In this document: piece by piece, positions 1 to 64,000 of the stretch | Position numbering within the stretch: position 1 is the stretch's first letter | Layout: the number at the start of each line of letters is the position of its first letter | NCBI RefSeq assembly: GCF_016433145.1 | Contig: NC_058134.1 | Coordinates: 73,487,547 to 73,551,546, forward strand | Length of the DNA stretch: 64,000 nt | Reading direction: 5' to 3' | Source of the DNA: Gracilinanus agilis | Lineage: Eukaryota | The notes under the pieces: generated by a model | Seen by the model: the letters and a program-made list of their open reading frames with translations, nothing else | What the model was told of the DNA's origin: nothing | Database searches by the model: none | Made by a program: the position numbers and the translations under genes

Positions 1-2200
1 AAAACCATCTTTCTATACTAAGAATCCTAGATTGTTAATCAACTAAACTTAATTGTCCCTAAAATGGCTAGTGAGAATGGATTCACAAGTGGACTGAGTC
101 CTTCCCTAAGCCTGGGGTTGGTAAAAAAACCCAAAGTCCCAGATGTTAAACCCTTTGGTTTACAAATTGCCACAGCCAAATTGTCCACAGCACTGCAAGG
201 ATACCCAGATCTCCTCCTAGGTATCTTCCAAGCCCAAACCTTCCAAGTTTCTCCAAGGAAACTAGTCAGATTATAGGAGCTGATAGAGCAGATGTTCTCC
301 CTTCCAGCTCAGAGACAGGACAGTTGTGTAATGACAGTTAATTCAGTTAACTCCCCAAACCCTCCTCTGCAGTGCCTTCTCCTTCTAGAATCTTTTCCCA
401 GGGTTAATGGCTAAATTCTCCCCTCTCTCTTTTAGAGACAATTTTGCATTTTCCTTTATCCCTTTATTTTTATAGGATCTAGGCAAAGGCAGGTACTAAA
501 AGTAAGATGGAATACCTTCTTGAATCAATTGAGCCATGATCCCCACTACCTTGGTCTCTTGTTTGCTTTTTCTATTTCCAAGTTCTATACATAAGATTGC
601 AGGTTTTATGGCTTGCCAGTTGTAACAATTAAAACTTGTAGGTTGAGAAATAGTAATGGGTATGTTAAATCTTGTTTGGGCCAAGCTGTTATAACTATTG
701 TTGATAATATTAATAATGATATAATAATGGCCAGTTATTCTATTTAGCTAAAACTGTCAGGGCTAAGCTGATTTCAGGCTATGAATTGAAGGCGAATTAG
801 TAAATAAACTCCCCTGGGGTTGGGTAGGATGGTATAAATACTGTTAAGTGGTGGTAAAAGGGTCCTTACTGGTGGTGAGGTGCCAATTATCAGATTTGGG
901 AAAGGAACTTAACAAGGAGAATCTGGTAGATATTTAAAAGTTTAATAACAAATAGGTCAGGAAGGGAAGGGAATGGGTAAACTACCTTAAAGTACTTGGG
1001 TCCCCTCCCCAAAGTCCAGGAGAGTGAAACGACACTCTCAGGCTCAAATCTAACAGCTGCCTTGAATCTAACCTATCCAGAAACTGGAAGGTTAACAGGT
1101 CTAGCTGTATAGAGTGGGGTTCTCACATGTGTGTCCAAAAAGCTGTATCTTCAAAGCTATGTCCACAGAAGTCCAAATGATACTGCTACTTTAATCCAAG
1201 CTAGGAGAAGGGAGTTCGAATTTTGACATCAGGGTCCACCCCTGAATGCCTCACCTAGAATTCTATCTAGCTCTAGCCAAAAGGTCCCTTGATAGTAGAT
1301 GGTTTTCAATCAAAGCAGCATCAGCACAGAGGAAATGCAGCTCTCTTTCCATCCAAGGGAATTTTCAAAGAGCAACTGACTTTTCCTACTAGCCACCCAC
1401 TCAGAATTCTGGAACCTGTTCCTGTCAATCATCCTACTCTGCTAAGCTAAATCCCTATAACAAAGGCCAGATGCACTTTGATCCAACCTAATTTATTTAT
1501 ATCTATGAGGAGAGCCAGGGACAGGAAACAAGATTTAGAAATAGAACATGACTCTTAACCTTAACACTAATATTTCTAAATAACAGTACCCCCACCAACT
1601 GCTTCTCGTGAAGCTTCTTCTTGCCTGTAAATAGGCCTGACTTAAATTATAGTCTCTAACTAAACATTAAAATCTATCTTACTACCTTATACTAAAAGAT
1701 GAACCTTAAATTTATATTGAAATCCTTAAAATAATATATATTAGATAAACTATCAAATATGGCTGTCAGGTTCTTTTTAGAGTGAACCTGAAGCTACTTC
1801 TCTCCCTCCTCAAGTCCAGAGATCTACCATCTGCCTGTGACAGTTTCCACAGACAGCTCTCTGACTCCATTTAGAGTTCCTCTTGAGAGTAGGCCTCAAA
1901 GCTTGACCTCTTCTCTCAGAGAGCTGAGAATGGAACAAACCCTCAGTCATTTCAATCTTGATTATAAATCGATGTTTCTTTTACTACCTAATATCTTCTT
2001 TTCTTTCACTCCAACTGTCAACAACTGTCTTTCACAGCAAGAGCTCAGACCAGCCACTCCTCTTTCCTTTGACTCCCAGAGAATTAGGAGCCCAGAATTC
2101 TCTTCTCACTGGACTTTTATGTTCTTCTCTTAAAGGATCAGCATAAGAACCTCTTTACTTATTTTTCTTAAAGGGAACAGTGTTAAGTGGACAAAACCCT
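1..2200. mobile_element. Mosaic of old LTR-like fragments
   Basis: No recognisable ORF. Several segments start with retroviral-type TGTCAG/TGTTAA termini (about 755, 842, 1764, 2181) and resemble the LTRs seen later in the window. Boundaries are unresolved. Confidence 0.4.
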
Positions 2201-2399
2201 TTCTCTGATCTTAAAACTTACTCTTAATGAATTAATTAAATCCTAAACATCACACCTTGTACTACTATCCTGTTATGTCTTAGTTTTGACTTGGAATCTG
2301 GATTCATGTCACTCTATCTTGGATCATTTTCCACTCACCCACTGGTAGTTTATCCTCAGAACTAGCTGTTGTTAATCACTTAAACCTTTTTGAATAGTT

Positions 2400-3480
2400 A
2401 GTATGAGAACAATTTACTTAAAATAGCAGGCATTGTGATATTAAGAAAATATATCATCAAATACTTCCTCAATATCTATGGCCTCAAATAAATGACCTTG
2501 CTTCTTTCCAATAAACCAGTAACAAAATGTTGCACATCTTTTATATCTTTTTGGCTTGGCTCCTGGGTCCCTCAGGTTAGTGAAGAGAAGATGGAAAAAG
2601 TGGGCTATTTGCCCTGTATAGTACAGAAGGAGCTGATGCCACTTGATATCTTATTTACTGGTATAGTTTACTTTGAGGTTCACTGAATGATTAGGACTCA
2701 CGCTGGGTCACCTCACACATTGATGAGAGATAAGGAATCAGATGCTGCTGCTTCTACTGAGTATGTGTGGGGAAAACAAACTGTCCACGTCATTCTGAAC
2801 CATATATGGTGGGGTGTTAAATCTCACTGGGAGATAAGTCTTGCTTGGCCTTGTGTGTCATTCTACTTGTGGATCCAACTCTTATCTCCTTTGATTATGG
2901 TTCATATTTTAATTTACTTGAGGATATTCTTTTGTCCCTCTTTACCAACAGGGAGCAATCTTGTTTTTGGAGGTGTTACCAAAAAGGGTCATATTCTTCA
3001 TTAAGATACTCTCCTGTTTTGGATCTCGGGCCTATCTAGAACATAAAACTTATCTTCAGTGTCTGTGATTCAGTCTGCAACTTGGCAGTGGTAGAGTCTT
3101 TGTATGGCTCTTTGCCTCTCTGATGGAACTTTGATAATCCCTGGGATCACTATTCCCTATTTTTGATACTTGAGTTACATTCACTTCTGGATGCTGTAAA
3201 GATATGAAAGGGTAGAAGAGTAAAAGATGACTTTACTGACTCTGGATTTGGCTTGTGTGAGTACTGGATACCATTTGGGTTGTGTAGTCCTACAGTTTTT
3301 TGAGATCCATGAATTCAGTGTTTCAAGACATTCTGGACCAGGGAATGGTGTCTTTAGCTCAATAATATCCTATTCTATGCCTAGAATTTTGTCCAATGGG
3401 CTAAATTGATTCAAGTTGAACCTTACCACCTATTCTACCATAAATTATTTGCCTCTTTAGAAAAAATGCCAATTTTACCA
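2400..3480 (-). pseudogene. Highly degenerate retroviral pro/RT-like remnant
   Basis: The minus strand gives fragments resembling RT motifs: FNTP, RMT(V)D with a frameshift, and DIEEVFDDIF (about 2441-2476, YxDD-like). Many stops; weak call. Confidence 0.35.
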
Positions 3481-3551
3481 GACTGAAATTAAATTCTTAG
3501 GGCACTTACTAGGTTAGTAAGGATGTTTGTATGGATCCACACAAGGTAATG

Positions 3552-3555
<4 letters not shown>

Positions 3556-3601
<46 letters not shown>

Positions 3602-3618
3602 TGTGTCTGTGTCTGTGT
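3556..3618. repeat. (TG)n microsatellite followed by (CTGTGT)3
   Basis: Directly visible; it produces the spurious HTHTHT ORF at 3489-3803. Confidence 0.97.
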
Positions 3619-5059
3619 ATAGAGAGATTATAACTGTCATGTGAGACTTGCACTGGTTTCTGAGCTATGTGGGCTATATGCTTTATTCCTTGGTCCTTTG
3701 ACTTTGACCTCATTGATTTACCAAAGGTATAATTCATTGCTTTTGAATGCTTTTTGAAAACTAGAGGGGCAGTTTTATTTTGAATCCTGAAATTCTGGTT
3801 CATTTCTGCCTTTATCTTGATGTATTTTAAGCTACAAAAACTGATGATTATGAAACCTGAAGTATCCTATATGAATGGGGGCCATATTTCTCAGGTCACA
3901 CTACCCTTCATCATATATTGGCCTTGTGCTTACTTCTACAAATTAGCCAGTGTAAAAAGAGGAAAACAGTCTGGGAAAAGAAACTCTCCCAGTTAAAGGC
4001 TCATTTGCTATGGAGAAGCACCATGCCAATAGGATACAGTGTCCCATCTTTGTACATACTGCTCTCAGGAACCTGAAGTTCCTTTGGACTGTCTTGAGTA
4101 TTATATTCAATGGCAAATCCCCTTGAAATTATTTTTCTGTCAGTTCAGTTTAATATTCCCAAATATTGGAATCCATAAGCAGCTGTATTGTTGTAAACAC
4201 CCCAGTTTAGATGCCTGATAGATCAATTATCCTAATAGATCTCTCTCTAGATGATCATTTTTGCATCCTTAGACCTCATTTAGGTCTTTTTGAGCAATAG
4301 CAGACAAGAGACAGTTATTCTTGGGTCTTAAAGAATCTGCCCTCTTAAGTACGCCTGATGCTTACATTTCAGGGAGGGAAGATCTATCTTGAATAGGACT
4401 GGGAATCTCTTCTGTTGAAACTCGGTGAATAATGCTCTTCTTTTTCTCATGTTTCTTCAGTGGAGGCTCATGGAGATATAATGATGGATACATGCTTGTT
4501 TATGCCTTCTGATGATTTCAGTTACATGTAACATGATGTCTGTATATTCAGCATATGTTTAGGTAAGGAATCCAACAGGATCACTGGAACTCTTGTCAGT
4601 TCTGCTTCAATATTGAGAGGTTACAGTAGATTTTACCATAGTTCTTCCCTCATTTTTTGGGTATAGTGCTATGTTCAAAGTTAACTAAGGTTACTTCCTC
4701 CTCTTTGCTGGGCCTCACACTATGGTTACCTACCAGTTCCTAAAATAAATTTTCTCACTCTTGGTCTTCCTTCACAAATCACTCCCATATGGGATGTCCA
4801 GTTTGTCTCACTGCTATGTTAGTATATTCAATCTTTCAGTTTTGTTTACTTTTTTATTACAAATTATTTTCAGTCCAGTGGGAGCACATTTCATACATGT
4901 ACCTAACAACAGATACAACTAAGCTTCCCTATTGTCTATTCACAAATTGTGTTCTGATACTCTATAGTGAAATAAGCAAGTCAACTGAAATAGGTGACTT
5001 AAATCTGAGATAAGCATATTGTTTGTACTCAAAGGTTTAGACCAGTGCTGAACCCAGTG

Positions 5060-5500
5060 GTAGGTGTTAACAGGCTGTAGACCAGATGGTAGGCCTCACC
5101 TGAAGGTTGATGAAGTTTAACACAATCCAACTGCTTCTTTTGATATAAACAGTAAATTGGTTTCTCTTTTAACTCAGGAAGGATAAAAGACCAGAGGGAA
5201 AGCTGATCCTAATCTTCCCCTTTAATCTTCTCCCAAAATCTACAGACTCCTCATGAGTCCTTTTCTGGATCTTGAAGCTTCCTAATTTACTCTCTCTGAA
5301 TATTTAGACCCCACTATCTAACTTTCTGATCTGATCTTGTCCTCAAATTATTAATTTAAAGAATTAGTCTGTCAGTAGCAGATAGGGTACAGTACACTTG
5401 GGAATTCACCCTTTGACTTGAGCCAAGTTGGCTCTGGCCTAAATCTCAGACAGGTCACTGGGCTCTGATAAGGTTCTTCTTAGTTGGCACCGGATGTCAG
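5060..5500. mobile_element. Old LTR, same family as about 6575-7100 and 56710-57200
   Basis: Shared blocks such as gatggtaggcc..cctga, aacacaat, ctcccaaaatctac/ctcccaccaatctac and tttcctgactatggc/ttccctgactaaggc recur across the three copies. Confidence 0.5.
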
Positions 5501-5559
5501 GAACTTGATTTAGGACTATAGTGAAGAAAGACAGATAGGATATCCCATTCGATGACTCA

Positions 5560-5815
5560 GTGGCTGGGTGGCAGAATCACAGAAAAAAGAAACCAAATGG
5601 CTTCCAAGGAAAGTCTGGTAACCTCTCTGAGATAGACCAATGGCAGGAAGTGCTCTCTCCAAACTCCTTAAAGAGACAGGAACACTCCTCCCTAACTATT
5701 TCTGTGAGTTTCCTATATATGGTCCTCACACCCTAGAATCTTCCTTTAGTTCTGTGCATGTGCCAGCTCTCTTCTGCAAGGTCCTGTATCAGACTTTTGT
5801 AGAAGCTTTCATCTG

Positions 5816-5817
<2 letters not shown>
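5560..5817. mobile_element. LTR fragment homologous to about 55400-55800
   Basis: Shared block ctagaat...gttctgtgcatgtgc...tgcaa(g/a)gtc.tg.a.cagac.ttt. Confidence 0.5.

Positions 5818-5850
<33 letters not shown>
5818..5850. repeat. (TC)n microsatellite
   Basis: Directly visible. Confidence 0.97.
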
Positions 5851-5851
<1 letters not shown>

Positions 5852-6200
5852 ATATTTGCCCTTTTGCACAAATCAAAACTCATTTTGACAAAAAATTTGT
5901 TATCTGCGCACCAATAAACTTTTCTTTCCTTATTGTATTCCTATTCTAAATTCTTACCCCAAAATAACAACCAACTACACTTACTAAACTATTCCTTTAT
6001 TATCTTCTCTATTCTAGGGACTTGAACAAAGGAAACAAAGGGAAAAGGAAGGGATTTACAAGTTGTTACAAAGATCAAACTGTAAACATTTGCAAAATCA
6101 AAACACACAAGAAAAGATGTGAATATAAACTGCTAAGAATACAAAATACACGAAAATTCAAAAATCAAATATCTCAGTAGAAACTCTTTCAAACCTAGTT
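5851..6200 (-). mobile_element. ERV 3' internal tail (PPT-proximal, G-poor on + strand)
   Basis: Homologous to 28973-29300 (tgcaccaa.aaactt...aaattcttacc.caaaata...aacaaagga). Confidence 0.6.
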
Positions 6201-6224
6201 TGCAACTAAAAAACTATGATGCTA

Positions 6225-6505
6225 AAATAATTGAAATAATTAGTTGATAGCTGAACTAATTAGGGAAGGGAGCTAAAGTAACTTTCTATAAGCCCAGTGA
6301 TGATTCTCAGTTGATTGGAGACAAGAAGTAGGCCAACAGGTAAGTCTAACCTATCGGTGATGGCATAATACAATCTGACTCACACCAAGTTGTTATAAAC
6401 AGTCTTAGATTTATTTTACTACTCAGACTCACAGGATGGAATAGTGGACCAGGGTGAAGGAGTACCTAAATCTAATAATTTAGTTTCTCCACCCAAATCT
6501 CACTA
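6225..6505. mobile_element. LTR fragment, close paralog of 55047-55315
   Basis: Long near-identical runs shared by both copies, e.g. gaactaattagggaagggagct and aaacagtcttagatttattttactac. Confidence 0.75.
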
Positions 6506-6574
6506 TAAATCCTGAAATAAGTGAGTTATTTCACCTATAAAGATGGTACATTTATAAAGTGATGTTCTCTGACT

Positions 6575-7745
6575 GTGTCAGGATGGTAGGCCAGATAGAT
6601 AGGCCTCAGACCTGATTCTGAGATAAAACCACAATCTGACTATTTTGCTTGATAAACAAAAGGATCTATTTGAAAGAAAAAACAGAGAAAGAAAGGAGGG
6701 CCAAAGGGAATTTCCCTCTCTTTAAATTTCTACTTCTCCTCCCTCAAAACCTAATAGACTCTCATAAGTCTTTTTCTTCTGGTCTTGCTGCTATCTTAAA
6801 CCCTACTCTCTCTGTCTGTTACCCCAAAATTGCCTAATCTAGCTTTCCTGACTATGGCCTCTCCAAAATAGTTTTGGTAGGAAAATGTAGTTCAGGTAGC
6901 TTTGATAAGGTGGTGAAAGAATGGTAAAATCACCCTCAAGGACTCCAGCTGAAAGGCTGCAGATTTCCTTGATGACAGACAGATATATTATTCTAAAGTT
7001 GGCTTCTTCTCGATAATTCGGATATAATTCAGAAACTGAAACTCAGTAACACAGGAGTCAGGAACAGATGGAAATCCAGTTGATATAATTCTAATTTGGA
7101 GGCTGGATAGCTGATCAAAGGGACCTCAGCTGCAGGGTCAAATGGCTTCTCACAGAAATTCAGTTATTCCTGTGTTTGTTTTGGTAGATAGAATCCTAAA
7201 TATTTTATATTGTATAGTGTAAGAGGGAAAAGGAGTTTTTTGATTGGATATAATATTTAAAGGTGTGGTTGCCAAGGAACTGAATAAATACCAATTTCTA
7301 AAATGATTTTTGTAATTTATTTATAAAATATAGAAGAGAGTGGAAGGAGAGAGATGAGAAGAGGGTAGAGTAAGTGATCTAGTTTAAAGAACTAGACTAG
7401 GTCTAAGAAAGAGATTTAAGAACAGTCTCACCAAATCCAAGACCCCAGCCAGAGCTCCTCCAAGTCTAAGCCACAAACAAAAAGGGATAAAAGGATCGAG
7501 CCCCAGAAGTTCTCTTAATTTATCCAGGCATTTCTTTCATCACTTTTTGTGCCTTCCTCTTAGTTTACATGTCCAATCACAATGGACACTTTTCTTAGGA
7601 CTGCCCAGGAGGCAGTCAATTCTGATTCATCACCTATTTTTGCACATGTGGGTCACAGACCTCCCAACTTGTGAGTTAACTGGAGTTGTTTACACTTTTG
7701 ATTATTAGATTTAAGAAAGGATAAGGAAGATTTAATCTCATTGTA
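6575..7745. mobile_element. Two adjacent LTR-like elements (about 6575-7100 and 7218-7745)
   Basis: The first matches 5060-5500 and 56710-57200. The second begins tgtaagaggg and has no ORF. Confidence 0.5.
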
Positions 7746-9670
7746 AGACTAGTGTGATTTTAAATGGTGTTTCTCTTTCTAACTCTTGCTTCTGAGATGT
7801 ATTAGAAATATATAGAAATGCTGATGATTCATGTGCATTTATTTTGTATCCTGCAACTTTGCTAAAGTTGTTGATTATTTCTACTACCTTTTTAGTTGAT
7901 TCTCTAGGATTTTTTAAGTGATCAACATATTATTTGCAAAGAGTGATAGCTTGGTCTCCTCATTGTCTATTTTAATACCTTCAATTTCTTTTTCTTCTCT
8001 AATTGCTATTGCTAGTGTTTCTAGTACAATGTTAAATAATAGAGGTGATGATAGGCATCCTTGTTTCACTCCTGATCTTATTGGGAATGCTTCTAATTTA
8101 TCCCCATTGCATATGATGCTTGTTGATGGCTTAAGATATATACTGTTTATTATTTTTAGAAAAGGACCTTTCTATTCCTATACTTTCTAGTGTTTTTAGT
8201 AGGAATGGATGTTGTATTTTGTCAAAGGCTTTGTCAGCATCTATTGAGATAATTGTGATTTTTGTTGGTTTGCTTATTGATATGGTCAATTATGTGAATG
8301 GTTCTCCTAATATTGAATCATCCTTGTATTCCTGGTATAAATCCCACCTGATCATAATGAATAGCCCTCGTGATTGCTTACTGGAGTTTTTTTTGCAAAC
8401 ATTCTATTTAAGATTTTTGCATCTATGTTCATTAAGGAGATTGGCCTGTAGTTTTCTTTCTCTGTTTTTGGTCTACCTGGCTTTGGAATCAGTACCATAT
8501 TTGTGTCATAAAAGGAATTTGGTAGAACTCCTTCTTTGCTTATTATGTCAAATAGTTTGTATAATATTGGAATTAGTTGTTCTTTGATTGTTTGATAGAA
8601 TTCAATTGTGAATCCATCAGGCCCTGAGAATTTTTTTAGGGAGTTCTTTGATGACTTGTTCAATTTCTTTTTATGAGATGGGATTATTTAAGTATTCTAT
8701 TTCTTCTGCTGTTAATCTAGGCAATTTATATTTTTGTAAATATTCATCCATATCACATAGATTGCTATATTTATTGCTACATAATTGGGCAAAATATTTT
8801 TTCATGATTGCCTTAATTTCCTCTTTATTAGAAATAAGATCTCCCTTTTCATCTTTAATACTGTTAATTTGGTTTTCTTATTTCCTTTTTTCTTTATTAG
8901 ATTGACCAGTACCTTATCAATTTTATCTGTTTTTTCAAAGTACCAGCTTCTAGTCTTATTTATTAATTCAATAGTTCTTTTACTTTTGATTTTATTATTT
9001 TCTCCTTTCATTTTTATGATCTGTAATTTAGTTTTCATCTGGGGATTTTTAATTTGTTTGCTTTCTAGTTTTTTGATTTGCATTGATCTTTGTCCTCCCT
9101 AATTTGTTAATATATGCCCTCAAGGATATAAATTTCCCCCTGAGTACTGCTTTGGCTGCATCCTACATAGTTTGGTAGGATGTCTCATCGTTGTCATTCT
9201 CTTCTATGAAATTATTGTTTCTATGATTTGTTCTTTAATTGATTTTGGAGAATCATATTTAATTTCTAATTAATTTTTATTTGCCTATCCATGTACCCTT
9301 ACTAATTATTATTTTTATTGCATTATGATCTGAAAAGGTTGCATTTATTATTTCTGCTCTTTTGCATTTGTTTGCCATGTTTCTATGCCCTAGTATATGG
9401 TCAGTGTTTGTGAATGTACTGTGTGCTACTGAAATGAAGGTGTATTCCTTTTTGTCCCTATTTATTTTTCTCCATATATCTATTAACTGTAATTTGTCTA
9501 GGATTTCATTCACCTCTATTACCTCTTTCTTAATGATTTATCTAGATTTGATAGGGGAAGGTTTAGGTTTCCCACTAATATAGTTTTGCTATATATTTTG
9601 TCCTTGAGCTCCACTAGTTTCTCCTTTAGAAATTTGGATGCTATACCATTTGGTGCATACATGTTGAGTA

Positions 9671-10640
9671 CTCTTATGGTAAAACTGGGGTTAACTTATA
9701 TATTTTACCTGGGTTCAGTGGAAGGGTGAGTAGGAGACAGGAATGAGAAATAGGTTGGGACCTTACTAGCTGGAGAAATACAGTTCAAAAAATGGTTTGG
9801 GCAGCTGACAGGAATGACAGTTGAATCCTAACTGCCACACTGATACACCTAGCCAGGGAGTCTGTGAAACAAACAAGTGACAGGGTAATACAGGGACAAA
9901 GGGATTTATAAACATAGGTTTTAATAATGATTGAGGGTCAGGGATAATAGGGAGAGGCCACACTAAATCTAACCACTAAAAACCACACAAGGGTTGGGAG
10001 AATGGGTTAATGCCTACACTGATCTTTACAGACTATTACAGACTAGAAGGTAAAATGGGTCTCGCACAGAGTCATGCCCACTTCTTCTCTTGATGGTACA
10101 GGAAACAGGAAGGTAAATCCAGGAATGTTAATCAAAGAGCTTATCTCAGACTGGGATGCCCACCACCCCAGCTAGATCTTCTTGCTCACTTGATCATCCC
10201 TGGCAGGTCTTTCTTCTCAGTGTTAACTCCACACTCCTTGAGCTCTTCACTGGGCAGGTAAAAGCAGACACATCCTCTCCCTTTTCCAGCTTAACCAGAG
10301 TCCTCCAAGGCAAACAGTTTTCTTCCCTTTATTCCATTTAGAATATCCATGGCTAGGGGGCAGCTGGGTAGCTCAGTAGAATAAGAGTCAGGCCTAGAGA
10401 CAGGAGGTCCTAGGTTCAAATCTGGCCTTAGACACTTCCCAGCTGTGTGACTCTGGACAAGTCACTTGACCCCCATTGCCTACCCTTACCACTCTTCTGC
10501 CTTGGAGCCAATACACAGTATTGACTCCAAGACGGAAGGTAAGGGTTATTAAAAAAAAAAAAAAAGAATGGCCATGGCTGACAACCAAGGCTTTTTAACC
10601 CTTAGTCTGCCTGCTAAGTTTGCTTTCCTACTTTTAAAGT
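9671..10640. mobile_element. LTR-like insertion within the L1 endonuclease region
   Basis: L1 sequence stops after gttgagtact (about 9670) and resumes at agtctgatattttttcattg (about 10640). The intervening DNA is non-L1 and LTR-like. Confidence 0.55.
10355..10565 (+). mobile_element. tRNA-derived SINE (SINE1_Mdo-like)
   Basis: ggggcagctgggtagctcag head, ggttcaaat B-box and poly(A) tail. TSD agaat(at/gg)ccatggct at 10340-10354 and 10565-10579. Confidence 0.92.
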
Positions 10641-11766
10641 CTGATATTTTTTCATTGTCTATACTGTCTTTTATAAGGATGTAATTACCTTTTCAATTTC
10701 TTTTAACCAGATCTATTTTTACTTTGACTTTTTTGGATATCATGATTTCAACTCCTGCTTTCTTTTTCTCAGTTGAAGCCCAATAGGTTCTTCTCCAGCC
10801 TTTTATTTTTACCCTATATATGTCTACCTGCCTTGTGTGTTTCTTGTAGACAACATATGGTAGTATTTATGTCTCTAATCCACTCTGCTATTTGCTTCCA
10901 TTTTATGGGTGAGTTCATTCCATTCACATTCAGAGTTATAATTATTAACTGTGTATTCCCAGACCCTACAACTCTCTCCTTGTCCTGCCCTTCTTTCACT
11001 ATTTCCTTCTACACAAGTGTTTTGTTTTTAATCAGTTCCCCTAATCCTTTCCCTTATTTTACTTCCCTTTCTCCCCACTCCATCCGCCCTTATTTTTCTT
11101 CATGGTCTTTTTAAGCTACCATCCTTCCTCCCCAGTATTGCTTCCCTACTCACCAGTCCGTATGTTACCCTTCTACTTCTCTATAGGGCACAAATCAATT
11201 CTCTGCCCCAATGGATCTGATTGTTCTTCTCTAAGTTAATTACAATGAACTTAAGAATTAAGTATTTCCTATCTCCAACCTCTTTACCCTTCCAGTGTAT
11301 TGGTCTTCTCTTCTGCTCCCCCCATGTGCTTCTTTGTGGAATTTAAATTAACTCTATTTTGTCTCTTCCCATTAGTCTTAATATTATCCACTTTTTTTAC
11401 CTGTAGTTTATATATTTATACATATATACATATATATGTGTATATGTGTGTGTGTATATATATATAAATATATATANTCTTTTTAAGCTACCATCCTTCC
11501 TCCCCAGTATTGCTTCCCTACTCACCAGTCCGTATGTTACCCTTCTACTTCTCTATAGGGCACAAATCAATTCTCTGCCCCAATGGATCTGATTGTTCTT
11601 CTCTAAGTTAATTACAATGAACTTAAGAATTAAGTATTTCCTATCTCCAACCTCTTTACCCTTCCAGTGTATTGGTCTTCTCTTCTGCTCCCCCCATGTG
11701 CTTCTTTGTGGAATTTAAATTAACTCTATTTTGTCTCTTCCCATTAGTCTTAATATTATCCACTTT

Positions 11767-11898
11767 NNNNNNNNNNNNNNNNNNNNNNNNNNNNNNNNNN
11801 NNNNNNNNNNNNNNNNNNNNNNNNNNNNNNNNNNNNNNNNNNNNNNNNNNNNNNNNNNNNNNNNNNNNNNNNNNNNNNNNNNNNNNNNNNNNNNNNNN
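11767..11898. other. Assembly gap (132 N)
   Basis: Run of N. The preceding 11479-11766 duplicates 11106-11395. Confidence 0.99.
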
Positions 11899-13782
11899 TA
11901 CAGTTTGTCACTGTTCTCTCTAAGTATACATTCTTCTTGCTATCCTGATGATCATAACAATTTTTAGGAGTTACCGATATCATCTTTTCTTATAGGGATA
12001 CAAATCATTTGAACTTATTGGGTCCCTTAAAAAAAGGTTTTGGTTTTTTTCCCCCTCTCTTAATTACCTTTTGGTGATTCTCTTGAGTTCTGTGTTTGGG
12101 CTTCAAATTTTCTGTTTAAGTCTGGTCTTTTCTTTATGAATGCTTAGAAGTGTTCAATTTTGTTAAATGACCATACTTTCCCTTGCAAGAATGTAGTCAG
12201 TTTTGCTGGATAGTTGATTCTTGGTTGTAGACCCAGTTCTTTTGCTTTCCAGGATATTGTATTCCATACCTTCTGGTCCTTCAATGTAGATGCAGTCAGA
12301 TCCTGTGTTATCCTAACTGTGGTTCCCTGGTATTTGAATGACTTCTTAGCAGCTTGTAATATTTTTTCCTTGGTCTGGTAGTTTTTGAATTTGGCTATTT
12401 TTAAATTGGAATAATTTTAATTTGGAATATTTTCCTGGAAGTTGTCATTTGAGGATTAAATGTAGTGGTGATCTGTGGATTCTTTCAATCTCCACTTTTC
12501 CCTCTTGTTTGAGAATGTTGGGGTGGTTTTCTTGGATAATTTCCTATAGGATGGTGTCCAGGCCTTTTCTTTTGTCATGATGTTCAGGTAGACCAATAAT
12601 TCTTAATTTGTTTCTTCTCAATCTGTTTTCCAGATCTGAGGTTCTGCCAATGAGATTTTTAATATTTTAGTCAAATTTTTCATTCTTTTGATTTTTTTAT
12701 ACATAATTGCTGCCTTGTAAAGTAATTTGCTTCTAGTTGTTGAATTCCAATTTTTAAAGACTGAATTTCACTTTTTGGTCATACTTCTTCTGGTCTGATT
12801 TTTTTGTAGGTCATCTTTCACTTTCTTTACTTCATTTTCAAGCTGATCAATTTTGGATTTCAAGACTCTATTTTCTTATTTTAGTCCATGCATTTTCTTT
12901 TCCCAATTGTCTTCGGCCTTTCTTGTGTTTTGAATTGTATTTTGAGTTCTTACACAGCCTGTGTCCAATTCTCCAGAGTTTCCGTGTTTTTGTTTGGGGT
13001 TCCTTGATCTTCTGTTTCATTTGCTTTTTGTTCACCTCCTGGGAAGAAGCTGTCAATTGTAATTTCTTTTTTCTTTTTCTGTCGTTTACTCATATTTTTC
13101 CCCTTTTTTCCCTCCTATACTTTCTCTGCTCTGCTGGTTGATTAGGTTAAGCAGTTGGTTTTAATGAGCATTGATGTAAGATCTTCCCCAGCTGGCAACA
13201 GTTTGTAGCTATTTTTTCTGCAGTCTGCAGGGGAGGGGTGTTGGAGTTTCCCTGTCCTCTGAAGACTTCTTATCTGTCTTATTGATGGGATTAATGCAGG
13301 ACTGGGTTGATCTTTAGAGTTTGATGTATCCTGAGGCTAAAACCTTGAGAGAAGGGGGATAGGGCACAATGGAACATTTTTGTTGTGTTTAGGTTGCCCT
13401 CTCTGCGTTTCTCCTCTACCTGCCTCCCTACTGTCCATGTTCAATGCCCTCAGACTGGCTCAGCTGTGCCAGCAAGGCCCTTTCTCTGGGCCAGTGTGTT
13501 TGCCCACCCAGAGATTCCAGGAGCCACTAGAGTCTCAGTGCAGCACATGGGGGAGGGGTCCTGGGATTCTCCTTCTTCCTTGCCCTTAAACCCAACAGTT
13601 CAAGAATTCAGGCCTTTTTCTTGGCATACCTCTTGAGCTGTACTGCATGGGGATCCCCCAGCTCTGTCCTGTTGTTAGATTTGGTTTTCTTTCCCCTCGA
13701 AGCCCTGTTTTTTATCTCAGTATGGAAGGGTATGGAGGTCTGAAGTTTTGCTCTGTCTAAGCCGCCATCTTCCCAAAATCCC

Positions 13783-15274
13783 TGTTAGACACTTTGTAAT
13801 CTCACTATACTCCAGGATCCACTGATGGCAGAATCCTGTTGTCCCAAGAATTGCTCTAAGCTGCTTTCTGGTCTTGGGAGCACTGATCTTTTGTATATCT
13901 GAAATTCTCCTGTGGGTAATGTTTCTACTTTCCCCTGATAGAACAAACCCTAGATACTTGATTCTATGCAAACACCACTGTAGTTTGGCCTTGGAAATAT
14001 TATGTCTATGCTTATATAATTTGCAAAGAAGAATCTTACTGTCCCTCAGACAAACTTTTGCATTTGAGAAAGCTAGGAGAATGTCATCCACAAAAATGTA
14101 CAAGTTTGCGCTCCTTAAATATTGTTTTAAGGTCTTTTTTTTTTTAACAATGGGTAAAATATATTCGGAGATTCAGAGAAACCTTGAGGCAGTCTTCACC
14201 ACTGGAACTGAATTCCCTCCCAGGTAAAAGCAAAAATATTTTGGGAGTCTTAATGGCTAAAGATAGAGAAACAAGCTGAACATAAGTCAACCACCAATGA
14301 AATATCTGGCATGGCTTGATATTGATGATATTATTGTAGCTGGGCTTGGAACAACAGCATGGGATTTTATAATATGGTCATTTATAACTCATAAAAATCC
14401 TGGATAAAACAATAGATTGGTCTGCCATCTTGATCTAGCTTTGCTTTCTTTATAGGAAGGATTGGTGTATTGTATTCTGAAAATATTGGTACTATTATCC
14501 CTTGATTTATTAATGAGTCTATGATTGGGTGGATACCATCCATGGCTTCTTTACTTAATTTATACTGGGATATACAAGGCGGGGAACCCCTTTTTGTCTA
14601 CTCTGACCAGGGTTGCTGACTTTAATAACCATACATCACTAGAAGACTTAGCCATATACCCTCTGGAATATCTCTTGGTATTTCAAAAACAGACTTTGTT
14701 TCCTCTTCTGCCTCCACTGAATCTTAGAAAAGCAATGGAAAGACTTTCAAAGATTCCTCTGGGAGATAAAGCAAAATCTGCCCAGATGGTATACAGTGGA
14801 TTGTTGCCCTTTGCTTACAAAACCGATTTCTTCCCATTAGATAGACAAGGGACCCAAAGAGAGAATTTTTGGTTGTAAATTTGCTACTCTTTGTTGCTTT
14901 CCTGTAACATCAATCACTTCCATCAAATCAATAACCCTGCAATCCTTAGGAGGAGTTTGCAACACAGATCTGCTTGCTCCCGTGTCCACTAAAGATCATA
15001 AACGTGATTCCTACACTGTTAGAGAAATACGAGGTTCAGTACTATTCCGTGGCGAAAATGTTTCTAATGTCAGGGCTAACACATTTGGAGCTGAGAAATC
15101 AATGTCTATGCCCTGAGTGACCCAGCTAATATCTTCATTTAGTTTCACTTCATTACGATCCCAGGAATTTGATTTGCTTTCCAATGACTCATTATTTCCC
15201 TCACAGTTTCCTTCAGCTTGTTCCATATTATTATTGCTCAGTTTCACTTATATCTTTGGATTCATTGTTCCCTC
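13783..15274 (-). mobile_element. pol: Class I ERV remnant: gag end, protease, RT
   Basis: Protease LVDTGASRSVL (about 14953-14998). RT FVDDILL...KLQWCLHRIKYLGF...KQLRAILGTTGFCHQWI (13717-14103). Truncated by the L1 5' end at 13782. Confidence 0.9.
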
Positions 15275-15490
15275 TGTAAGAAGGGTGGTTTGAGATAGTT
15301 GGAGTGTGGTTTGGTAACCCGTTGGTCTGAGTAAAAAGGGCCAATTCGCCTCCACAGCCACCCCTCCTTACTAGGGATACAACTTGGGGATTCTTGACAC
15401 TTGGGGTTCCCCAATATTTTGGGGGAATAAAAAACTGGGGTTCCAGTTTTAGAAAGTTAGAGAGAGAGATGTTCTCTATTGAAGGAAACT
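15275..15490 (-). mobile_element. LTR fragment (U5 end) of the 26276-27131 family
   Basis: tgtaagaaggg...gagatagttgg...ttggtctgagtaaaaagggccaatt...ggattcttgacacttggggttccccaatat matches 26276-26485. Confidence 0.8.
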
Positions 15491-15499
15491 AGTGGGAGC

Positions 15500-17100
15500 C
15501 TGGTAAGTTAATTAACGTCTAATTATTTCTAACTTTATTAATATGTTTAGCATTTACATGGTGTGGGACTGTTCACATTCTATTCTACTTTTTCCAACTT
15601 ATGTTACAGATATTTATAAGATTTTACATTATGTATGTCCTTTTGCAATCTGCATTCCAGTGTTAACCAGATATAAGGCTTTGGCAGCTTTATATTTGGC
15701 TAAGACCTTCATGATACTTGCTAACTGTTTACATGTATGTACATATTATATGTTTATATACATTTTTATGATAGAATCTTCTGAAACTTGTTAATTTACA
15801 TAAAATGTCAGCTAGCTATTGGTTTTGTGTTGTGGTTTGTATTCTTTTTATGTACTTTGCATGCAACATACTTACCTTTACTTCTTATAAGTTGTCTTTC
15901 TTCTCATGTTGACTGCAGTTTTTTCTTTTATGAATTTGTTTAATGTGCATGAAATTTTTCCTATCATGTGAAGCTAATATGTATTTTGTGTTACCATTGC
16001 ACTAGTCTTACATATTCTGTTTCCTTCTTCTTGCAAAGTTCATGATTTTTCTCAGTTCTTTTAAAGTTCATTTTCCTTTGCACCAATCTCCTTGGTGATT
16101 TGCAGGTTTCACTGATCTTCTCTTGTTTCTTTTCCCCTTCTCTGTCAAGCTGTCACATACTTGGCTGTTGTCTTATATCTTGTCGAATGGGCTCTCAGGT
16201 CCGGATATGGAACATTGTGATTTTTATCTATTGTATTTGTCCCATAAATTTCATTTTGACATCCTCAACATCTTTTTTTTCAATTGCATCTCCTCTTCTT
16301 ACTTGTTATTGCTTTTATTCTCTATTTTACTATCCCCGTTCTCTATTTTTGTGGCCCAACTTTTTCCTATTTGCATTTTTGCTTCATTTTTGTCTTTGTA
16401 CTCCTTTTTATTGCTTTGTGTGCTAATATTGGTTCCTGGCTGCATGCATTGGCTTGAATTTCCAAAAAACGTGGCCTGACCCCTTGCAAAATACACTTTT
16501 CAATTGTCCTAATATCTGGTGTGTTACTCAAGTTCCCTGAACCTCCGCAACTGTGGTCACAACATCTGTCATTTTTCTTTGAATATGCATTATTTTGGTT
16601 GTCTTTTGAATTAGTATAAGTGTTGGTGTAATTTCTTCTTCTGTTATTATTGCTATTTGTATTATTAAAGTTAATTTGCTCTTTGTAATAGCATGGTCTC
16701 AACAAGGTGCCCCAATTTTCCACATAAAAAAATCTCCTCTTCTCTGGGGTTTGTTTTGGCTGGTATTGGGTTTTATTGATGTTGTTCCTAGCCTGTAATG
16801 TGGCTAAATTCTTGATCTCCTCTATCTCTTTTTGTTCAATTGTTGTTTTTGCTTCTTTCAATTGCTTTTTGAGATCAGCACTGGTTTTATCATTGCTTTT
16901 CTCAGTTTGTTTTCTCTGTCATTGAACCCATGTGAACCCAAATGCACATAAGTTGCTGTTTTCCTCAAATCCTCCAAAGGGAACGTCTCCCACCCAGGAG
17001 AGTGCAATTGAAAATGAGTCCTTGATTTTGCATTGATTTATGTCTTTGCTTTTCCCTATTAGAATATCTCTTGTACTGTCTTCCCATGCTTTTGTAAGTG
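15500..17100 (-). mobile_element. gag: ERV gag 3' half (CA end, CCHC knuckle, extended C-terminus) running into the 3' tail without pro/pol
   Basis: ORF 16367-16861. The knuckle CGKLGHL..RPC is recoverable with a compensated frameshift at about 16690-16735. The tail at 15500-16100 is homologous to the post-integrase tails at 35750-35930 and 60550-60750. Confidence 0.7.
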
Positions 17101-17129
17101 TAAGTATGTCTATTTGTGTATTGTTTGAT

Positions 17130-19900
17130 TTTTGTCTATTGTTTTTGTTATTTTTGTCCCATAAATTTCCTTTTTGATCTCTTTCAGATCTTTGATTAAC
17201 TGCATCTCCTAGTCTGTCTTTGCTTTCATTCTCTGTTCTACAATCCCTATTTTCTATTTTTATGTCCCAACCTTTCTCTATTTGGCTTTTTGTCCCTTTC
17301 TTGTCTTTGCACTCTTTTTCTATTTCTTGTAGTGCTAATATTGGGTCCTGGCTTCATGCATTAGCTTGGGTTCCCCAAAATCTTGGTCTCTCTCCTTGTG
17401 AAATATGCCTTTCCATTGTCTGAATATCAGTTTTGTTATTTTTTCTTGAAACCTTGTGATCATGTTTACAGCATTTGTCATTTTTCTTTGAGTATGCATT
17501 ATTTTGGTTGTATTTTGAGTTAGTGTATGTATTTGTATAATTTCTTCTATTGTTATTACTATTGGTGGTAAAATTAATTTGTTGCTTGTAATAAGAATTT
17601 CTTACAAGATGTTATGATGGTATTGGGAACTGTTATGATAGTGGGTTAGTATAGACCCTCTTGCTGCTAAGGAATATAATTGCCAATATTTGAAGACGAG
17701 TGGTCTATAAATCTACCTGAAGTTGAAATAGCTGCCCTGATAGTGAAACTGGAATCAGTTGTTGCTTCTGTTAGTTTCCAGCTGGCAGTGGAACTTTGAG
17801 GTATTATCAGACTTAGCAACCAAGAATAGTTTGAACCAGGAAGGCCTGCCTGATGTGGACACAGACCAGTCCTTCTTGAGATCTAATCCTATTAAGCCAA
17901 GCCCTAGGTTGAATTAAGATGCTCAGCCAATTAAACTTGATGACAATGTTCTGACTGCAATAAGAAGTATTGGGAATATCTTCTCAAAGGTAGGCTGTAA
18001 ATTGATGACACTGTTATGATGGTTGTAACAAGTATTTAATTAATAACTAAGGAAAGGTAAAGGAAATGGGAGAGTGGGAAAGGTAACCCTGTAGATCAAA
18101 GCTAAGGATAGCTAAGGCTATGCATAAAATGACCTAGGTGCTAGAACTTGAAGACCTTGAGGGTCTTTCCAAATGCAGAGTAGCATCAGGAAATACAGGG
18201 ATTATAGGTAGATAAATATTTCAATCTAACAGAAGATGTTGTCAGAAGATGGTCAATAAATTGAATTGACAGTGTATAATCCTACCTGCCTATTGAAACT
18301 AACCACCTCCCTGAGCCCTCTCACTTTCCTCCCACCTCCCTGGAAAGGCTGAGAAGAAGTGACCCCAAGGGGGTTTGTGCTCCTCAATTTATACTCTTAA
18401 CTACCAGATTGGCACATGCCTAGGGCTGTCTTGCCAGGTTCTATATTCTAAAGGGGCAAACTGCTCTTTCGCACCTGCAAAAATAGCTGACCATTTTCTA
18501 TACATTACAAAGATGACCTAGTTTCCCACATAGAAAACATTTTCATGTATCAGTATTTTGTCTTGGCTGTTACTGGATCCTAGTGATATTTCTGGCCTGC
18601 AATGTTGTTAAGTTTTTGATTTCTTTTATTTCCTTCTGTTTGATTGTTGACTTTGCTTCCTTTAATTGTCTTTTTAGATCACTAGTTTTCATTTCTTTAA
18701 TAATCTTCATTTCATTCACTAGTTTCATTCTTGGTCTTCTCAGTTTGCTTATTTTTTTCTATTATCCTCTGTGACCCAGAATGAATGTAAGTAGCCGTTT
18801 TTCTCAGATCCTCTAGGGGTAGCTCCTCCCACCCAGGACAGTGCAGTTGGAAATAGGATCTTATGGGTAAGCTGCTTTCTTTGACATATTGCCTGCAGAA
18901 GTGCTACAGATTTGTCTTTCCAGGTCCTTGAACCCCAAAATTAATTCTTTTGCTTCGAGTACCCTATCTAGAAAGGTACTAAGATGTTCCCCTATCTTTT
19001 GCTTTAGAGCCTCAAACTGACCCCAGGTATTTGACCTTTTTGCAAAGTTGGACATCGCTTTGGTCAAATCCTCCCTACAATGTTTCAAAAAATGCATGGT
19101 TTAGGAGATTAGATAATTCAAGTTCTGAGTAAGCTTCAGGCCATGATATAAGATTATTATTAGTCCTTGTTTCATGAATAAATTGTTGTGCTTGAGAAGG
19201 GGCAAATAATTCTTCAAAAAGAATTTCTATGTCCCAGTAAGACGGATCATAAAGGCTAAGGGCCCTTTTCTATTCTTTTAGGTACTTTTGGGGGGATTCG
19301 TTCCAGTCTGGCATTCTCTTTTTTAAGCTTTCTAGGTCACTGCTTGAGAAAGGTCTGTGGGTTTTTAAATGTACTATTCTCCTGTCTGCCTGAAGGATGG
19401 ACTTGTCTACTAGAGGGAGTATAGGAAATGATGCTTCTGCTCTTTGTACTGTGTTGTTACTATTGCTTTCAGTTCCTTGTTTGTCAATTTCTTTTTTTCT
19501 AATAGTTGCATTATGTTCTCTTGCTCTTTAGCTTTTTCCCCAAAATTTGCCATCTCATTTTGTTTCTTTGCGAACTCAAGTTTCAAAGTTGCCAAGGTCA
19601 CTTTCTCTTCTGGTTTATGTCCCAGTATCTGTCCCACCAGCTTCTTTAATGCCCAGTAGAATTGGAGAAAGGATACTAAAACAGCCATGCATGTTGGAGC
19701 AAATGCAAATAGCTTCTCCAATTCCAATTTCATCCAACTATATGTATCAATTAAATGAATTAGTTGTAATATATATTAGGAATCATTTCAACCCACAGCC
19801 CATAAATCATAGTCCAGAAAGAGTAAAACATCAGAGAACTGCTCACTAAAACAAACAATGATCTTCCTAAAGCCCATTCCATTTTGACAGCTTGTATCTT
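17130..19900 (-). mobile_element. gag: ERV leader and gag, split by a solo LTR
   Basis: CA/MHR-like WGQFEALKQKIGEHLSTFLDRVLEA (18861-19097). Removing the LTR at 17610-18509 restores KCFLCGKLGHLVRNSYYK. Paralogous to 16230-17100 and 25080-25950. Confidence 0.8.
17610..18509. mobile_element. Solo (possibly compound) LTR with 4-bp TSD
   Basis: Termini tgttatg...attaca. TSD aaga at 17606-17609 and 18510-18513. The terminal tgttatgatgg is repeated internally at 18012. Confidence 0.85.
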
Positions 19901-20039
19901 TCTCCTTTAATCTATTTCTAACACTGGTTTTTATAAGAAGTTTGTCCCTATGGAGCCTCTGTAGTTAGGGATGGAGCTATTCCAATATGGCTAGCATCTG
20001 ACTTGTTGGGATTATAAACATAGGCTGCTCTCTGTTTAG

Positions 20040-20830
20040 CAGCTGGACAGCGTTATCTCTCTGGGGAGGGTCAGAAGGCAGTCACTGATAGAATTCTTGA
20101 ATGAAAATAGGCCAAGACCACTGTTTCCTTGATGATATATAGCTCTCTATCTTCTTGATGTAATATTGGTTATGCTGACCTGACTGTGAATAGTACTGAT
20201 GATCTTGGATTGATTAGAAATTAATTACAGGCAAGAGTTGGTGATTAGCCTGTACAATCCTCCCTAGCCAAGGAATTAATCCCAACTGTCAGGTTTGACA
20301 GTGAAAAGATTCTTGAAGTTGATGGACTAGGCCAGTAAGCAGATCTCAGCAACAGGTAAATAATTAATAGGTACAAGAATATCTTGATGGTATGGGGATT
20401 AAGGAAAAATGGGTGAGGATAGAGGTTTTAAGAGGTTAAACTAAAACTAATATCTAGTTGATAAATAGCCAGGCAAATCCCCTTGGGGAAAAGCCTGGGA
20501 CGGAATTCTGCCACTCTGGCTGGCTTGGCAACTTAGGCCTAATTCAGCGGTTAGATGTTAAAGCTTAATTTGGCTGGTTATAAAAAGCTGTTAATCTTTC
20601 ACCCTTTACCACCCACCTAACTCACAACTGAGTCAGTTTGCTTGTGGGCAACCTCCTATTTATAAGGGTGCTCCAACAGTCTTTCACTATCTCATGTCTG
20701 CTCTGGGAATTCCAAAATCTGAATCCCCATCTTGCAACCGTTTGCACAAGATGGCCACTTGCAAAGCTATTTACAATATGCCGGTTTTCTATTCGGCCAG
20801 AATTTTATCCTAATAATTCTGCATAAATCT
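20040..20830. mobile_element. LTR-like tract
   Basis: Non-coding LTR-style sequence between an ERV leader and an ERV tail; termini not confirmed. Confidence 0.4.
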
Positions 20831-23800
20831 TATTTCTAATGTTCTGCACTATTCTCTTCTAGATAATCCTATTCCCTCTTATGCCTTTCAACTCCAAAAT
20901 AACAAATCATCTTCTTATGCTATTCCTTAGCTAATTCTACCTTACCTACAACTTAAGACAGGGTTTAGGAAAGTAATTTCTTGGAAAGTTGGGGTTTCTC
21001 ATGGATGATACATGCATAACAACAATAAAGCAAAATCTGAACATAACATGTAACAAATAACATTCAAACAAACAAGATGCATTGCAACTTTACAAATGTT
21101 GCAATAAACTTATGGCTTAACTTACTGCTTAGCACTTATATGAAACAAAACACAGTATATAGTATCTTTACTTTCAATACTAACAGTATAAATCTAAACT
21201 ATTTTATCACTTCAACAAAGAAATCAATTAATCTTGTGTTAGTACATGTGTTAATATCACTTACTCAAGCTGTGTTAATTTTTTTAGTTCCTTAAATCCT
21301 GTTTAGTAACCTTAAGAATAAACTCAAAGTCATTATAAATAAAATGGTTAGTAATGTCTATTTACATTTCTATCTGATTATACTTATAGCTAATTTTACT
21401 GTCCCTAATTTAACTCTGTACATCAATTCCCTATCTGTCTTCCCCTAAAATTGTTAGTACAGTAAATATCTACAAGGGTCAGTGAGATATAATGCAAATA
21501 TACATATGTACAATGTATATGTATCAAACTTTTTACAAATGAGAGTAACAGAAGCACTGTTAACCACAGCAAGGAATTAATACATCCCTTGCTTTGGCTA
21601 AGTGTACTTAAAACTCACAAATATATGCAATATTTACATATATGTACTTGTGATGTGGAGATGTGAAGATACATAAGACCATCTTATGTTGGGTATTTTG
21701 ACCTACAGTGTTCTGTGACATGTGTATAATCACCTTCTGCTAGTAGGATTCTCTGTCAATTCTGTGAAAACAGAATTCTTCTTTCAGGCATCTATGTACT
21801 GTTGCATGCATTCTACTATGTGGCATGTGATGTGTCCATGATGTGATTGTGTTGTTAATGTGAAAACCTTACATTATCCAATACCTTAGTCTTCTCCTTG
21901 TCATGGTGCTACCCAGTTCACCGATTTATTCAAAGGTCTTTCTTGTCCTGCTGTTTTTGTTGAAAAATCCTGTGGTATATTTATGTTCCAGTCTTCTTTT
22001 CTTCCTCTGTTTCAGGATACACATGTTGTCTGCAGACAAACATTTGACTGTAGGATAACTTGTCACCTTTGTATTCTGGAACTGTTGTGATTGTGGTTGT
22101 GAAAGTTGTGAGTGTGTTAATTGTGTAAAAAAATTTCGTGTGTTCTAATAATTTTGATTTTTACTTTAGATGAATTCTTTTGGTTCAGTTTTCATCAAGG
22201 TCATCGTTATCTCTAGACTGTTGTTTATTTAAATCAGTTGTTATTATTCCTGAGTCTTCATCATGAGCCATTTCTTCTTCTGCTGATTTCACATGGGGGA
22301 TATGAAACCAGGGATCTCTATCTTTTGCTTTGATACTTGTAGGAGTAGTGAGCAATATTTCATAAGGTTCTGTCCATTTTGGATCAACAATGGACTTTCA
22401 AGTGAAATTTCTAATATACACCTTATCTCCTGGTTTGAATTGGTGCAAGCTAAAGTCGAGAGAAACTCTTTGATTCGATAAGCACAATCTATGTAATTCA
22501 CCTAGCCTCTTTTTTAATGTGTTTATGTATTCAAATAGCTTGCACTCAGCTCTTAGATGTAACAAGTGAGCTGTTTTTTGAGGTGCACTTCCATGCCATG
22601 GGGAATGACCATACAAGTGTTCAAATGGTGATAGATGAGTGTCACCATTAGGCTCGCTTCAGAGATGTAATAAAGCAATTGGGAGAACTTCCACCCATTT
22701 GAGATGACTTTCTGAGCAGTTTCCCATTTGGCTATTGAATCTCTCAACTTGCCCTGATGACTGGGGGTGATAGACTGAATGTAGAAGTCCTTTTATTCCA
22801 AGGGTCTTATAAATATTTTGCAAAATTTTGTTGGAAAAGTGAGAAACATGGTTGGAGTCAATACTATCAGGGATTGAAAAATGAGGGACTATTTCTCTTA
22901 GAAATATTTTGACTACAGATGCTACATTGTACCTTCTTGCTGGGAAGACTTATGGCCATTTAATCAGATGGTCAGTGATGACTAATGCATATTTGTATCC
23001 CTGATGTTTAGGCATGGAGAGGTAATCAATTTGGAGACATTCAAATGGGGTACAGGCTAGTTGTCTTCCACCTAGACTTTTAACTCTAGTTATCCCCTGA
23101 TTGAACTGTAAGCAAATCTTACACTTCTGTCACATTCTAATGGCATAGATTGAAATGCCTTTTGCTATCCAGTGTCACTTTATGGAATCTAATAAGGCAT
23201 GAGTTCCATAATGCCCTTTCTCATGTAATAAATTACATAGGGTGTAATACAATGCTTTTGAAAAATGGGTTTGCCATACAGAGCCAGATGCCATTGACTT
23301 GTTTGGCTCCTAGATTTTTCTTCCAGTCCTCCGCTTCTCTTGGGGTATAATCTTGTTGTAAATCTGCTTCTTCATCCAAAGAGAAGCTTAGAACACAGGG
23401 AGGTCCAAACCTAGCAATATTTGGCCATGATATCAGCCCTATAATTTCCCAGAGTCGCTGTATCTGTTTTCTTTTGATGACTCTGGCAATTCTCTAGGCA
23501 ACTGGACAGCTTCTAGGAGTTGGTTTATTAATTTCCCATAAGCATTTTCCTTTCCACCAGAGGTAATAAATCCTCTATGTTTCCAAATCTGAGCTGTACA
23601 GTGTACCACTCCAAAAGCGTATTTTGAATCTCTGTAAACATCAATATGTTTGTCTTTTCCAATATGGAGTGTTTTTGTCAGGCTTAAAATTTCTGATCCT
23701 TGAGTGTTGAAAGTTTTATGTAGGGCTGCATACCATAAAGTACTGTCTTGGGTCACTACAGCTGCACCCATGCATCTTTCCCCATCTACCATAGAGGAGG

Positions 23801-26272
23801 AATCATTGGTGACAAAGTCACATTGGCATTGATAAAGGAATATCAGTTAAATCCTCCCTGGTCTTCTGCACTATCTGCAGGGTGTCACTGCAGTTATGGA
23901 CACTTTCTTCCTCTAATGGCAGATTAGGAATCAGAGTGGCTGGGTTAATGTCTTTGCAACGATGAAATGACAAATTTTCATTACCCAAAAACACAGCTTT
24001 GTATTGGGATAAGAACTGAGATGTAAAAACTTTCACGATATTATTCCTGAGAGTGGTCTCAATCTGGTGTGGGGAATATAACATTACCCTGCATCCCAAT
24101 ACAAGATATGATGATTTCCTTATCATCAGTGCAGCTGCAGCAATTACTCTGGGGCAAGCTGGCATGCCTCAAAACATGGGATCCAAGAGCAAGCTGTAAT
24201 AAGCTATAGGTCTTAATTTATCTTCCAGAGTCTGCATTAACACACTAGAAGCAATTCCCTTGTCTTAATGCACAAACAGATGGAAAGGTTTAGCATGGTT
24301 GGGAATCCCAAGAGCTGGAGCTGTTAGAATAGCAGCTTTGATCTTCTCGATGGCATGCTTGTGCTCCCTTGTAAGCTTCAGAGGTTCTGAGAGTATTCCT
24401 CATCAAATCTGTCAAAGGCTTAGAAATTAGACTAAAGCCTGGAATTCACTGTCTGCAGTAACTTGTGATTCCTAGGATTGTAGTTGTTTCTTGATCCTAG
24501 CCATGCTCAACTTCTGTATGTCTGCAACTCTTCTGGGAGATTCTTCTTATGCCCTTTTCTAGTATGAACCCAAGATATTCCACTTTAGACATTATCCATT
24601 GCAACTTAGATCTGTAAACTTTATGTCCTCTCTTGCATAGCTCTTTCAGCAAGTGTGTACCGTCTCTCTGGCAGATACAGGCGGATGGTGACCTAAGTAG
24701 AAGGTCGTCCACATAATATACTAGCTTACTGTCAGTGAAAGTGATTGATTCAAGGTGTCTCTGCAAAATTTGGCCAAAGATATTTGCCCTTTCTGAGAAT
24801 CCCTGTGGAATTTGCATCTAACAGATCTGTTTGTTTTCCCAGGTGAAGCCAAATATCTTTTGGCTAGATTCATCTAATGGGACTCTGAGCACAGCAGAGG
24901 TCAATGACAGTAAGCCACCCGGCGGTACTGGGAATCTCAGCTATGATGTTGGCTGGACTAGGTACCACTGCATGACCTTTCTTAACAAAGTTGTTGACAG
25001 CACTTAAATCCTGCACTAGTCTCCATTGTGTGCTGCCATTTGGTTAACCTTTTTCCAAATCTTACCTATTCTGTTACACTACCTTCAGATATGCTGTATA
25101 TTTGTCTCGGCCAAGTCCTGGAACCCCAAAATTAATTCTCCTGCTTCAACTACCCTATCAAGGAAAGTACTAGGACACTCCCCAGTCTTTTATTTCAATG
25201 CTTCAAACTGTCCCCATGCAGTTGGTCTTTTTGCAAATAGTGACATTGCCTCTATCATATCTTCTCTGCTTTTTAGAAAAGCATGATTCAGTGGATTTGA
25301 AAGTTCAAGGTCAGAGTAAGCCTCCTGCTATGATGTTAATCTGTTGTTATCTTTTGTTTCCTGTATAAACTGTCTGACCTGAGAGGGTGCAAATAATTCT
25401 TCTAGAAGAATTAAAGTGTCCCAATACAATGGGTCATTAAGTCTGACAGCCCTTTAAAATTCTTTTATACATTTTTGAGGTGATTCATTCCAGTCAGCCA
25501 TGTGATTTTTTTTAGGCTTTTGAGGTCACTGGTAGAAAGCATCTGTGGGATTTCAAATGGACTATTCCCTGACCTGCTTGCAAAATAGATTTGTCTTGTA
25601 AGGGTAGTATTGGCACTGGTGCTTCTGCTCCTGTGTTATATCTTTAACTTTGGCCCCCTGCTTGCTGTCACTCTCAGTGTCCCTAGTTACATTATGTGTT
25701 CTGCCTCTTGAGCTTTTCCCCAGCCTAAGTATTTTGCTATCTTTGCATCTATCATTTTGTCTAATTCCTCTTTCGATGTATCTAGTGTCAGTTGTTATTC
25801 TGCCTTGTACCCCACAATTTGTCTAATCAATTTTTTCAGAGTCCAGTAAAACTGGAGAAAGGATTCTAAGGCTGCCATTATATTTGGAATAAACACAAAA
25901 CCTTTTTTCTATTTCTTTTTTATTCATTGATAGGAATCAATCAAATGTATTAGTTGTAGTAAATAATGTGGTATGGTTTGCATCTATAACTGGTATAACA
26001 TGTTCCAGAATGAGTAGATCAATACAGAACTGCTAATTAATATGAATAATGTTCTTCCAATAGCCCATTCCATGTTTTTAAATGTTTTGCTTTTTCCTTT
26101 TTTTAAACTATTTTAACTATTTCTCTGCCTTCTGCAAAGAGGTTTGTTCTAATGGAGCCTCTCTATTTAGCCCCACCCAATATGGGTGCCATCTATCTGT
26201 TACTCAGGTTTTTCTTTATTATTTGTACTTTTGTAGATTCTAGATTCTGGGTCTTGGGTTTAGGCTCGCCAC
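20830..26272 (-). mobile_element. pol: Class I ERV internal region: leader, gag (to MHR), deletion, RT, RNase H, integrase, env-less tail
   Basis: RT WRLVQDLSAVN (about 24990-25040), PQGF...YVDDLLL...KLQW...YLGF (24497-24817). RNase H DSKYAFGVVH (23439-23792). Integrase and GDKVYIRNF (22398-22616). gag joins RT directly at about 25080. Confidence 0.9.
26263..26271 (-). promoter_or_regulatory. Putative primer-binding site, tRNA-Arg-like (TGGCGAGCC)
   Basis: Lies 4 nt inside the LTR end at 26276 and matches the first 9 nt of the Arg PBS TGGCGAGCCAGCCAGG. The remainder diverges. Confidence 0.55.
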
Positions 26273-26275
26273 TAA

Positions 26276-27131
26276 TGTAAGAAGGGGGGTTTGAGATAGT
26301 TGGAATGTGGTTTTGGTAACTCCTTGGTCTGAGTAAAAAGGGCCAATTCTCCCCAGCCTCTCCTTACTAGGGATACAACTTGGGGATTCTTGACACTTGG
26401 GGTTCCCCAATATGGTTGTGCAGGGTTTAGAAAGTTAGAGGGACATGTTCTCTATTGAAGGAAACTAGTGTGAGCCCGATAAGTTGTTTTGTGCCGAGCT
26501 ACACCCACAAAGCCTCCCCAATCCCCAAAGCTAGATCTGATTTAAAATGGAGATCTGCATTCCTTCCTTCTCCAACCCACAAGTTCTCTCTCCCTCCCAA
26601 CTCCGTTACATAGATCTGACTGGAACAAAACTAAAAAGGATTTTATTTCAGAAACGACTAATGAGGAATAAATGAAGAGGGTGTCAGGGAAAAGGGATGC
26701 AGGGGGGTCCCTAAATTCCCCTCCCAAATAAGTGCTCTTAAGAATATAATTATGGCTAACTATAGAGGAAGTATGGTAAGGCGTTTAAGGCAATTTTGTG
26801 GGCACCCAGGAGCCAGCTCACCCACTGAAGTCCATACCCCTTGGCCAAACTGTAGAACTTTGTTAATATATCTTCCAAGATGGTCAGGAACTGATTGAGA
26901 ATCAATTTGAAGTGTTGTAATTGATAAACATCTTTGGAAACTCTTCAGATTTCCTTTTGAAGGTACTGCAGCCCCAAAATTCAACCTTCCTTCTTGCTGC
27001 CCCTCCAAAGCTAGAGAGATATCCATTGTTGACTTCCCACAAGTCTTTGCACTGATGCCAACTGTCATTCTCTCCCTCCTCAAAGTTCCATCAGTGAATT
27101 CCAACAAGTAGGCTTGCTCCAAACTCTTACA
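26276..27131 (-). mobile_element. LTR (probable 5' LTR of the 20830-26272 provirus)
   Basis: TG...CA termini (tgtaag/cttaca). Minus-strand AATAAA at about 26640-26650 downstream of a TATA-like box. PBS-like sequence adjacent; paralog of the solo LTR 59463-60382. Confidence 0.8.
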
Positions 27132-28150
27132 CCATGCTCACTAACTCTCTTTGTTCTTTTTCTATTCTTGGTATTGTTATTGTGTCTACAGTTGTTACTA
27201 CATCCTTCTCTTCTATACAATCTATAGTATTATCAGTAATATCATTTTGTATGTGTTTCTATAAGTTTCTCCATCTCCTATTTCACTTTGCCTTTTGGTT
27301 CCTACTTCTATGCTTTCTTGGGTGTAACCTTCATAATGCTATTGCACCTTTAGACTTTGATTTGTTATAACTAGCTCCTGCCATTTGTGAGTATTTGGGT
27401 TTGACACCCATCCTTATAAACTCTTGCATTGTATATAAATCTGGGGCTTGTTGAGATGACTGTCCACACACATGGCTACAACATTGCATCTGCTCCTTCT
27501 CTGAACTTGGGGATATCTTTGATATATATATTTTGATTCCCATATTTGTTCTATCTCCACACACCATTTGAATACCTATTGTTATTTTGAGTAGATGTTT
27601 GGGACCTAAAGGGACATTCTCTAAGAAAATGACCCAGCTTGTTTGTATGCTCTTAGTGTAGCCATGGTTTTTACCTCATTAATTTCTTTCTCTTTTAACT
27701 TTCTATTAGCCTCATTAAGTTGGCTCCTAAGCTCCGCTACCAGTTTATTCTTATCCTCATGTTTGTCCCCATCTATATCAGACATAAGATGCAGTCCTAT
27801 GCATCTCCTCTAAACCCATGCTCTCCAATGTTGGACACTGCAATCTAAAACAATTCCTTACAGGAGCACAACTATTCTTAACAAATTGATGCCTAATGTG
27901 TGCTAGATTTTGCTCTGTAAGTGATTCCATCCTGAGCAGATGCTCTCCAGCTTCAACAAGCCTATCAAGGAATATAGCTCGATTTCCCCCTGGTTCCTGT
28001 CTTATTTTCTCAAACTTTGACCCTGTATCTGGTCTTTTTGTATGGATTTTCATTGCTTCTATTGTATTAGGGTTCTTTGGGGATGGGATAAGATGTATTA
28101 AAAGGGATCTTGTTGAGCCAGTAACACGGTGGGTTAAATGGGCCTAACAG
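27132..28150 (-). mobile_element. gag: ERV gag fragment (CA, knuckle remnant, extended C-terminus)
   Basis: KFEKIRQEPGGNRAIFLDRLVEA (27778-28053), KLGHFLRECP knuckle half (about 27620-27660), then QCCSHVCGQSSQQAPDLYTMQEFIRMGVKP (27331-27567). Confidence 0.75.
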
Positions 28151-28972
28151 TTAGCCTGGTCAGGCCAAAACTTGATCTGGGACCAGTGCACAGAGTTACT
28201 AATTTACAGAACTGTATATAATAAATAAAAGATGTAATTTATTTCCAGAGATAGAGGGTTGAAGGGTAAGGGGAAATCCCTGTCATTAATTACTAACTAT
28301 AAAAATCCCAGTTCTAAACCTCCTTGTGGAGGGTCTTCAGAGAATTGATGATCTACATCAGTGATGGGCAAACTATTCCCCACGGGCCAGATCCAGGTCA
28401 TAGTTTGCCCATCACTGCCTTAAGCAATTCCCTAATCATTATGCCCCCATATCCAGATGTAGTGATTAGGGAATTGCTTAAGGCAGCAATGGGCAAACTA
28501 TGGCCTGGATCTGGCCCGCGGGGAATAGTTTGCCCATCACTGATGTACACTGATCCCTCTCCTCTCTCATCTAAAAACCCCAATCCCTGTTCTAGATAAC
28601 CTGAAATAAGCCCTCTCTTGGTTAGTATTAGAAATGATGGTCTGTGACAAGCGTGGCAGGGCCCAGGGAAGGTCCTAGATCCAAAATGGACCCAGACCTC
28701 ATCTTACAATCAGTGCAGGCAATTGGTTCAGGATCACAAAGTTCTTCTCCAAGGGAAATACAGTAACCAGATAACAACAAGGCAACAGATAGGATAGGAA
28801 AACAGGATAGGAACAGCAAACTAAGGATAAGCAGCCACTCTCTCCAGATACCTTCAGAGAGAGACAGCCAGTCCCCTCAGTTCCAGTCTAACCCCTCTTT
28901 CCAACATTCCAGAATCTTTATCCTCTGCAACCATCATCTCTTCCTATAACTTATTTTTATTTCCTTATAACA
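28150..28972 (-). mobile_element. 3' LTR of the ERV at 28973-31760
   Basis: Ends ttataaca at 28972, immediately followed by the polypurine tract aatcccccctttg (minus strand caaaggggggatt). Left boundary approximate. Confidence 0.7.
28359..28542. mobile_element. Palindromic hAT-derived element: two inverted 59-bp mini-MITEs with a spacer
   Basis: Each unit carries cagtgatgggcaaacta TIRs. 80-bp arms (28359-28438 and 28463-28542) differ at 4 positions. Flanks atctacat/atgtacac are 8-bp TSD-like. Confidence 0.88.
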
Positions 28973-31760
28973 AATCCCCCCTTTGCATAAAGCCAAAATA
29001 GTGTTGAAAACATTTTGGCATTTGTGCACCAACAAACTTAAATACCCACCTAAGCTAAAATTCTTACCCAAAATAATAAACAGACTACAATCACTTATCT
29101 TATCCTAACACTACCTTATTCTAAGGATTTAAACAAAGGAAAGGAAAAGGAAAATACAGTAAACAGTTACAAAATCAAAATATAAAACAAACATATGCAA
29201 AAGCAAAACAAGCAAAGATAAAACATCAAAATAGAAATACAAACACAAAACTTCATGCAAAACAATAGTCATAAAAATACTATACTTATATACTAATACA
29301 GAAAAGAATTATATCAAAACTATTGCAATACATAAAACAGAAAACAAAAAATTAGAAAAAGTTAAAAAACCACAACATAGCATAAGCTGTTAGAACAAAC
29401 TCAAACCAATCCATCAAAATTTACTTATGCAAAATACATTCAAAATTAAGATGAAAATTCAAAACAAATTTTATTCTAAACTAAAACCTTATGTTTTAGT
29501 TTACTAACTAAATAACTGTTACATAGAATTGTACTTCTTAACTATCCTACTTACTTAATAACTGTTACATAGAACTGTACTTCTTAACTATCCTATCTAA
29601 ATAACTTAATCAACATAAAATATTAGCTATATACATAATTTCTACAAACATAATACATATAATACATGCACACACAATATTTACATACATGTTACATATA
29701 CACATACTCTATGACATAATTTTGTCAATCCTAACTATAATACATATATTTACATATGTATTTACATATATATAGAATGTGATATAATATGTAATTAACT
29801 GCATTACCTTAACCTATCAACCCTAAACTCTATTCTAACTAAATCCTTATATGCATGCTGATATCATCAAAACATAACATCTGAAATCAGACATCCTATC
29901 TTAATCAAATCTCATAAAAACTAACCTATCTACCTAAGCTACTACTATTCTAACTTATCTAAAATCTAAACAGTATCTATTTATCTACATGGACACTTAT
30001 ATATAACTAAACCCTATAATAAGTTGTGAATCAATGTATTCTAACCTTGTTTATGTTTATATGTATGTTTATGTTATGTTATTTTTCTGTTATACGTATG
30101 TGTATGTGTATATTACATGCAACATACCTACCAAAACTTCAGATCCTCCATCTTCTCATCTTGTCTGATAAAATCTCTTCTTTTCCAAAGTCCATGGCAG
30201 TAATATGTAATGTTGAATGCATTCTAATATGAAAATATGCTATGTTACATGACATAAATTCTTATAAACATCTGTCCATCAATCACCTGAACTTCTTCAC
30301 TGAAAAAACTTTTTTAAAGTCTGTTATGTCCGTGTCAGCTGCAAATCATCCACTTTATACACAATTTTCTCTGTTGTCTCTGGAGTCTCCTTTTCCACAG
30401 GAATCTCCTCTTCCTTAGGAATCATCCTCTCCTTACTGAACTTTTTGACTACAGACTCAATTTGACTGATGGAATTCTCTGCTTTCCACTTCATAGCTAT
30501 TCACTAACTCTTCTTCTTCTCCTGCAGTTTTTCCTTCTTCTACCTCCACTATTTCCCCACTTTCATAATCAATTCTATGAGCTAATTTTACATGAGAAAA
30601 ATGGAACCAAGTATTTCTTCCTAATAATTTCACTGATGAAGTTGAAATTAACAAAATAATATAAGGACCAATCCACCTTTTTTGTATAGCCAGTGTTTTG
30701 GCAACATTTTTCACATTTACCAGATCACCTGGCCGAAAATCATGGAATAATCCAGTGGACCAGATTGGATCAAAACTCCCATATCATGCAATTCTTTAAG
30801 CCTTTGTTGTAGAGCAACTAAATATGAAGCAATTTGACAATCTCCCCCCAAGAGAAAAGTATAGACAGCCTTACAAGTTTTAGCCTGCAATGGAGTAGGA
30901 AAAACAAAGCTATGGGAAGAATATCTGTCCATTTTAGTTGAGTTTCTACACAAATTTTCTGCACCATAGTCCTGAGTTCCCTATTCAAATGCTCCACCTG
31001 ACCTGAACTTTTTGGATGATAAGGAACATGAAACTTAGGTGTTATTTCCAGATTCTCATAAACTCTCTTCAAAATTTCGAGTAAAATGAGATCCTCTATC
31101 TGAGTCTATGGTAATTGGAACACCAAATCTAGAACAATTTCCCTAAGCAACACTTTCACCACAAAGCCAGCTGTATTTGTAGTAGATGTAGTAGGTTCAG
31201 ACCATTTTATTAAATGATCAACAATTACAAGGCAAAACCTATAGCGTTTGGCATGCTTATATAATCTGTTTGCAAACTCTCAAATGGGCAGTATGCCAAA
31301 GGTCTGCCACCTAAATCTTTCTTTCTGAATGCACCTTGATTGAACTTTAGGCAAACAAAACAGCTGCTAGAGATCCTATTTGCAATGGTACTAATTGTCA
31401 GTGCTACCCACGATCTCCTAACAGAATCCACAACAGCTTGTGTACCAAAATGACCTTTCTTATGAATGGCTTGACACAAATAGATATAAAAATTTTTCTA
31501 AGAGCTTTTCCCCAGTGTCTGCAACCCATACCATGTTCTCTCCCAGCTCCAAACTTCTCCTTCCATGTTTCAACCTCAGAGTCTACATAAGCTTGTAAAT
31601 CAGCAGACTCAATAGTGGAAATATTCATAGCATAAACTGGAGCATTCTGGGCTGTATACTTTACAGTTATATCAGTTCTATGATTTCCTTTAGACACTGA
31701 GTCTCTACCAAAAGCATGGCTTCTGCAATGAATTACAGCCAGCTATTTTGGCTTCTGGTT
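28973..31760 (-). mobile_element. pol: Class I ERV: integrase, charged extension, AT-rich env-less tail, PPT
   Basis: HHCC region HKKGHFGTQAVVDSVRRSW, FESLQTDYISMP, HVPYHPKSSGQVEHLNRELR, and GPY/F WIGPYIILL...WFHFSHVK (30457-31697). Confidence 0.9.
29511..29595. repeat. Tandem duplication, 46-bp period
   Basis: aataactgttacatagaa(t/c)tgtacttcttaactatccta at 29511 and 29557. Confidence 0.9.
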
Positions 31761-31791
31761 TTAAAAGGAAACTGAGAAACCCCTAAAGGCA

Positions 31792-34520
31792 TGTAATGGG
31801 TGTCCAAGGATTTTGAGTAAATTGGTCTGGCCGGGCAGTTCCTCTAATACTCAAGGAAGTAAGTGCCTATCTGGCTCATTGAGCTGGGTCAGCACAACCT
31901 GTATGAGAGGGATAACACAAAAAACTATGCCAAAGAGAGACAAACAGGGGAATGGTGGTTGATTAGGAATTTTGCTTTACCTAGTCTTCTGAGATGTTTC
32001 TCCCTTGGAATAGAATGCTTGAGAGAGAGTGAATGGTGGTTGATTGGGATTTGGCTCAACCCAATTGAAGTAGACCCGCTCTCTCTAAGATAATGCCAAA
32101 CTGGTATCTGTTAAAAGGTAGAGAAATCCTTAGGATGTTGGAATAAATGACTGGTCAGGTTGTTTCTGTGAGATGACTTGTCAGGATATCCCTTCCTTCT
32201 AGACAGAGAGTAAATGGCTCCCTCAGTCCCTGATAGAATAGCTTGGAGGCAAGAAGATACAGAAGTTTATACCAGATAGGGATGAAAAAGAAATATGGGG
32301 ATAGGGGAATAACTGTGTGCCAGACAAACGAGGGACACTCCCACACCTCACAAAGGGAAAGACTGACAGGTAAACACAGGAAAACCAAATAGGGATCTGA
32401 GGTTTGGGGAATGGCAGTTGGTCAGTTAAACTGACAATCTTTCAACCAGGGAAACTTCAAATTGTGAGACCTTTATGGCTTAGAGGAGTCAGGAAGTAAA
32501 AATAAAACTATTTTATTGATGATAAATAAGGGAAGTGAGAGAGAAGGGTTTACTACACTAGAAATAACCCAAATGATTAAACTAAACTAAGATCAGCTCT
32601 AACTAGAATAAGATCAGCTCTAACTAGAATAAGAGAGGGCTGGAGAGGTGGGATTCTCACTACACTTGTCTAACTTGTCCATGGTGCTCCAAGATGTCAC
32701 AGGAACCAGGATCATTATATTCACAGCCAATTAATCCACAAAGAGCTCTAGGGAGTAAGGTAGATAAATCTTCTGTTCACCAACAGATAACCAAGACCTT
32801 TCTCTACCTAGGCCACAATAATTGCTTGAAGTATCTTCTTCTCAGTGAAAATCCCACTCTGTCAGCTTCTTGGATATTTGGAAAAGCTGGACCACACAGC
32901 CAAAGCCTCCTTCCTTCAGCTTGGTCAAAACCACTCTCTCTTTCAAAATCCTGGCTTCATTCCATTATAGAACGTCCATGAAGTCCAAGATTTCTTCAAG
33001 CTGTCATCTATTCTGCCTTATCTTAACTTTTATACCAATCCTACAATTTCCCCATTACAGGGAACACCACAGGGATAATGAATTAGCATTTGACTAGGAC
33101 TTTGCTTAACGTACTCATGCTTGATGTCCCTTCTGTTACAAACCCCTGCCAGAGAGACAGCAATGACAGCCAGCTCAGGACTTGACTCTATCTGGGCCTT
33201 AGAGAGCTATCTCTCAGAATAACCCTTAACCCTCCAATCTCCCTTTTTTCTTCCTTATAGATCAATCTGACAGCTTTGCTAAGGTTGATGAATATTTATT
33301 AAAGGGGGTAACAAGAGCTAAGTTTTGGAAAGAGGGAAATAGGAGGTCCCTAATTGGAAGGTGTTGATCAGTTGTTCAAATTCTCTCAGCCTCCTTTAAA
33401 GCTGGGCTGGCTTGACTCTCTGTCTATTTTGATTGTAATGGCTACCCTAGGCTATCTAAGTTTATAGTCTCTAGGTTTGCTGGTACAACAGAGATGATTC
33501 TTTGGTTTGATCCAGTTACTCTCAGGGTGATTCCTTTTTGAGATAACTAGCTGATGATCCAATTTACACAGGTTCTCTCAGTTCAGGGTAGCAGACTGAT
33601 CAGGATGAATGACTTCTCTGAATGGCTTAGGGGATATCTTTTTTTTAGGAGTTTCCCAGGGAGTTCCCACTCTGTCCAGAGCCTGAGACAAGACTTCCCC
33701 TAAAAGTCCTTTAGCCTTCCCAACAGCCCCCTACTTCCAGGGTTCTAAATGGCCCTAGACCTCTGACTGTCCTCTTGCCTTCATGGCTTCCCTGTGTAAT
33801 TTCAGTCTTCATATCCCTTTATGACCCTGTTTGATTAATCTGACTGCTTTTCAGGTATAAAGATTTATTTGTAAAAAGAGAACAAGGGTAGGGCAGGACA
33901 TAGGTTGAAGGAGTCCCTAACTAAAGGCAGCAGGCAATGGTGTCCAGTCTTGACAGCCCTTGGCTGAAGCCAAGGCTAAAATTTGATCCTCTCTATCTAT
34001 AGTTTTTCTCTCTCTTTCCTAGACTAATCGTCAAAGGGAATAAGTCTCTAGGGTAACTGGAATAGCAAGATGATGAACCAGGAACTAGGAGCAACTGTCT
34101 CCCTCAGGGAAAATCCCTGAGGATAGACTCAGGAGTTCAAATCTGCTCCCTAGTTGATCTTGTTCCTTCTTTGACAGGAGCTTCAAGATATTGTAAATTT
34201 TCAGTTGGTAAGAGAGTCTTTCTCAGGAGTGTATTCACTTCCTAAAGGCTGGAGTGAGATACTCAGAGCTCTTTTCTCTCTCAGAGTTCCTCCCAACTCC
34301 CAGAAAATGGTAGTTAGAAAATCTCTTCATTCTACCCCTCCTCCAAGATTCTAAGAATCTCCCTGTCAGTCCCCACTTTACTGCATTCCATAGCATTTCC
34401 TTGTGAGCACACTCCTTCCAAAATACCATTTCTACAGATGTCCCCTTTCATGAATTAAAAACATGCCAGGTTTGATTTCATGAATTCTTGATACTTCCTT
34501 TAATCTTAACCTGTTCTTAT
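31792..34520. mobile_element. Tract of several adjacent or nested LTRs
   Basis: Multiple TG-initiated non-coding segments (tgtaatggg 31792, tgtgagacc about 32463) with reverse poly(A)-signal contexts and no protein homology. Confidence 0.55.
32588..32634. repeat. 21-bp tandem repeat within an LTR
   Basis: taagatcagctctaactagaa twice, plus taaga. Confidence 0.9.
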
Positions 34521-34690
34521 TTTAATCCCCCCAAATAAAAAAAACCCTCTATCCTAAGCTATTCTATTCCTATTTAACTATTCTTAGTCTAGGAGTTTCC
34601 CAGGAAAGACATAAATTGAGGGTAGGGTGTACATAATCATTACAGAGTTTCAGTAACACAAATTGCAACTTTCTAACCCACAGTTAGGGT

Positions 34691-35134
34691 TAGGGGCAGC
34701 TGGGTGGCTCAGTGGATTGAGAGCCAGGCCTAGAGACTGGAGGTCCTAGATTCAAGTCCGGCCTCGGACACTTCTAGCTGTGTGACCTTGGGCAAGTCAC
34801 TCGACCCCTATCGCCCACCCTTACCACTCCTGGGCTAAGGACGGTCCCTAGCCCGGATGAAAAAAGGAGGAGGGTTGGGCGTGGGGCTAGCAACCCCACC
34901 CTGTAAAAACTACATCTGCTAAAGAAACTGCAACCTAAAGTAGGGGCAGCTGGGCTAGCTCAGTCGATTGAGAGCCAAGCCTAGAGACAAAAGGTCCTAG
35001 GTTCAAATCCGGGCTCAGACACTTCCCAGCTGGGTGACCCTGAGCGACTGTGTGACCCATTGCCTACTGGTTGTGGCCCTATGCTCCTAGAATGGAGTCC
35101 CAGGATAAAAAACAAACAAACAAACAAACAAAAA
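34691..35134 (+). mobile_element. Dimeric tRNA-derived SINE with an RTE-like middle segment and (CAAA)n tail
   Basis: Two taggggcagctggg heads (34691, about 34941) flank ggtccctagcccggatg...ggaggagggttgggcgtggggctagcaaccccaccctgtaaaaac, which resembles an RTE 5' end. Possible TSD cacagtt. Confidence 0.8.
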
Positions 35135-35139
35135 CACAG

Positions 35140-37418
35140 TTCTTAAAATTATTGCTAATTATTTTATAACACTAAGCTAATACAAAAATTATCTATCTAT
35201 GACTATCAGTATTCTAGAACAACATTACAACTATGAAATCTTCCATTAAACACAATTTTAGCCATAGGCATTCCAAGAAACTTCATCAAAGAAAAGAAAA
35301 CTTTTCAGCAAATGCAGTTTAAATTCTAATCTTAACAAGTCTAACTGTCTTATGTATTGCCTATACTAAATATTAATTCTACAACTAAAATGTTACAATA
35401 ATATTATAGGAACTTCTTTATCCTATTTCATACATAGTCTATCTACACTTTATGATACATATGATCAAGCTATTTAGATACAGTTGCAAGAAACCCATGT
35501 TACAAGTATTTATAGTATGTATAGGCTTATGTACAATATATACAACAGATTTTCAATTTTGCCTATGCCCTGATATTAATCAAACAGAAAATCCATAGAT
35601 TTTCCTATTTAATACCTCATGGATCTATTTACATCCTTAATATTACATTTTCATGTAAAAAATTCCCATTTATCTACATGGGGTCATCAAAACATATATG
35701 CATCATTTTGTGAAATATGTGTTCTATTTTATGTGTGTTAGTTGTGATATTTACAAAATCTCTTCAGAAATCCACTTCTTACAAGTTGCCTGATGGTTTC
35801 TCTTCTTTCTTCCCTGTTGTGTGTATGTTGGATGCCATAACATATGAACATGTTCTGTTTGTGACTTTTGACACACTTTATTCTTACATATGAACTGGTT
35901 ATTGGTTGTCCTCTTGCTATGTACAATTATTCACAATATTCAATGATTTTAATGTCCATGTCAGCTCCACAAGAGATCTATTTTCATTCTGTTCTTGCAG
36001 CTTTTCTTCTTGCTTTCCCCCTGGGCTGGTAAGATTTTATCCTTCCTTTTATCTTCCACTGGATTTGTCCCCTAATGCTTTTTCTGCTGGTTGTCTATAC
36101 TTGATTGTTATTTACACCTGCTGTCCTTCTGGAACTGTTTCAGGAACTTCAAATTCTGTTTGATCTGATTCTATTGTTTTTGTTGGATCTGTATGTTCAT
36201 TACTGTCTTTCTCCTGTCTGTTTGCACTTTGCTCTTTACTATTAGTGTGAGTATTTTTTATCTTTATACTGGAATAGTGTACCTATGAATTTTTTTCCTA
36301 AGACTTTTATAGCACTTGGAGTTTTAAATAACATATTGAAAGGACCGACCCATTTCTCTTCAGTAGCAGATTTTCTATTAAAATTTCTCACATAGACTTT
36401 GTCCTCTGGTGTTATTTTATGCAAAGAAAAATATAAAGGTGTTGTTTGCTGAATCACACACATTTCATGGAGTTCTTTCAGTCTTGTTTACAATGCCTTT
36501 ATATAAGATGATAATTGACAATCTCCTGCTAGCATTGAAATAAAACTAGGTTTACATATTCTTGCTTGGAATGGAGGATGACCAAACAACATTTTGAATG
36601 GAGACAGATGTAAATCCCTACTCGGATGAGTTAATAAGCAAAATAATGAGTCCATTTCAAGTGAGTCTCTGAACAGATCTTGCGAAGTAGAGTTTTGATT
36701 TTTCTGTTCGGTCTTTCCACTTGTCCCAAACTTTGTGGATGGTATGGCGTATGAAAACTGGTTTTAATCCCCAAGTTTTCATAGACTTCTTTTAGCACGA
36801 ATTCCGAGAAATGTAATCCCTGGTCAGAATCCAGTCTAGATGGAATTTCATACCTAGTTATGTTTTCTTTTAATAGCACATTTACTATGAATGCTGCAGT
36901 GTTCTTTCTGACTGGGAATACCTCTGGCCACATCATGAATATGTCTACAATTACTTGGCAATATTTAAACCCTTTATCTCTTGGCATATTAATGTAATCA
37001 ATCTGTATGCTTTCAAATGGAGTGAATGCTAATGGTCGACCTCTCAGACTTTTCTTTTGGAACACTCCTTGATTGTACTTCATGCAAATATTACATCTGC
37101 CACAGATTCTTATTGCAATTGGTGTAATCCCAGGTGCCAGCCCAAATCTCCTCACTATATTGATCATAGCCTGTGTCTCAAAGTGTTCTTTCTCATGTAT
37201 TGCATTGCATACACGATAGAATAGCTTTTTAGGTAAGATGGGTATATCTAAGTCAGAAAACCATATTCCTCCTATTTCTTTGGCTCCAAAGTTCTTTTTC
37301 CATGTCTGAATTTCCAAATCATCGTAGGCACTAGTTAAATTTTCCTCTTTGATGACTGATATATTCAGGACATTCATTGGACTTTTCCTAGCTGTGAACT
37401 TAGCTGTCACACCCGCCC
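35140..37418 (-). mobile_element. pol: Class I ERV integrase plus tail (left part of a split pol)
   Basis: ORF 36631-37452 contains HEKEHFETQ, FESIQIDYINMP, DSDQGLHF and TPYHPQSLGQVER. GPY/F motif WVGPFNML (36242-36463). Confidence 0.93.
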
Positions 37419-37677
37419 TGTAGATTTTAAAATTAATATTCAATATCTCCAAAGTATAATAAATCTTTGCAGAGATTTATTAATATTTAACTAGAGAGCT
37501 GGAGAACACGGGGAGTGCTCACCACTCACGTGGAAGAGAGAGCAAGAGAGTGTTACCCAAAACTTATATACAATTACATAAAAGACACACATAAATGGAA
37601 AGGAAAAGGGAAGTTTGGGAGTGAGTTAAGAATTCTGGGAGATGAAGTCTAAAGGATATAAAATTTCCACTTATACA
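37419..37677 (-). mobile_element. 3' LTR (259 bp) of the nested provirus
   Basis: tgtagatttt...ttataca. PPT ttcctccct at 37678. TSD gccc at 37415-37418. Paired with 48455-48685. Confidence 0.92.
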
Positions 37678-40600
37678 TTCCTCCCTGTCATCCTTTGGGA
37701 GACCAGTCTCCCCAAAGGGATCATGGAAACAGAAGTACCTTATAACTTTAACTAGAGGTATATACAAATATTAAAGTTTTTAAAAGAGAAATTTTAATAA
37801 TTTGGGGATAAGAGAAAAAAGAAAAAGAAACTAGTAGTAAGTACAGTGACAAAAAAGCCAATTAGGGGGAATTCACCTTTGACATAAGAGTATGTATTCA
37901 AAATAAATGCATTCAATCCCCCCAAAGTTCAAATTCACCATATCTTAAAGTTCACTGGGGATCTTCTGTTGTGGCATGTGGTCTCTGCAGGCATCTTTAG
38001 GGCACCTTCTCCAAAAAGTTCGTCTTCTAGATTCCAGGAGGTAGTCTTCTTTTCTAAATTAGGCTCAAATTCAAATAAAAATTCACAACAGTAACATAAT
38101 CCCCCCCCCCCCCCAAGGAGAATAATAACACATTCCCCGCTAAGGAAGATACAGGGATACATATAGGAATCACACAGGGATACATGGTCAAGTCATAAGG
38201 TATTTGAATCAGTTATCAAAAACATTGAAGAAGCCAAAGAAATAAAAAATAATAATTGTTGAGTGAAATATAGGATATCAAAACCGTAAAAAAAAAAAAA
38301 GAAAGAAAAATTCTTGTAAAAAAAATTCACAAATCATAGCAGGTTCTTGTAGCAATCCATGTCCCATAAGCTTTGCAATGACCATTACTCACTAACCCAA
38401 TTTTGCAGTCTGGACTACAGTAAGTTGACACATCATGAAAGAAAACAGAAAAAGGAGATGAGATCTTGAAACAAATGGAAAATAGCATTTCCTGGTTTGA
38501 CTCTTTTCCTCACTTTCAGAGATAATTGAGTCAGAACAAGTGATATTACATACTTGATATAGAGTGTGGTAAAAGGAAGTCCTGTGTCTTAACATATGTT
38601 AAGTGACACAACCTCAAGTCTCACACATGATCAAGTCCTGTTGAGCAGAATGTCATCAATCCTCATAGAATTGGTTTGTTTTCTTTTACCTTTTTGTGCT
38701 CATTTGGTATTTTGCGGGTCAACTTCTGTGCTCCTTTGTGGTTCATTTCTCCTTGGATTAGACATATTCATTGAGCAAAATTCTCATAATATTTAAATAG
38801 CTAGTGGCAGGTTGCCATAGTCCAAAGCTTTTTGGGTATGCATTTATATGTGAGGCAAATGGACATTTAATGTTATTCTATTGAAAAAATCAAAACATTC
38901 AGAAAATCTTTTCAATACTGATGACATGTGCTTCAAATGTAAAAAATGAAAGAAAAAATCATACTGTATGGCACATGTAGGAAGAAAACAAAAATATAAA
39001 AAATGTGTATATTTCACAATCACAGAGGTAAAGTGTATAGAAGGTAATTTTGAAAAAATGAGATTTATTTCCTTTGTAACTTGCCATAGTCCATAGTATG
39101 AGTGCAAATGAGGTAGATGAAGCAATAATACATTCAAGAAAATACAAAAAAAATTTACAAACGTCCTAAAAATGTTACAAAAGGCACATCAAGTCAACAT
39201 AGGTCACTAATACAGATATTCTTTTGTGAGATAGACTATGTATCATTCTACAAGGGCAATTTGTTCAAGTATAAGGATCAACGAAATACAGTGAAACAAA
39301 ATAGTGCAAATCCAGCAACAGGGAAATCCTATCACAATAGTAAAATATAATAAGTACGGGTAATTATTCATTATCAATAGAGGGTCCTCATTTTACATGA
39401 CTACAATGAATCCATGAGTCCCTCTCAATAGCCACTCCAGAGTCATGGAGTCCTCACAATGTTGTTTGTAATTGTCTGATACAGTGGTTGTTTCCCCTCC
39501 TAACAATGATGTATAAGCAGGGGTAAATGGTTATGCCTGAATAGGTGGATGTCAAATGGTGAGATGGAGAGCAAGTTATTGTGACTCTAAGCTTGCATAA
39601 AAGATCTCTCCCCAGCAAATTTATAGGGGAGGCAGGCGTCAAGAGGAAAGAGTGCTCCATGGACAAGGGTCCTAAAGACACCATCCAAGGGAAAACTTTT
39701 GAACCTTTTGGGGTGTCCTTGATTACCCCACTATATTTATTGATCCTATGGAATTGCAATTGTATTCTTCAATATAGACCTAGAAGCTCCAGTGTCCAAA
39801 AGACAATCATAATTGGTGTTATCAACCTTTAATGTTACTCAGGGCTCATCAGTATGGGGGAGCAGTGGATAGGGAGAAAGGGTAGTAAGACATCAGTCTG
39901 GAAAATGAAAGGTTGTATCTTCTGATTCTTGTTAGTTTCTTGGGCTCCCCCCTGAGAGACAGTAGCACACTTGGTGGTTTGGGGACAAGCTCCACTCAAG
40001 ATATATGGTTGTGGAGTCATTTGGTATGATTTATCAATTGCCTGATCCATATTCCTAGAATTGTTATCAGTCCTAAAGTTGTGATTCCTGAAATCATCAT
40101 TATAATTATTATTTCTATAATTGTTATTATTTTGAAAGTTCTAATTTCTGAAGTTATTTTTTCTAATTGCTTGTTTCCAATTCCTACAATTCATCATTAT
40201 GTGAACCCTTTTTTGCACAGAAGTGACACATAAGGGACTGATAGTTAGATTCTTGGAGAGGGGCAAGTGCCATTGGTTGAGTGTCATGGCCTTTTTCTTG
40301 TTTATCAATTCTATCACATAAAGAGTTTAGTTTCTTCTGAAACGTTTCCATTAAATTATTGGTCTCTTACTGTTTTTCTTTATGGCCTTTAGAGACAAAC
40401 AGCAGTTTTCCTTAACTCGTCCAGATCCATCTGAGGCCACCTTGGGCAACGCTTTTTAAAATAATCCCAGACCACTTTGCAACTGTTGTAGACAAAATGG
40501 TTGCCTTATTTGCCTACTATCTCTTTCTTTAGAAAAAGCAAGATCAAGATATCTGTCCCCAAGCTCAATGAACCTATCCATGAATTGGGAGGGTGTTTCA

Positions 40601-41508
40601 TCATCAGATCATTTGAGGCTTTCAAATTTGGTCCATGCATCTCTATTTTCGGAATATTCTTGCATTGCATTTATAACAACTTCCCTTACAATGATATAAC
40701 TGCAAATAATCCTCAGATTTGTTATAGTCCCATTCAGGATCCTGAGATGGCCAGTGTGCTGCATTGTACCCTCAGACTTTATTAACATGAGACATGATCT
40801 TATTTTTCTCACATTCTGTTAGAAAATCCTTGAGTAAATTTTCAAAATCTTTATAAGATGGATTATATTGAGAAAATATGTTGGCCATCTTTTTCATTGC
40901 CAGATATGGTTCTTCTTCAAAACTGGGAATACTGGATGTCAATTCTTTTATATCTTAATGTGTGAAAGGTGTATGTTGCCTTGGGTTTACTACATCTCTG
41001 TTGCGTCCTATTACAGGCACTTCCCTTAAGGGGAAAAGGCCTTCAGAGGAATCGATCAATGGTTGTGGTTTCTTAGAAGTTGACTGTGGGGATACTGAGG
41101 TAGCATGGTTAGGAACAGGAATAGTAGGAGGACAAGATTTTTTTGGGGCTGGGGTTGGTTGTGGGGTGGGAGAAGGGACAGAGAATGGGCCATCAGAAGA
41201 AGCATCAGGGGAGGTAAGTTTAGACAGGAGTTGCAGAGCAGGAGAGAGGTTGTTCAGAGTATGAGAGAGGAGGTTCTGCACCCGAGATTTAGGAGAGGGG
41301 TCTTCCATCTTGATTTCAGGAGAAATAGGATTTTCTCCTCTTAGTGGTTCAGAAACAGGTTTGCAAAAATCAGACGTGTTGGAGACAATCTTCCTTTGCC
41401 ATTAGACCATGGAAGAAATGCATGAAATTGTCCAATTGAATTTGTATGTTGGCCTGCATTCTCCATTGGGAAGCTTGTTGTAACTTAACAGTCAAGAATT
41501 AAAAAAGG

Positions 41509-41705
41509 GGGGGGGCAGCTGGGTAGCTCAGTGGATTGAGAATCAGGCCTAGAGATGGGAGGTCCTAGGTTCAAATCCGACCTCAGACACTTCCCAGCTG
41601 TGTGACCCTGGACAAGTAACTTGACTCCCATTGCCCACTCTTACAACTCTTCCACCAAGGAACCAATATACAGAAATTAAGGGTTTAAAAAAATTTAAAA
41701 AAAAA
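41509..41705 (+). mobile_element. tRNA-derived SINE (SINE1_Mdo-like)
   Basis: Canonical head and A-tail. TSD aagaatt(a/c)aaaaagg at 41494-41508 and 41705-41719. Confidence 0.92.
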
Positions 41706-41906
41706 AGAATTCAAAAAGGAAAATTCTAAGCAGCATAAGGAGGCGGCAATCCAGAATCTTAAAGGTTCCTAATTGGGCAAAAGCCAGAAGAGTTTCCTGC
41801 AGAGGAACATTCATGTTGCTCGGTGTTGTAATTAAAACCATAGATTAAAGGGAAGTAGAAAAGAAAATAATTTTCAATGTATATATTTATATTTCTGATT
41901 TTTTTT

Positions 41907-44900
41907 CCTTATGTGCAGTTTAATGGCCCTGTTTCTTTTCTTCTTTTTTTAGACATTTATTAATATTCGTTTTTAACCTGTTTACATACTTTATGCCCCT
42001 ACTTTCCCCTTCACCCCCCGCTCTCCCCCCACCCATGACCAATGCACATTTCCACTGGTTGTAACATGTGTCCTTGTTCAGGGTCTATTTCCCATTCATG
42101 TCCGCCTCAGCCCATGCATTCAAGCAATTGTTTATCTTATATGTTTCCTCTCCTGCAGTCCTTCCTCTGAATGTGGGTAGCATCTTTACCATAAGTCCCT
42201 CAGAGTTGTCTTGTGTCATTGCACTGCTGCTGGTACAGGAGCCCATTACATTTGATTTTACCATAGTATATCAGTCTCTGTGTACAAAGTTCTTCTGGCT
42301 CTGCTCCTTTCACTCTGCATCACTTCCTGGAGGTCTCTCCAATTTGCATGGAATTCCTCCAGTTTATTATTCCTTTGAGCACAATAGTATTCCATCACCC
42401 GCAGATACCACAATTTGTTCAGCCATTCCCCAATTGAAGGACATACCCTCCTTTTCCAGTTTTTTGCCACCACAAAAAGCACGGCTATAAATATTTTCAT
42501 ACAAGTCTGTTTATCTATGATCTCTTTGGGGTACAAACCCAGCAATGGTATGGCTGGATCAAAGGGCAGGCAGTCTTTTATTGCCCTTTGGGCATAGTTC
42601 CAAATTGCCAGCCAGAATGGCCGGATCATTTCACAACTCCACCAGCAATGCATCAATGTCCCGATTTTGCCACATCCCCTCCAACATTCATTACTCTCCC
42701 CTTCTTTCATTTTAGCCAATCTGCTAGGTGTGAGGTGATACCTCAGAGTTGTTTTGATTTGCATTTCTCTAATTATTAGAGATTTAGAACACTTTCTCAT
42801 GTGCGTATTGATACTTTTGATTTCTTTACCTGAAAATTGCCTATTCATGTCTCTTGCCCATTTATCAATTGGGGAATGGCTTGATTTTTTATACAATTGC
42901 TTTAACTCCTTGTATATTTGAGTGATTAGACCCCTGTCAGAGTTTTTTGTTATAAAGATTTTTTCCCAATTTGTTGTTTCCCTTCTGATTTTGGCTACAT
43001 TGTTTTTGTTTGTACAAAAGCTTTTTAGTTTGATATAATCAAAATCATTTATTTTACATTTTGTAATTTTCTCTAACTCTTGCTTGGTTTTAAAATCTTT
43101 CCTTTCCCAGAGATCTGACAAGTATACTATTCAGTGTTCACTTAACTTATTTATAGTTTCCCTCTTTATATTCAAGTCATTCACCCATTCTGAATTTATC
43201 TTGGTGTAGGGTGTGAGATGTTGATCTAAACCTAATCTCTCCCATATTGTTTTCCAAATTTCCCAGCAGTTTTTGTCAAATAGTGGATTCATGTCCCAAA
43301 AGTTGGGCTCTTTGGGTTTATCATACACTGTCTTACTGACATCATTAACCCCGAGTCTATTCCACTGATCCTCCCTTCTATCTCTTAGCCAGTACCATAT
43401 TGATTTAATGACTGCTGCTTTATAGTATAGTTTGATATCTGGTACTGCTAGGCTCCCTTCCTTCACATTTTTTTTCATTATTTCCTTTGATATTCTTGAT
43501 CTTTTGTTATTCCAAATGAAATTTGTTATAGTTTTTCCTAATTCAGTAAAGAAGTTTTTGGTAGTTTGATAGGTATGGCGCTAAATAGGTAAATTACTTT
43601 GGGTAGGATGTTCATTTTTATTATGTTAGCTCGTCCTACCCATGAACAGTTATTGGCTTTCCAATTGTTGAGGTCCAGTTTTATTTGTTTGGAAAGTGTT
43701 TTGTAGTTGTTTTCATATAATTGCTGTGCTGTTTGTTTTGTTAGATTGATTCCCAAGTATTTTATATTGTCTAGGGTGATTTTAAATGGTGTTTCTCTTT
43801 CTACCTCTTGCTGTTCTAATTTGTTGGAAATGTATAGAAATGCTGATGATTTATGTGCATTTATTTTGTATCCTGCCACTTTGCTAAAGTTGTTGATTAT
43901 TTCTACCAGCCTCTTAGTTGATTCTCTAGGATTTTTTAAGTATACCATCATATCATCTGCAAATAGTCATAGCTTAGTCTCCTCATTGCCTATTTTGATA
44001 CCTTCAATTTCCTTTTCTTCTCTAATTGCTATTGCTAGTGTTTCTAGTACTATGTTGAATGAAAGAGGTGATAATGGGCATCCTTGTTTCACTCCTGATC
44101 TTATTGGGAAGGCTTCTAATTTATCCCCATTGCATATAATGCTTGTTGATGGTTTTAGGTATATATTGTTTATTATTTTTAGGAAGGGTCCTTCTATTCC
44201 TATACTTTTCAATGTTTTCAATAGGAATGGATGCTGTATTTTGTCAAAGGCTTTTTCAGCATCTATTGAGATAATCATGTGATTTTTGTTTGTTAGACTG
44301 TTGATATGGTCAATTATGTGGATGGTTTTCCTAATGTTGAACCATCCTTGCATTCCTGGTATAAATCCCACCTGATCATGGTGGATGATCTTCTTAATTA
44401 CTTGCTGGAGTCTCTTTGCTAGTATTCTATTTAAGATTTTTGCATCTATGTTCATTAGGGAGATTGGTCTATAGTTTTCTTTCTCTGTTTTTGGTCTACC
44501 TGGCTTTGGAATCAGTACCATATTTGTGTCATAGAAGGAATTTGGTAGGACTCCTTCTTTGCTTATCATATCAAATAATTTGTATAGTATTGGGATTAGT
44601 TGCTCTTTGAATGTCTGATAGAATTCACTTGTGAATCCATCAGGCCCTGGCGATTTTTTCTTAGGGAGTTCTTTGATGGCTTGTTCAATTTCTTTTTCTG
44701 ATATGGGATTATTTAGGTATTCTATTTCTTCTGCTGTTAATCTAGGCAATTTATATTTTTGTAAATATTCATCCATATCTCCTAAATTGTTATATTTGTT
44801 GCCATATAATTGGGCGAAATAGTTCTTAATGATTGCCTTAATTTCCCCTTCATTATAGGCGAGGTCTCCCTTTTCATCTCTAATACTATCAATTTGGTTT

Positions 44901-46495
44901 TCTTCTTTCCTTTTTCTTATTAGATCGACTAGTACTTTGTCAGTTTTATCCGTTTTTTCAAAATACCAGCTTCTAGTCTTATTTATTAATTCAATAGTTC
45001 TTTCACTTTCAATTTTATTAATTTCTCCCTTAATTTTTAGTATTTCTAATTTAGTTTTCATCTGGGGGTTTTTAATTTGCTCGCTTTCTAATTTTTTGAG
45101 TTGCATGCCCAATTCATTAATCTCTGCCCTCCTTAATTTGTTAATGTATGCACTCAAGGATATAAATTTCCCACTGAGTACTGCCTTGGCTGCATCCCAC
45201 AGAGTTTGGTAGGATGTTTCATCATTGTCATTCTCTTCAATGAAATTGTTGATTGTTTCTATGATTTCTTCTTTGACAATTTGGTTTTGGAGAATCATAT
45301 TGTTTAATTTCCAATTGGTTTTTGACTTGCCTGTCCAGGTGCCCTTACTAATTATTCTTTTTATCGCATTATGATCTGAGAAGGCTACATTTATTATATC
45401 TGCTCTTTTGCATTTGTTTGCCATGATTCTATACCCTATTACATGGTCAATCTTTGTAAATGTACCATGTGCAGCTGAAAAGAAGGTGTATTCCTTTTTA
45501 TCCCTATTTATTTTTCTCCACATATCAATTAAATCTAATTTTTCTAGGACTTCATTCATCTCTCTTACCTCTTTCTTATTTATTTTTTTGGTTTGATTTA
45601 TCTAGATCTGAAAGAGGAATATTTAGATCTCCCACTCTTATGGTTTTACTATCTATTTCCTTCTTGAGCTCTGCCAGTTTCTCCTTTATGAATTTGGATG
45701 CTATACCATTTGGTGCATATATATTGAGCAGTGTTATTTCCTCATTGTTTATACTGCCTTTAATCAGGATGTAATGACCTTGTCCTTGGGGTCAGGCCTC
45801 CTGGTAGTTCCCAGTCTGCTCCTCTGCCTGAGGTTCCTTCAGCCGTCTTTGGGGCTGCTTCCACATCCGCGCTCTGCTCCAAACCGGGTCTTCACTGAAG
45901 GTCCAACCCTGGGCTGGAGATCGTTATTCAAGCCTAGGGCACTGCCTTTGCCTGCACAGATGCTCTTAGGGCACTGCCTTCACCCCCGCAGAGGGTAATG
46001 AAAGTCCGTGGGCTGGAGATCTTTATTTGCACCTGAGGTGATGCCTTCAGCACTTGGGAAAGGCTGTGTTTTAGAGGCCTTTGTCCAGATCAGAGGCGGT
46101 GCCTTCACCCACGTGGAAGCTCGGGGAAAGTCCTTGCACGCCCCCAGCCCCTTGGGGTCCTGCGTCTTGCAGCAGACAGATACAAGCCCCTGGGCTGCCA
46201 GTGATTATCTGGTTGCCCCAGTCCTGTTTTCACACTTGTGAGTTGGCGTTGTGCGAGGTGTGTGGTGTGGGGGCTGGGGGAGGGGCTTCTTCCTCTCTCG
46301 TTTTAGTGAGAGCTGTTTCACCCCTTTATAGCGTGGAAATGCCCCGATTCTGCATACCTTCAATGCTGCGCCCTGTTGAGGGGTTCCTTCATTCTTCTGG
46401 ACTTGTTTTTATTTCCCCTTGAGGAGTCCTGTATGCTGCGGTCAGGAGAGATCGAGCAGCTGCACCTTACTCTGCCGCCATCTTAACCGGAAGTC
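41907..46495 (-). mobile_element. L1 with intact termini and near-complete ORF2 (stops/frameshifts); ORF1 deleted; 17-bp TSD
   Basis: 5' end gacttccggttaagatggcggc. ORF2 pieces 43967-45559 (EN C-part and RT), LFADDM (about 43945-43962), C-terminal CWRGCG...HCWWSC (42258-43121). AATAAA and tail at 41932-41961. TSD tatatttctgatttttt at 41888-41904 and 46507-46523. Confidence 0.96.
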
Positions 46496-46899
46496 CTATA
46501 TATATATATATTTCTGATTTTTTAAAAAAATTATTTCAGATAGGGTCAGCATAAGGGGTATTTTGTCTTATTTTATTTTATATGATGTTACATGATTTTG
46601 TTGGATTTTATTTGCAAAAAATATTTTTATTTGCAATGATTTTATTTATTTATTTGTAGTGTTGCTGCCCTCTCGTGGCAGAAAGCAGCCACTACACCTC
46701 AGCAGGAAAAGGGGAAAAAACGATTGAGTACTCAATATTTTCCTCTGGTGGCTAAGAGGCAAAACTATAATAGGGAGGTGTAAGGGGTGTGGTTAGGGTA
46801 GAGGTGGGAGTAAGGGAAGGGTTAGAGTAGCAGGTATGTTTAGGGTGGTGGGTGGAGTAAGGGGCATGATTTTGTGTGCCATAAACCAAAATGGGGGAT

Positions 46900-47750
46900 A
46901 TGACTGTTATAATTATGGGAGGTCACTTGTATCTATTTGAGGTAGTAGAAATGATGTACAGAGAGGAATAAGATGACACTTCTCCTTTATAACAGTTGCC
47001 CAGGCAGGATCCTTCAGTTCAAGTGGTTTATCCCTTCAGGACCCACCTGGGGTTAATTGATATATTGATTTGGGCTCTTCAGCTAGGATAATGACAATAT
47101 TCTGACTGCTTTGTCTCCCTTCCCAAAATAAGGTTTGAAACTGATTTAGGAAGGTACTTTAAGCTTTATATATTAATAAGAAGGATAAGGGTAAAGGATT
47201 GGGGTAATAGGAGACCCTATTTAATTTTACTATTGAAACTTTCACTGTTGGCAAATGAAGAATCAATGTAGCTTTCCTCTGCTTCAGCCTGGCTAGGGTT
47301 AAACCAGAGTAGGTAAACTGCTGGGAAATCTTCAGCTTCTTCTTCTGTAGATCTTAAGCCTAACAGTTGAGATTTATCCACCCTTCCACCCTCTTCTTCA
47401 TCTCCTGCCCACTTCCCGGATCCCTCTCGGGCCCTGGGAAACCTTGATAACTAGATGATGAAACTCCTAATATCTAGGGGCAGTAGACACCGAGGTGGTG
47501 GTCAATAGGTTGATAACGGTATATCAAGTACAGGAAGAGCTTGCAGAGAGATGCTCTCACTCCAAGACCAGGATCCACCAGTTTTTAGCCTCAGAACAGG
47601 TCCAGAGACCCAGAACTTCTGCTCAGGGTTCTCAACTGCCCCCTCCTGCCTTTTGCATGCCTCCCTGGGAACATTCTATCCAACTGACTTATCTGTCAAT
47701 CAAAGGTGAACTTCAAGCTCCCAGAGATTCAATATAACACTACAAAACAG
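46900..47750. mobile_element. LTR-like insertions in the leader of the nested provirus
   Basis: Segment tgttataattatggg...ggataatgaca (about 46903-47097), followed by a second non-coding LTR-style block. Confidence 0.45.
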
Positions 47751-48433
47751 GGTGGGTTTGCTGCTCAGGGTTCTAAAAGGGTCTAAAAGCTGCCACTGCT
47801 GGAAACTGGGAGTTGAAGTGGCTACCTTGCTTTTTAAAACTAAGTTGGGGCAGGGAGGGGTATGGGGATCTTACCTTTTTAGCAGGATCAAAGAAAGCAC
47901 TTCTAAACTGCTCTCAGATTTTCCAGGCAGTGGTGGGGGCAGAAGCAGGGAGAAAGCAGGGAGTCTGGGGATTGCCAGGGAAGGAGGGATGAAGTTTAGG
48001 GGGAGAAGGGAACCTTAGAGTGGAGGGGCTCAGCCAGGGGCCAGGCAGAAAGGGAGAAAGAGGAAAAGAGCAACAGTAGCAAGAAGCAGGAGGTCTGGAT
48101 CTGGCAAAGGAAGGAGGAGGAAGGGAAGGAGGATAGTAAGAAAGCAAGGAGACAGAGGGTCAGTCAGAGGATTTGATGGGAAAGGAGTGCTGAAGAGAGC
48201 TCAATGGGGGACCCAGGAAGCTTAGCTCCACAGGGGGTCTGGAGGGAAGGAGGAGGTGGAGGAAAAGGTGGATTGAGAAGAAGGAAGAATGGGAAGGATG
48301 AGGGGGACAAGGGATCAAAAGGCAGTAGATGGAGTGGAAGCCAGTGGTGCTTCTGCCTCTTGCATGGGCAGGAAGCCTGGGAGACTCCAGGAAGGCATGG
48401 GTTTTCCTTCTTACCTATAGGTTAGTTTCTGGA

Positions 48434-48451
48434 GTCCCTTTGTAGGTGCCA
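48434..48451 (-). promoter_or_regulatory. Primer-binding site, tRNA-Lys3-like
   Basis: Minus strand tggcacctacaaagggac versus TGGCGCCCGAACAGGGAC (13/18, three differences at CpG positions), 3 nt from the 5' LTR end. Confidence 0.65.
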
Positions 48452-48454
48452 AAT

Positions 48455-48685
48455 TGTAGATTTTAATATTCACTATCTCCAAAGTATAATATTTACAAAT
48501 ATTATTAATATTTAACTAGAGAGCTAGAGAACACAGGGAGTGTTCACCACTCACATGGAAGAGAGAGTGAGAGGATGTTACCCAAAACTTATATACAATT
48601 TCATAAAAGACACTTAAACAGAAATGAAAAGAGAAATTTGGGGTGAGGTAAGAATTCTAAAGTATATAAAATTTCCACTTATACA
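48455..48685 (-). mobile_element. 5' LTR (231 bp) of the nested provirus
   Basis: Paralog of 37419-37677, followed by TSD gccc at 48686-48689. Minus-strand TATATAA. Confidence 0.92.
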
Positions 48686-49657
48686 GCCCTATGGTTTCCT
48701 TGAGACACTAGGTCTTTTCCAAAGCTATGAGCAAGACAGTGGATCACTGCAACCTTTTTAGGCCAGTAATGGGCAAACTTTTTAAAGAGAGGGCCAAAGG
48801 AAAGGAAATGCTCATCTGTCAGTCTGTTTATAAGGCAACTCTTTCGAAGTTTCAAAGTATTGTATCCTACTCATTGTATTCAGCAGATTAGGAATAATAT
48901 CATGCTGATGAATAGAACATTTCAGGGGGCTGCATCTGGCCCTGCAGGGCTTGGTTTGCTCATCACTGCTTTAGGCAATCGTATGACCTCCAGAAGTTCA
49001 GCTATGATTTTGGTATAGGCTATTTCTTTGCCTACGCTGGTTAAAATTATTTTATTCCACCATATTTCTGCCATTGCATGAATGATTGAGAAAGCATATC
49101 TGGAATCATTGTATAGATTTATCCTTTTGCCTTTCCCTAATTTACATGCATGAAACAAAGCAATCAATTCTGCCTCTTGAGTACATGTATTACTGGGCAA
49201 TGATCTAAACCACAATGTATCTCTTTGTCACCACCACTCTGCCTGTAACTCTCTTGTTCCCAATCATAAAACTAGATCCATTAGTAAAAATCTTTGTCTG
49301 GATTCATTAATGGGTTATCTTTCAAATCCATTCTGTTTTTTTTTCTACTGAGATTGTTTCCTCACAGTTATGAATTGGGTCTCCCTGGAGAGGTAAATCT
49401 GGGTGAATAGTTGCAGGAGTTAATATATTGCATCTTTTTAAGGTGGTGTTCTCATTACTCAGCAAAATGATTTCATATTTGGAGAGCCTTTGCTGAGTGA
49501 AAGCCTGCCTATTGCATCTCTTTAAGATTGCTTCTAGCTGGCAGGCAGAATAGACACTACATTTGGATCCTAGCATGAGATCCATTGGCTTTTGGATCAT
49601 AAGTGCTGTGGCTGTGACTGTTCTGAGAAAAGGGATCATGCCTTTTGCCACATTGTC
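48686..49657 (-). mobile_element. pol: ERV pol RNase H/tether (middle part of the split pol)
   Basis: QEAELIAL...NLYNDSRYAFSIIHA (48922-49215) and KVAVIHCLAH...GNHRA, which joins GVTAKFTARK at 37414 across the TSD. Confidence 0.92.
48764..48968. mobile_element. hAT MITE (about 205 bp, OposCharlie/OC1-like TIRs)
   Basis: TIRs cagt(a/g)atgggcaaac / gtttgctcatcactg. 8-bp TSD ttttaggc / ctttaggc. Family name recalled, not verified. Confidence 0.9.
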
Positions 49658-49677
49658 ATTTGGTCCTGAGAATGTTA

Positions 49678-51130
49678 GACTTCCAGGTTAAGATGGCTGC
49701 AGAGTAGACACAGGGCTCTTAACTCTTCTTACTGAGCGATACATGATACCTCAAAAGGACACAAAAATCAAATCCAGATGAACAAAGGGACCCCACAATA
49801 GGGTGCAGCATTGAAGGTACATGGGATTTAGGCATTTCCACACTATAAGGAGGTGAAATAGCTCTCACTAAAATGCGAGCTGATCAATCTTTCCCCCCCT
49901 CACCCCACTTACAGTCCCAGAGCCAGTGCACAAGAGTTAGAGCAAGTGTGGGGCATTCACTAAGTCACTAAGTTCTTGACAACTAACTGGGATCACCAGG
50001 GGCTTGCTCCTCATAGAAGTAAGAGTTAAGACCCCAAGAGGCTAAAGAGTGCGGACTTTTGAGAGCAGACCTTGAGCGAGGTCCTTGGGTGTGGACCTAG
50101 AGTGTAGGGGTGATAGACTGTGGAAGCAGCACACTTATATTTGTAAAGGAACCTTGGGCAGAGGAGCAAGCAAGGGGACCACCAGGAGGCTTGACCCTGA
50201 GAACAGTTAGACTTGAGATCCCAGGAGCCTAAAAAATGCAGACCTTAAGTGCAAGGATAAAACTGTGGGGCGGCACTGCTCTGTGACTCAGGCAAAAACT
50301 GCTCCACAGCTCTATACACAGACAGCTTGCCCACCTCACCCAGACTTCTGACTGAGAAGGAAAAACCAACATAATAATGGCAAGCAATGTCCAAGAATAA
50401 CCAAGAGAAAAAAACAAGAGGAAAGCATTAACACTTGATAACTTTTACACAGAAAAAATCCAGACAACAGAACAGACAGCAGAAGAGGACAAACAAGGAA
50501 ACATATCTGAACCTTCCCCCCAAAATGAAAATTGGTCACAAGCTCTTGAAGACTTCAAATCTGAGATCATGAGAGAGATGGAAGAGATTTGGCAAGAAAA
50601 GTGGAAAATAGCTCAAATGGAAATTAACAGGCTAAAAAACAGAAACTCCCAATTGACGAAAGTTGTCCCAAAATCAAACGAAATGATAAGCAAATTAGAG
50701 ATCCAAATTAAACAGCAGGAAACCATGAAAAACAGGATAGACCAAATCAAAAAGGAAAACCAGTCTCTAAAGACCAGAATTGGGCAAGAAGAAGCCAATG
50801 ATCTTGCAAGACAGCAACAACTAATAAAGCAAAGTCAAAAGAATGACAAAATAGAAGGAAACATGAAATATCTTACTGAGAAAATGACAGATCAAGAAAA
50901 CAGGTCTTTAGAAGAGACAATTTGAAAATCATTGGTCTTCCTGAAAAATCAGAAATTAATAGAAATTTGGACACCATACTACAATAAATAATCCAAGAAA
51001 ACTGCTCTGATGTTATTTAACTAGAGGGCAAAATAGACATTGAAAGGATCCATAGATCACCCTCTATACTAAACCCTCAAAACTCAACCCCCAGGAATAT
51101 AATTGCCAAATTCAAGAGTTTCCAAGTTAA
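49678..51130 (+). mobile_element. L1 5' UTR plus 5' part of ORF1, 3'-truncated
   Basis: Starts gacttccaggttaagatggc. ORF1 ATG at about 50378 with coiled coil MREMEEIWQEKWKIAQ (50569-50925). Ends in ORF1 at gccaaattcaagagtttccaagttaa. Confidence 0.92.
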
Positions 51131-52200
51131 AATTTGGTCCTAAGCTTTTCACTAAGACCCCTGATGCTACCCCTTGTGCTTCATGGACAAACAGATGGAA
51201 GTCTTTGTCATAGTCTGGTATTCCTAAGGCTTGGACTGTTATTATTGATTGTTTAAGCATTGCTAGGGCTTGGAGGTGCTTGGCATTTAGTCTCAGTGGT
51301 TCTGTGACGTTATTTCTCGTAAGATCTGTCAGACATTTGGTTATCTGACTATAACCTGGGATCCATTGCCTACAGAACTCTGTTAACCCTAGAATTGCTC
51401 TTAGTTGCCATTTTTTTCTTGACACACTGAACCTTTGGATATCAGCTATCCTTTTCTTGGATATCTGCCTTGTCTCCTTCTCCAAAATGAAGCCTAGATA
51501 TTCATCTTTTGGCATTACTTATTGCAATTTTGATTTGGATACTTTATGGTCTCTTTTGTAAAGTTCACATAAAAGCTCGGTACTGTCTCTGAGACAAATT
51601 CTAGTTGTTGGACTTGTGACTTTAAATTGTTGGATTTTAAATACAGTGGATTGTAGGTCTTTCTCTAAAACTTGACAAAATATACTGCCACTTTCACGCC
51701 ATCCTTGGGGCAATTGGGACCAGGTAGTTGAGTGCCTTCCCAAGTAAATGCAAAGATATTTTGGCTTTCTTTATCTATGGGTATTGAGAAATAGGCAAAG
51801 CAGAGATCAATGACTGTATAATATTTTGATTTGCTTGGAATTTCAGCTAAAATACTTCCAGGGCTTGGAATTACAGGGTGTGACTTTATCTCAAGATCAT
51901 TTACAGCTCATAGGTCTTGCACAAATCTCCATTGTGTTTTTCCTTGACCGTTTTTGCTTTTTTGCTTGGCATTATGGATGTGTTGTATTCAGATATTGTT
52001 GGAGCCAGTATGTTTTGCTCCAGCAAACTTTTGATTATTGGAGTTGTTCCCTCTTTGGCTTCTTTGCTCAGTTGGTACCATGGTATTTGTGGTGGTGTTC
52101 TTTGCTTAGTTTTAACTTTCACTGGGGATGCAGATGTTAATACTTTGTAAGGATGATTGTTTGAGAGCTCAAGATGTTATTAGATTTTGTGAAAATAGAT
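51131..52200 (-). mobile_element. pol: ERV pol RT (right part of the split pol)
   Basis: EAKEGTTPIIKSLLEQNILAPTISEYNT, TWSQLPQGWRESGSIF, YLGFIL...QLRAILGLTEFCRQWIPGY...LGIPDYDKDFHLFVHE...SLGPNF. Confidence 0.9.
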
Positions 52201-52217
52201 AATGGAGGCACCAGGGA

Positions 52218-53600
52218 TGTTACAATAAATCTAAATATTTGTGGGTACACACGCTGTGTTGGAGGAGAGACTGGACCAGGATGGGAAGACCAGAGTTCAC
52301 TGGATTAACACAGGAATGGCAGTTGGTCTTAACTGTCACCCAGCTTTTCCTAGGCCAGAGTCTAGAAACAAGCAGGCAAGGTAAATGGTTTTAACAGGTT
52401 TAATTATGTTCAACTAAAAGGTGGGAAAGGGATTTCTATGCTTAAAACCCAATGACAAAACCACAGGGAAAGGGGAGGACTTCTCTACTCTAATCTTAGT
52501 GATCTAAGCAGACAGGGCCAAAGGAGCAGTAATGGAGTCTCTGGGAGGCTGCATCAGACCTGGTTCCAGCCAGGGTTTGACCAGCACAGTTATGGGCTGA
52601 GAGTGGCTTTGGGGTTTCTCACGGTTATCCACATATGATCTGTGGATGTCAAAAGCCAAGGTATCCAAGTAGAGAAGGTGTGCTTGAGATGCTGTCCACC
52701 AGATCCCAAACTTCTCCTCTTTCCTTGGTACTGCTCTGTTATTCTTGTACCCTTGCTAGATGCCACCACCACACAGGATCCCAGGGTGTCCTTTACTCTG
52801 AGATCTCCCAGGGCTAACCACAGTTTGTGCCAACCCCTAATGGAGTCTCTCTCAGAGCACAAGCCACTCCTTCCTGCTCCTTCATTCCATCTTGGAATGC
52901 TCCAGCTCCAGCCCTTCCTGTCCCACCTTAATACTTAATTACTACCTAATCTTCCTCACAACAGTTTAGACAGGCTTGTGAGATGAAGCCTGTCTGAGCA
53001 ACTCTCTTCACACTTACTGGAGGGAATGAAGGGGTGTTTTCTGTGACAGAACTGACAAAGATGGGCAGGTGTTAGTAACCTGGTAAGGGTTTCCTCTTCG
53101 GGGTAGTGTAGGTAGGTCCTTGGAGCTTGGCCAAATGGTTGGCCCAAGGAACCCCCTCCAGATCACAACCCCTGTCAGGTTAAGGTTGCACAGCAAGGGG
53201 CCTTGGACTGATCAAGCCTTTCCCTTGCCCTCTTCTTCCCTTAGATTCCCTATATTCCCAGGAATATCTCAATCTGCCTGCTTATAAAGGTTGTTTATTA
53301 TTTTTATGAATAAGGTGGGAGAAGTGTAGTGGAGAGAGGGGTCCCTAATTTAGCCCAAGTGACAAGGTCCTTCTTCACTGGTCAAGCCAAACAGCCAGAT
53401 CAGGAATTCTCATTCCCTCCCTTATATCTTAATCCTAAGATAATAACAGATTGATATTATTAGGGGTCTCTGTAGTAAAGTAGGTCAGATAGAGAGTCTT
53501 CATGGTTGGCCCAGTGTCCTGCCAGATTCACTGACCCTTTGGCCACTGGTATGTATATCCTAGATATATCTTTCTCCATGGTATCAGAGGAATTCATGAA
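52218..53600. mobile_element. Tract of LTR-like insertions
   Basis: TG-initiated non-coding blocks (52218, about 52977). Shares gaatggcagttggtc with about 32410. Confidence 0.45.
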
Positions 53601-53859
53601 CAACGTAGGTCTTTGGGGGTATCCAGATGTCCAAGGAAAACCTTTGGATGGCCTCTACTTGATCCTGAAGTAGGCAAGATTCCTTCCTCTCTCTTCCAAG
53701 ATCAGAGATTAAATACCCCCACCAAGGTTCTTTTCCTTTCCACAAACCTTTGCTTCTGTTTTAATCACTGCCTGTCACTCACTTGTTTTCTAAACATTCC
53801 AAACTCTGCTTTTCAAACCTGTCCTTACAAGTCCAATGTCTTTGGAATACTTATCCCAT

Positions 53860-54800
53860 ACTCCTGGAATCTCACTGGGTATTTCAAAAATTGAATTCAT
53901 TTTTTGCTGCTGTTCACCTTCCATTTGATCTAAAAATAATAATTGATAGGATTTTAGTGCATCCTTGGGAATATGAGAAAAACTTTGCCTGAAGGATCAC
54001 ACTTAACTATTGTACCAATTTTACACAGTAGGTCCCTCCCTAAGAGATTTGTTGGACATTCTGGAATCAGTAAAAAAGTGTGTTCTAGGGTCAGAGGACC
54101 CAGAGTTACCATCTTGGATTGAAGTTTTGGTACTCTGAGTTTGTCTTGTAGCTCCCATTACTTGTACTGATTGTACTATTTTACTATTCTCAGGAGATGA
54201 CTTTAAAACTGATCTCGTGCCTCTGGTGTCAAGTAGAGCTGCATAATTCTCTTCTCCTACTTTATTCATTACATGAGGTTCTTTTTTTGAAATACTTCCA
54301 CCATTGGTGTTTTGAATTTAATTTTCCCTAGATCCCAGTCACTTGCTATGTGTTTCAATATCAGCTACTGAATTTTTCCCTCTGAGCTTCACCTTGCAAC
54401 CCATATGTTGTCTTTATTGGGATTGGCTGAGTTTGGGGACTTAGGGAACTTGGGATGCTGCTTCCTTGTGGAATGACCATAGAGATTGTGAAGGCTTGAA
54501 CTCCTTGACACAGGGGTTCATTGTTGATTTCATTTTAGATCAGTGACATATCCCTCTGCTTTGTCTTCCCCTTTGTTTATGTCCCCAGGAGGTCTGCTCA
54601 TTTGTTTGGAATTGTTGGTGTCTGTTCTAACCCCTTGGTCCTTACTTTTGTTTACATAGACACCTTGCTCCACAATATTATATCTTCAATGTTAATACAA
54701 GCAGTTTCAATACATTGCTGACATGTTGTAGCATATTACAAAGCACTGATATAACAATGACATCAGTTCCATGGTTGTTATTCTTTTCCCTTATTGTATT
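53860..54800 (-). mobile_element. ERV gag end and protease remnant
   Basis: YAALLDTRGTRSVLKS (DTG-like, 54021-54269) and downstream FEIPSEIPGVWDKYSKDIGL, parallel to the linker at about 14600-14700. Confidence 0.7.
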
Positions 54801-55046
54801 TTTCAAATTAGCACAAAAAAATTTTGTGTGTATACTGGCCCTTTAAATTTTCCCAGCCTTGCAGATACCTGGCTGGATGATTGACAGGTCCTGTCACTAG
54901 GCAGATTTTACTGTTGGAAAAATTTTTTTTCAAAATGGCCACCACCTACTGTCTTTTCAGGCTTTATAGGCCCAACTGCTACCAGACCCAGAAAAAGGTT
55001 GTTTTTATCAGAAAATCTCAGATTCTTTCCATTTCTGGGTTGCAAA

Positions 55047-55315
55047 CTGAAATAGTTGATAGTTGAACTAATTAGGGAAGGGAGCTGAAGTAACTTTCTA
55101 TATGCCCAGTGATGACTGAGTTGATTAGAGACAGGAACTAGGCCCAACAGGTAAGCCTAACCTGTCGGTGATGGTATAACATAATCTGACTGATACCAAG
55201 TTGTTTTAAACAGTCTTAGATTTATTTTACTACGCAAACTCATAGGATGGGATAGTGGACCAGGGTGAAGGAGTCCCTAAATCTAATAATTTAGTTTCTC
55301 TACCAAAATCCCATT
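55047..55315. mobile_element. LTR fragment, paralog of 6225-6505
   Basis: Near-identical blocks shared with 6225-6505. Confidence 0.75.
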
Positions 55316-55399
55316 TTGTCCTCATGTACTTTCTTCATGGAAGTTGAGGCTACACTCTCTAGTCTATCTCTCTACCTAAAGAAAATCTAGCTACCTAAA

Positions 55400-56650
55400 T
55401 CCTGCCTAGCCACTAATAAATAGAAACAGCATACAGAGGCCTGAACCGAGGTGGTTGGGCTCTTCTTTATGGAGAGTCACTGTGTCTTCACAGCTCACAC
55501 TCGCACAGAGATAATTTCAGGATGGTAAAATATGCTACGGCTCTCAGAATCACAGAAGTATCTTGATAACAGGAACTTCCAAGATTTAGTCAGGAAAAAT
55601 TAGTTACCTCCCAAAGCCAGATACAAAATGGCCATAGGAACTAACCCTCTGCTCTCCTCCAGAACAACCCCAATGGTCTCTGTGTGTTGCCTTTTAAGCA
55701 GTCCTCCCATTCCAGAATAGGGTCCGTAGTGTTCTGTGCATGTGCTAGGCCCTTGCTTTGCAAAGTCTTTGCACCAGACCTTTGCAAACACTCCTACTTG
55801 CTTCTTTCCTTCTTATATAATACAAAATAATCTTAACTAAAAAATATATAAAACTAGAAAAATAGAAAAATTACAATAAAACACAATGTAGCATAAGCTT
55901 TTATTAAAAATACAATCTGACTGAAAAATGAACTTATGCAAAATGCATTTTAAAAAATTTAAGCTAAACAATTTAAAATTTAAAATAAATTCTATCTATG
56001 CTAAATACTATTGCTAATACATTCAACCAAACTCTCTACATTGAACTGTTAACTAAGCATTCTATCTTATGAATCTAATGTTTTCATATCATTTTAACTA
56101 TGCATATCCTCATTTTACATAATCTATACATATATCTACACCAGTGATGGGCAAACTTTTTAAAGAGGGGACCAAAGGAAAGGAAATGCTCATCTGTCAG
56201 TCTGTTTCTAAGGCAACTCTTTCAAAGTTTCATTGTATTGTATCCTACACATTGTGTTCATCAGATTAGGAATAATGTTTTGTGACTGGATAGAACATTT
56301 CAGGGGGCCACATCTGGCCCGCAGGCTGTAGTTTGCCCATCACTGATCTATACATATTTACTTATATCTACACATATGTAGAGACTTACAAAACTGCATT
56401 TCAGTAACTTTAGACATTGAACTTACATGTTACATACTTGTACAAGCTAAACAAACTCATATATACACATATGTACATTACTTATATTACAATTATTTTA
56501 CAAGTATGTACAGAGCTATGTACAAGCATATGAGTAATATGTAGGGTATGTATTGCATAATCCTACTCTAATTTCTGTATTGATGCATAAATGTTTCCTG
56601 ATGTTACCTAAATAGAATATCTCAATCAGACCTTTTATCTAGGTAAGACC
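55400..56650 (-). mobile_element. LTR remnant plus AT-rich ERV 3' tail
   Basis: 55400-55800 matches 5560-5817. 55800-56140 is homologous to 58900-59100 (aaacacaat.tagc...gcaaaatgca...tacattgaactg). Confidence 0.6.
56142..56345. mobile_element. hAT MITE (204 bp), same family as 48764-48968
   Basis: TIRs cagtgatgggcaaact / agtttgcccatcactg. 8-bp TSD atctacac / atctatac. Confidence 0.93.
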
Positions 56651-56699
56651 TGAAAGAAGTGGGTTTGATCACTTAAAAGGTTGGTAAGTTTTAAAGTCC

Positions 56700-58550
56700 A
56701 GTGTCTCTGTCTGTCCCAGACTGATAGGCAAAATGGCTGGCTTCAGACCTGGATATCTTAAGAACACAATTGACTTCTCTATTAAGTTGTCAAAAGGTTT
56801 AATATATTAAATAAGACAGAGAAAGGGAATAAGAAAGAAGGCCAGGGTCATTCCCTAGCACTAAAAGCTCTAATTCTCCTCCCACCAATCTACGAGGTCC
56901 ACATGGACCTCCCTTCTTTGACTTGCTGCAATCTGTCACCCTAACATCTCTAAACAGTACCCCCAAATCCCTAATATTTAGCTTCCCTGACTAAGGCTAC
57001 TCCAAAACTGTACTGGGAAAAGGTTGAATAGTTCAGTTCCACTGGATAAAGGTGGTGACCAGATGACAGAGTTATCAAGGCTTACAGGCAACTTTCTGCA
57101 GGTTTCTTGGAATATAGACAGATAAAAGTCTATGTTCAGGTTGCCTTTCTTCTCAGGAACTCAAAGGTAGCTTATAAATAAGATAAGGAACAGAAGGCAG
57201 GAACAAAGGGAGAGAGAAGTCCAGAAGCTGGAAAGCTAGAAAGCTGGAAAGCTGGAAAGCTGGTCTGATGGCTCTTCTATTCCTCTTGGGGCAGGTCAGT
57301 TAACTTCCCAGCCAGTTAACCCTCAAAGTTCTGAAGGAAACAGCAACCAACTTCCTGCTTCAGGCTTCAAGTCCTCTCTTTATTCTTTTCTCACATTATT
57401 TTGGAACACTTTTATTGGAGTTCCATCCAAGATTCATTTTTTTTGCACCCTGTATTTTTTTCAACTTGCCTTCCTCTTCCTATTTCACGGACCTTATGAA
57501 TCTAATATGTATACTTTCTTTATTACTATATTAACCAGTTCATAAATATCCATTTACCTACATGCGTATTATATCAAATACAGATCTTATAACAGATCAA
57601 ATACAGATCTTATGAAAGATGTGAGTTTGGCAACTCAGAAGGTTAGTAGTATCAGAAGTTTGTTATCTCTGTATGTCCAAGACTCAGAGGGGAATATGGC
57701 TACCCTCAGTCCTGAAACTCTCACAAATGCAATCTGACTGATGTATAGTTGACAACAAAGTGCTTAATCTTGTAAAATAAAAAGGACTGGGTAAGGAAGG
57801 AGAGCCCAGGAAAGTTCCTAAGCTAAAAGAGCTATACTCTAGAGTCTATGGAGGCTTGCAAAAGCCTGTCTTCTTTGTCTTCTAAGCTATCTATCACCCT
57901 GACCTGACCATAGTCATGCTTTTAACCCCAAATCCCTATACTAGCTTCACTAATCTATAGCCACTCCAAGACAGTTTTTTGAAATGGTGAATAGATCAGT
58001 TTGGCTGAAGGAAATTTGGTGATGATGATGAAGAAAACTTGATGGTATGGTCACCAAGGTTTGTAGGCTAAATTCTACAAGGTATTTGAGTAAAAAACAA
58101 TTCAATTGAGGTTCAAGATGAGTTTCTTTCTTCAGAGTCTCACAGTTAGATTTAAACAGATCAGGAACACACACAAGTAACCTAGGAACAAACTAGAACC
58201 AAAATCTGGAACACGCAGAAGGAACAACCAGCCGGATCAGAGTGAGGAAATAGTCCAGTAGCTGGACACTCCTCTCATAGCTCCAACTGCTACCACTTCT
58301 CCCCCCAGGGCTGGCAGTTAACTCCCAGAAGCCCCTCTCAAGGTTCTGATTGCCCAAGCACTCCTTGCTTTAACTTAAACCCCTCTCTTTTACCTGTTTA
58401 CACATTCTCTTTGGAACTCTTCTCCTTTTCATTCCAGCCAAGATCTTTTGCTTTTCACCCTGCATCTCTTTGCACTTTAACTTGTCTCATATGCCATTCT
58501 CACACTCCTCCCTTTATACAAATGGGGTTTCCATTCTGTGGACCTTAATA
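56700..58550. mobile_element. Tract of old LTRs
   Basis: 56710-57200 matches 6575-7100. About 57290-57460 and 58310-58470 are paralogous to each other. Confidence 0.55.
57225..57263. repeat. (AAAGCTGG)n, about 5 copies
   Basis: Directly visible, with one variant aaagctag. Confidence 0.9.
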
Positions 58551-59181
58551 CTTACCAGAATTTTTACTAATCTCTTATGCTACCATCTAATCCCAAAATA
58601 AATAAATACCCCCTACTCTTTCTATGCGAAACCTATTTTTAACTTTGCCTAATCTTGGGATTTCAACCAAGGAAAGAAAGAGTAAAGGTAACGATTTACA
58701 TAATTGTTACACTGCTTAACCACAACACTACATTAGTAAATTCAAAACAATTAAAAAACCATGAACATACCCTATCACTACAAAATGCAATCAAATTCAC
58801 AACTTAAACATTACCATAAACTCTTATAAACCAATTTTATATCAAAACCTTATAATACTAAACTAATACAAAAAAATCTATCCAAAAAACAAAATCATTC
58901 AAAATTTGTAGAAAAAATACTACAAAAATTTTTACAATAAACACAATTTTAGCTTAATCTGAGTAATAAAATTCTGCAAAATGCAGTTTAAAAATCTTAT
59001 CTAAACCATTCAAAATAATGTCTATTCTATATGCTATTTCTAATACATTTAACTAATGTTTACATTGAACTGAGAACTAAGCTACCTATTGTACATCCTT
59101 TTTACATATCATACAAATCCTATATATATATGTGTGTATATATCTACATATATACATTAACCCTATGTTCCTTTTAACTAT

Positions 59182-59334
59182 TGTTAGGGTCCGAAATCGC
59201 AGACCCCGAGAATGGAGACACGGAGGCAATGCAAGTTCACATGAGCTGGGGTGCTGTTGTGCAGCTCGTTCCAGGAAGGGGCCCAGAGGGGTTGTGGTTC
59301 ACTAACTGCCATGTATCCAAGTTTCAACCTTACA
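59182..59334. mobile_element. 153-bp mini solo-LTR-like insertion
   Basis: tgttagg...ccttaca termini, perfect 4-bp TSD ctat (59178-59181 and 59335-59338), five CpGs. Confidence 0.75.
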
Positions 59335-59462
59335 CTATGTTACAAGTATTTACATATATACAAATATATTTACAGATGTGTGTATATTATATATTCCATT
59401 CATTGTATATTTCATTATTATCAATTCTATCTAAACCCTGATAATATTTAAATAAAAAATTC

Positions 59463-60382
59463 TATAAGAAGTGGCGAGTTTAGGAGGATGGGGATATAGT
59501 TGGTAACCCCCTGGTTGATGTATAAGGGTCACTTCTCCCTCACAGCCACCCTTCCTTTCTAGGGAGACAAAATGGGGTTTCTTGAAAAATGGGGCTCCCT
59601 TAGATGATCGTGCTGTGGCAGGGTAGTTAGAGGAATGTGTTCTCTATAAGGGGAAATAAGTGTAACCCCAATACAATGTTCATGCCAAGCTGTATACACT
59701 GAAGCCTCCCCTGATATCCCCAACAGGAATCAGATTCAAAATGGAAGTCTGTTCTCCTTCCTTCCTCAACCCACTGTTCTGACTCCCACCAATATATTTA
59801 CATGGATCTGACTAAAAGAAACTGATAAGAGTTTTATTTCAGGAACAAAGATGAGGGTGTCAGGGAAAGGGGGTACAGGTGATTTCCTAAAACCCCTTTC
59901 AGTCCTTGACTAGGCAAGGTACCCACAGATATTCTTTGTTCCTCAAATCCAAGCTTCTCTGATCCAATCCCAAATGATACTCCTATAATTAGAATTATTG
60001 CTAATTAAGGGGGAATATAGAAAGGCAATGTTCAAGACAAGTTTTGTGGGTCCCTGGGGTTGGCTCCCCACAGAAGTCTAGACCCCCTGGACAAACAGAA
60101 GAAACTGTTGTTATATATTCTCCAATGTGATCAGGAACTGATAGAGATCAAGTGGAATGATTTATCTTCACTGAAGGTCTCAGAAAACCCTCCAGATTTC
60201 ACTTTGTAGGTCCCACAGACCTGCAAATCTATCTTCTGTCCTGGGCTGTCAACCCCAAAGCTTGAGTGATCGGTTTGTTCTTCTCCCAGAAGTCTTCACA
60301 TCAGGCCAACTGACATTCTCTCTCCATATTCTGTGTTCCATCTGTTAGTTCCAAAAATGTATGGCTTGCCTTGCTTCTTACA
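59463..60382 (-). mobile_element. Solo LTR (920 bp) with 4-bp TSD
   Basis: t(a)taagaag...cttaca. TSD attc at 59459-59462 and 60383-60386. Paralog of 26276-27131. Confidence 0.87.
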
Positions 60383-61099
60383 ATTCCAAACACACTTTCC
60401 ATTTAGTTATTACCTCATTAATCGAATCACTAACTATTCTTATAATGTCAGTTCTTTTCCATCAAAAAGACCTCCATTTATCTAAATGGGGTCTGAAAAC
60501 ATAGGGACAGTATGTAATTTATGGAATATGTAACCTAAATATGTGTAGTGTTATATGCATTATATTCACTGTCTCTTCAGAGTTCCTCTTGCCGTTTTGA
60601 CTGATGGCTCTCTTCTGTTCTTCCATGTATGTTTGTGTTGGATGCAACTAAAATTTGAACATGTATTTGTGTTTTACGGTCCATCTTATCTTACAAACCA
60701 TCCAGTTCACATTTGTTCCTCTTCTTATTTACAAGTTCTCATTTGTATCTTTCTCCTTCTCCTCTCCTGCTCTAAATCTTGCTGTTCCTGCTTTTCCTCT
60801 GGATTGCTTTTATTCTTCCACTGCAAAGCTCCCTCTTGAACTTTTTGCTGGATGGATCTCGTATTGCCTGATTATCTTTCAGCTTTCTTCTTCTTCTAAA
60901 TATTAATTTTCATTCTCATCTCCTCATCTCCTTCTCCTAAACCTCTTTCTGTCTCAATTTCTTCTTCATTCTCATTCTCATTATTATTTTCACTCTGATT
61001 TGGGCTACTTCTGTTTGATTGGCTAATTTTAATATGGGAAAGTGCACCCATGTATGTTTTTCAAGAACTTTTATAGCTGAAGGACCAGTCAGAATAACT

Positions 61100-63860
61100 T
61101 GATAAGAACCTTTCCATCACTCCTCTGTAGATGATTTTCTAGTAAAGTTTTTAATAAACATTTAAGTGTCCTGGTTTGATGTCATGTCATGCAAAGAATA
61201 ATCAAGCGGACCAGCCTGTTGAAGCACACCCATCTCATGAAGCTCTCTCAGCCTGTCTTGCAATGATGTTATATAACTTGCAATTTGGTTATCACCACCC
61301 AGAATTGAAATAAAAGTTGGCTTACACATTTTAGTTTGTAACAGAGCATGGCCATATAACATTTCAAAAGGAGAGATATGCTGATCTCCACTAGGTCAAG
61401 TATGGAGATAGAAAAGAGTTATTGGAAGGATTTCAGGCCATTTTAAATGATTCTCTGAACAGATTTTTGCCATTCATGGTCTTTAATTCTCCGTTAAGCC
61501 TTTCTATCTGTTCTGAGCTCTGGGTATTGTAAGGAGTATGAAAACTACCTCAATTCCCAAATTTTCACAAACCTGTTTTAAAATGGATTCTGAAAAAATC
61601 TGTCCTCCAGTCTGGGACCACAACACAAAAAATGAGGCATTATCTCCTTTAATAATCCTTTTGTCACAACTCCTGCAGTGTTCTTATTTGCAGGAAATAC
61701 TTCTGGCCAAAGTGTAAGTCTGTTTACAATCACTAGACAGTATTTAATTTTTCCAGCTTTAGGAATGCTAATAAAGTCTATTTGTATGCTCTTGAATGGA
61801 GTATATGCTAAAGGTCTGCCCCCTAACCCTCTCTTCTTAAATACTTCTTGATTAAACTTCATATAAATAGAACACTTTCCATAGATTTTTCTAGGAACAG
61901 ATGTGATTCCAAGGACCAGCCAAAATCATTTGACTGTTTCAACCAAGACTTTGATGCCAAAGTGTCCTTTACCATGAATAGAATTGCAAACTTGATAAAA
62001 TAACTGCTTTGGTAAGATGGGCTTCCCTGTGTCCAAGATCCATATCCTACTAAATTCTTTAGCTCCAAATTTATCTATCCATGTCTGAACTTAAGAATCA
62101 TTGGTTAGATCTGCTTCCTTAATGATTGAGAGACTCATGACATGGACAGGAGCTCTTCGGGCAGCAAATTTGACTATTTTATCTGCCCTATAATTTCCCT
62201 TAGACTCAGAGTCTGTCCCATAGCCATGGACTCTGCAATATGTTACAGATATTTGCTTTGGCAGCTGGATTCCCTCTAATAATTCTGTAATTACTTTTAC
62301 ATAGGCTATATCTGTTTCCCTGCAGATGTTAAATGACTCATTTCTCCATATTTCTCCCATTGCACAGGTAACAGAAAACACACATTTTGAATCTGTGTAA
62401 ATGTTCACATTCATGCCTTTCCCAATAATGCAGGCTTGCTTGAGAACCACCAACTCCACTCCTTGGGCACTCACATTGCTAGACAATGATATATACCATA
62501 CTATCTCATTTTCTGTCACTACTGCTGCCCCAGTGTACTTCACAACATTGTGCATATACGATGATCCATCGGTAAAAAAAACCAGGTCCAGATTTACAAT
62601 AGGAGCATCTTTTAGATCCAACCTATTCTTTTCAACCAACTTTACCACTTCCTCACACTGGTGGATTGGCTTACCCTTCATTGGTAAATCTGGCAACAGT
62701 GTTGCTGGTTTTAAAACATCACACCATCTCAAAGTGATGTTCTCATTGCTCATCAGTACTATCACATACTGAGACAGCCTCTGCTATGTAAACACTTGTT
62801 TATTACATTTGCGTAGCAATGCTTCTCTCTGATGAGTACAGTACACTGTAAGTTTTGAGACCAAAACTAAATCTGTTGATTTCTGTGACAACAGAGCAGC
62901 AGCAGCTACCCCTTTTAGACATGATACCATTGCTGCAGCCACAGAATTGAATTGTGAAGTATAATAAGCAACAGGTCTAAAATTAGTTCCTAAAGTATGT
63001 TCTAAGCACCCTGAAGCTACCCCTTTTGCTTCATGGACAAAGAGATGGGATTCTTTGCTATAGTCCGGTATGCCTAATGCAGGAGCTACTAGCATTGCCC
63101 CTTTTAGTTTTGCCAGAGCTTGCGTTTGCTCAACAGTGAGCCTTAAGAGTTCTGTCACAGCATTTCTTGTCAGATCTGTCAGATACTTAGTTATTTCACT
63201 ATACCCTGGGATCCATGGATGGCAGAACCCTATAGTCCCCAGAATAGCCCTCAGCTGTTTTTTGGTCTTTGGAGCACTGAGTTTCAGTATGTCAGCTATT
63301 CTTTTCTGGGAAATAATTCTTGTGCTCTTTGCTAACACAAATCCTAAGTACTTAACTCTGGACAAATACCACTGCAGTTTGGTTTTGAATTTATACAACA
63401 CACAAACAAGCCTTGTACTGTCCCTAAAACAGATCTTTGCATTTGGGGATGCTAAGAGGATGTCACATACAAAATGCACCAATTTTCTTTCCTTGAATAT
63501 TATTGTTTTCAGATCTTTTTTAAGGATTTGAGAAAACAGGGAGAGTCTTTGCCAACAGATTGATTCCCTTCCCAAGTGAAAGCAAATATTTTTTGACTAC
63601 CTTTGTGAATGGGGCTAGAAAAATAAGTGGAGCACAAATCTACAACTGTGTAGTATCTGACATTGCTGGGAATAGAGGACAGAATGGTGGCTGGGCTTGG
63701 AACCACAACATAATTGATTATGAAATCATTGACAGCTCTTAAATCCTGTGTAAATCTCCATGTTGGTCTACCTTGATCATCTAATTTTGCTTTTTTTAAT
63801 TGGCAGAATTGGTATATTGTATTCAGAAAAGGTTGGGACAATTATTCCTTGGTTGCAGAG
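61100..63860 (-). mobile_element. pol: Class I ERV pol (RT, tether, RNase H, integrase), the least decayed copy
   Basis: WRFTQDLRAVN...VVDLCSTYFS (63509-63841), RT/tether 62784-63575, RNase H FTDGSS...QGVELV...YTDSK...GNYRAD (62091-62765), integrase FKSIQIDFISIP (61578-61862). Confidence 0.93.
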
Positions 63861-64000
63861 AGATTTGATTATTGGGCGAATTCCTTCGATAGCTTTCTTA
63901 CTAAGCTTGTACTTGGGAATTCTTAGAGGAGGTCCTGACTTAGTTCTTATTTTAACTAGGGTTATAGATTTCAGTCACCCAACATCTGTGGAAAACTTAG

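What the first reader, a model, noticed from the sequence alone, without database searches (positions are those of the whole stretch)
13783..63860. All ERV remnants point the same way: candidate uni-strand antisense TE trap (piRNA-cluster-like locus)
Seen: nine to ten separate ERV coding remnants (13783, 16230, 17130, 22290, 27132, 30457, 36242/48686/51131, 39454, 54021, 61162) are all on the minus strand. So are every LTR I could orient by PBS, PPT or poly(A) signal, and two of three L1s; the three SINEs are plus. If ten insertions were independent and unbiased, the chance of one shared strand is 2 x 0.5^10, about 0.002. Established: uni-strand clusters such as Drosophila flamenco collect retroelements antisense to one long transcript, and introns also favour antisense LTR elements. 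Inference: a plus-strand long transcript through this ERV graveyard could supply antisense piRNAs against several marsupial ERV families.
Basis: partly seen in the sequence, partly recalled or inferred. Interest (0 to 1): 0.7.

Follow-up and report, generated by a model that had tools for sequence, protein, structure and literature searches.

The report
Antisense retrovirus pile inside CCDC7 intron
This stretch is the middle of a 169-kb intron of the opossum gene CCDC7 that is packed with nested remnants of at least 18 old retrovirus copies, nearly all facing against the gene, likely because same-direction insertions were purged; whether the pile also supplies defensive small RNAs is untested.

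Summary
The strand bias is real and wider than reported: all 11 ERV coding segments in the window are minus; they come from 8-9 insertions. The window lies in a 169-kb GT-AG intron of plus-strand CCDC7, and introns are known to favour antisense ERVs.

That rule does not explain the density. The intron holds 26 segments (24 minus) and 18 capsid copies from scattered lineages, about 42 times a random sample (lower bound 7.6). The copies are nested, independent insertions, not local duplicates.

Similar one-way piles occur elsewhere in this genome. One is antisense in a PCCB-like intron. One diverges from a CpG island and maps, by rough synteny, onto a published opossum piRNA cluster. The CCDC7 intron appears absent from that adult-testis list. 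No usable RNA data were obtained.

Best reading: a self-reinforcing intronic insertion pile, oriented by selection against sense copies (0.55). An intron-embedded piRNA trap stays open (0.27). This scan noted one-way piles in other genomes before.

The parts
1..64000 (+). Interior of a ~169.2-kb phase-0 GT-AG intron of CCDC7 (donor at about -49,234, acceptor at +119,932 in extended window coordinates; CpG island at about -55.6 to -54.7 kb)
   Evidence: PF15368 hits on both sides; exon map of P0001, with the same junction in 9 of 10 marsupial homologues; boundaries; CpG island
4984..5825 (.). LTR-like repeat, 92% identical to a copy at 91089-91934; orientation not established
7402..13782 (-). 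Old L1 (ORF2 remnant 7750-9677 and 5' part)
13777..15273 (-). ERV A, RT/protease half
   Evidence: RVT_1
15275..27134 (-). ERV C inserted into ERV A: LTR, pol 22188-25031, gag 25082-26073, LTR from 26276 with a primer-site-like motif; target duplication degraded
   Evidence: LTR K2P 0.08 on 209 sites
16218..17611 (-). Two adjacent gag pieces, 74% alike, nested in ERV C (one or two insertions)
27135..28143 (-). ERV A, gag half; nearest relatives 85-87% on other chromosomes
30460..31757 (-). Integrase remnant with MLV-type C-terminal domain
   Evidence: MLVIN_C
36245..54358 (-). One provirus (integrase 36245-37419; RNase H 48646-49672; RT 51129-52143; protease 53867-54358) split by an ERV and L1s
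   Evidence: collinear pol positions; rve and RNase_H
37419..48685 (-). Nested ERV (LTR, pro-gag 39423-41401, LTR) with a 4-bp target duplication GCCC
   Evidence: RVP; LTR K2P 0.10
41944..46496 (-). Younger L1 inside the nested ERV
49667..51131 (+). L1 5' part (ORF1 remnant); the only plus-strand coding retroelement found in the window
57613..64000 (-). ERV H: LTR 57613-58481 and pol 61009-64091; continues to its other LTR at 82547-83395, with at least two further nested levels outside the window
   Evidence: LTR K2P 0.12
10357..10518 (+). tRNA-like SINE
34693..35045 (+). Two tRNA-like SINEs
41512..41700 (+). tRNA-like SINE

Best explanation
The window is the middle of a 169-kb intron of plus-strand CCDC7 filled with independent, nested class I ERV insertions that nearly all face against the gene, likely because sense-oriented copies disrupted the transcript and were purged while new copies likely kept landing in or beside earlier ones. 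Shown: the intronic position, the nesting with target duplications, many lineages, and the strand bias. Inferred: germline transcription of CCDC7 in this species; selection through premature polyadenylation or splicing; a self-reinforcing integration hotspot; and retention of internal sequence because nesting separates LTR pairs. On this reading the pile is mostly an old accumulation (roughly 13-33 Myr by LTR divergence at an assumed rate) and needs no small-RNA function.
For: Intron of a plus-strand gene, with plus-strand compositional skew in unique CCDC7 DNA (+0.12 and +0.07, against -0.17 in minus-strand EPC1). In both piles where I found coding exons on both sides (2 of 2: CCDC7, and a PCCB-like gene with 11 of 12 segments antisense between consecutive exons) the ERVs oppose the gene. 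Intronic antisense bias is established, and internal splice sites are named as targets (PMC1794541). Copies are independent: 18 capsid copies spread over the tree, best in-intron identity at most 0.69; nearest relatives 85-87% on other contigs; target duplications GCCC and ATAG. No young copy: best match to the ten ERV probe loci with long open frames is 85%; LTR K2P 0.08-0.13. No listed opossum adult-testis piRNA gene lies near the estimated position, chr8 235-241 Mb. Human LTR elements are over-represented in nesting events (PMC2836564).
Against: Intronic selection predicts fewer ERVs, yet density is 15.4 segments per 100 kb against 0.36 in 30 random stretches (1 segment in 276 kb; fold 42, lower bound 7.6). 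The hotspot step was not tested. The whole-intron bias is stronger than a 75% baseline (24 of 26, p = 0.026; 17 of 18 capsids, p = 0.04; but 16 of 18 gives p = 0.14). L1s in the other CCDC7 introns are mixed (5 minus, 4 plus). A sibling pile maps onto a published piRNA cluster. Skew in the window's own unmasked DNA is weak (+0.035 +/- 0.021). By eye I saw no MLV-type BET-binding tail (motif recalled) in three probe integrases.
Confidence: 0.55

Rival explanations
1. Intron-embedded piRNA trap. The CCDC7 promoter drives an unspliced or intron-terminating RNA that is cut into antisense piRNAs against ERV1 lineages, now (fetal testis, ovary) or in the past, so antisense captures were positively selected.
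For: Large ERV-specific excess: only 5 L1s and 5 SINEs in the block. Many lineages, with internal sequence kept. The C2 pile flips strand at a CpG island (left 17 of 19 plus, right 34 of 39 minus) and maps within about 1-3 Mb of the bidirectional cluster IG_36/IG_37. Human piC-1 (TMEM181) and piC-9 (CHD1L) include intronic antisense elements (PMC11615739). Koala has a flam-like ERV.1 cluster (10.1101/599852).
Against: Spliced-out introns are poor precursors: hamster C12orf45 gave piRNAs from exons, not introns, and in flies a cytoplasmic transcript is required (PMC13226689). Not on the adult-testis list by name or estimated position. No ERV closer than 85% to the probe loci. No excess of a recalled MYB core in the CpG island (1 site against 2.9 shuffled; the C2 island also shows none). 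A similar pile sits in PCCB, a housekeeping gene (recalled).
Confidence: 0.27
2. Intrinsic same-direction self-targeting. These ERV1 lineages insert into their own kind in the same orientation whatever the host transcription, and the antisense founder was chance or a one-time filter.
For: All five piles with 12 or more segments are strongly one-way. The C3:444 pile (21 of 22 plus) has no flanking coding exons found on both sides. Unique DNA before the C2 right arm shows no plus-strand skew (-0.012 +/- 0.009).
Against: Human ERV-into-ERV orientation bias is at most about 2-fold, and ERV1-into-ERV1 is not among the biased pairs listed (PMC2836564 Table 3). Orientation opposes the gene in 2 of 2 intronic piles and flips at the C2 island. 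An ERV-rich zinc-finger region is mixed (5 plus, 3 minus). Three of the sites were chosen because they held co-oriented hits.
Confidence: 0.12
3. Local tandem duplication or assembly error made one array look like many insertions.
For: A few near neighbours (16218/17126 at 74%) and a 289-bp exact repeat beside an N stretch.
Against: In-intron capsid identity is at most 0.69; nearer relatives lie elsewhere for 13 of 18 capsids among the fetched loci and for 2 of 2 genome-wide searches; nested target duplications.
Confidence: 0.03

Closest known systems
Antisense bias of ERVs in gene introns (van de Lagemaat et al. 2006, PMC1794541; passages and section 7 read)
   Same: ERVs inside a transcription unit oppose the gene.
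   Different: That study finds most families depleted in introns in both orientations and sense copies 2-3-fold fewer. Here one intron is about 42-fold enriched and 24 of 26 segments are antisense.
Drosophila flamenco and flam-like unistrand clusters (PMC10643416; passages read)
   Same: A long, dense, one-way array of LTR-element remnants downstream of a discrete promoter.
   Different: Flam-like loci are shown piRNA sources and favour env-bearing Gypsy elements. This pile is inside a protein gene's intron, gave no env hit, and has no small-RNA evidence.
Mammalian TE-antisense piRNA clusters: koala pi-phaCin-IG-174 (10.1101/599852), human piC-1 TMEM181 and piC-9 CHD1L, piC-DoGs (PMC11615739); passages read
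   Same: Antisense ERV1 under a germline transcription unit; some include intronic space.
   Different: They are defined by piRNA reads and lie mostly intergenic or downstream of genes. Here the pile is in an early intron, and piRNAs are untested.
Nested TE insertion preference in the human genome (Levy et al., PMC2836564; passages read)
   Same: LTR elements nest in LTR elements; 4-bp target duplications for ERV1.
   Different: The reported orientation bias is at most about 2-fold for ERV pairs; nesting here is several levels deep and over 90% one-way.

Membership tests
Unistrand (flamenco-like) piRNA cluster | Dense LTR-element content with strong strand bias | tested here: met
   24 of 26 segments minus; 42-fold density
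Unistrand (flamenco-like) piRNA cluster | A discrete promoter upstream on the antisense strand | tested here: met
   CpG island about 11 kb before the pile, upstream of CCDC7 coding exons; activity inferred
Unistrand (flamenco-like) piRNA cluster | Non-coding precursor in which the elements are part of the mature RNA | tested here: not met
   The pile lies in an intron of the CCDC7 gene model; an intron-retaining isoform is untested
Unistrand (flamenco-like) piRNA cluster | Uniquely mapping one-strand 24-32 nt RNAs with 1U bias and phasing | not testable with these tools
   No small-RNA run was available. Not on the opossum adult-testis list by name or estimated position
Unistrand (flamenco-like) piRNA cluster | Content matches currently active families | tested here: inconclusive
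   Best match to ten probe loci with long ORFs is 85%; these probes are not a full census of active families
Pachytene (A-MYB) piRNA gene | A-MYB site at the promoter | tested here: inconclusive
   1 recalled core motif against 2.9 in shuffles; a crude test, also negative at the C2 island
Intronic antisense ERV population | Within a transcription unit of a protein gene | tested here: met
Intronic antisense ERV population | Elements oppose the gene | tested here: met
   11 of 11 in the window, 24 of 26 in the intron; one of the two plus pieces is an inverted gag of a minus provirus
Intronic antisense ERV population | Density at or below the genome average | tested here: not met
   15.4 against 0.36 segments per 100 kb
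Class I (gamma-like, ERV1) elements | Gag_p30-type gag, MLV-type integrase C-terminus, 4-bp target duplication | tested here: met
   MLVIN_C in the window; all best hits are to class I probes; GCCC and ATAG duplications

The most novel reading that the evidence does not exclude
Didelphid marsupials keep a class of 70-200 kb one-way ERV1 archives under germline transcription units, some as bidirectional piRNA clusters (the C2 locus) and some inside single introns of ordinary genes (CCDC7, PCCB-like). The intronic ones are, or were, flamenco-like traps in which a retained or prematurely ended intron supplies antisense piRNAs against many ERV lineages.
Probability: 0.25. Interest if true: 0.75.

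Novelty: new variant of a known kind. Interest (0 to 1): 0.42.

Why it matters
The orientation is ordinary for an intron; the scale is not. If the pile is only a hotspot plus purifying selection, it shows that a flamenco-like layout can arise without piRNA function, so strand bias alone cannot call a cluster. If it makes piRNAs, it would be a mammalian trap built inside an intron. The genome offers a natural comparison: piles with similar content in introns and at a probable piRNA cluster. Existing Monodelphis small-RNA data should be able to test the trap model on them.

Tried and rejected
RNA evidence: no RNA holder listed for a stretch at the CCDC7 5' end. Contigs of four possibly-RNA runs laid on window 13800-29400 gave only short, repeat-like matches and no long piece; this says nothing for or against expression. 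RNA across the exon-intron boundary remains untested.

Zinc-finger cluster: rejected; no C2H2 linker or KRAB motif in 364 kb.

Missed plus-strand ERVs: none of 250 bp or more in the window after widening the library.

Tandem duplication: rejected.

Host genes for the C2 and C3:444 piles: a home-made exon finder plus Pfam (76 candidates) found PCCB-like and CHMP7-like exons but no gene spanning those two piles. Its recall was low (5 of the 11 known CCDC7 exons in the loci used), so this is no evidence that they are intergenic.

MYB motif count and integrase-tail inspection were uninformative.

Literature: nine searches listed no paper on an ERV pile or piRNA cluster in CCDC7; I judged most by listing only. 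CCDC7 was absent from the supplements of PMC4654475 and from the opossum sheet of PMC7782496 (its file 2 could not be read). DOI 10.1038/s41559-019-1065-1 was not held. The koala preprint's supplementary cluster table was not seen and could bear on whether the koala orthologue is a cluster.
Full report
Setting. The window is G000:C5:73,487,547-73,551,546. A CCDC7 protein record whose contig length equals that of C5 names Gracilinanus agilis. I fetched 150 kb on each side and use window coordinates extended beyond 1-64,000.

Observation. With a widened probe library, 11 of 11 segments of at least 250 bp in the window are minus; shorter hits were dropped because some probes ran into SINEs. They resolve into 8-9 insertions. 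The 13783 and 27132 pieces are halves of one provirus split by the 15275-27134 element. The 36242/48686/51131/54021 pieces are one provirus split by a nested ERV (target duplication GCCC) and two L1s. Chance under no bias is 0.004-0.008. L1s are 2 minus and 1 plus; SINEs are 4 of 4 plus.

Extent. ERV coding remnants fill a block from about -43.7 to +88.6 kb and are nearly absent from the other 230 kb (1 segment). The block has 26 segments, 24 minus. One plus piece is a gag lying exactly where its minus-strand provirus continues, so probably a local inversion. Density is 15.4 per 100 kb against 1 segment in 276 kb of evenly spaced stretches: 42-fold, lower bound 7.6. An ERV-rich zinc-finger region gave 4.7 per 100 kb with mixed strands, 5 plus and 3 minus.

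Host gene. The BioT2 domain matches the plus strand at -50.0 kb and at +119.9 kb. The CCDC7 protein maps to 12 exon matches, with residues 73-103 ending near -49,235 and the next residues starting at +119,933. The intron between is about 169.2 kb, GT-AG, phase 0. A CpG island lies 5 kb before the first coding exon, and EPC1 starts divergently at about -129 kb. Unique DNA shows the expected strand skew: CCDC7 +0.12 and +0.07, EPC1 -0.17; the window's own unmasked DNA gives only +0.035 +/- 0.021. CCDC7/Biot2 is described as testis-high in other mammals (PMC7838428, listing and abstract start); expression in this species is inferred.

Independence and age. Eighteen capsid copies in the intron are spread across a tree of 90 sequences, with best in-intron identity at most 0.69. 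Two genome-wide searches found nearest relatives at 85-87% on other contigs, against 69-72% in the intron. Seven LTR pairs differ by K2P 0.08-0.13 with gaps excluded; at an assumed 2-3 x 10^-9 per site per year this is 13-33 Myr. Some pairs may be separate solo LTRs. The closest match to ten probe loci with long ORFs is 85%. No env or class II hit was found in the block.

Does the intron explain it? Human intronic ERVs have 2-3-fold fewer sense copies, and most families are depleted in both orientations (PMC1794541, passages and section 7). Against a 67-75% antisense baseline, 9 of 9 gives p = 0.03-0.08 and 24 of 26 gives p = 0.003-0.026; against 80% they give 0.13 and 0.08. So the direction is largely expected and the density is not. 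Human nesting data give at most about 2-fold orientation bias between ERV families (PMC2836564, passages).

Other piles. Relatives of the window's gags led to further sites; three were chosen for co-oriented hits, so they are selected. A 73-kb intron between consecutive exons of a minus-strand PCCB-like gene has 11 of 12 segments plus, again antisense (gene name recalled, Pfam Carboxyl_trans). C3:444.29-444.55 Mb has 21 of 22 plus; its pile lies upstream of a minus-strand marsupial gene. On C2 a CpG island at 158.17 Mb has 17 of 19 plus on its left and 34 of 39 minus on its right. Sites not chosen for co-orientation were smaller: 1 plus and 3 minus, 0 and 4, and one element.

Published piRNA loci. 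I read the whole opossum sheet of PMC7782496 Supplementary Data 4 (194 intergenic and 13 genic loci). CCDC7, PCCB and CHMP7 are not named. The pair at 244.4 Mb fits a BAMBI-adjacent cluster; the human 10-p11 cluster is in the same table, and its nearness to BAMBI is recalled. Nine listed loci are unplaced, and the list needs over 100 piRNAs per million. With DBNDD2 as anchor (family hit assigned by position), the C2 island falls at chr1 582-585 Mb, near the bidirectional pair IG_36/IG_37 at 585.6 Mb, and in that orientation both arms oppose the ERVs. Against this, unique DNA right of the island shows no plus skew. These placements are estimates, not liftovers.

Mechanism. I commit to a self-reinforcing intronic pile: insertions accumulated in and beside earlier copies, and sense copies were removed because they would truncate or mis-splice CCDC7 (0.55). 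The hotspot step is inferred and untested. The trap reading (0.27) has the ERV-specific excess and the C2 sibling for it. Against it are the intronic position, the absence from the adult list and the lack of young copies. Precedents exist both ways: intronic antisense elements in human piC-1 and piC-9, but exon-only piRNAs in a hamster locus (PMC11615739, passages), and a need for cytoplasmic RNA in flies (PMC13226689, passages). Intrinsic same-direction targeting gets 0.12 and duplication 0.03.

RNA. No run on record as RNA held the stretch tried, and contigs laid on the window were uninformative. Expression and piRNA output are untested.

Verdict. It resembles flamenco in layout but cannot be filed as a unistrand piRNA cluster, because it lies in a protein gene's intron and has no small-RNA evidence. 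It is an extreme variant of intronic antisense ERV accumulation. Nine paper searches listed no report of it. Earlier AI notes on one-way piles in other genomes were not checked and are not counted as support. Interest 0.42.

Noticed in passing
G000:C2:158.03-158.47 Mb (L083-L102, L123-L132, L163-L166, L183-L192): Divergent ERV pile around a CpG island (left 17 of 19 plus, right 34 of 39 minus). By rough synteny it matches the published opossum bidirectional piRNA cluster IG_36/IG_37, so it is a better flamenco-like candidate than the window. It holds copies up to 90% identical to the probe loci, and its left end was not reached.
   Followed up: partly
L094:6581-7474 (minus): Intronless prohibitin-like (Band_7) ORF inside the C2 right arm, co-oriented with the ERVs; probably a processed pseudogene.
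   Followed up: no
G000:C3:330.986-331.060 Mb (L104-L111): A 73-kb intron of a PCCB-like gene filled with ERVs, 11 of 12 segments antisense.
   Followed up: partly
G000:C3:444.34-444.46 Mb (L113-L122, L148-L150): All-plus ERV pile (21 segments) upstream of a minus-strand marsupial gene with a 1238-codon open frame (PF27961 relatives). Weak plus-strand matches to that gene lie in and beyond the pile. It may correspond to opossum clusters IG_163/164; not anchored.
   Followed up: partly
extended window -28,827 to -27,405 (L008): The gag of a minus-strand provirus lies inverted in place; a real inversion or an assembly flip.
   Followed up: partly
window 28354-28547: Near-perfect hairpin: 88-nt arms, 94% complementary, 18 nt apart, just beyond the gag of ERV A.
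   Followed up: no
window 11106-11394 and 11478-11766: Exact 289-bp duplication next to an N stretch; possibly an assembly artefact.
   Followed up: no
window 48763-48968 and 56141-56350: Unclassified ~200-bp repeat, 88% alike, with inverted copies at 86.6 and 104.9 kb.
   Followed up: no
G000:C13855:5686-5769: An unplaced contig carries an equally scoring match to the CCDC7 exon after the intron; probably a haplotig.
   Followed up: no
G000:C4:192.97-193.07, C4:135.29-135.32, C4:251.69-251.71, C2:230.88-230.96 Mb: Further pairs of co-oriented ERV hits that may mark more piles; not fetched.
   Followed up: no
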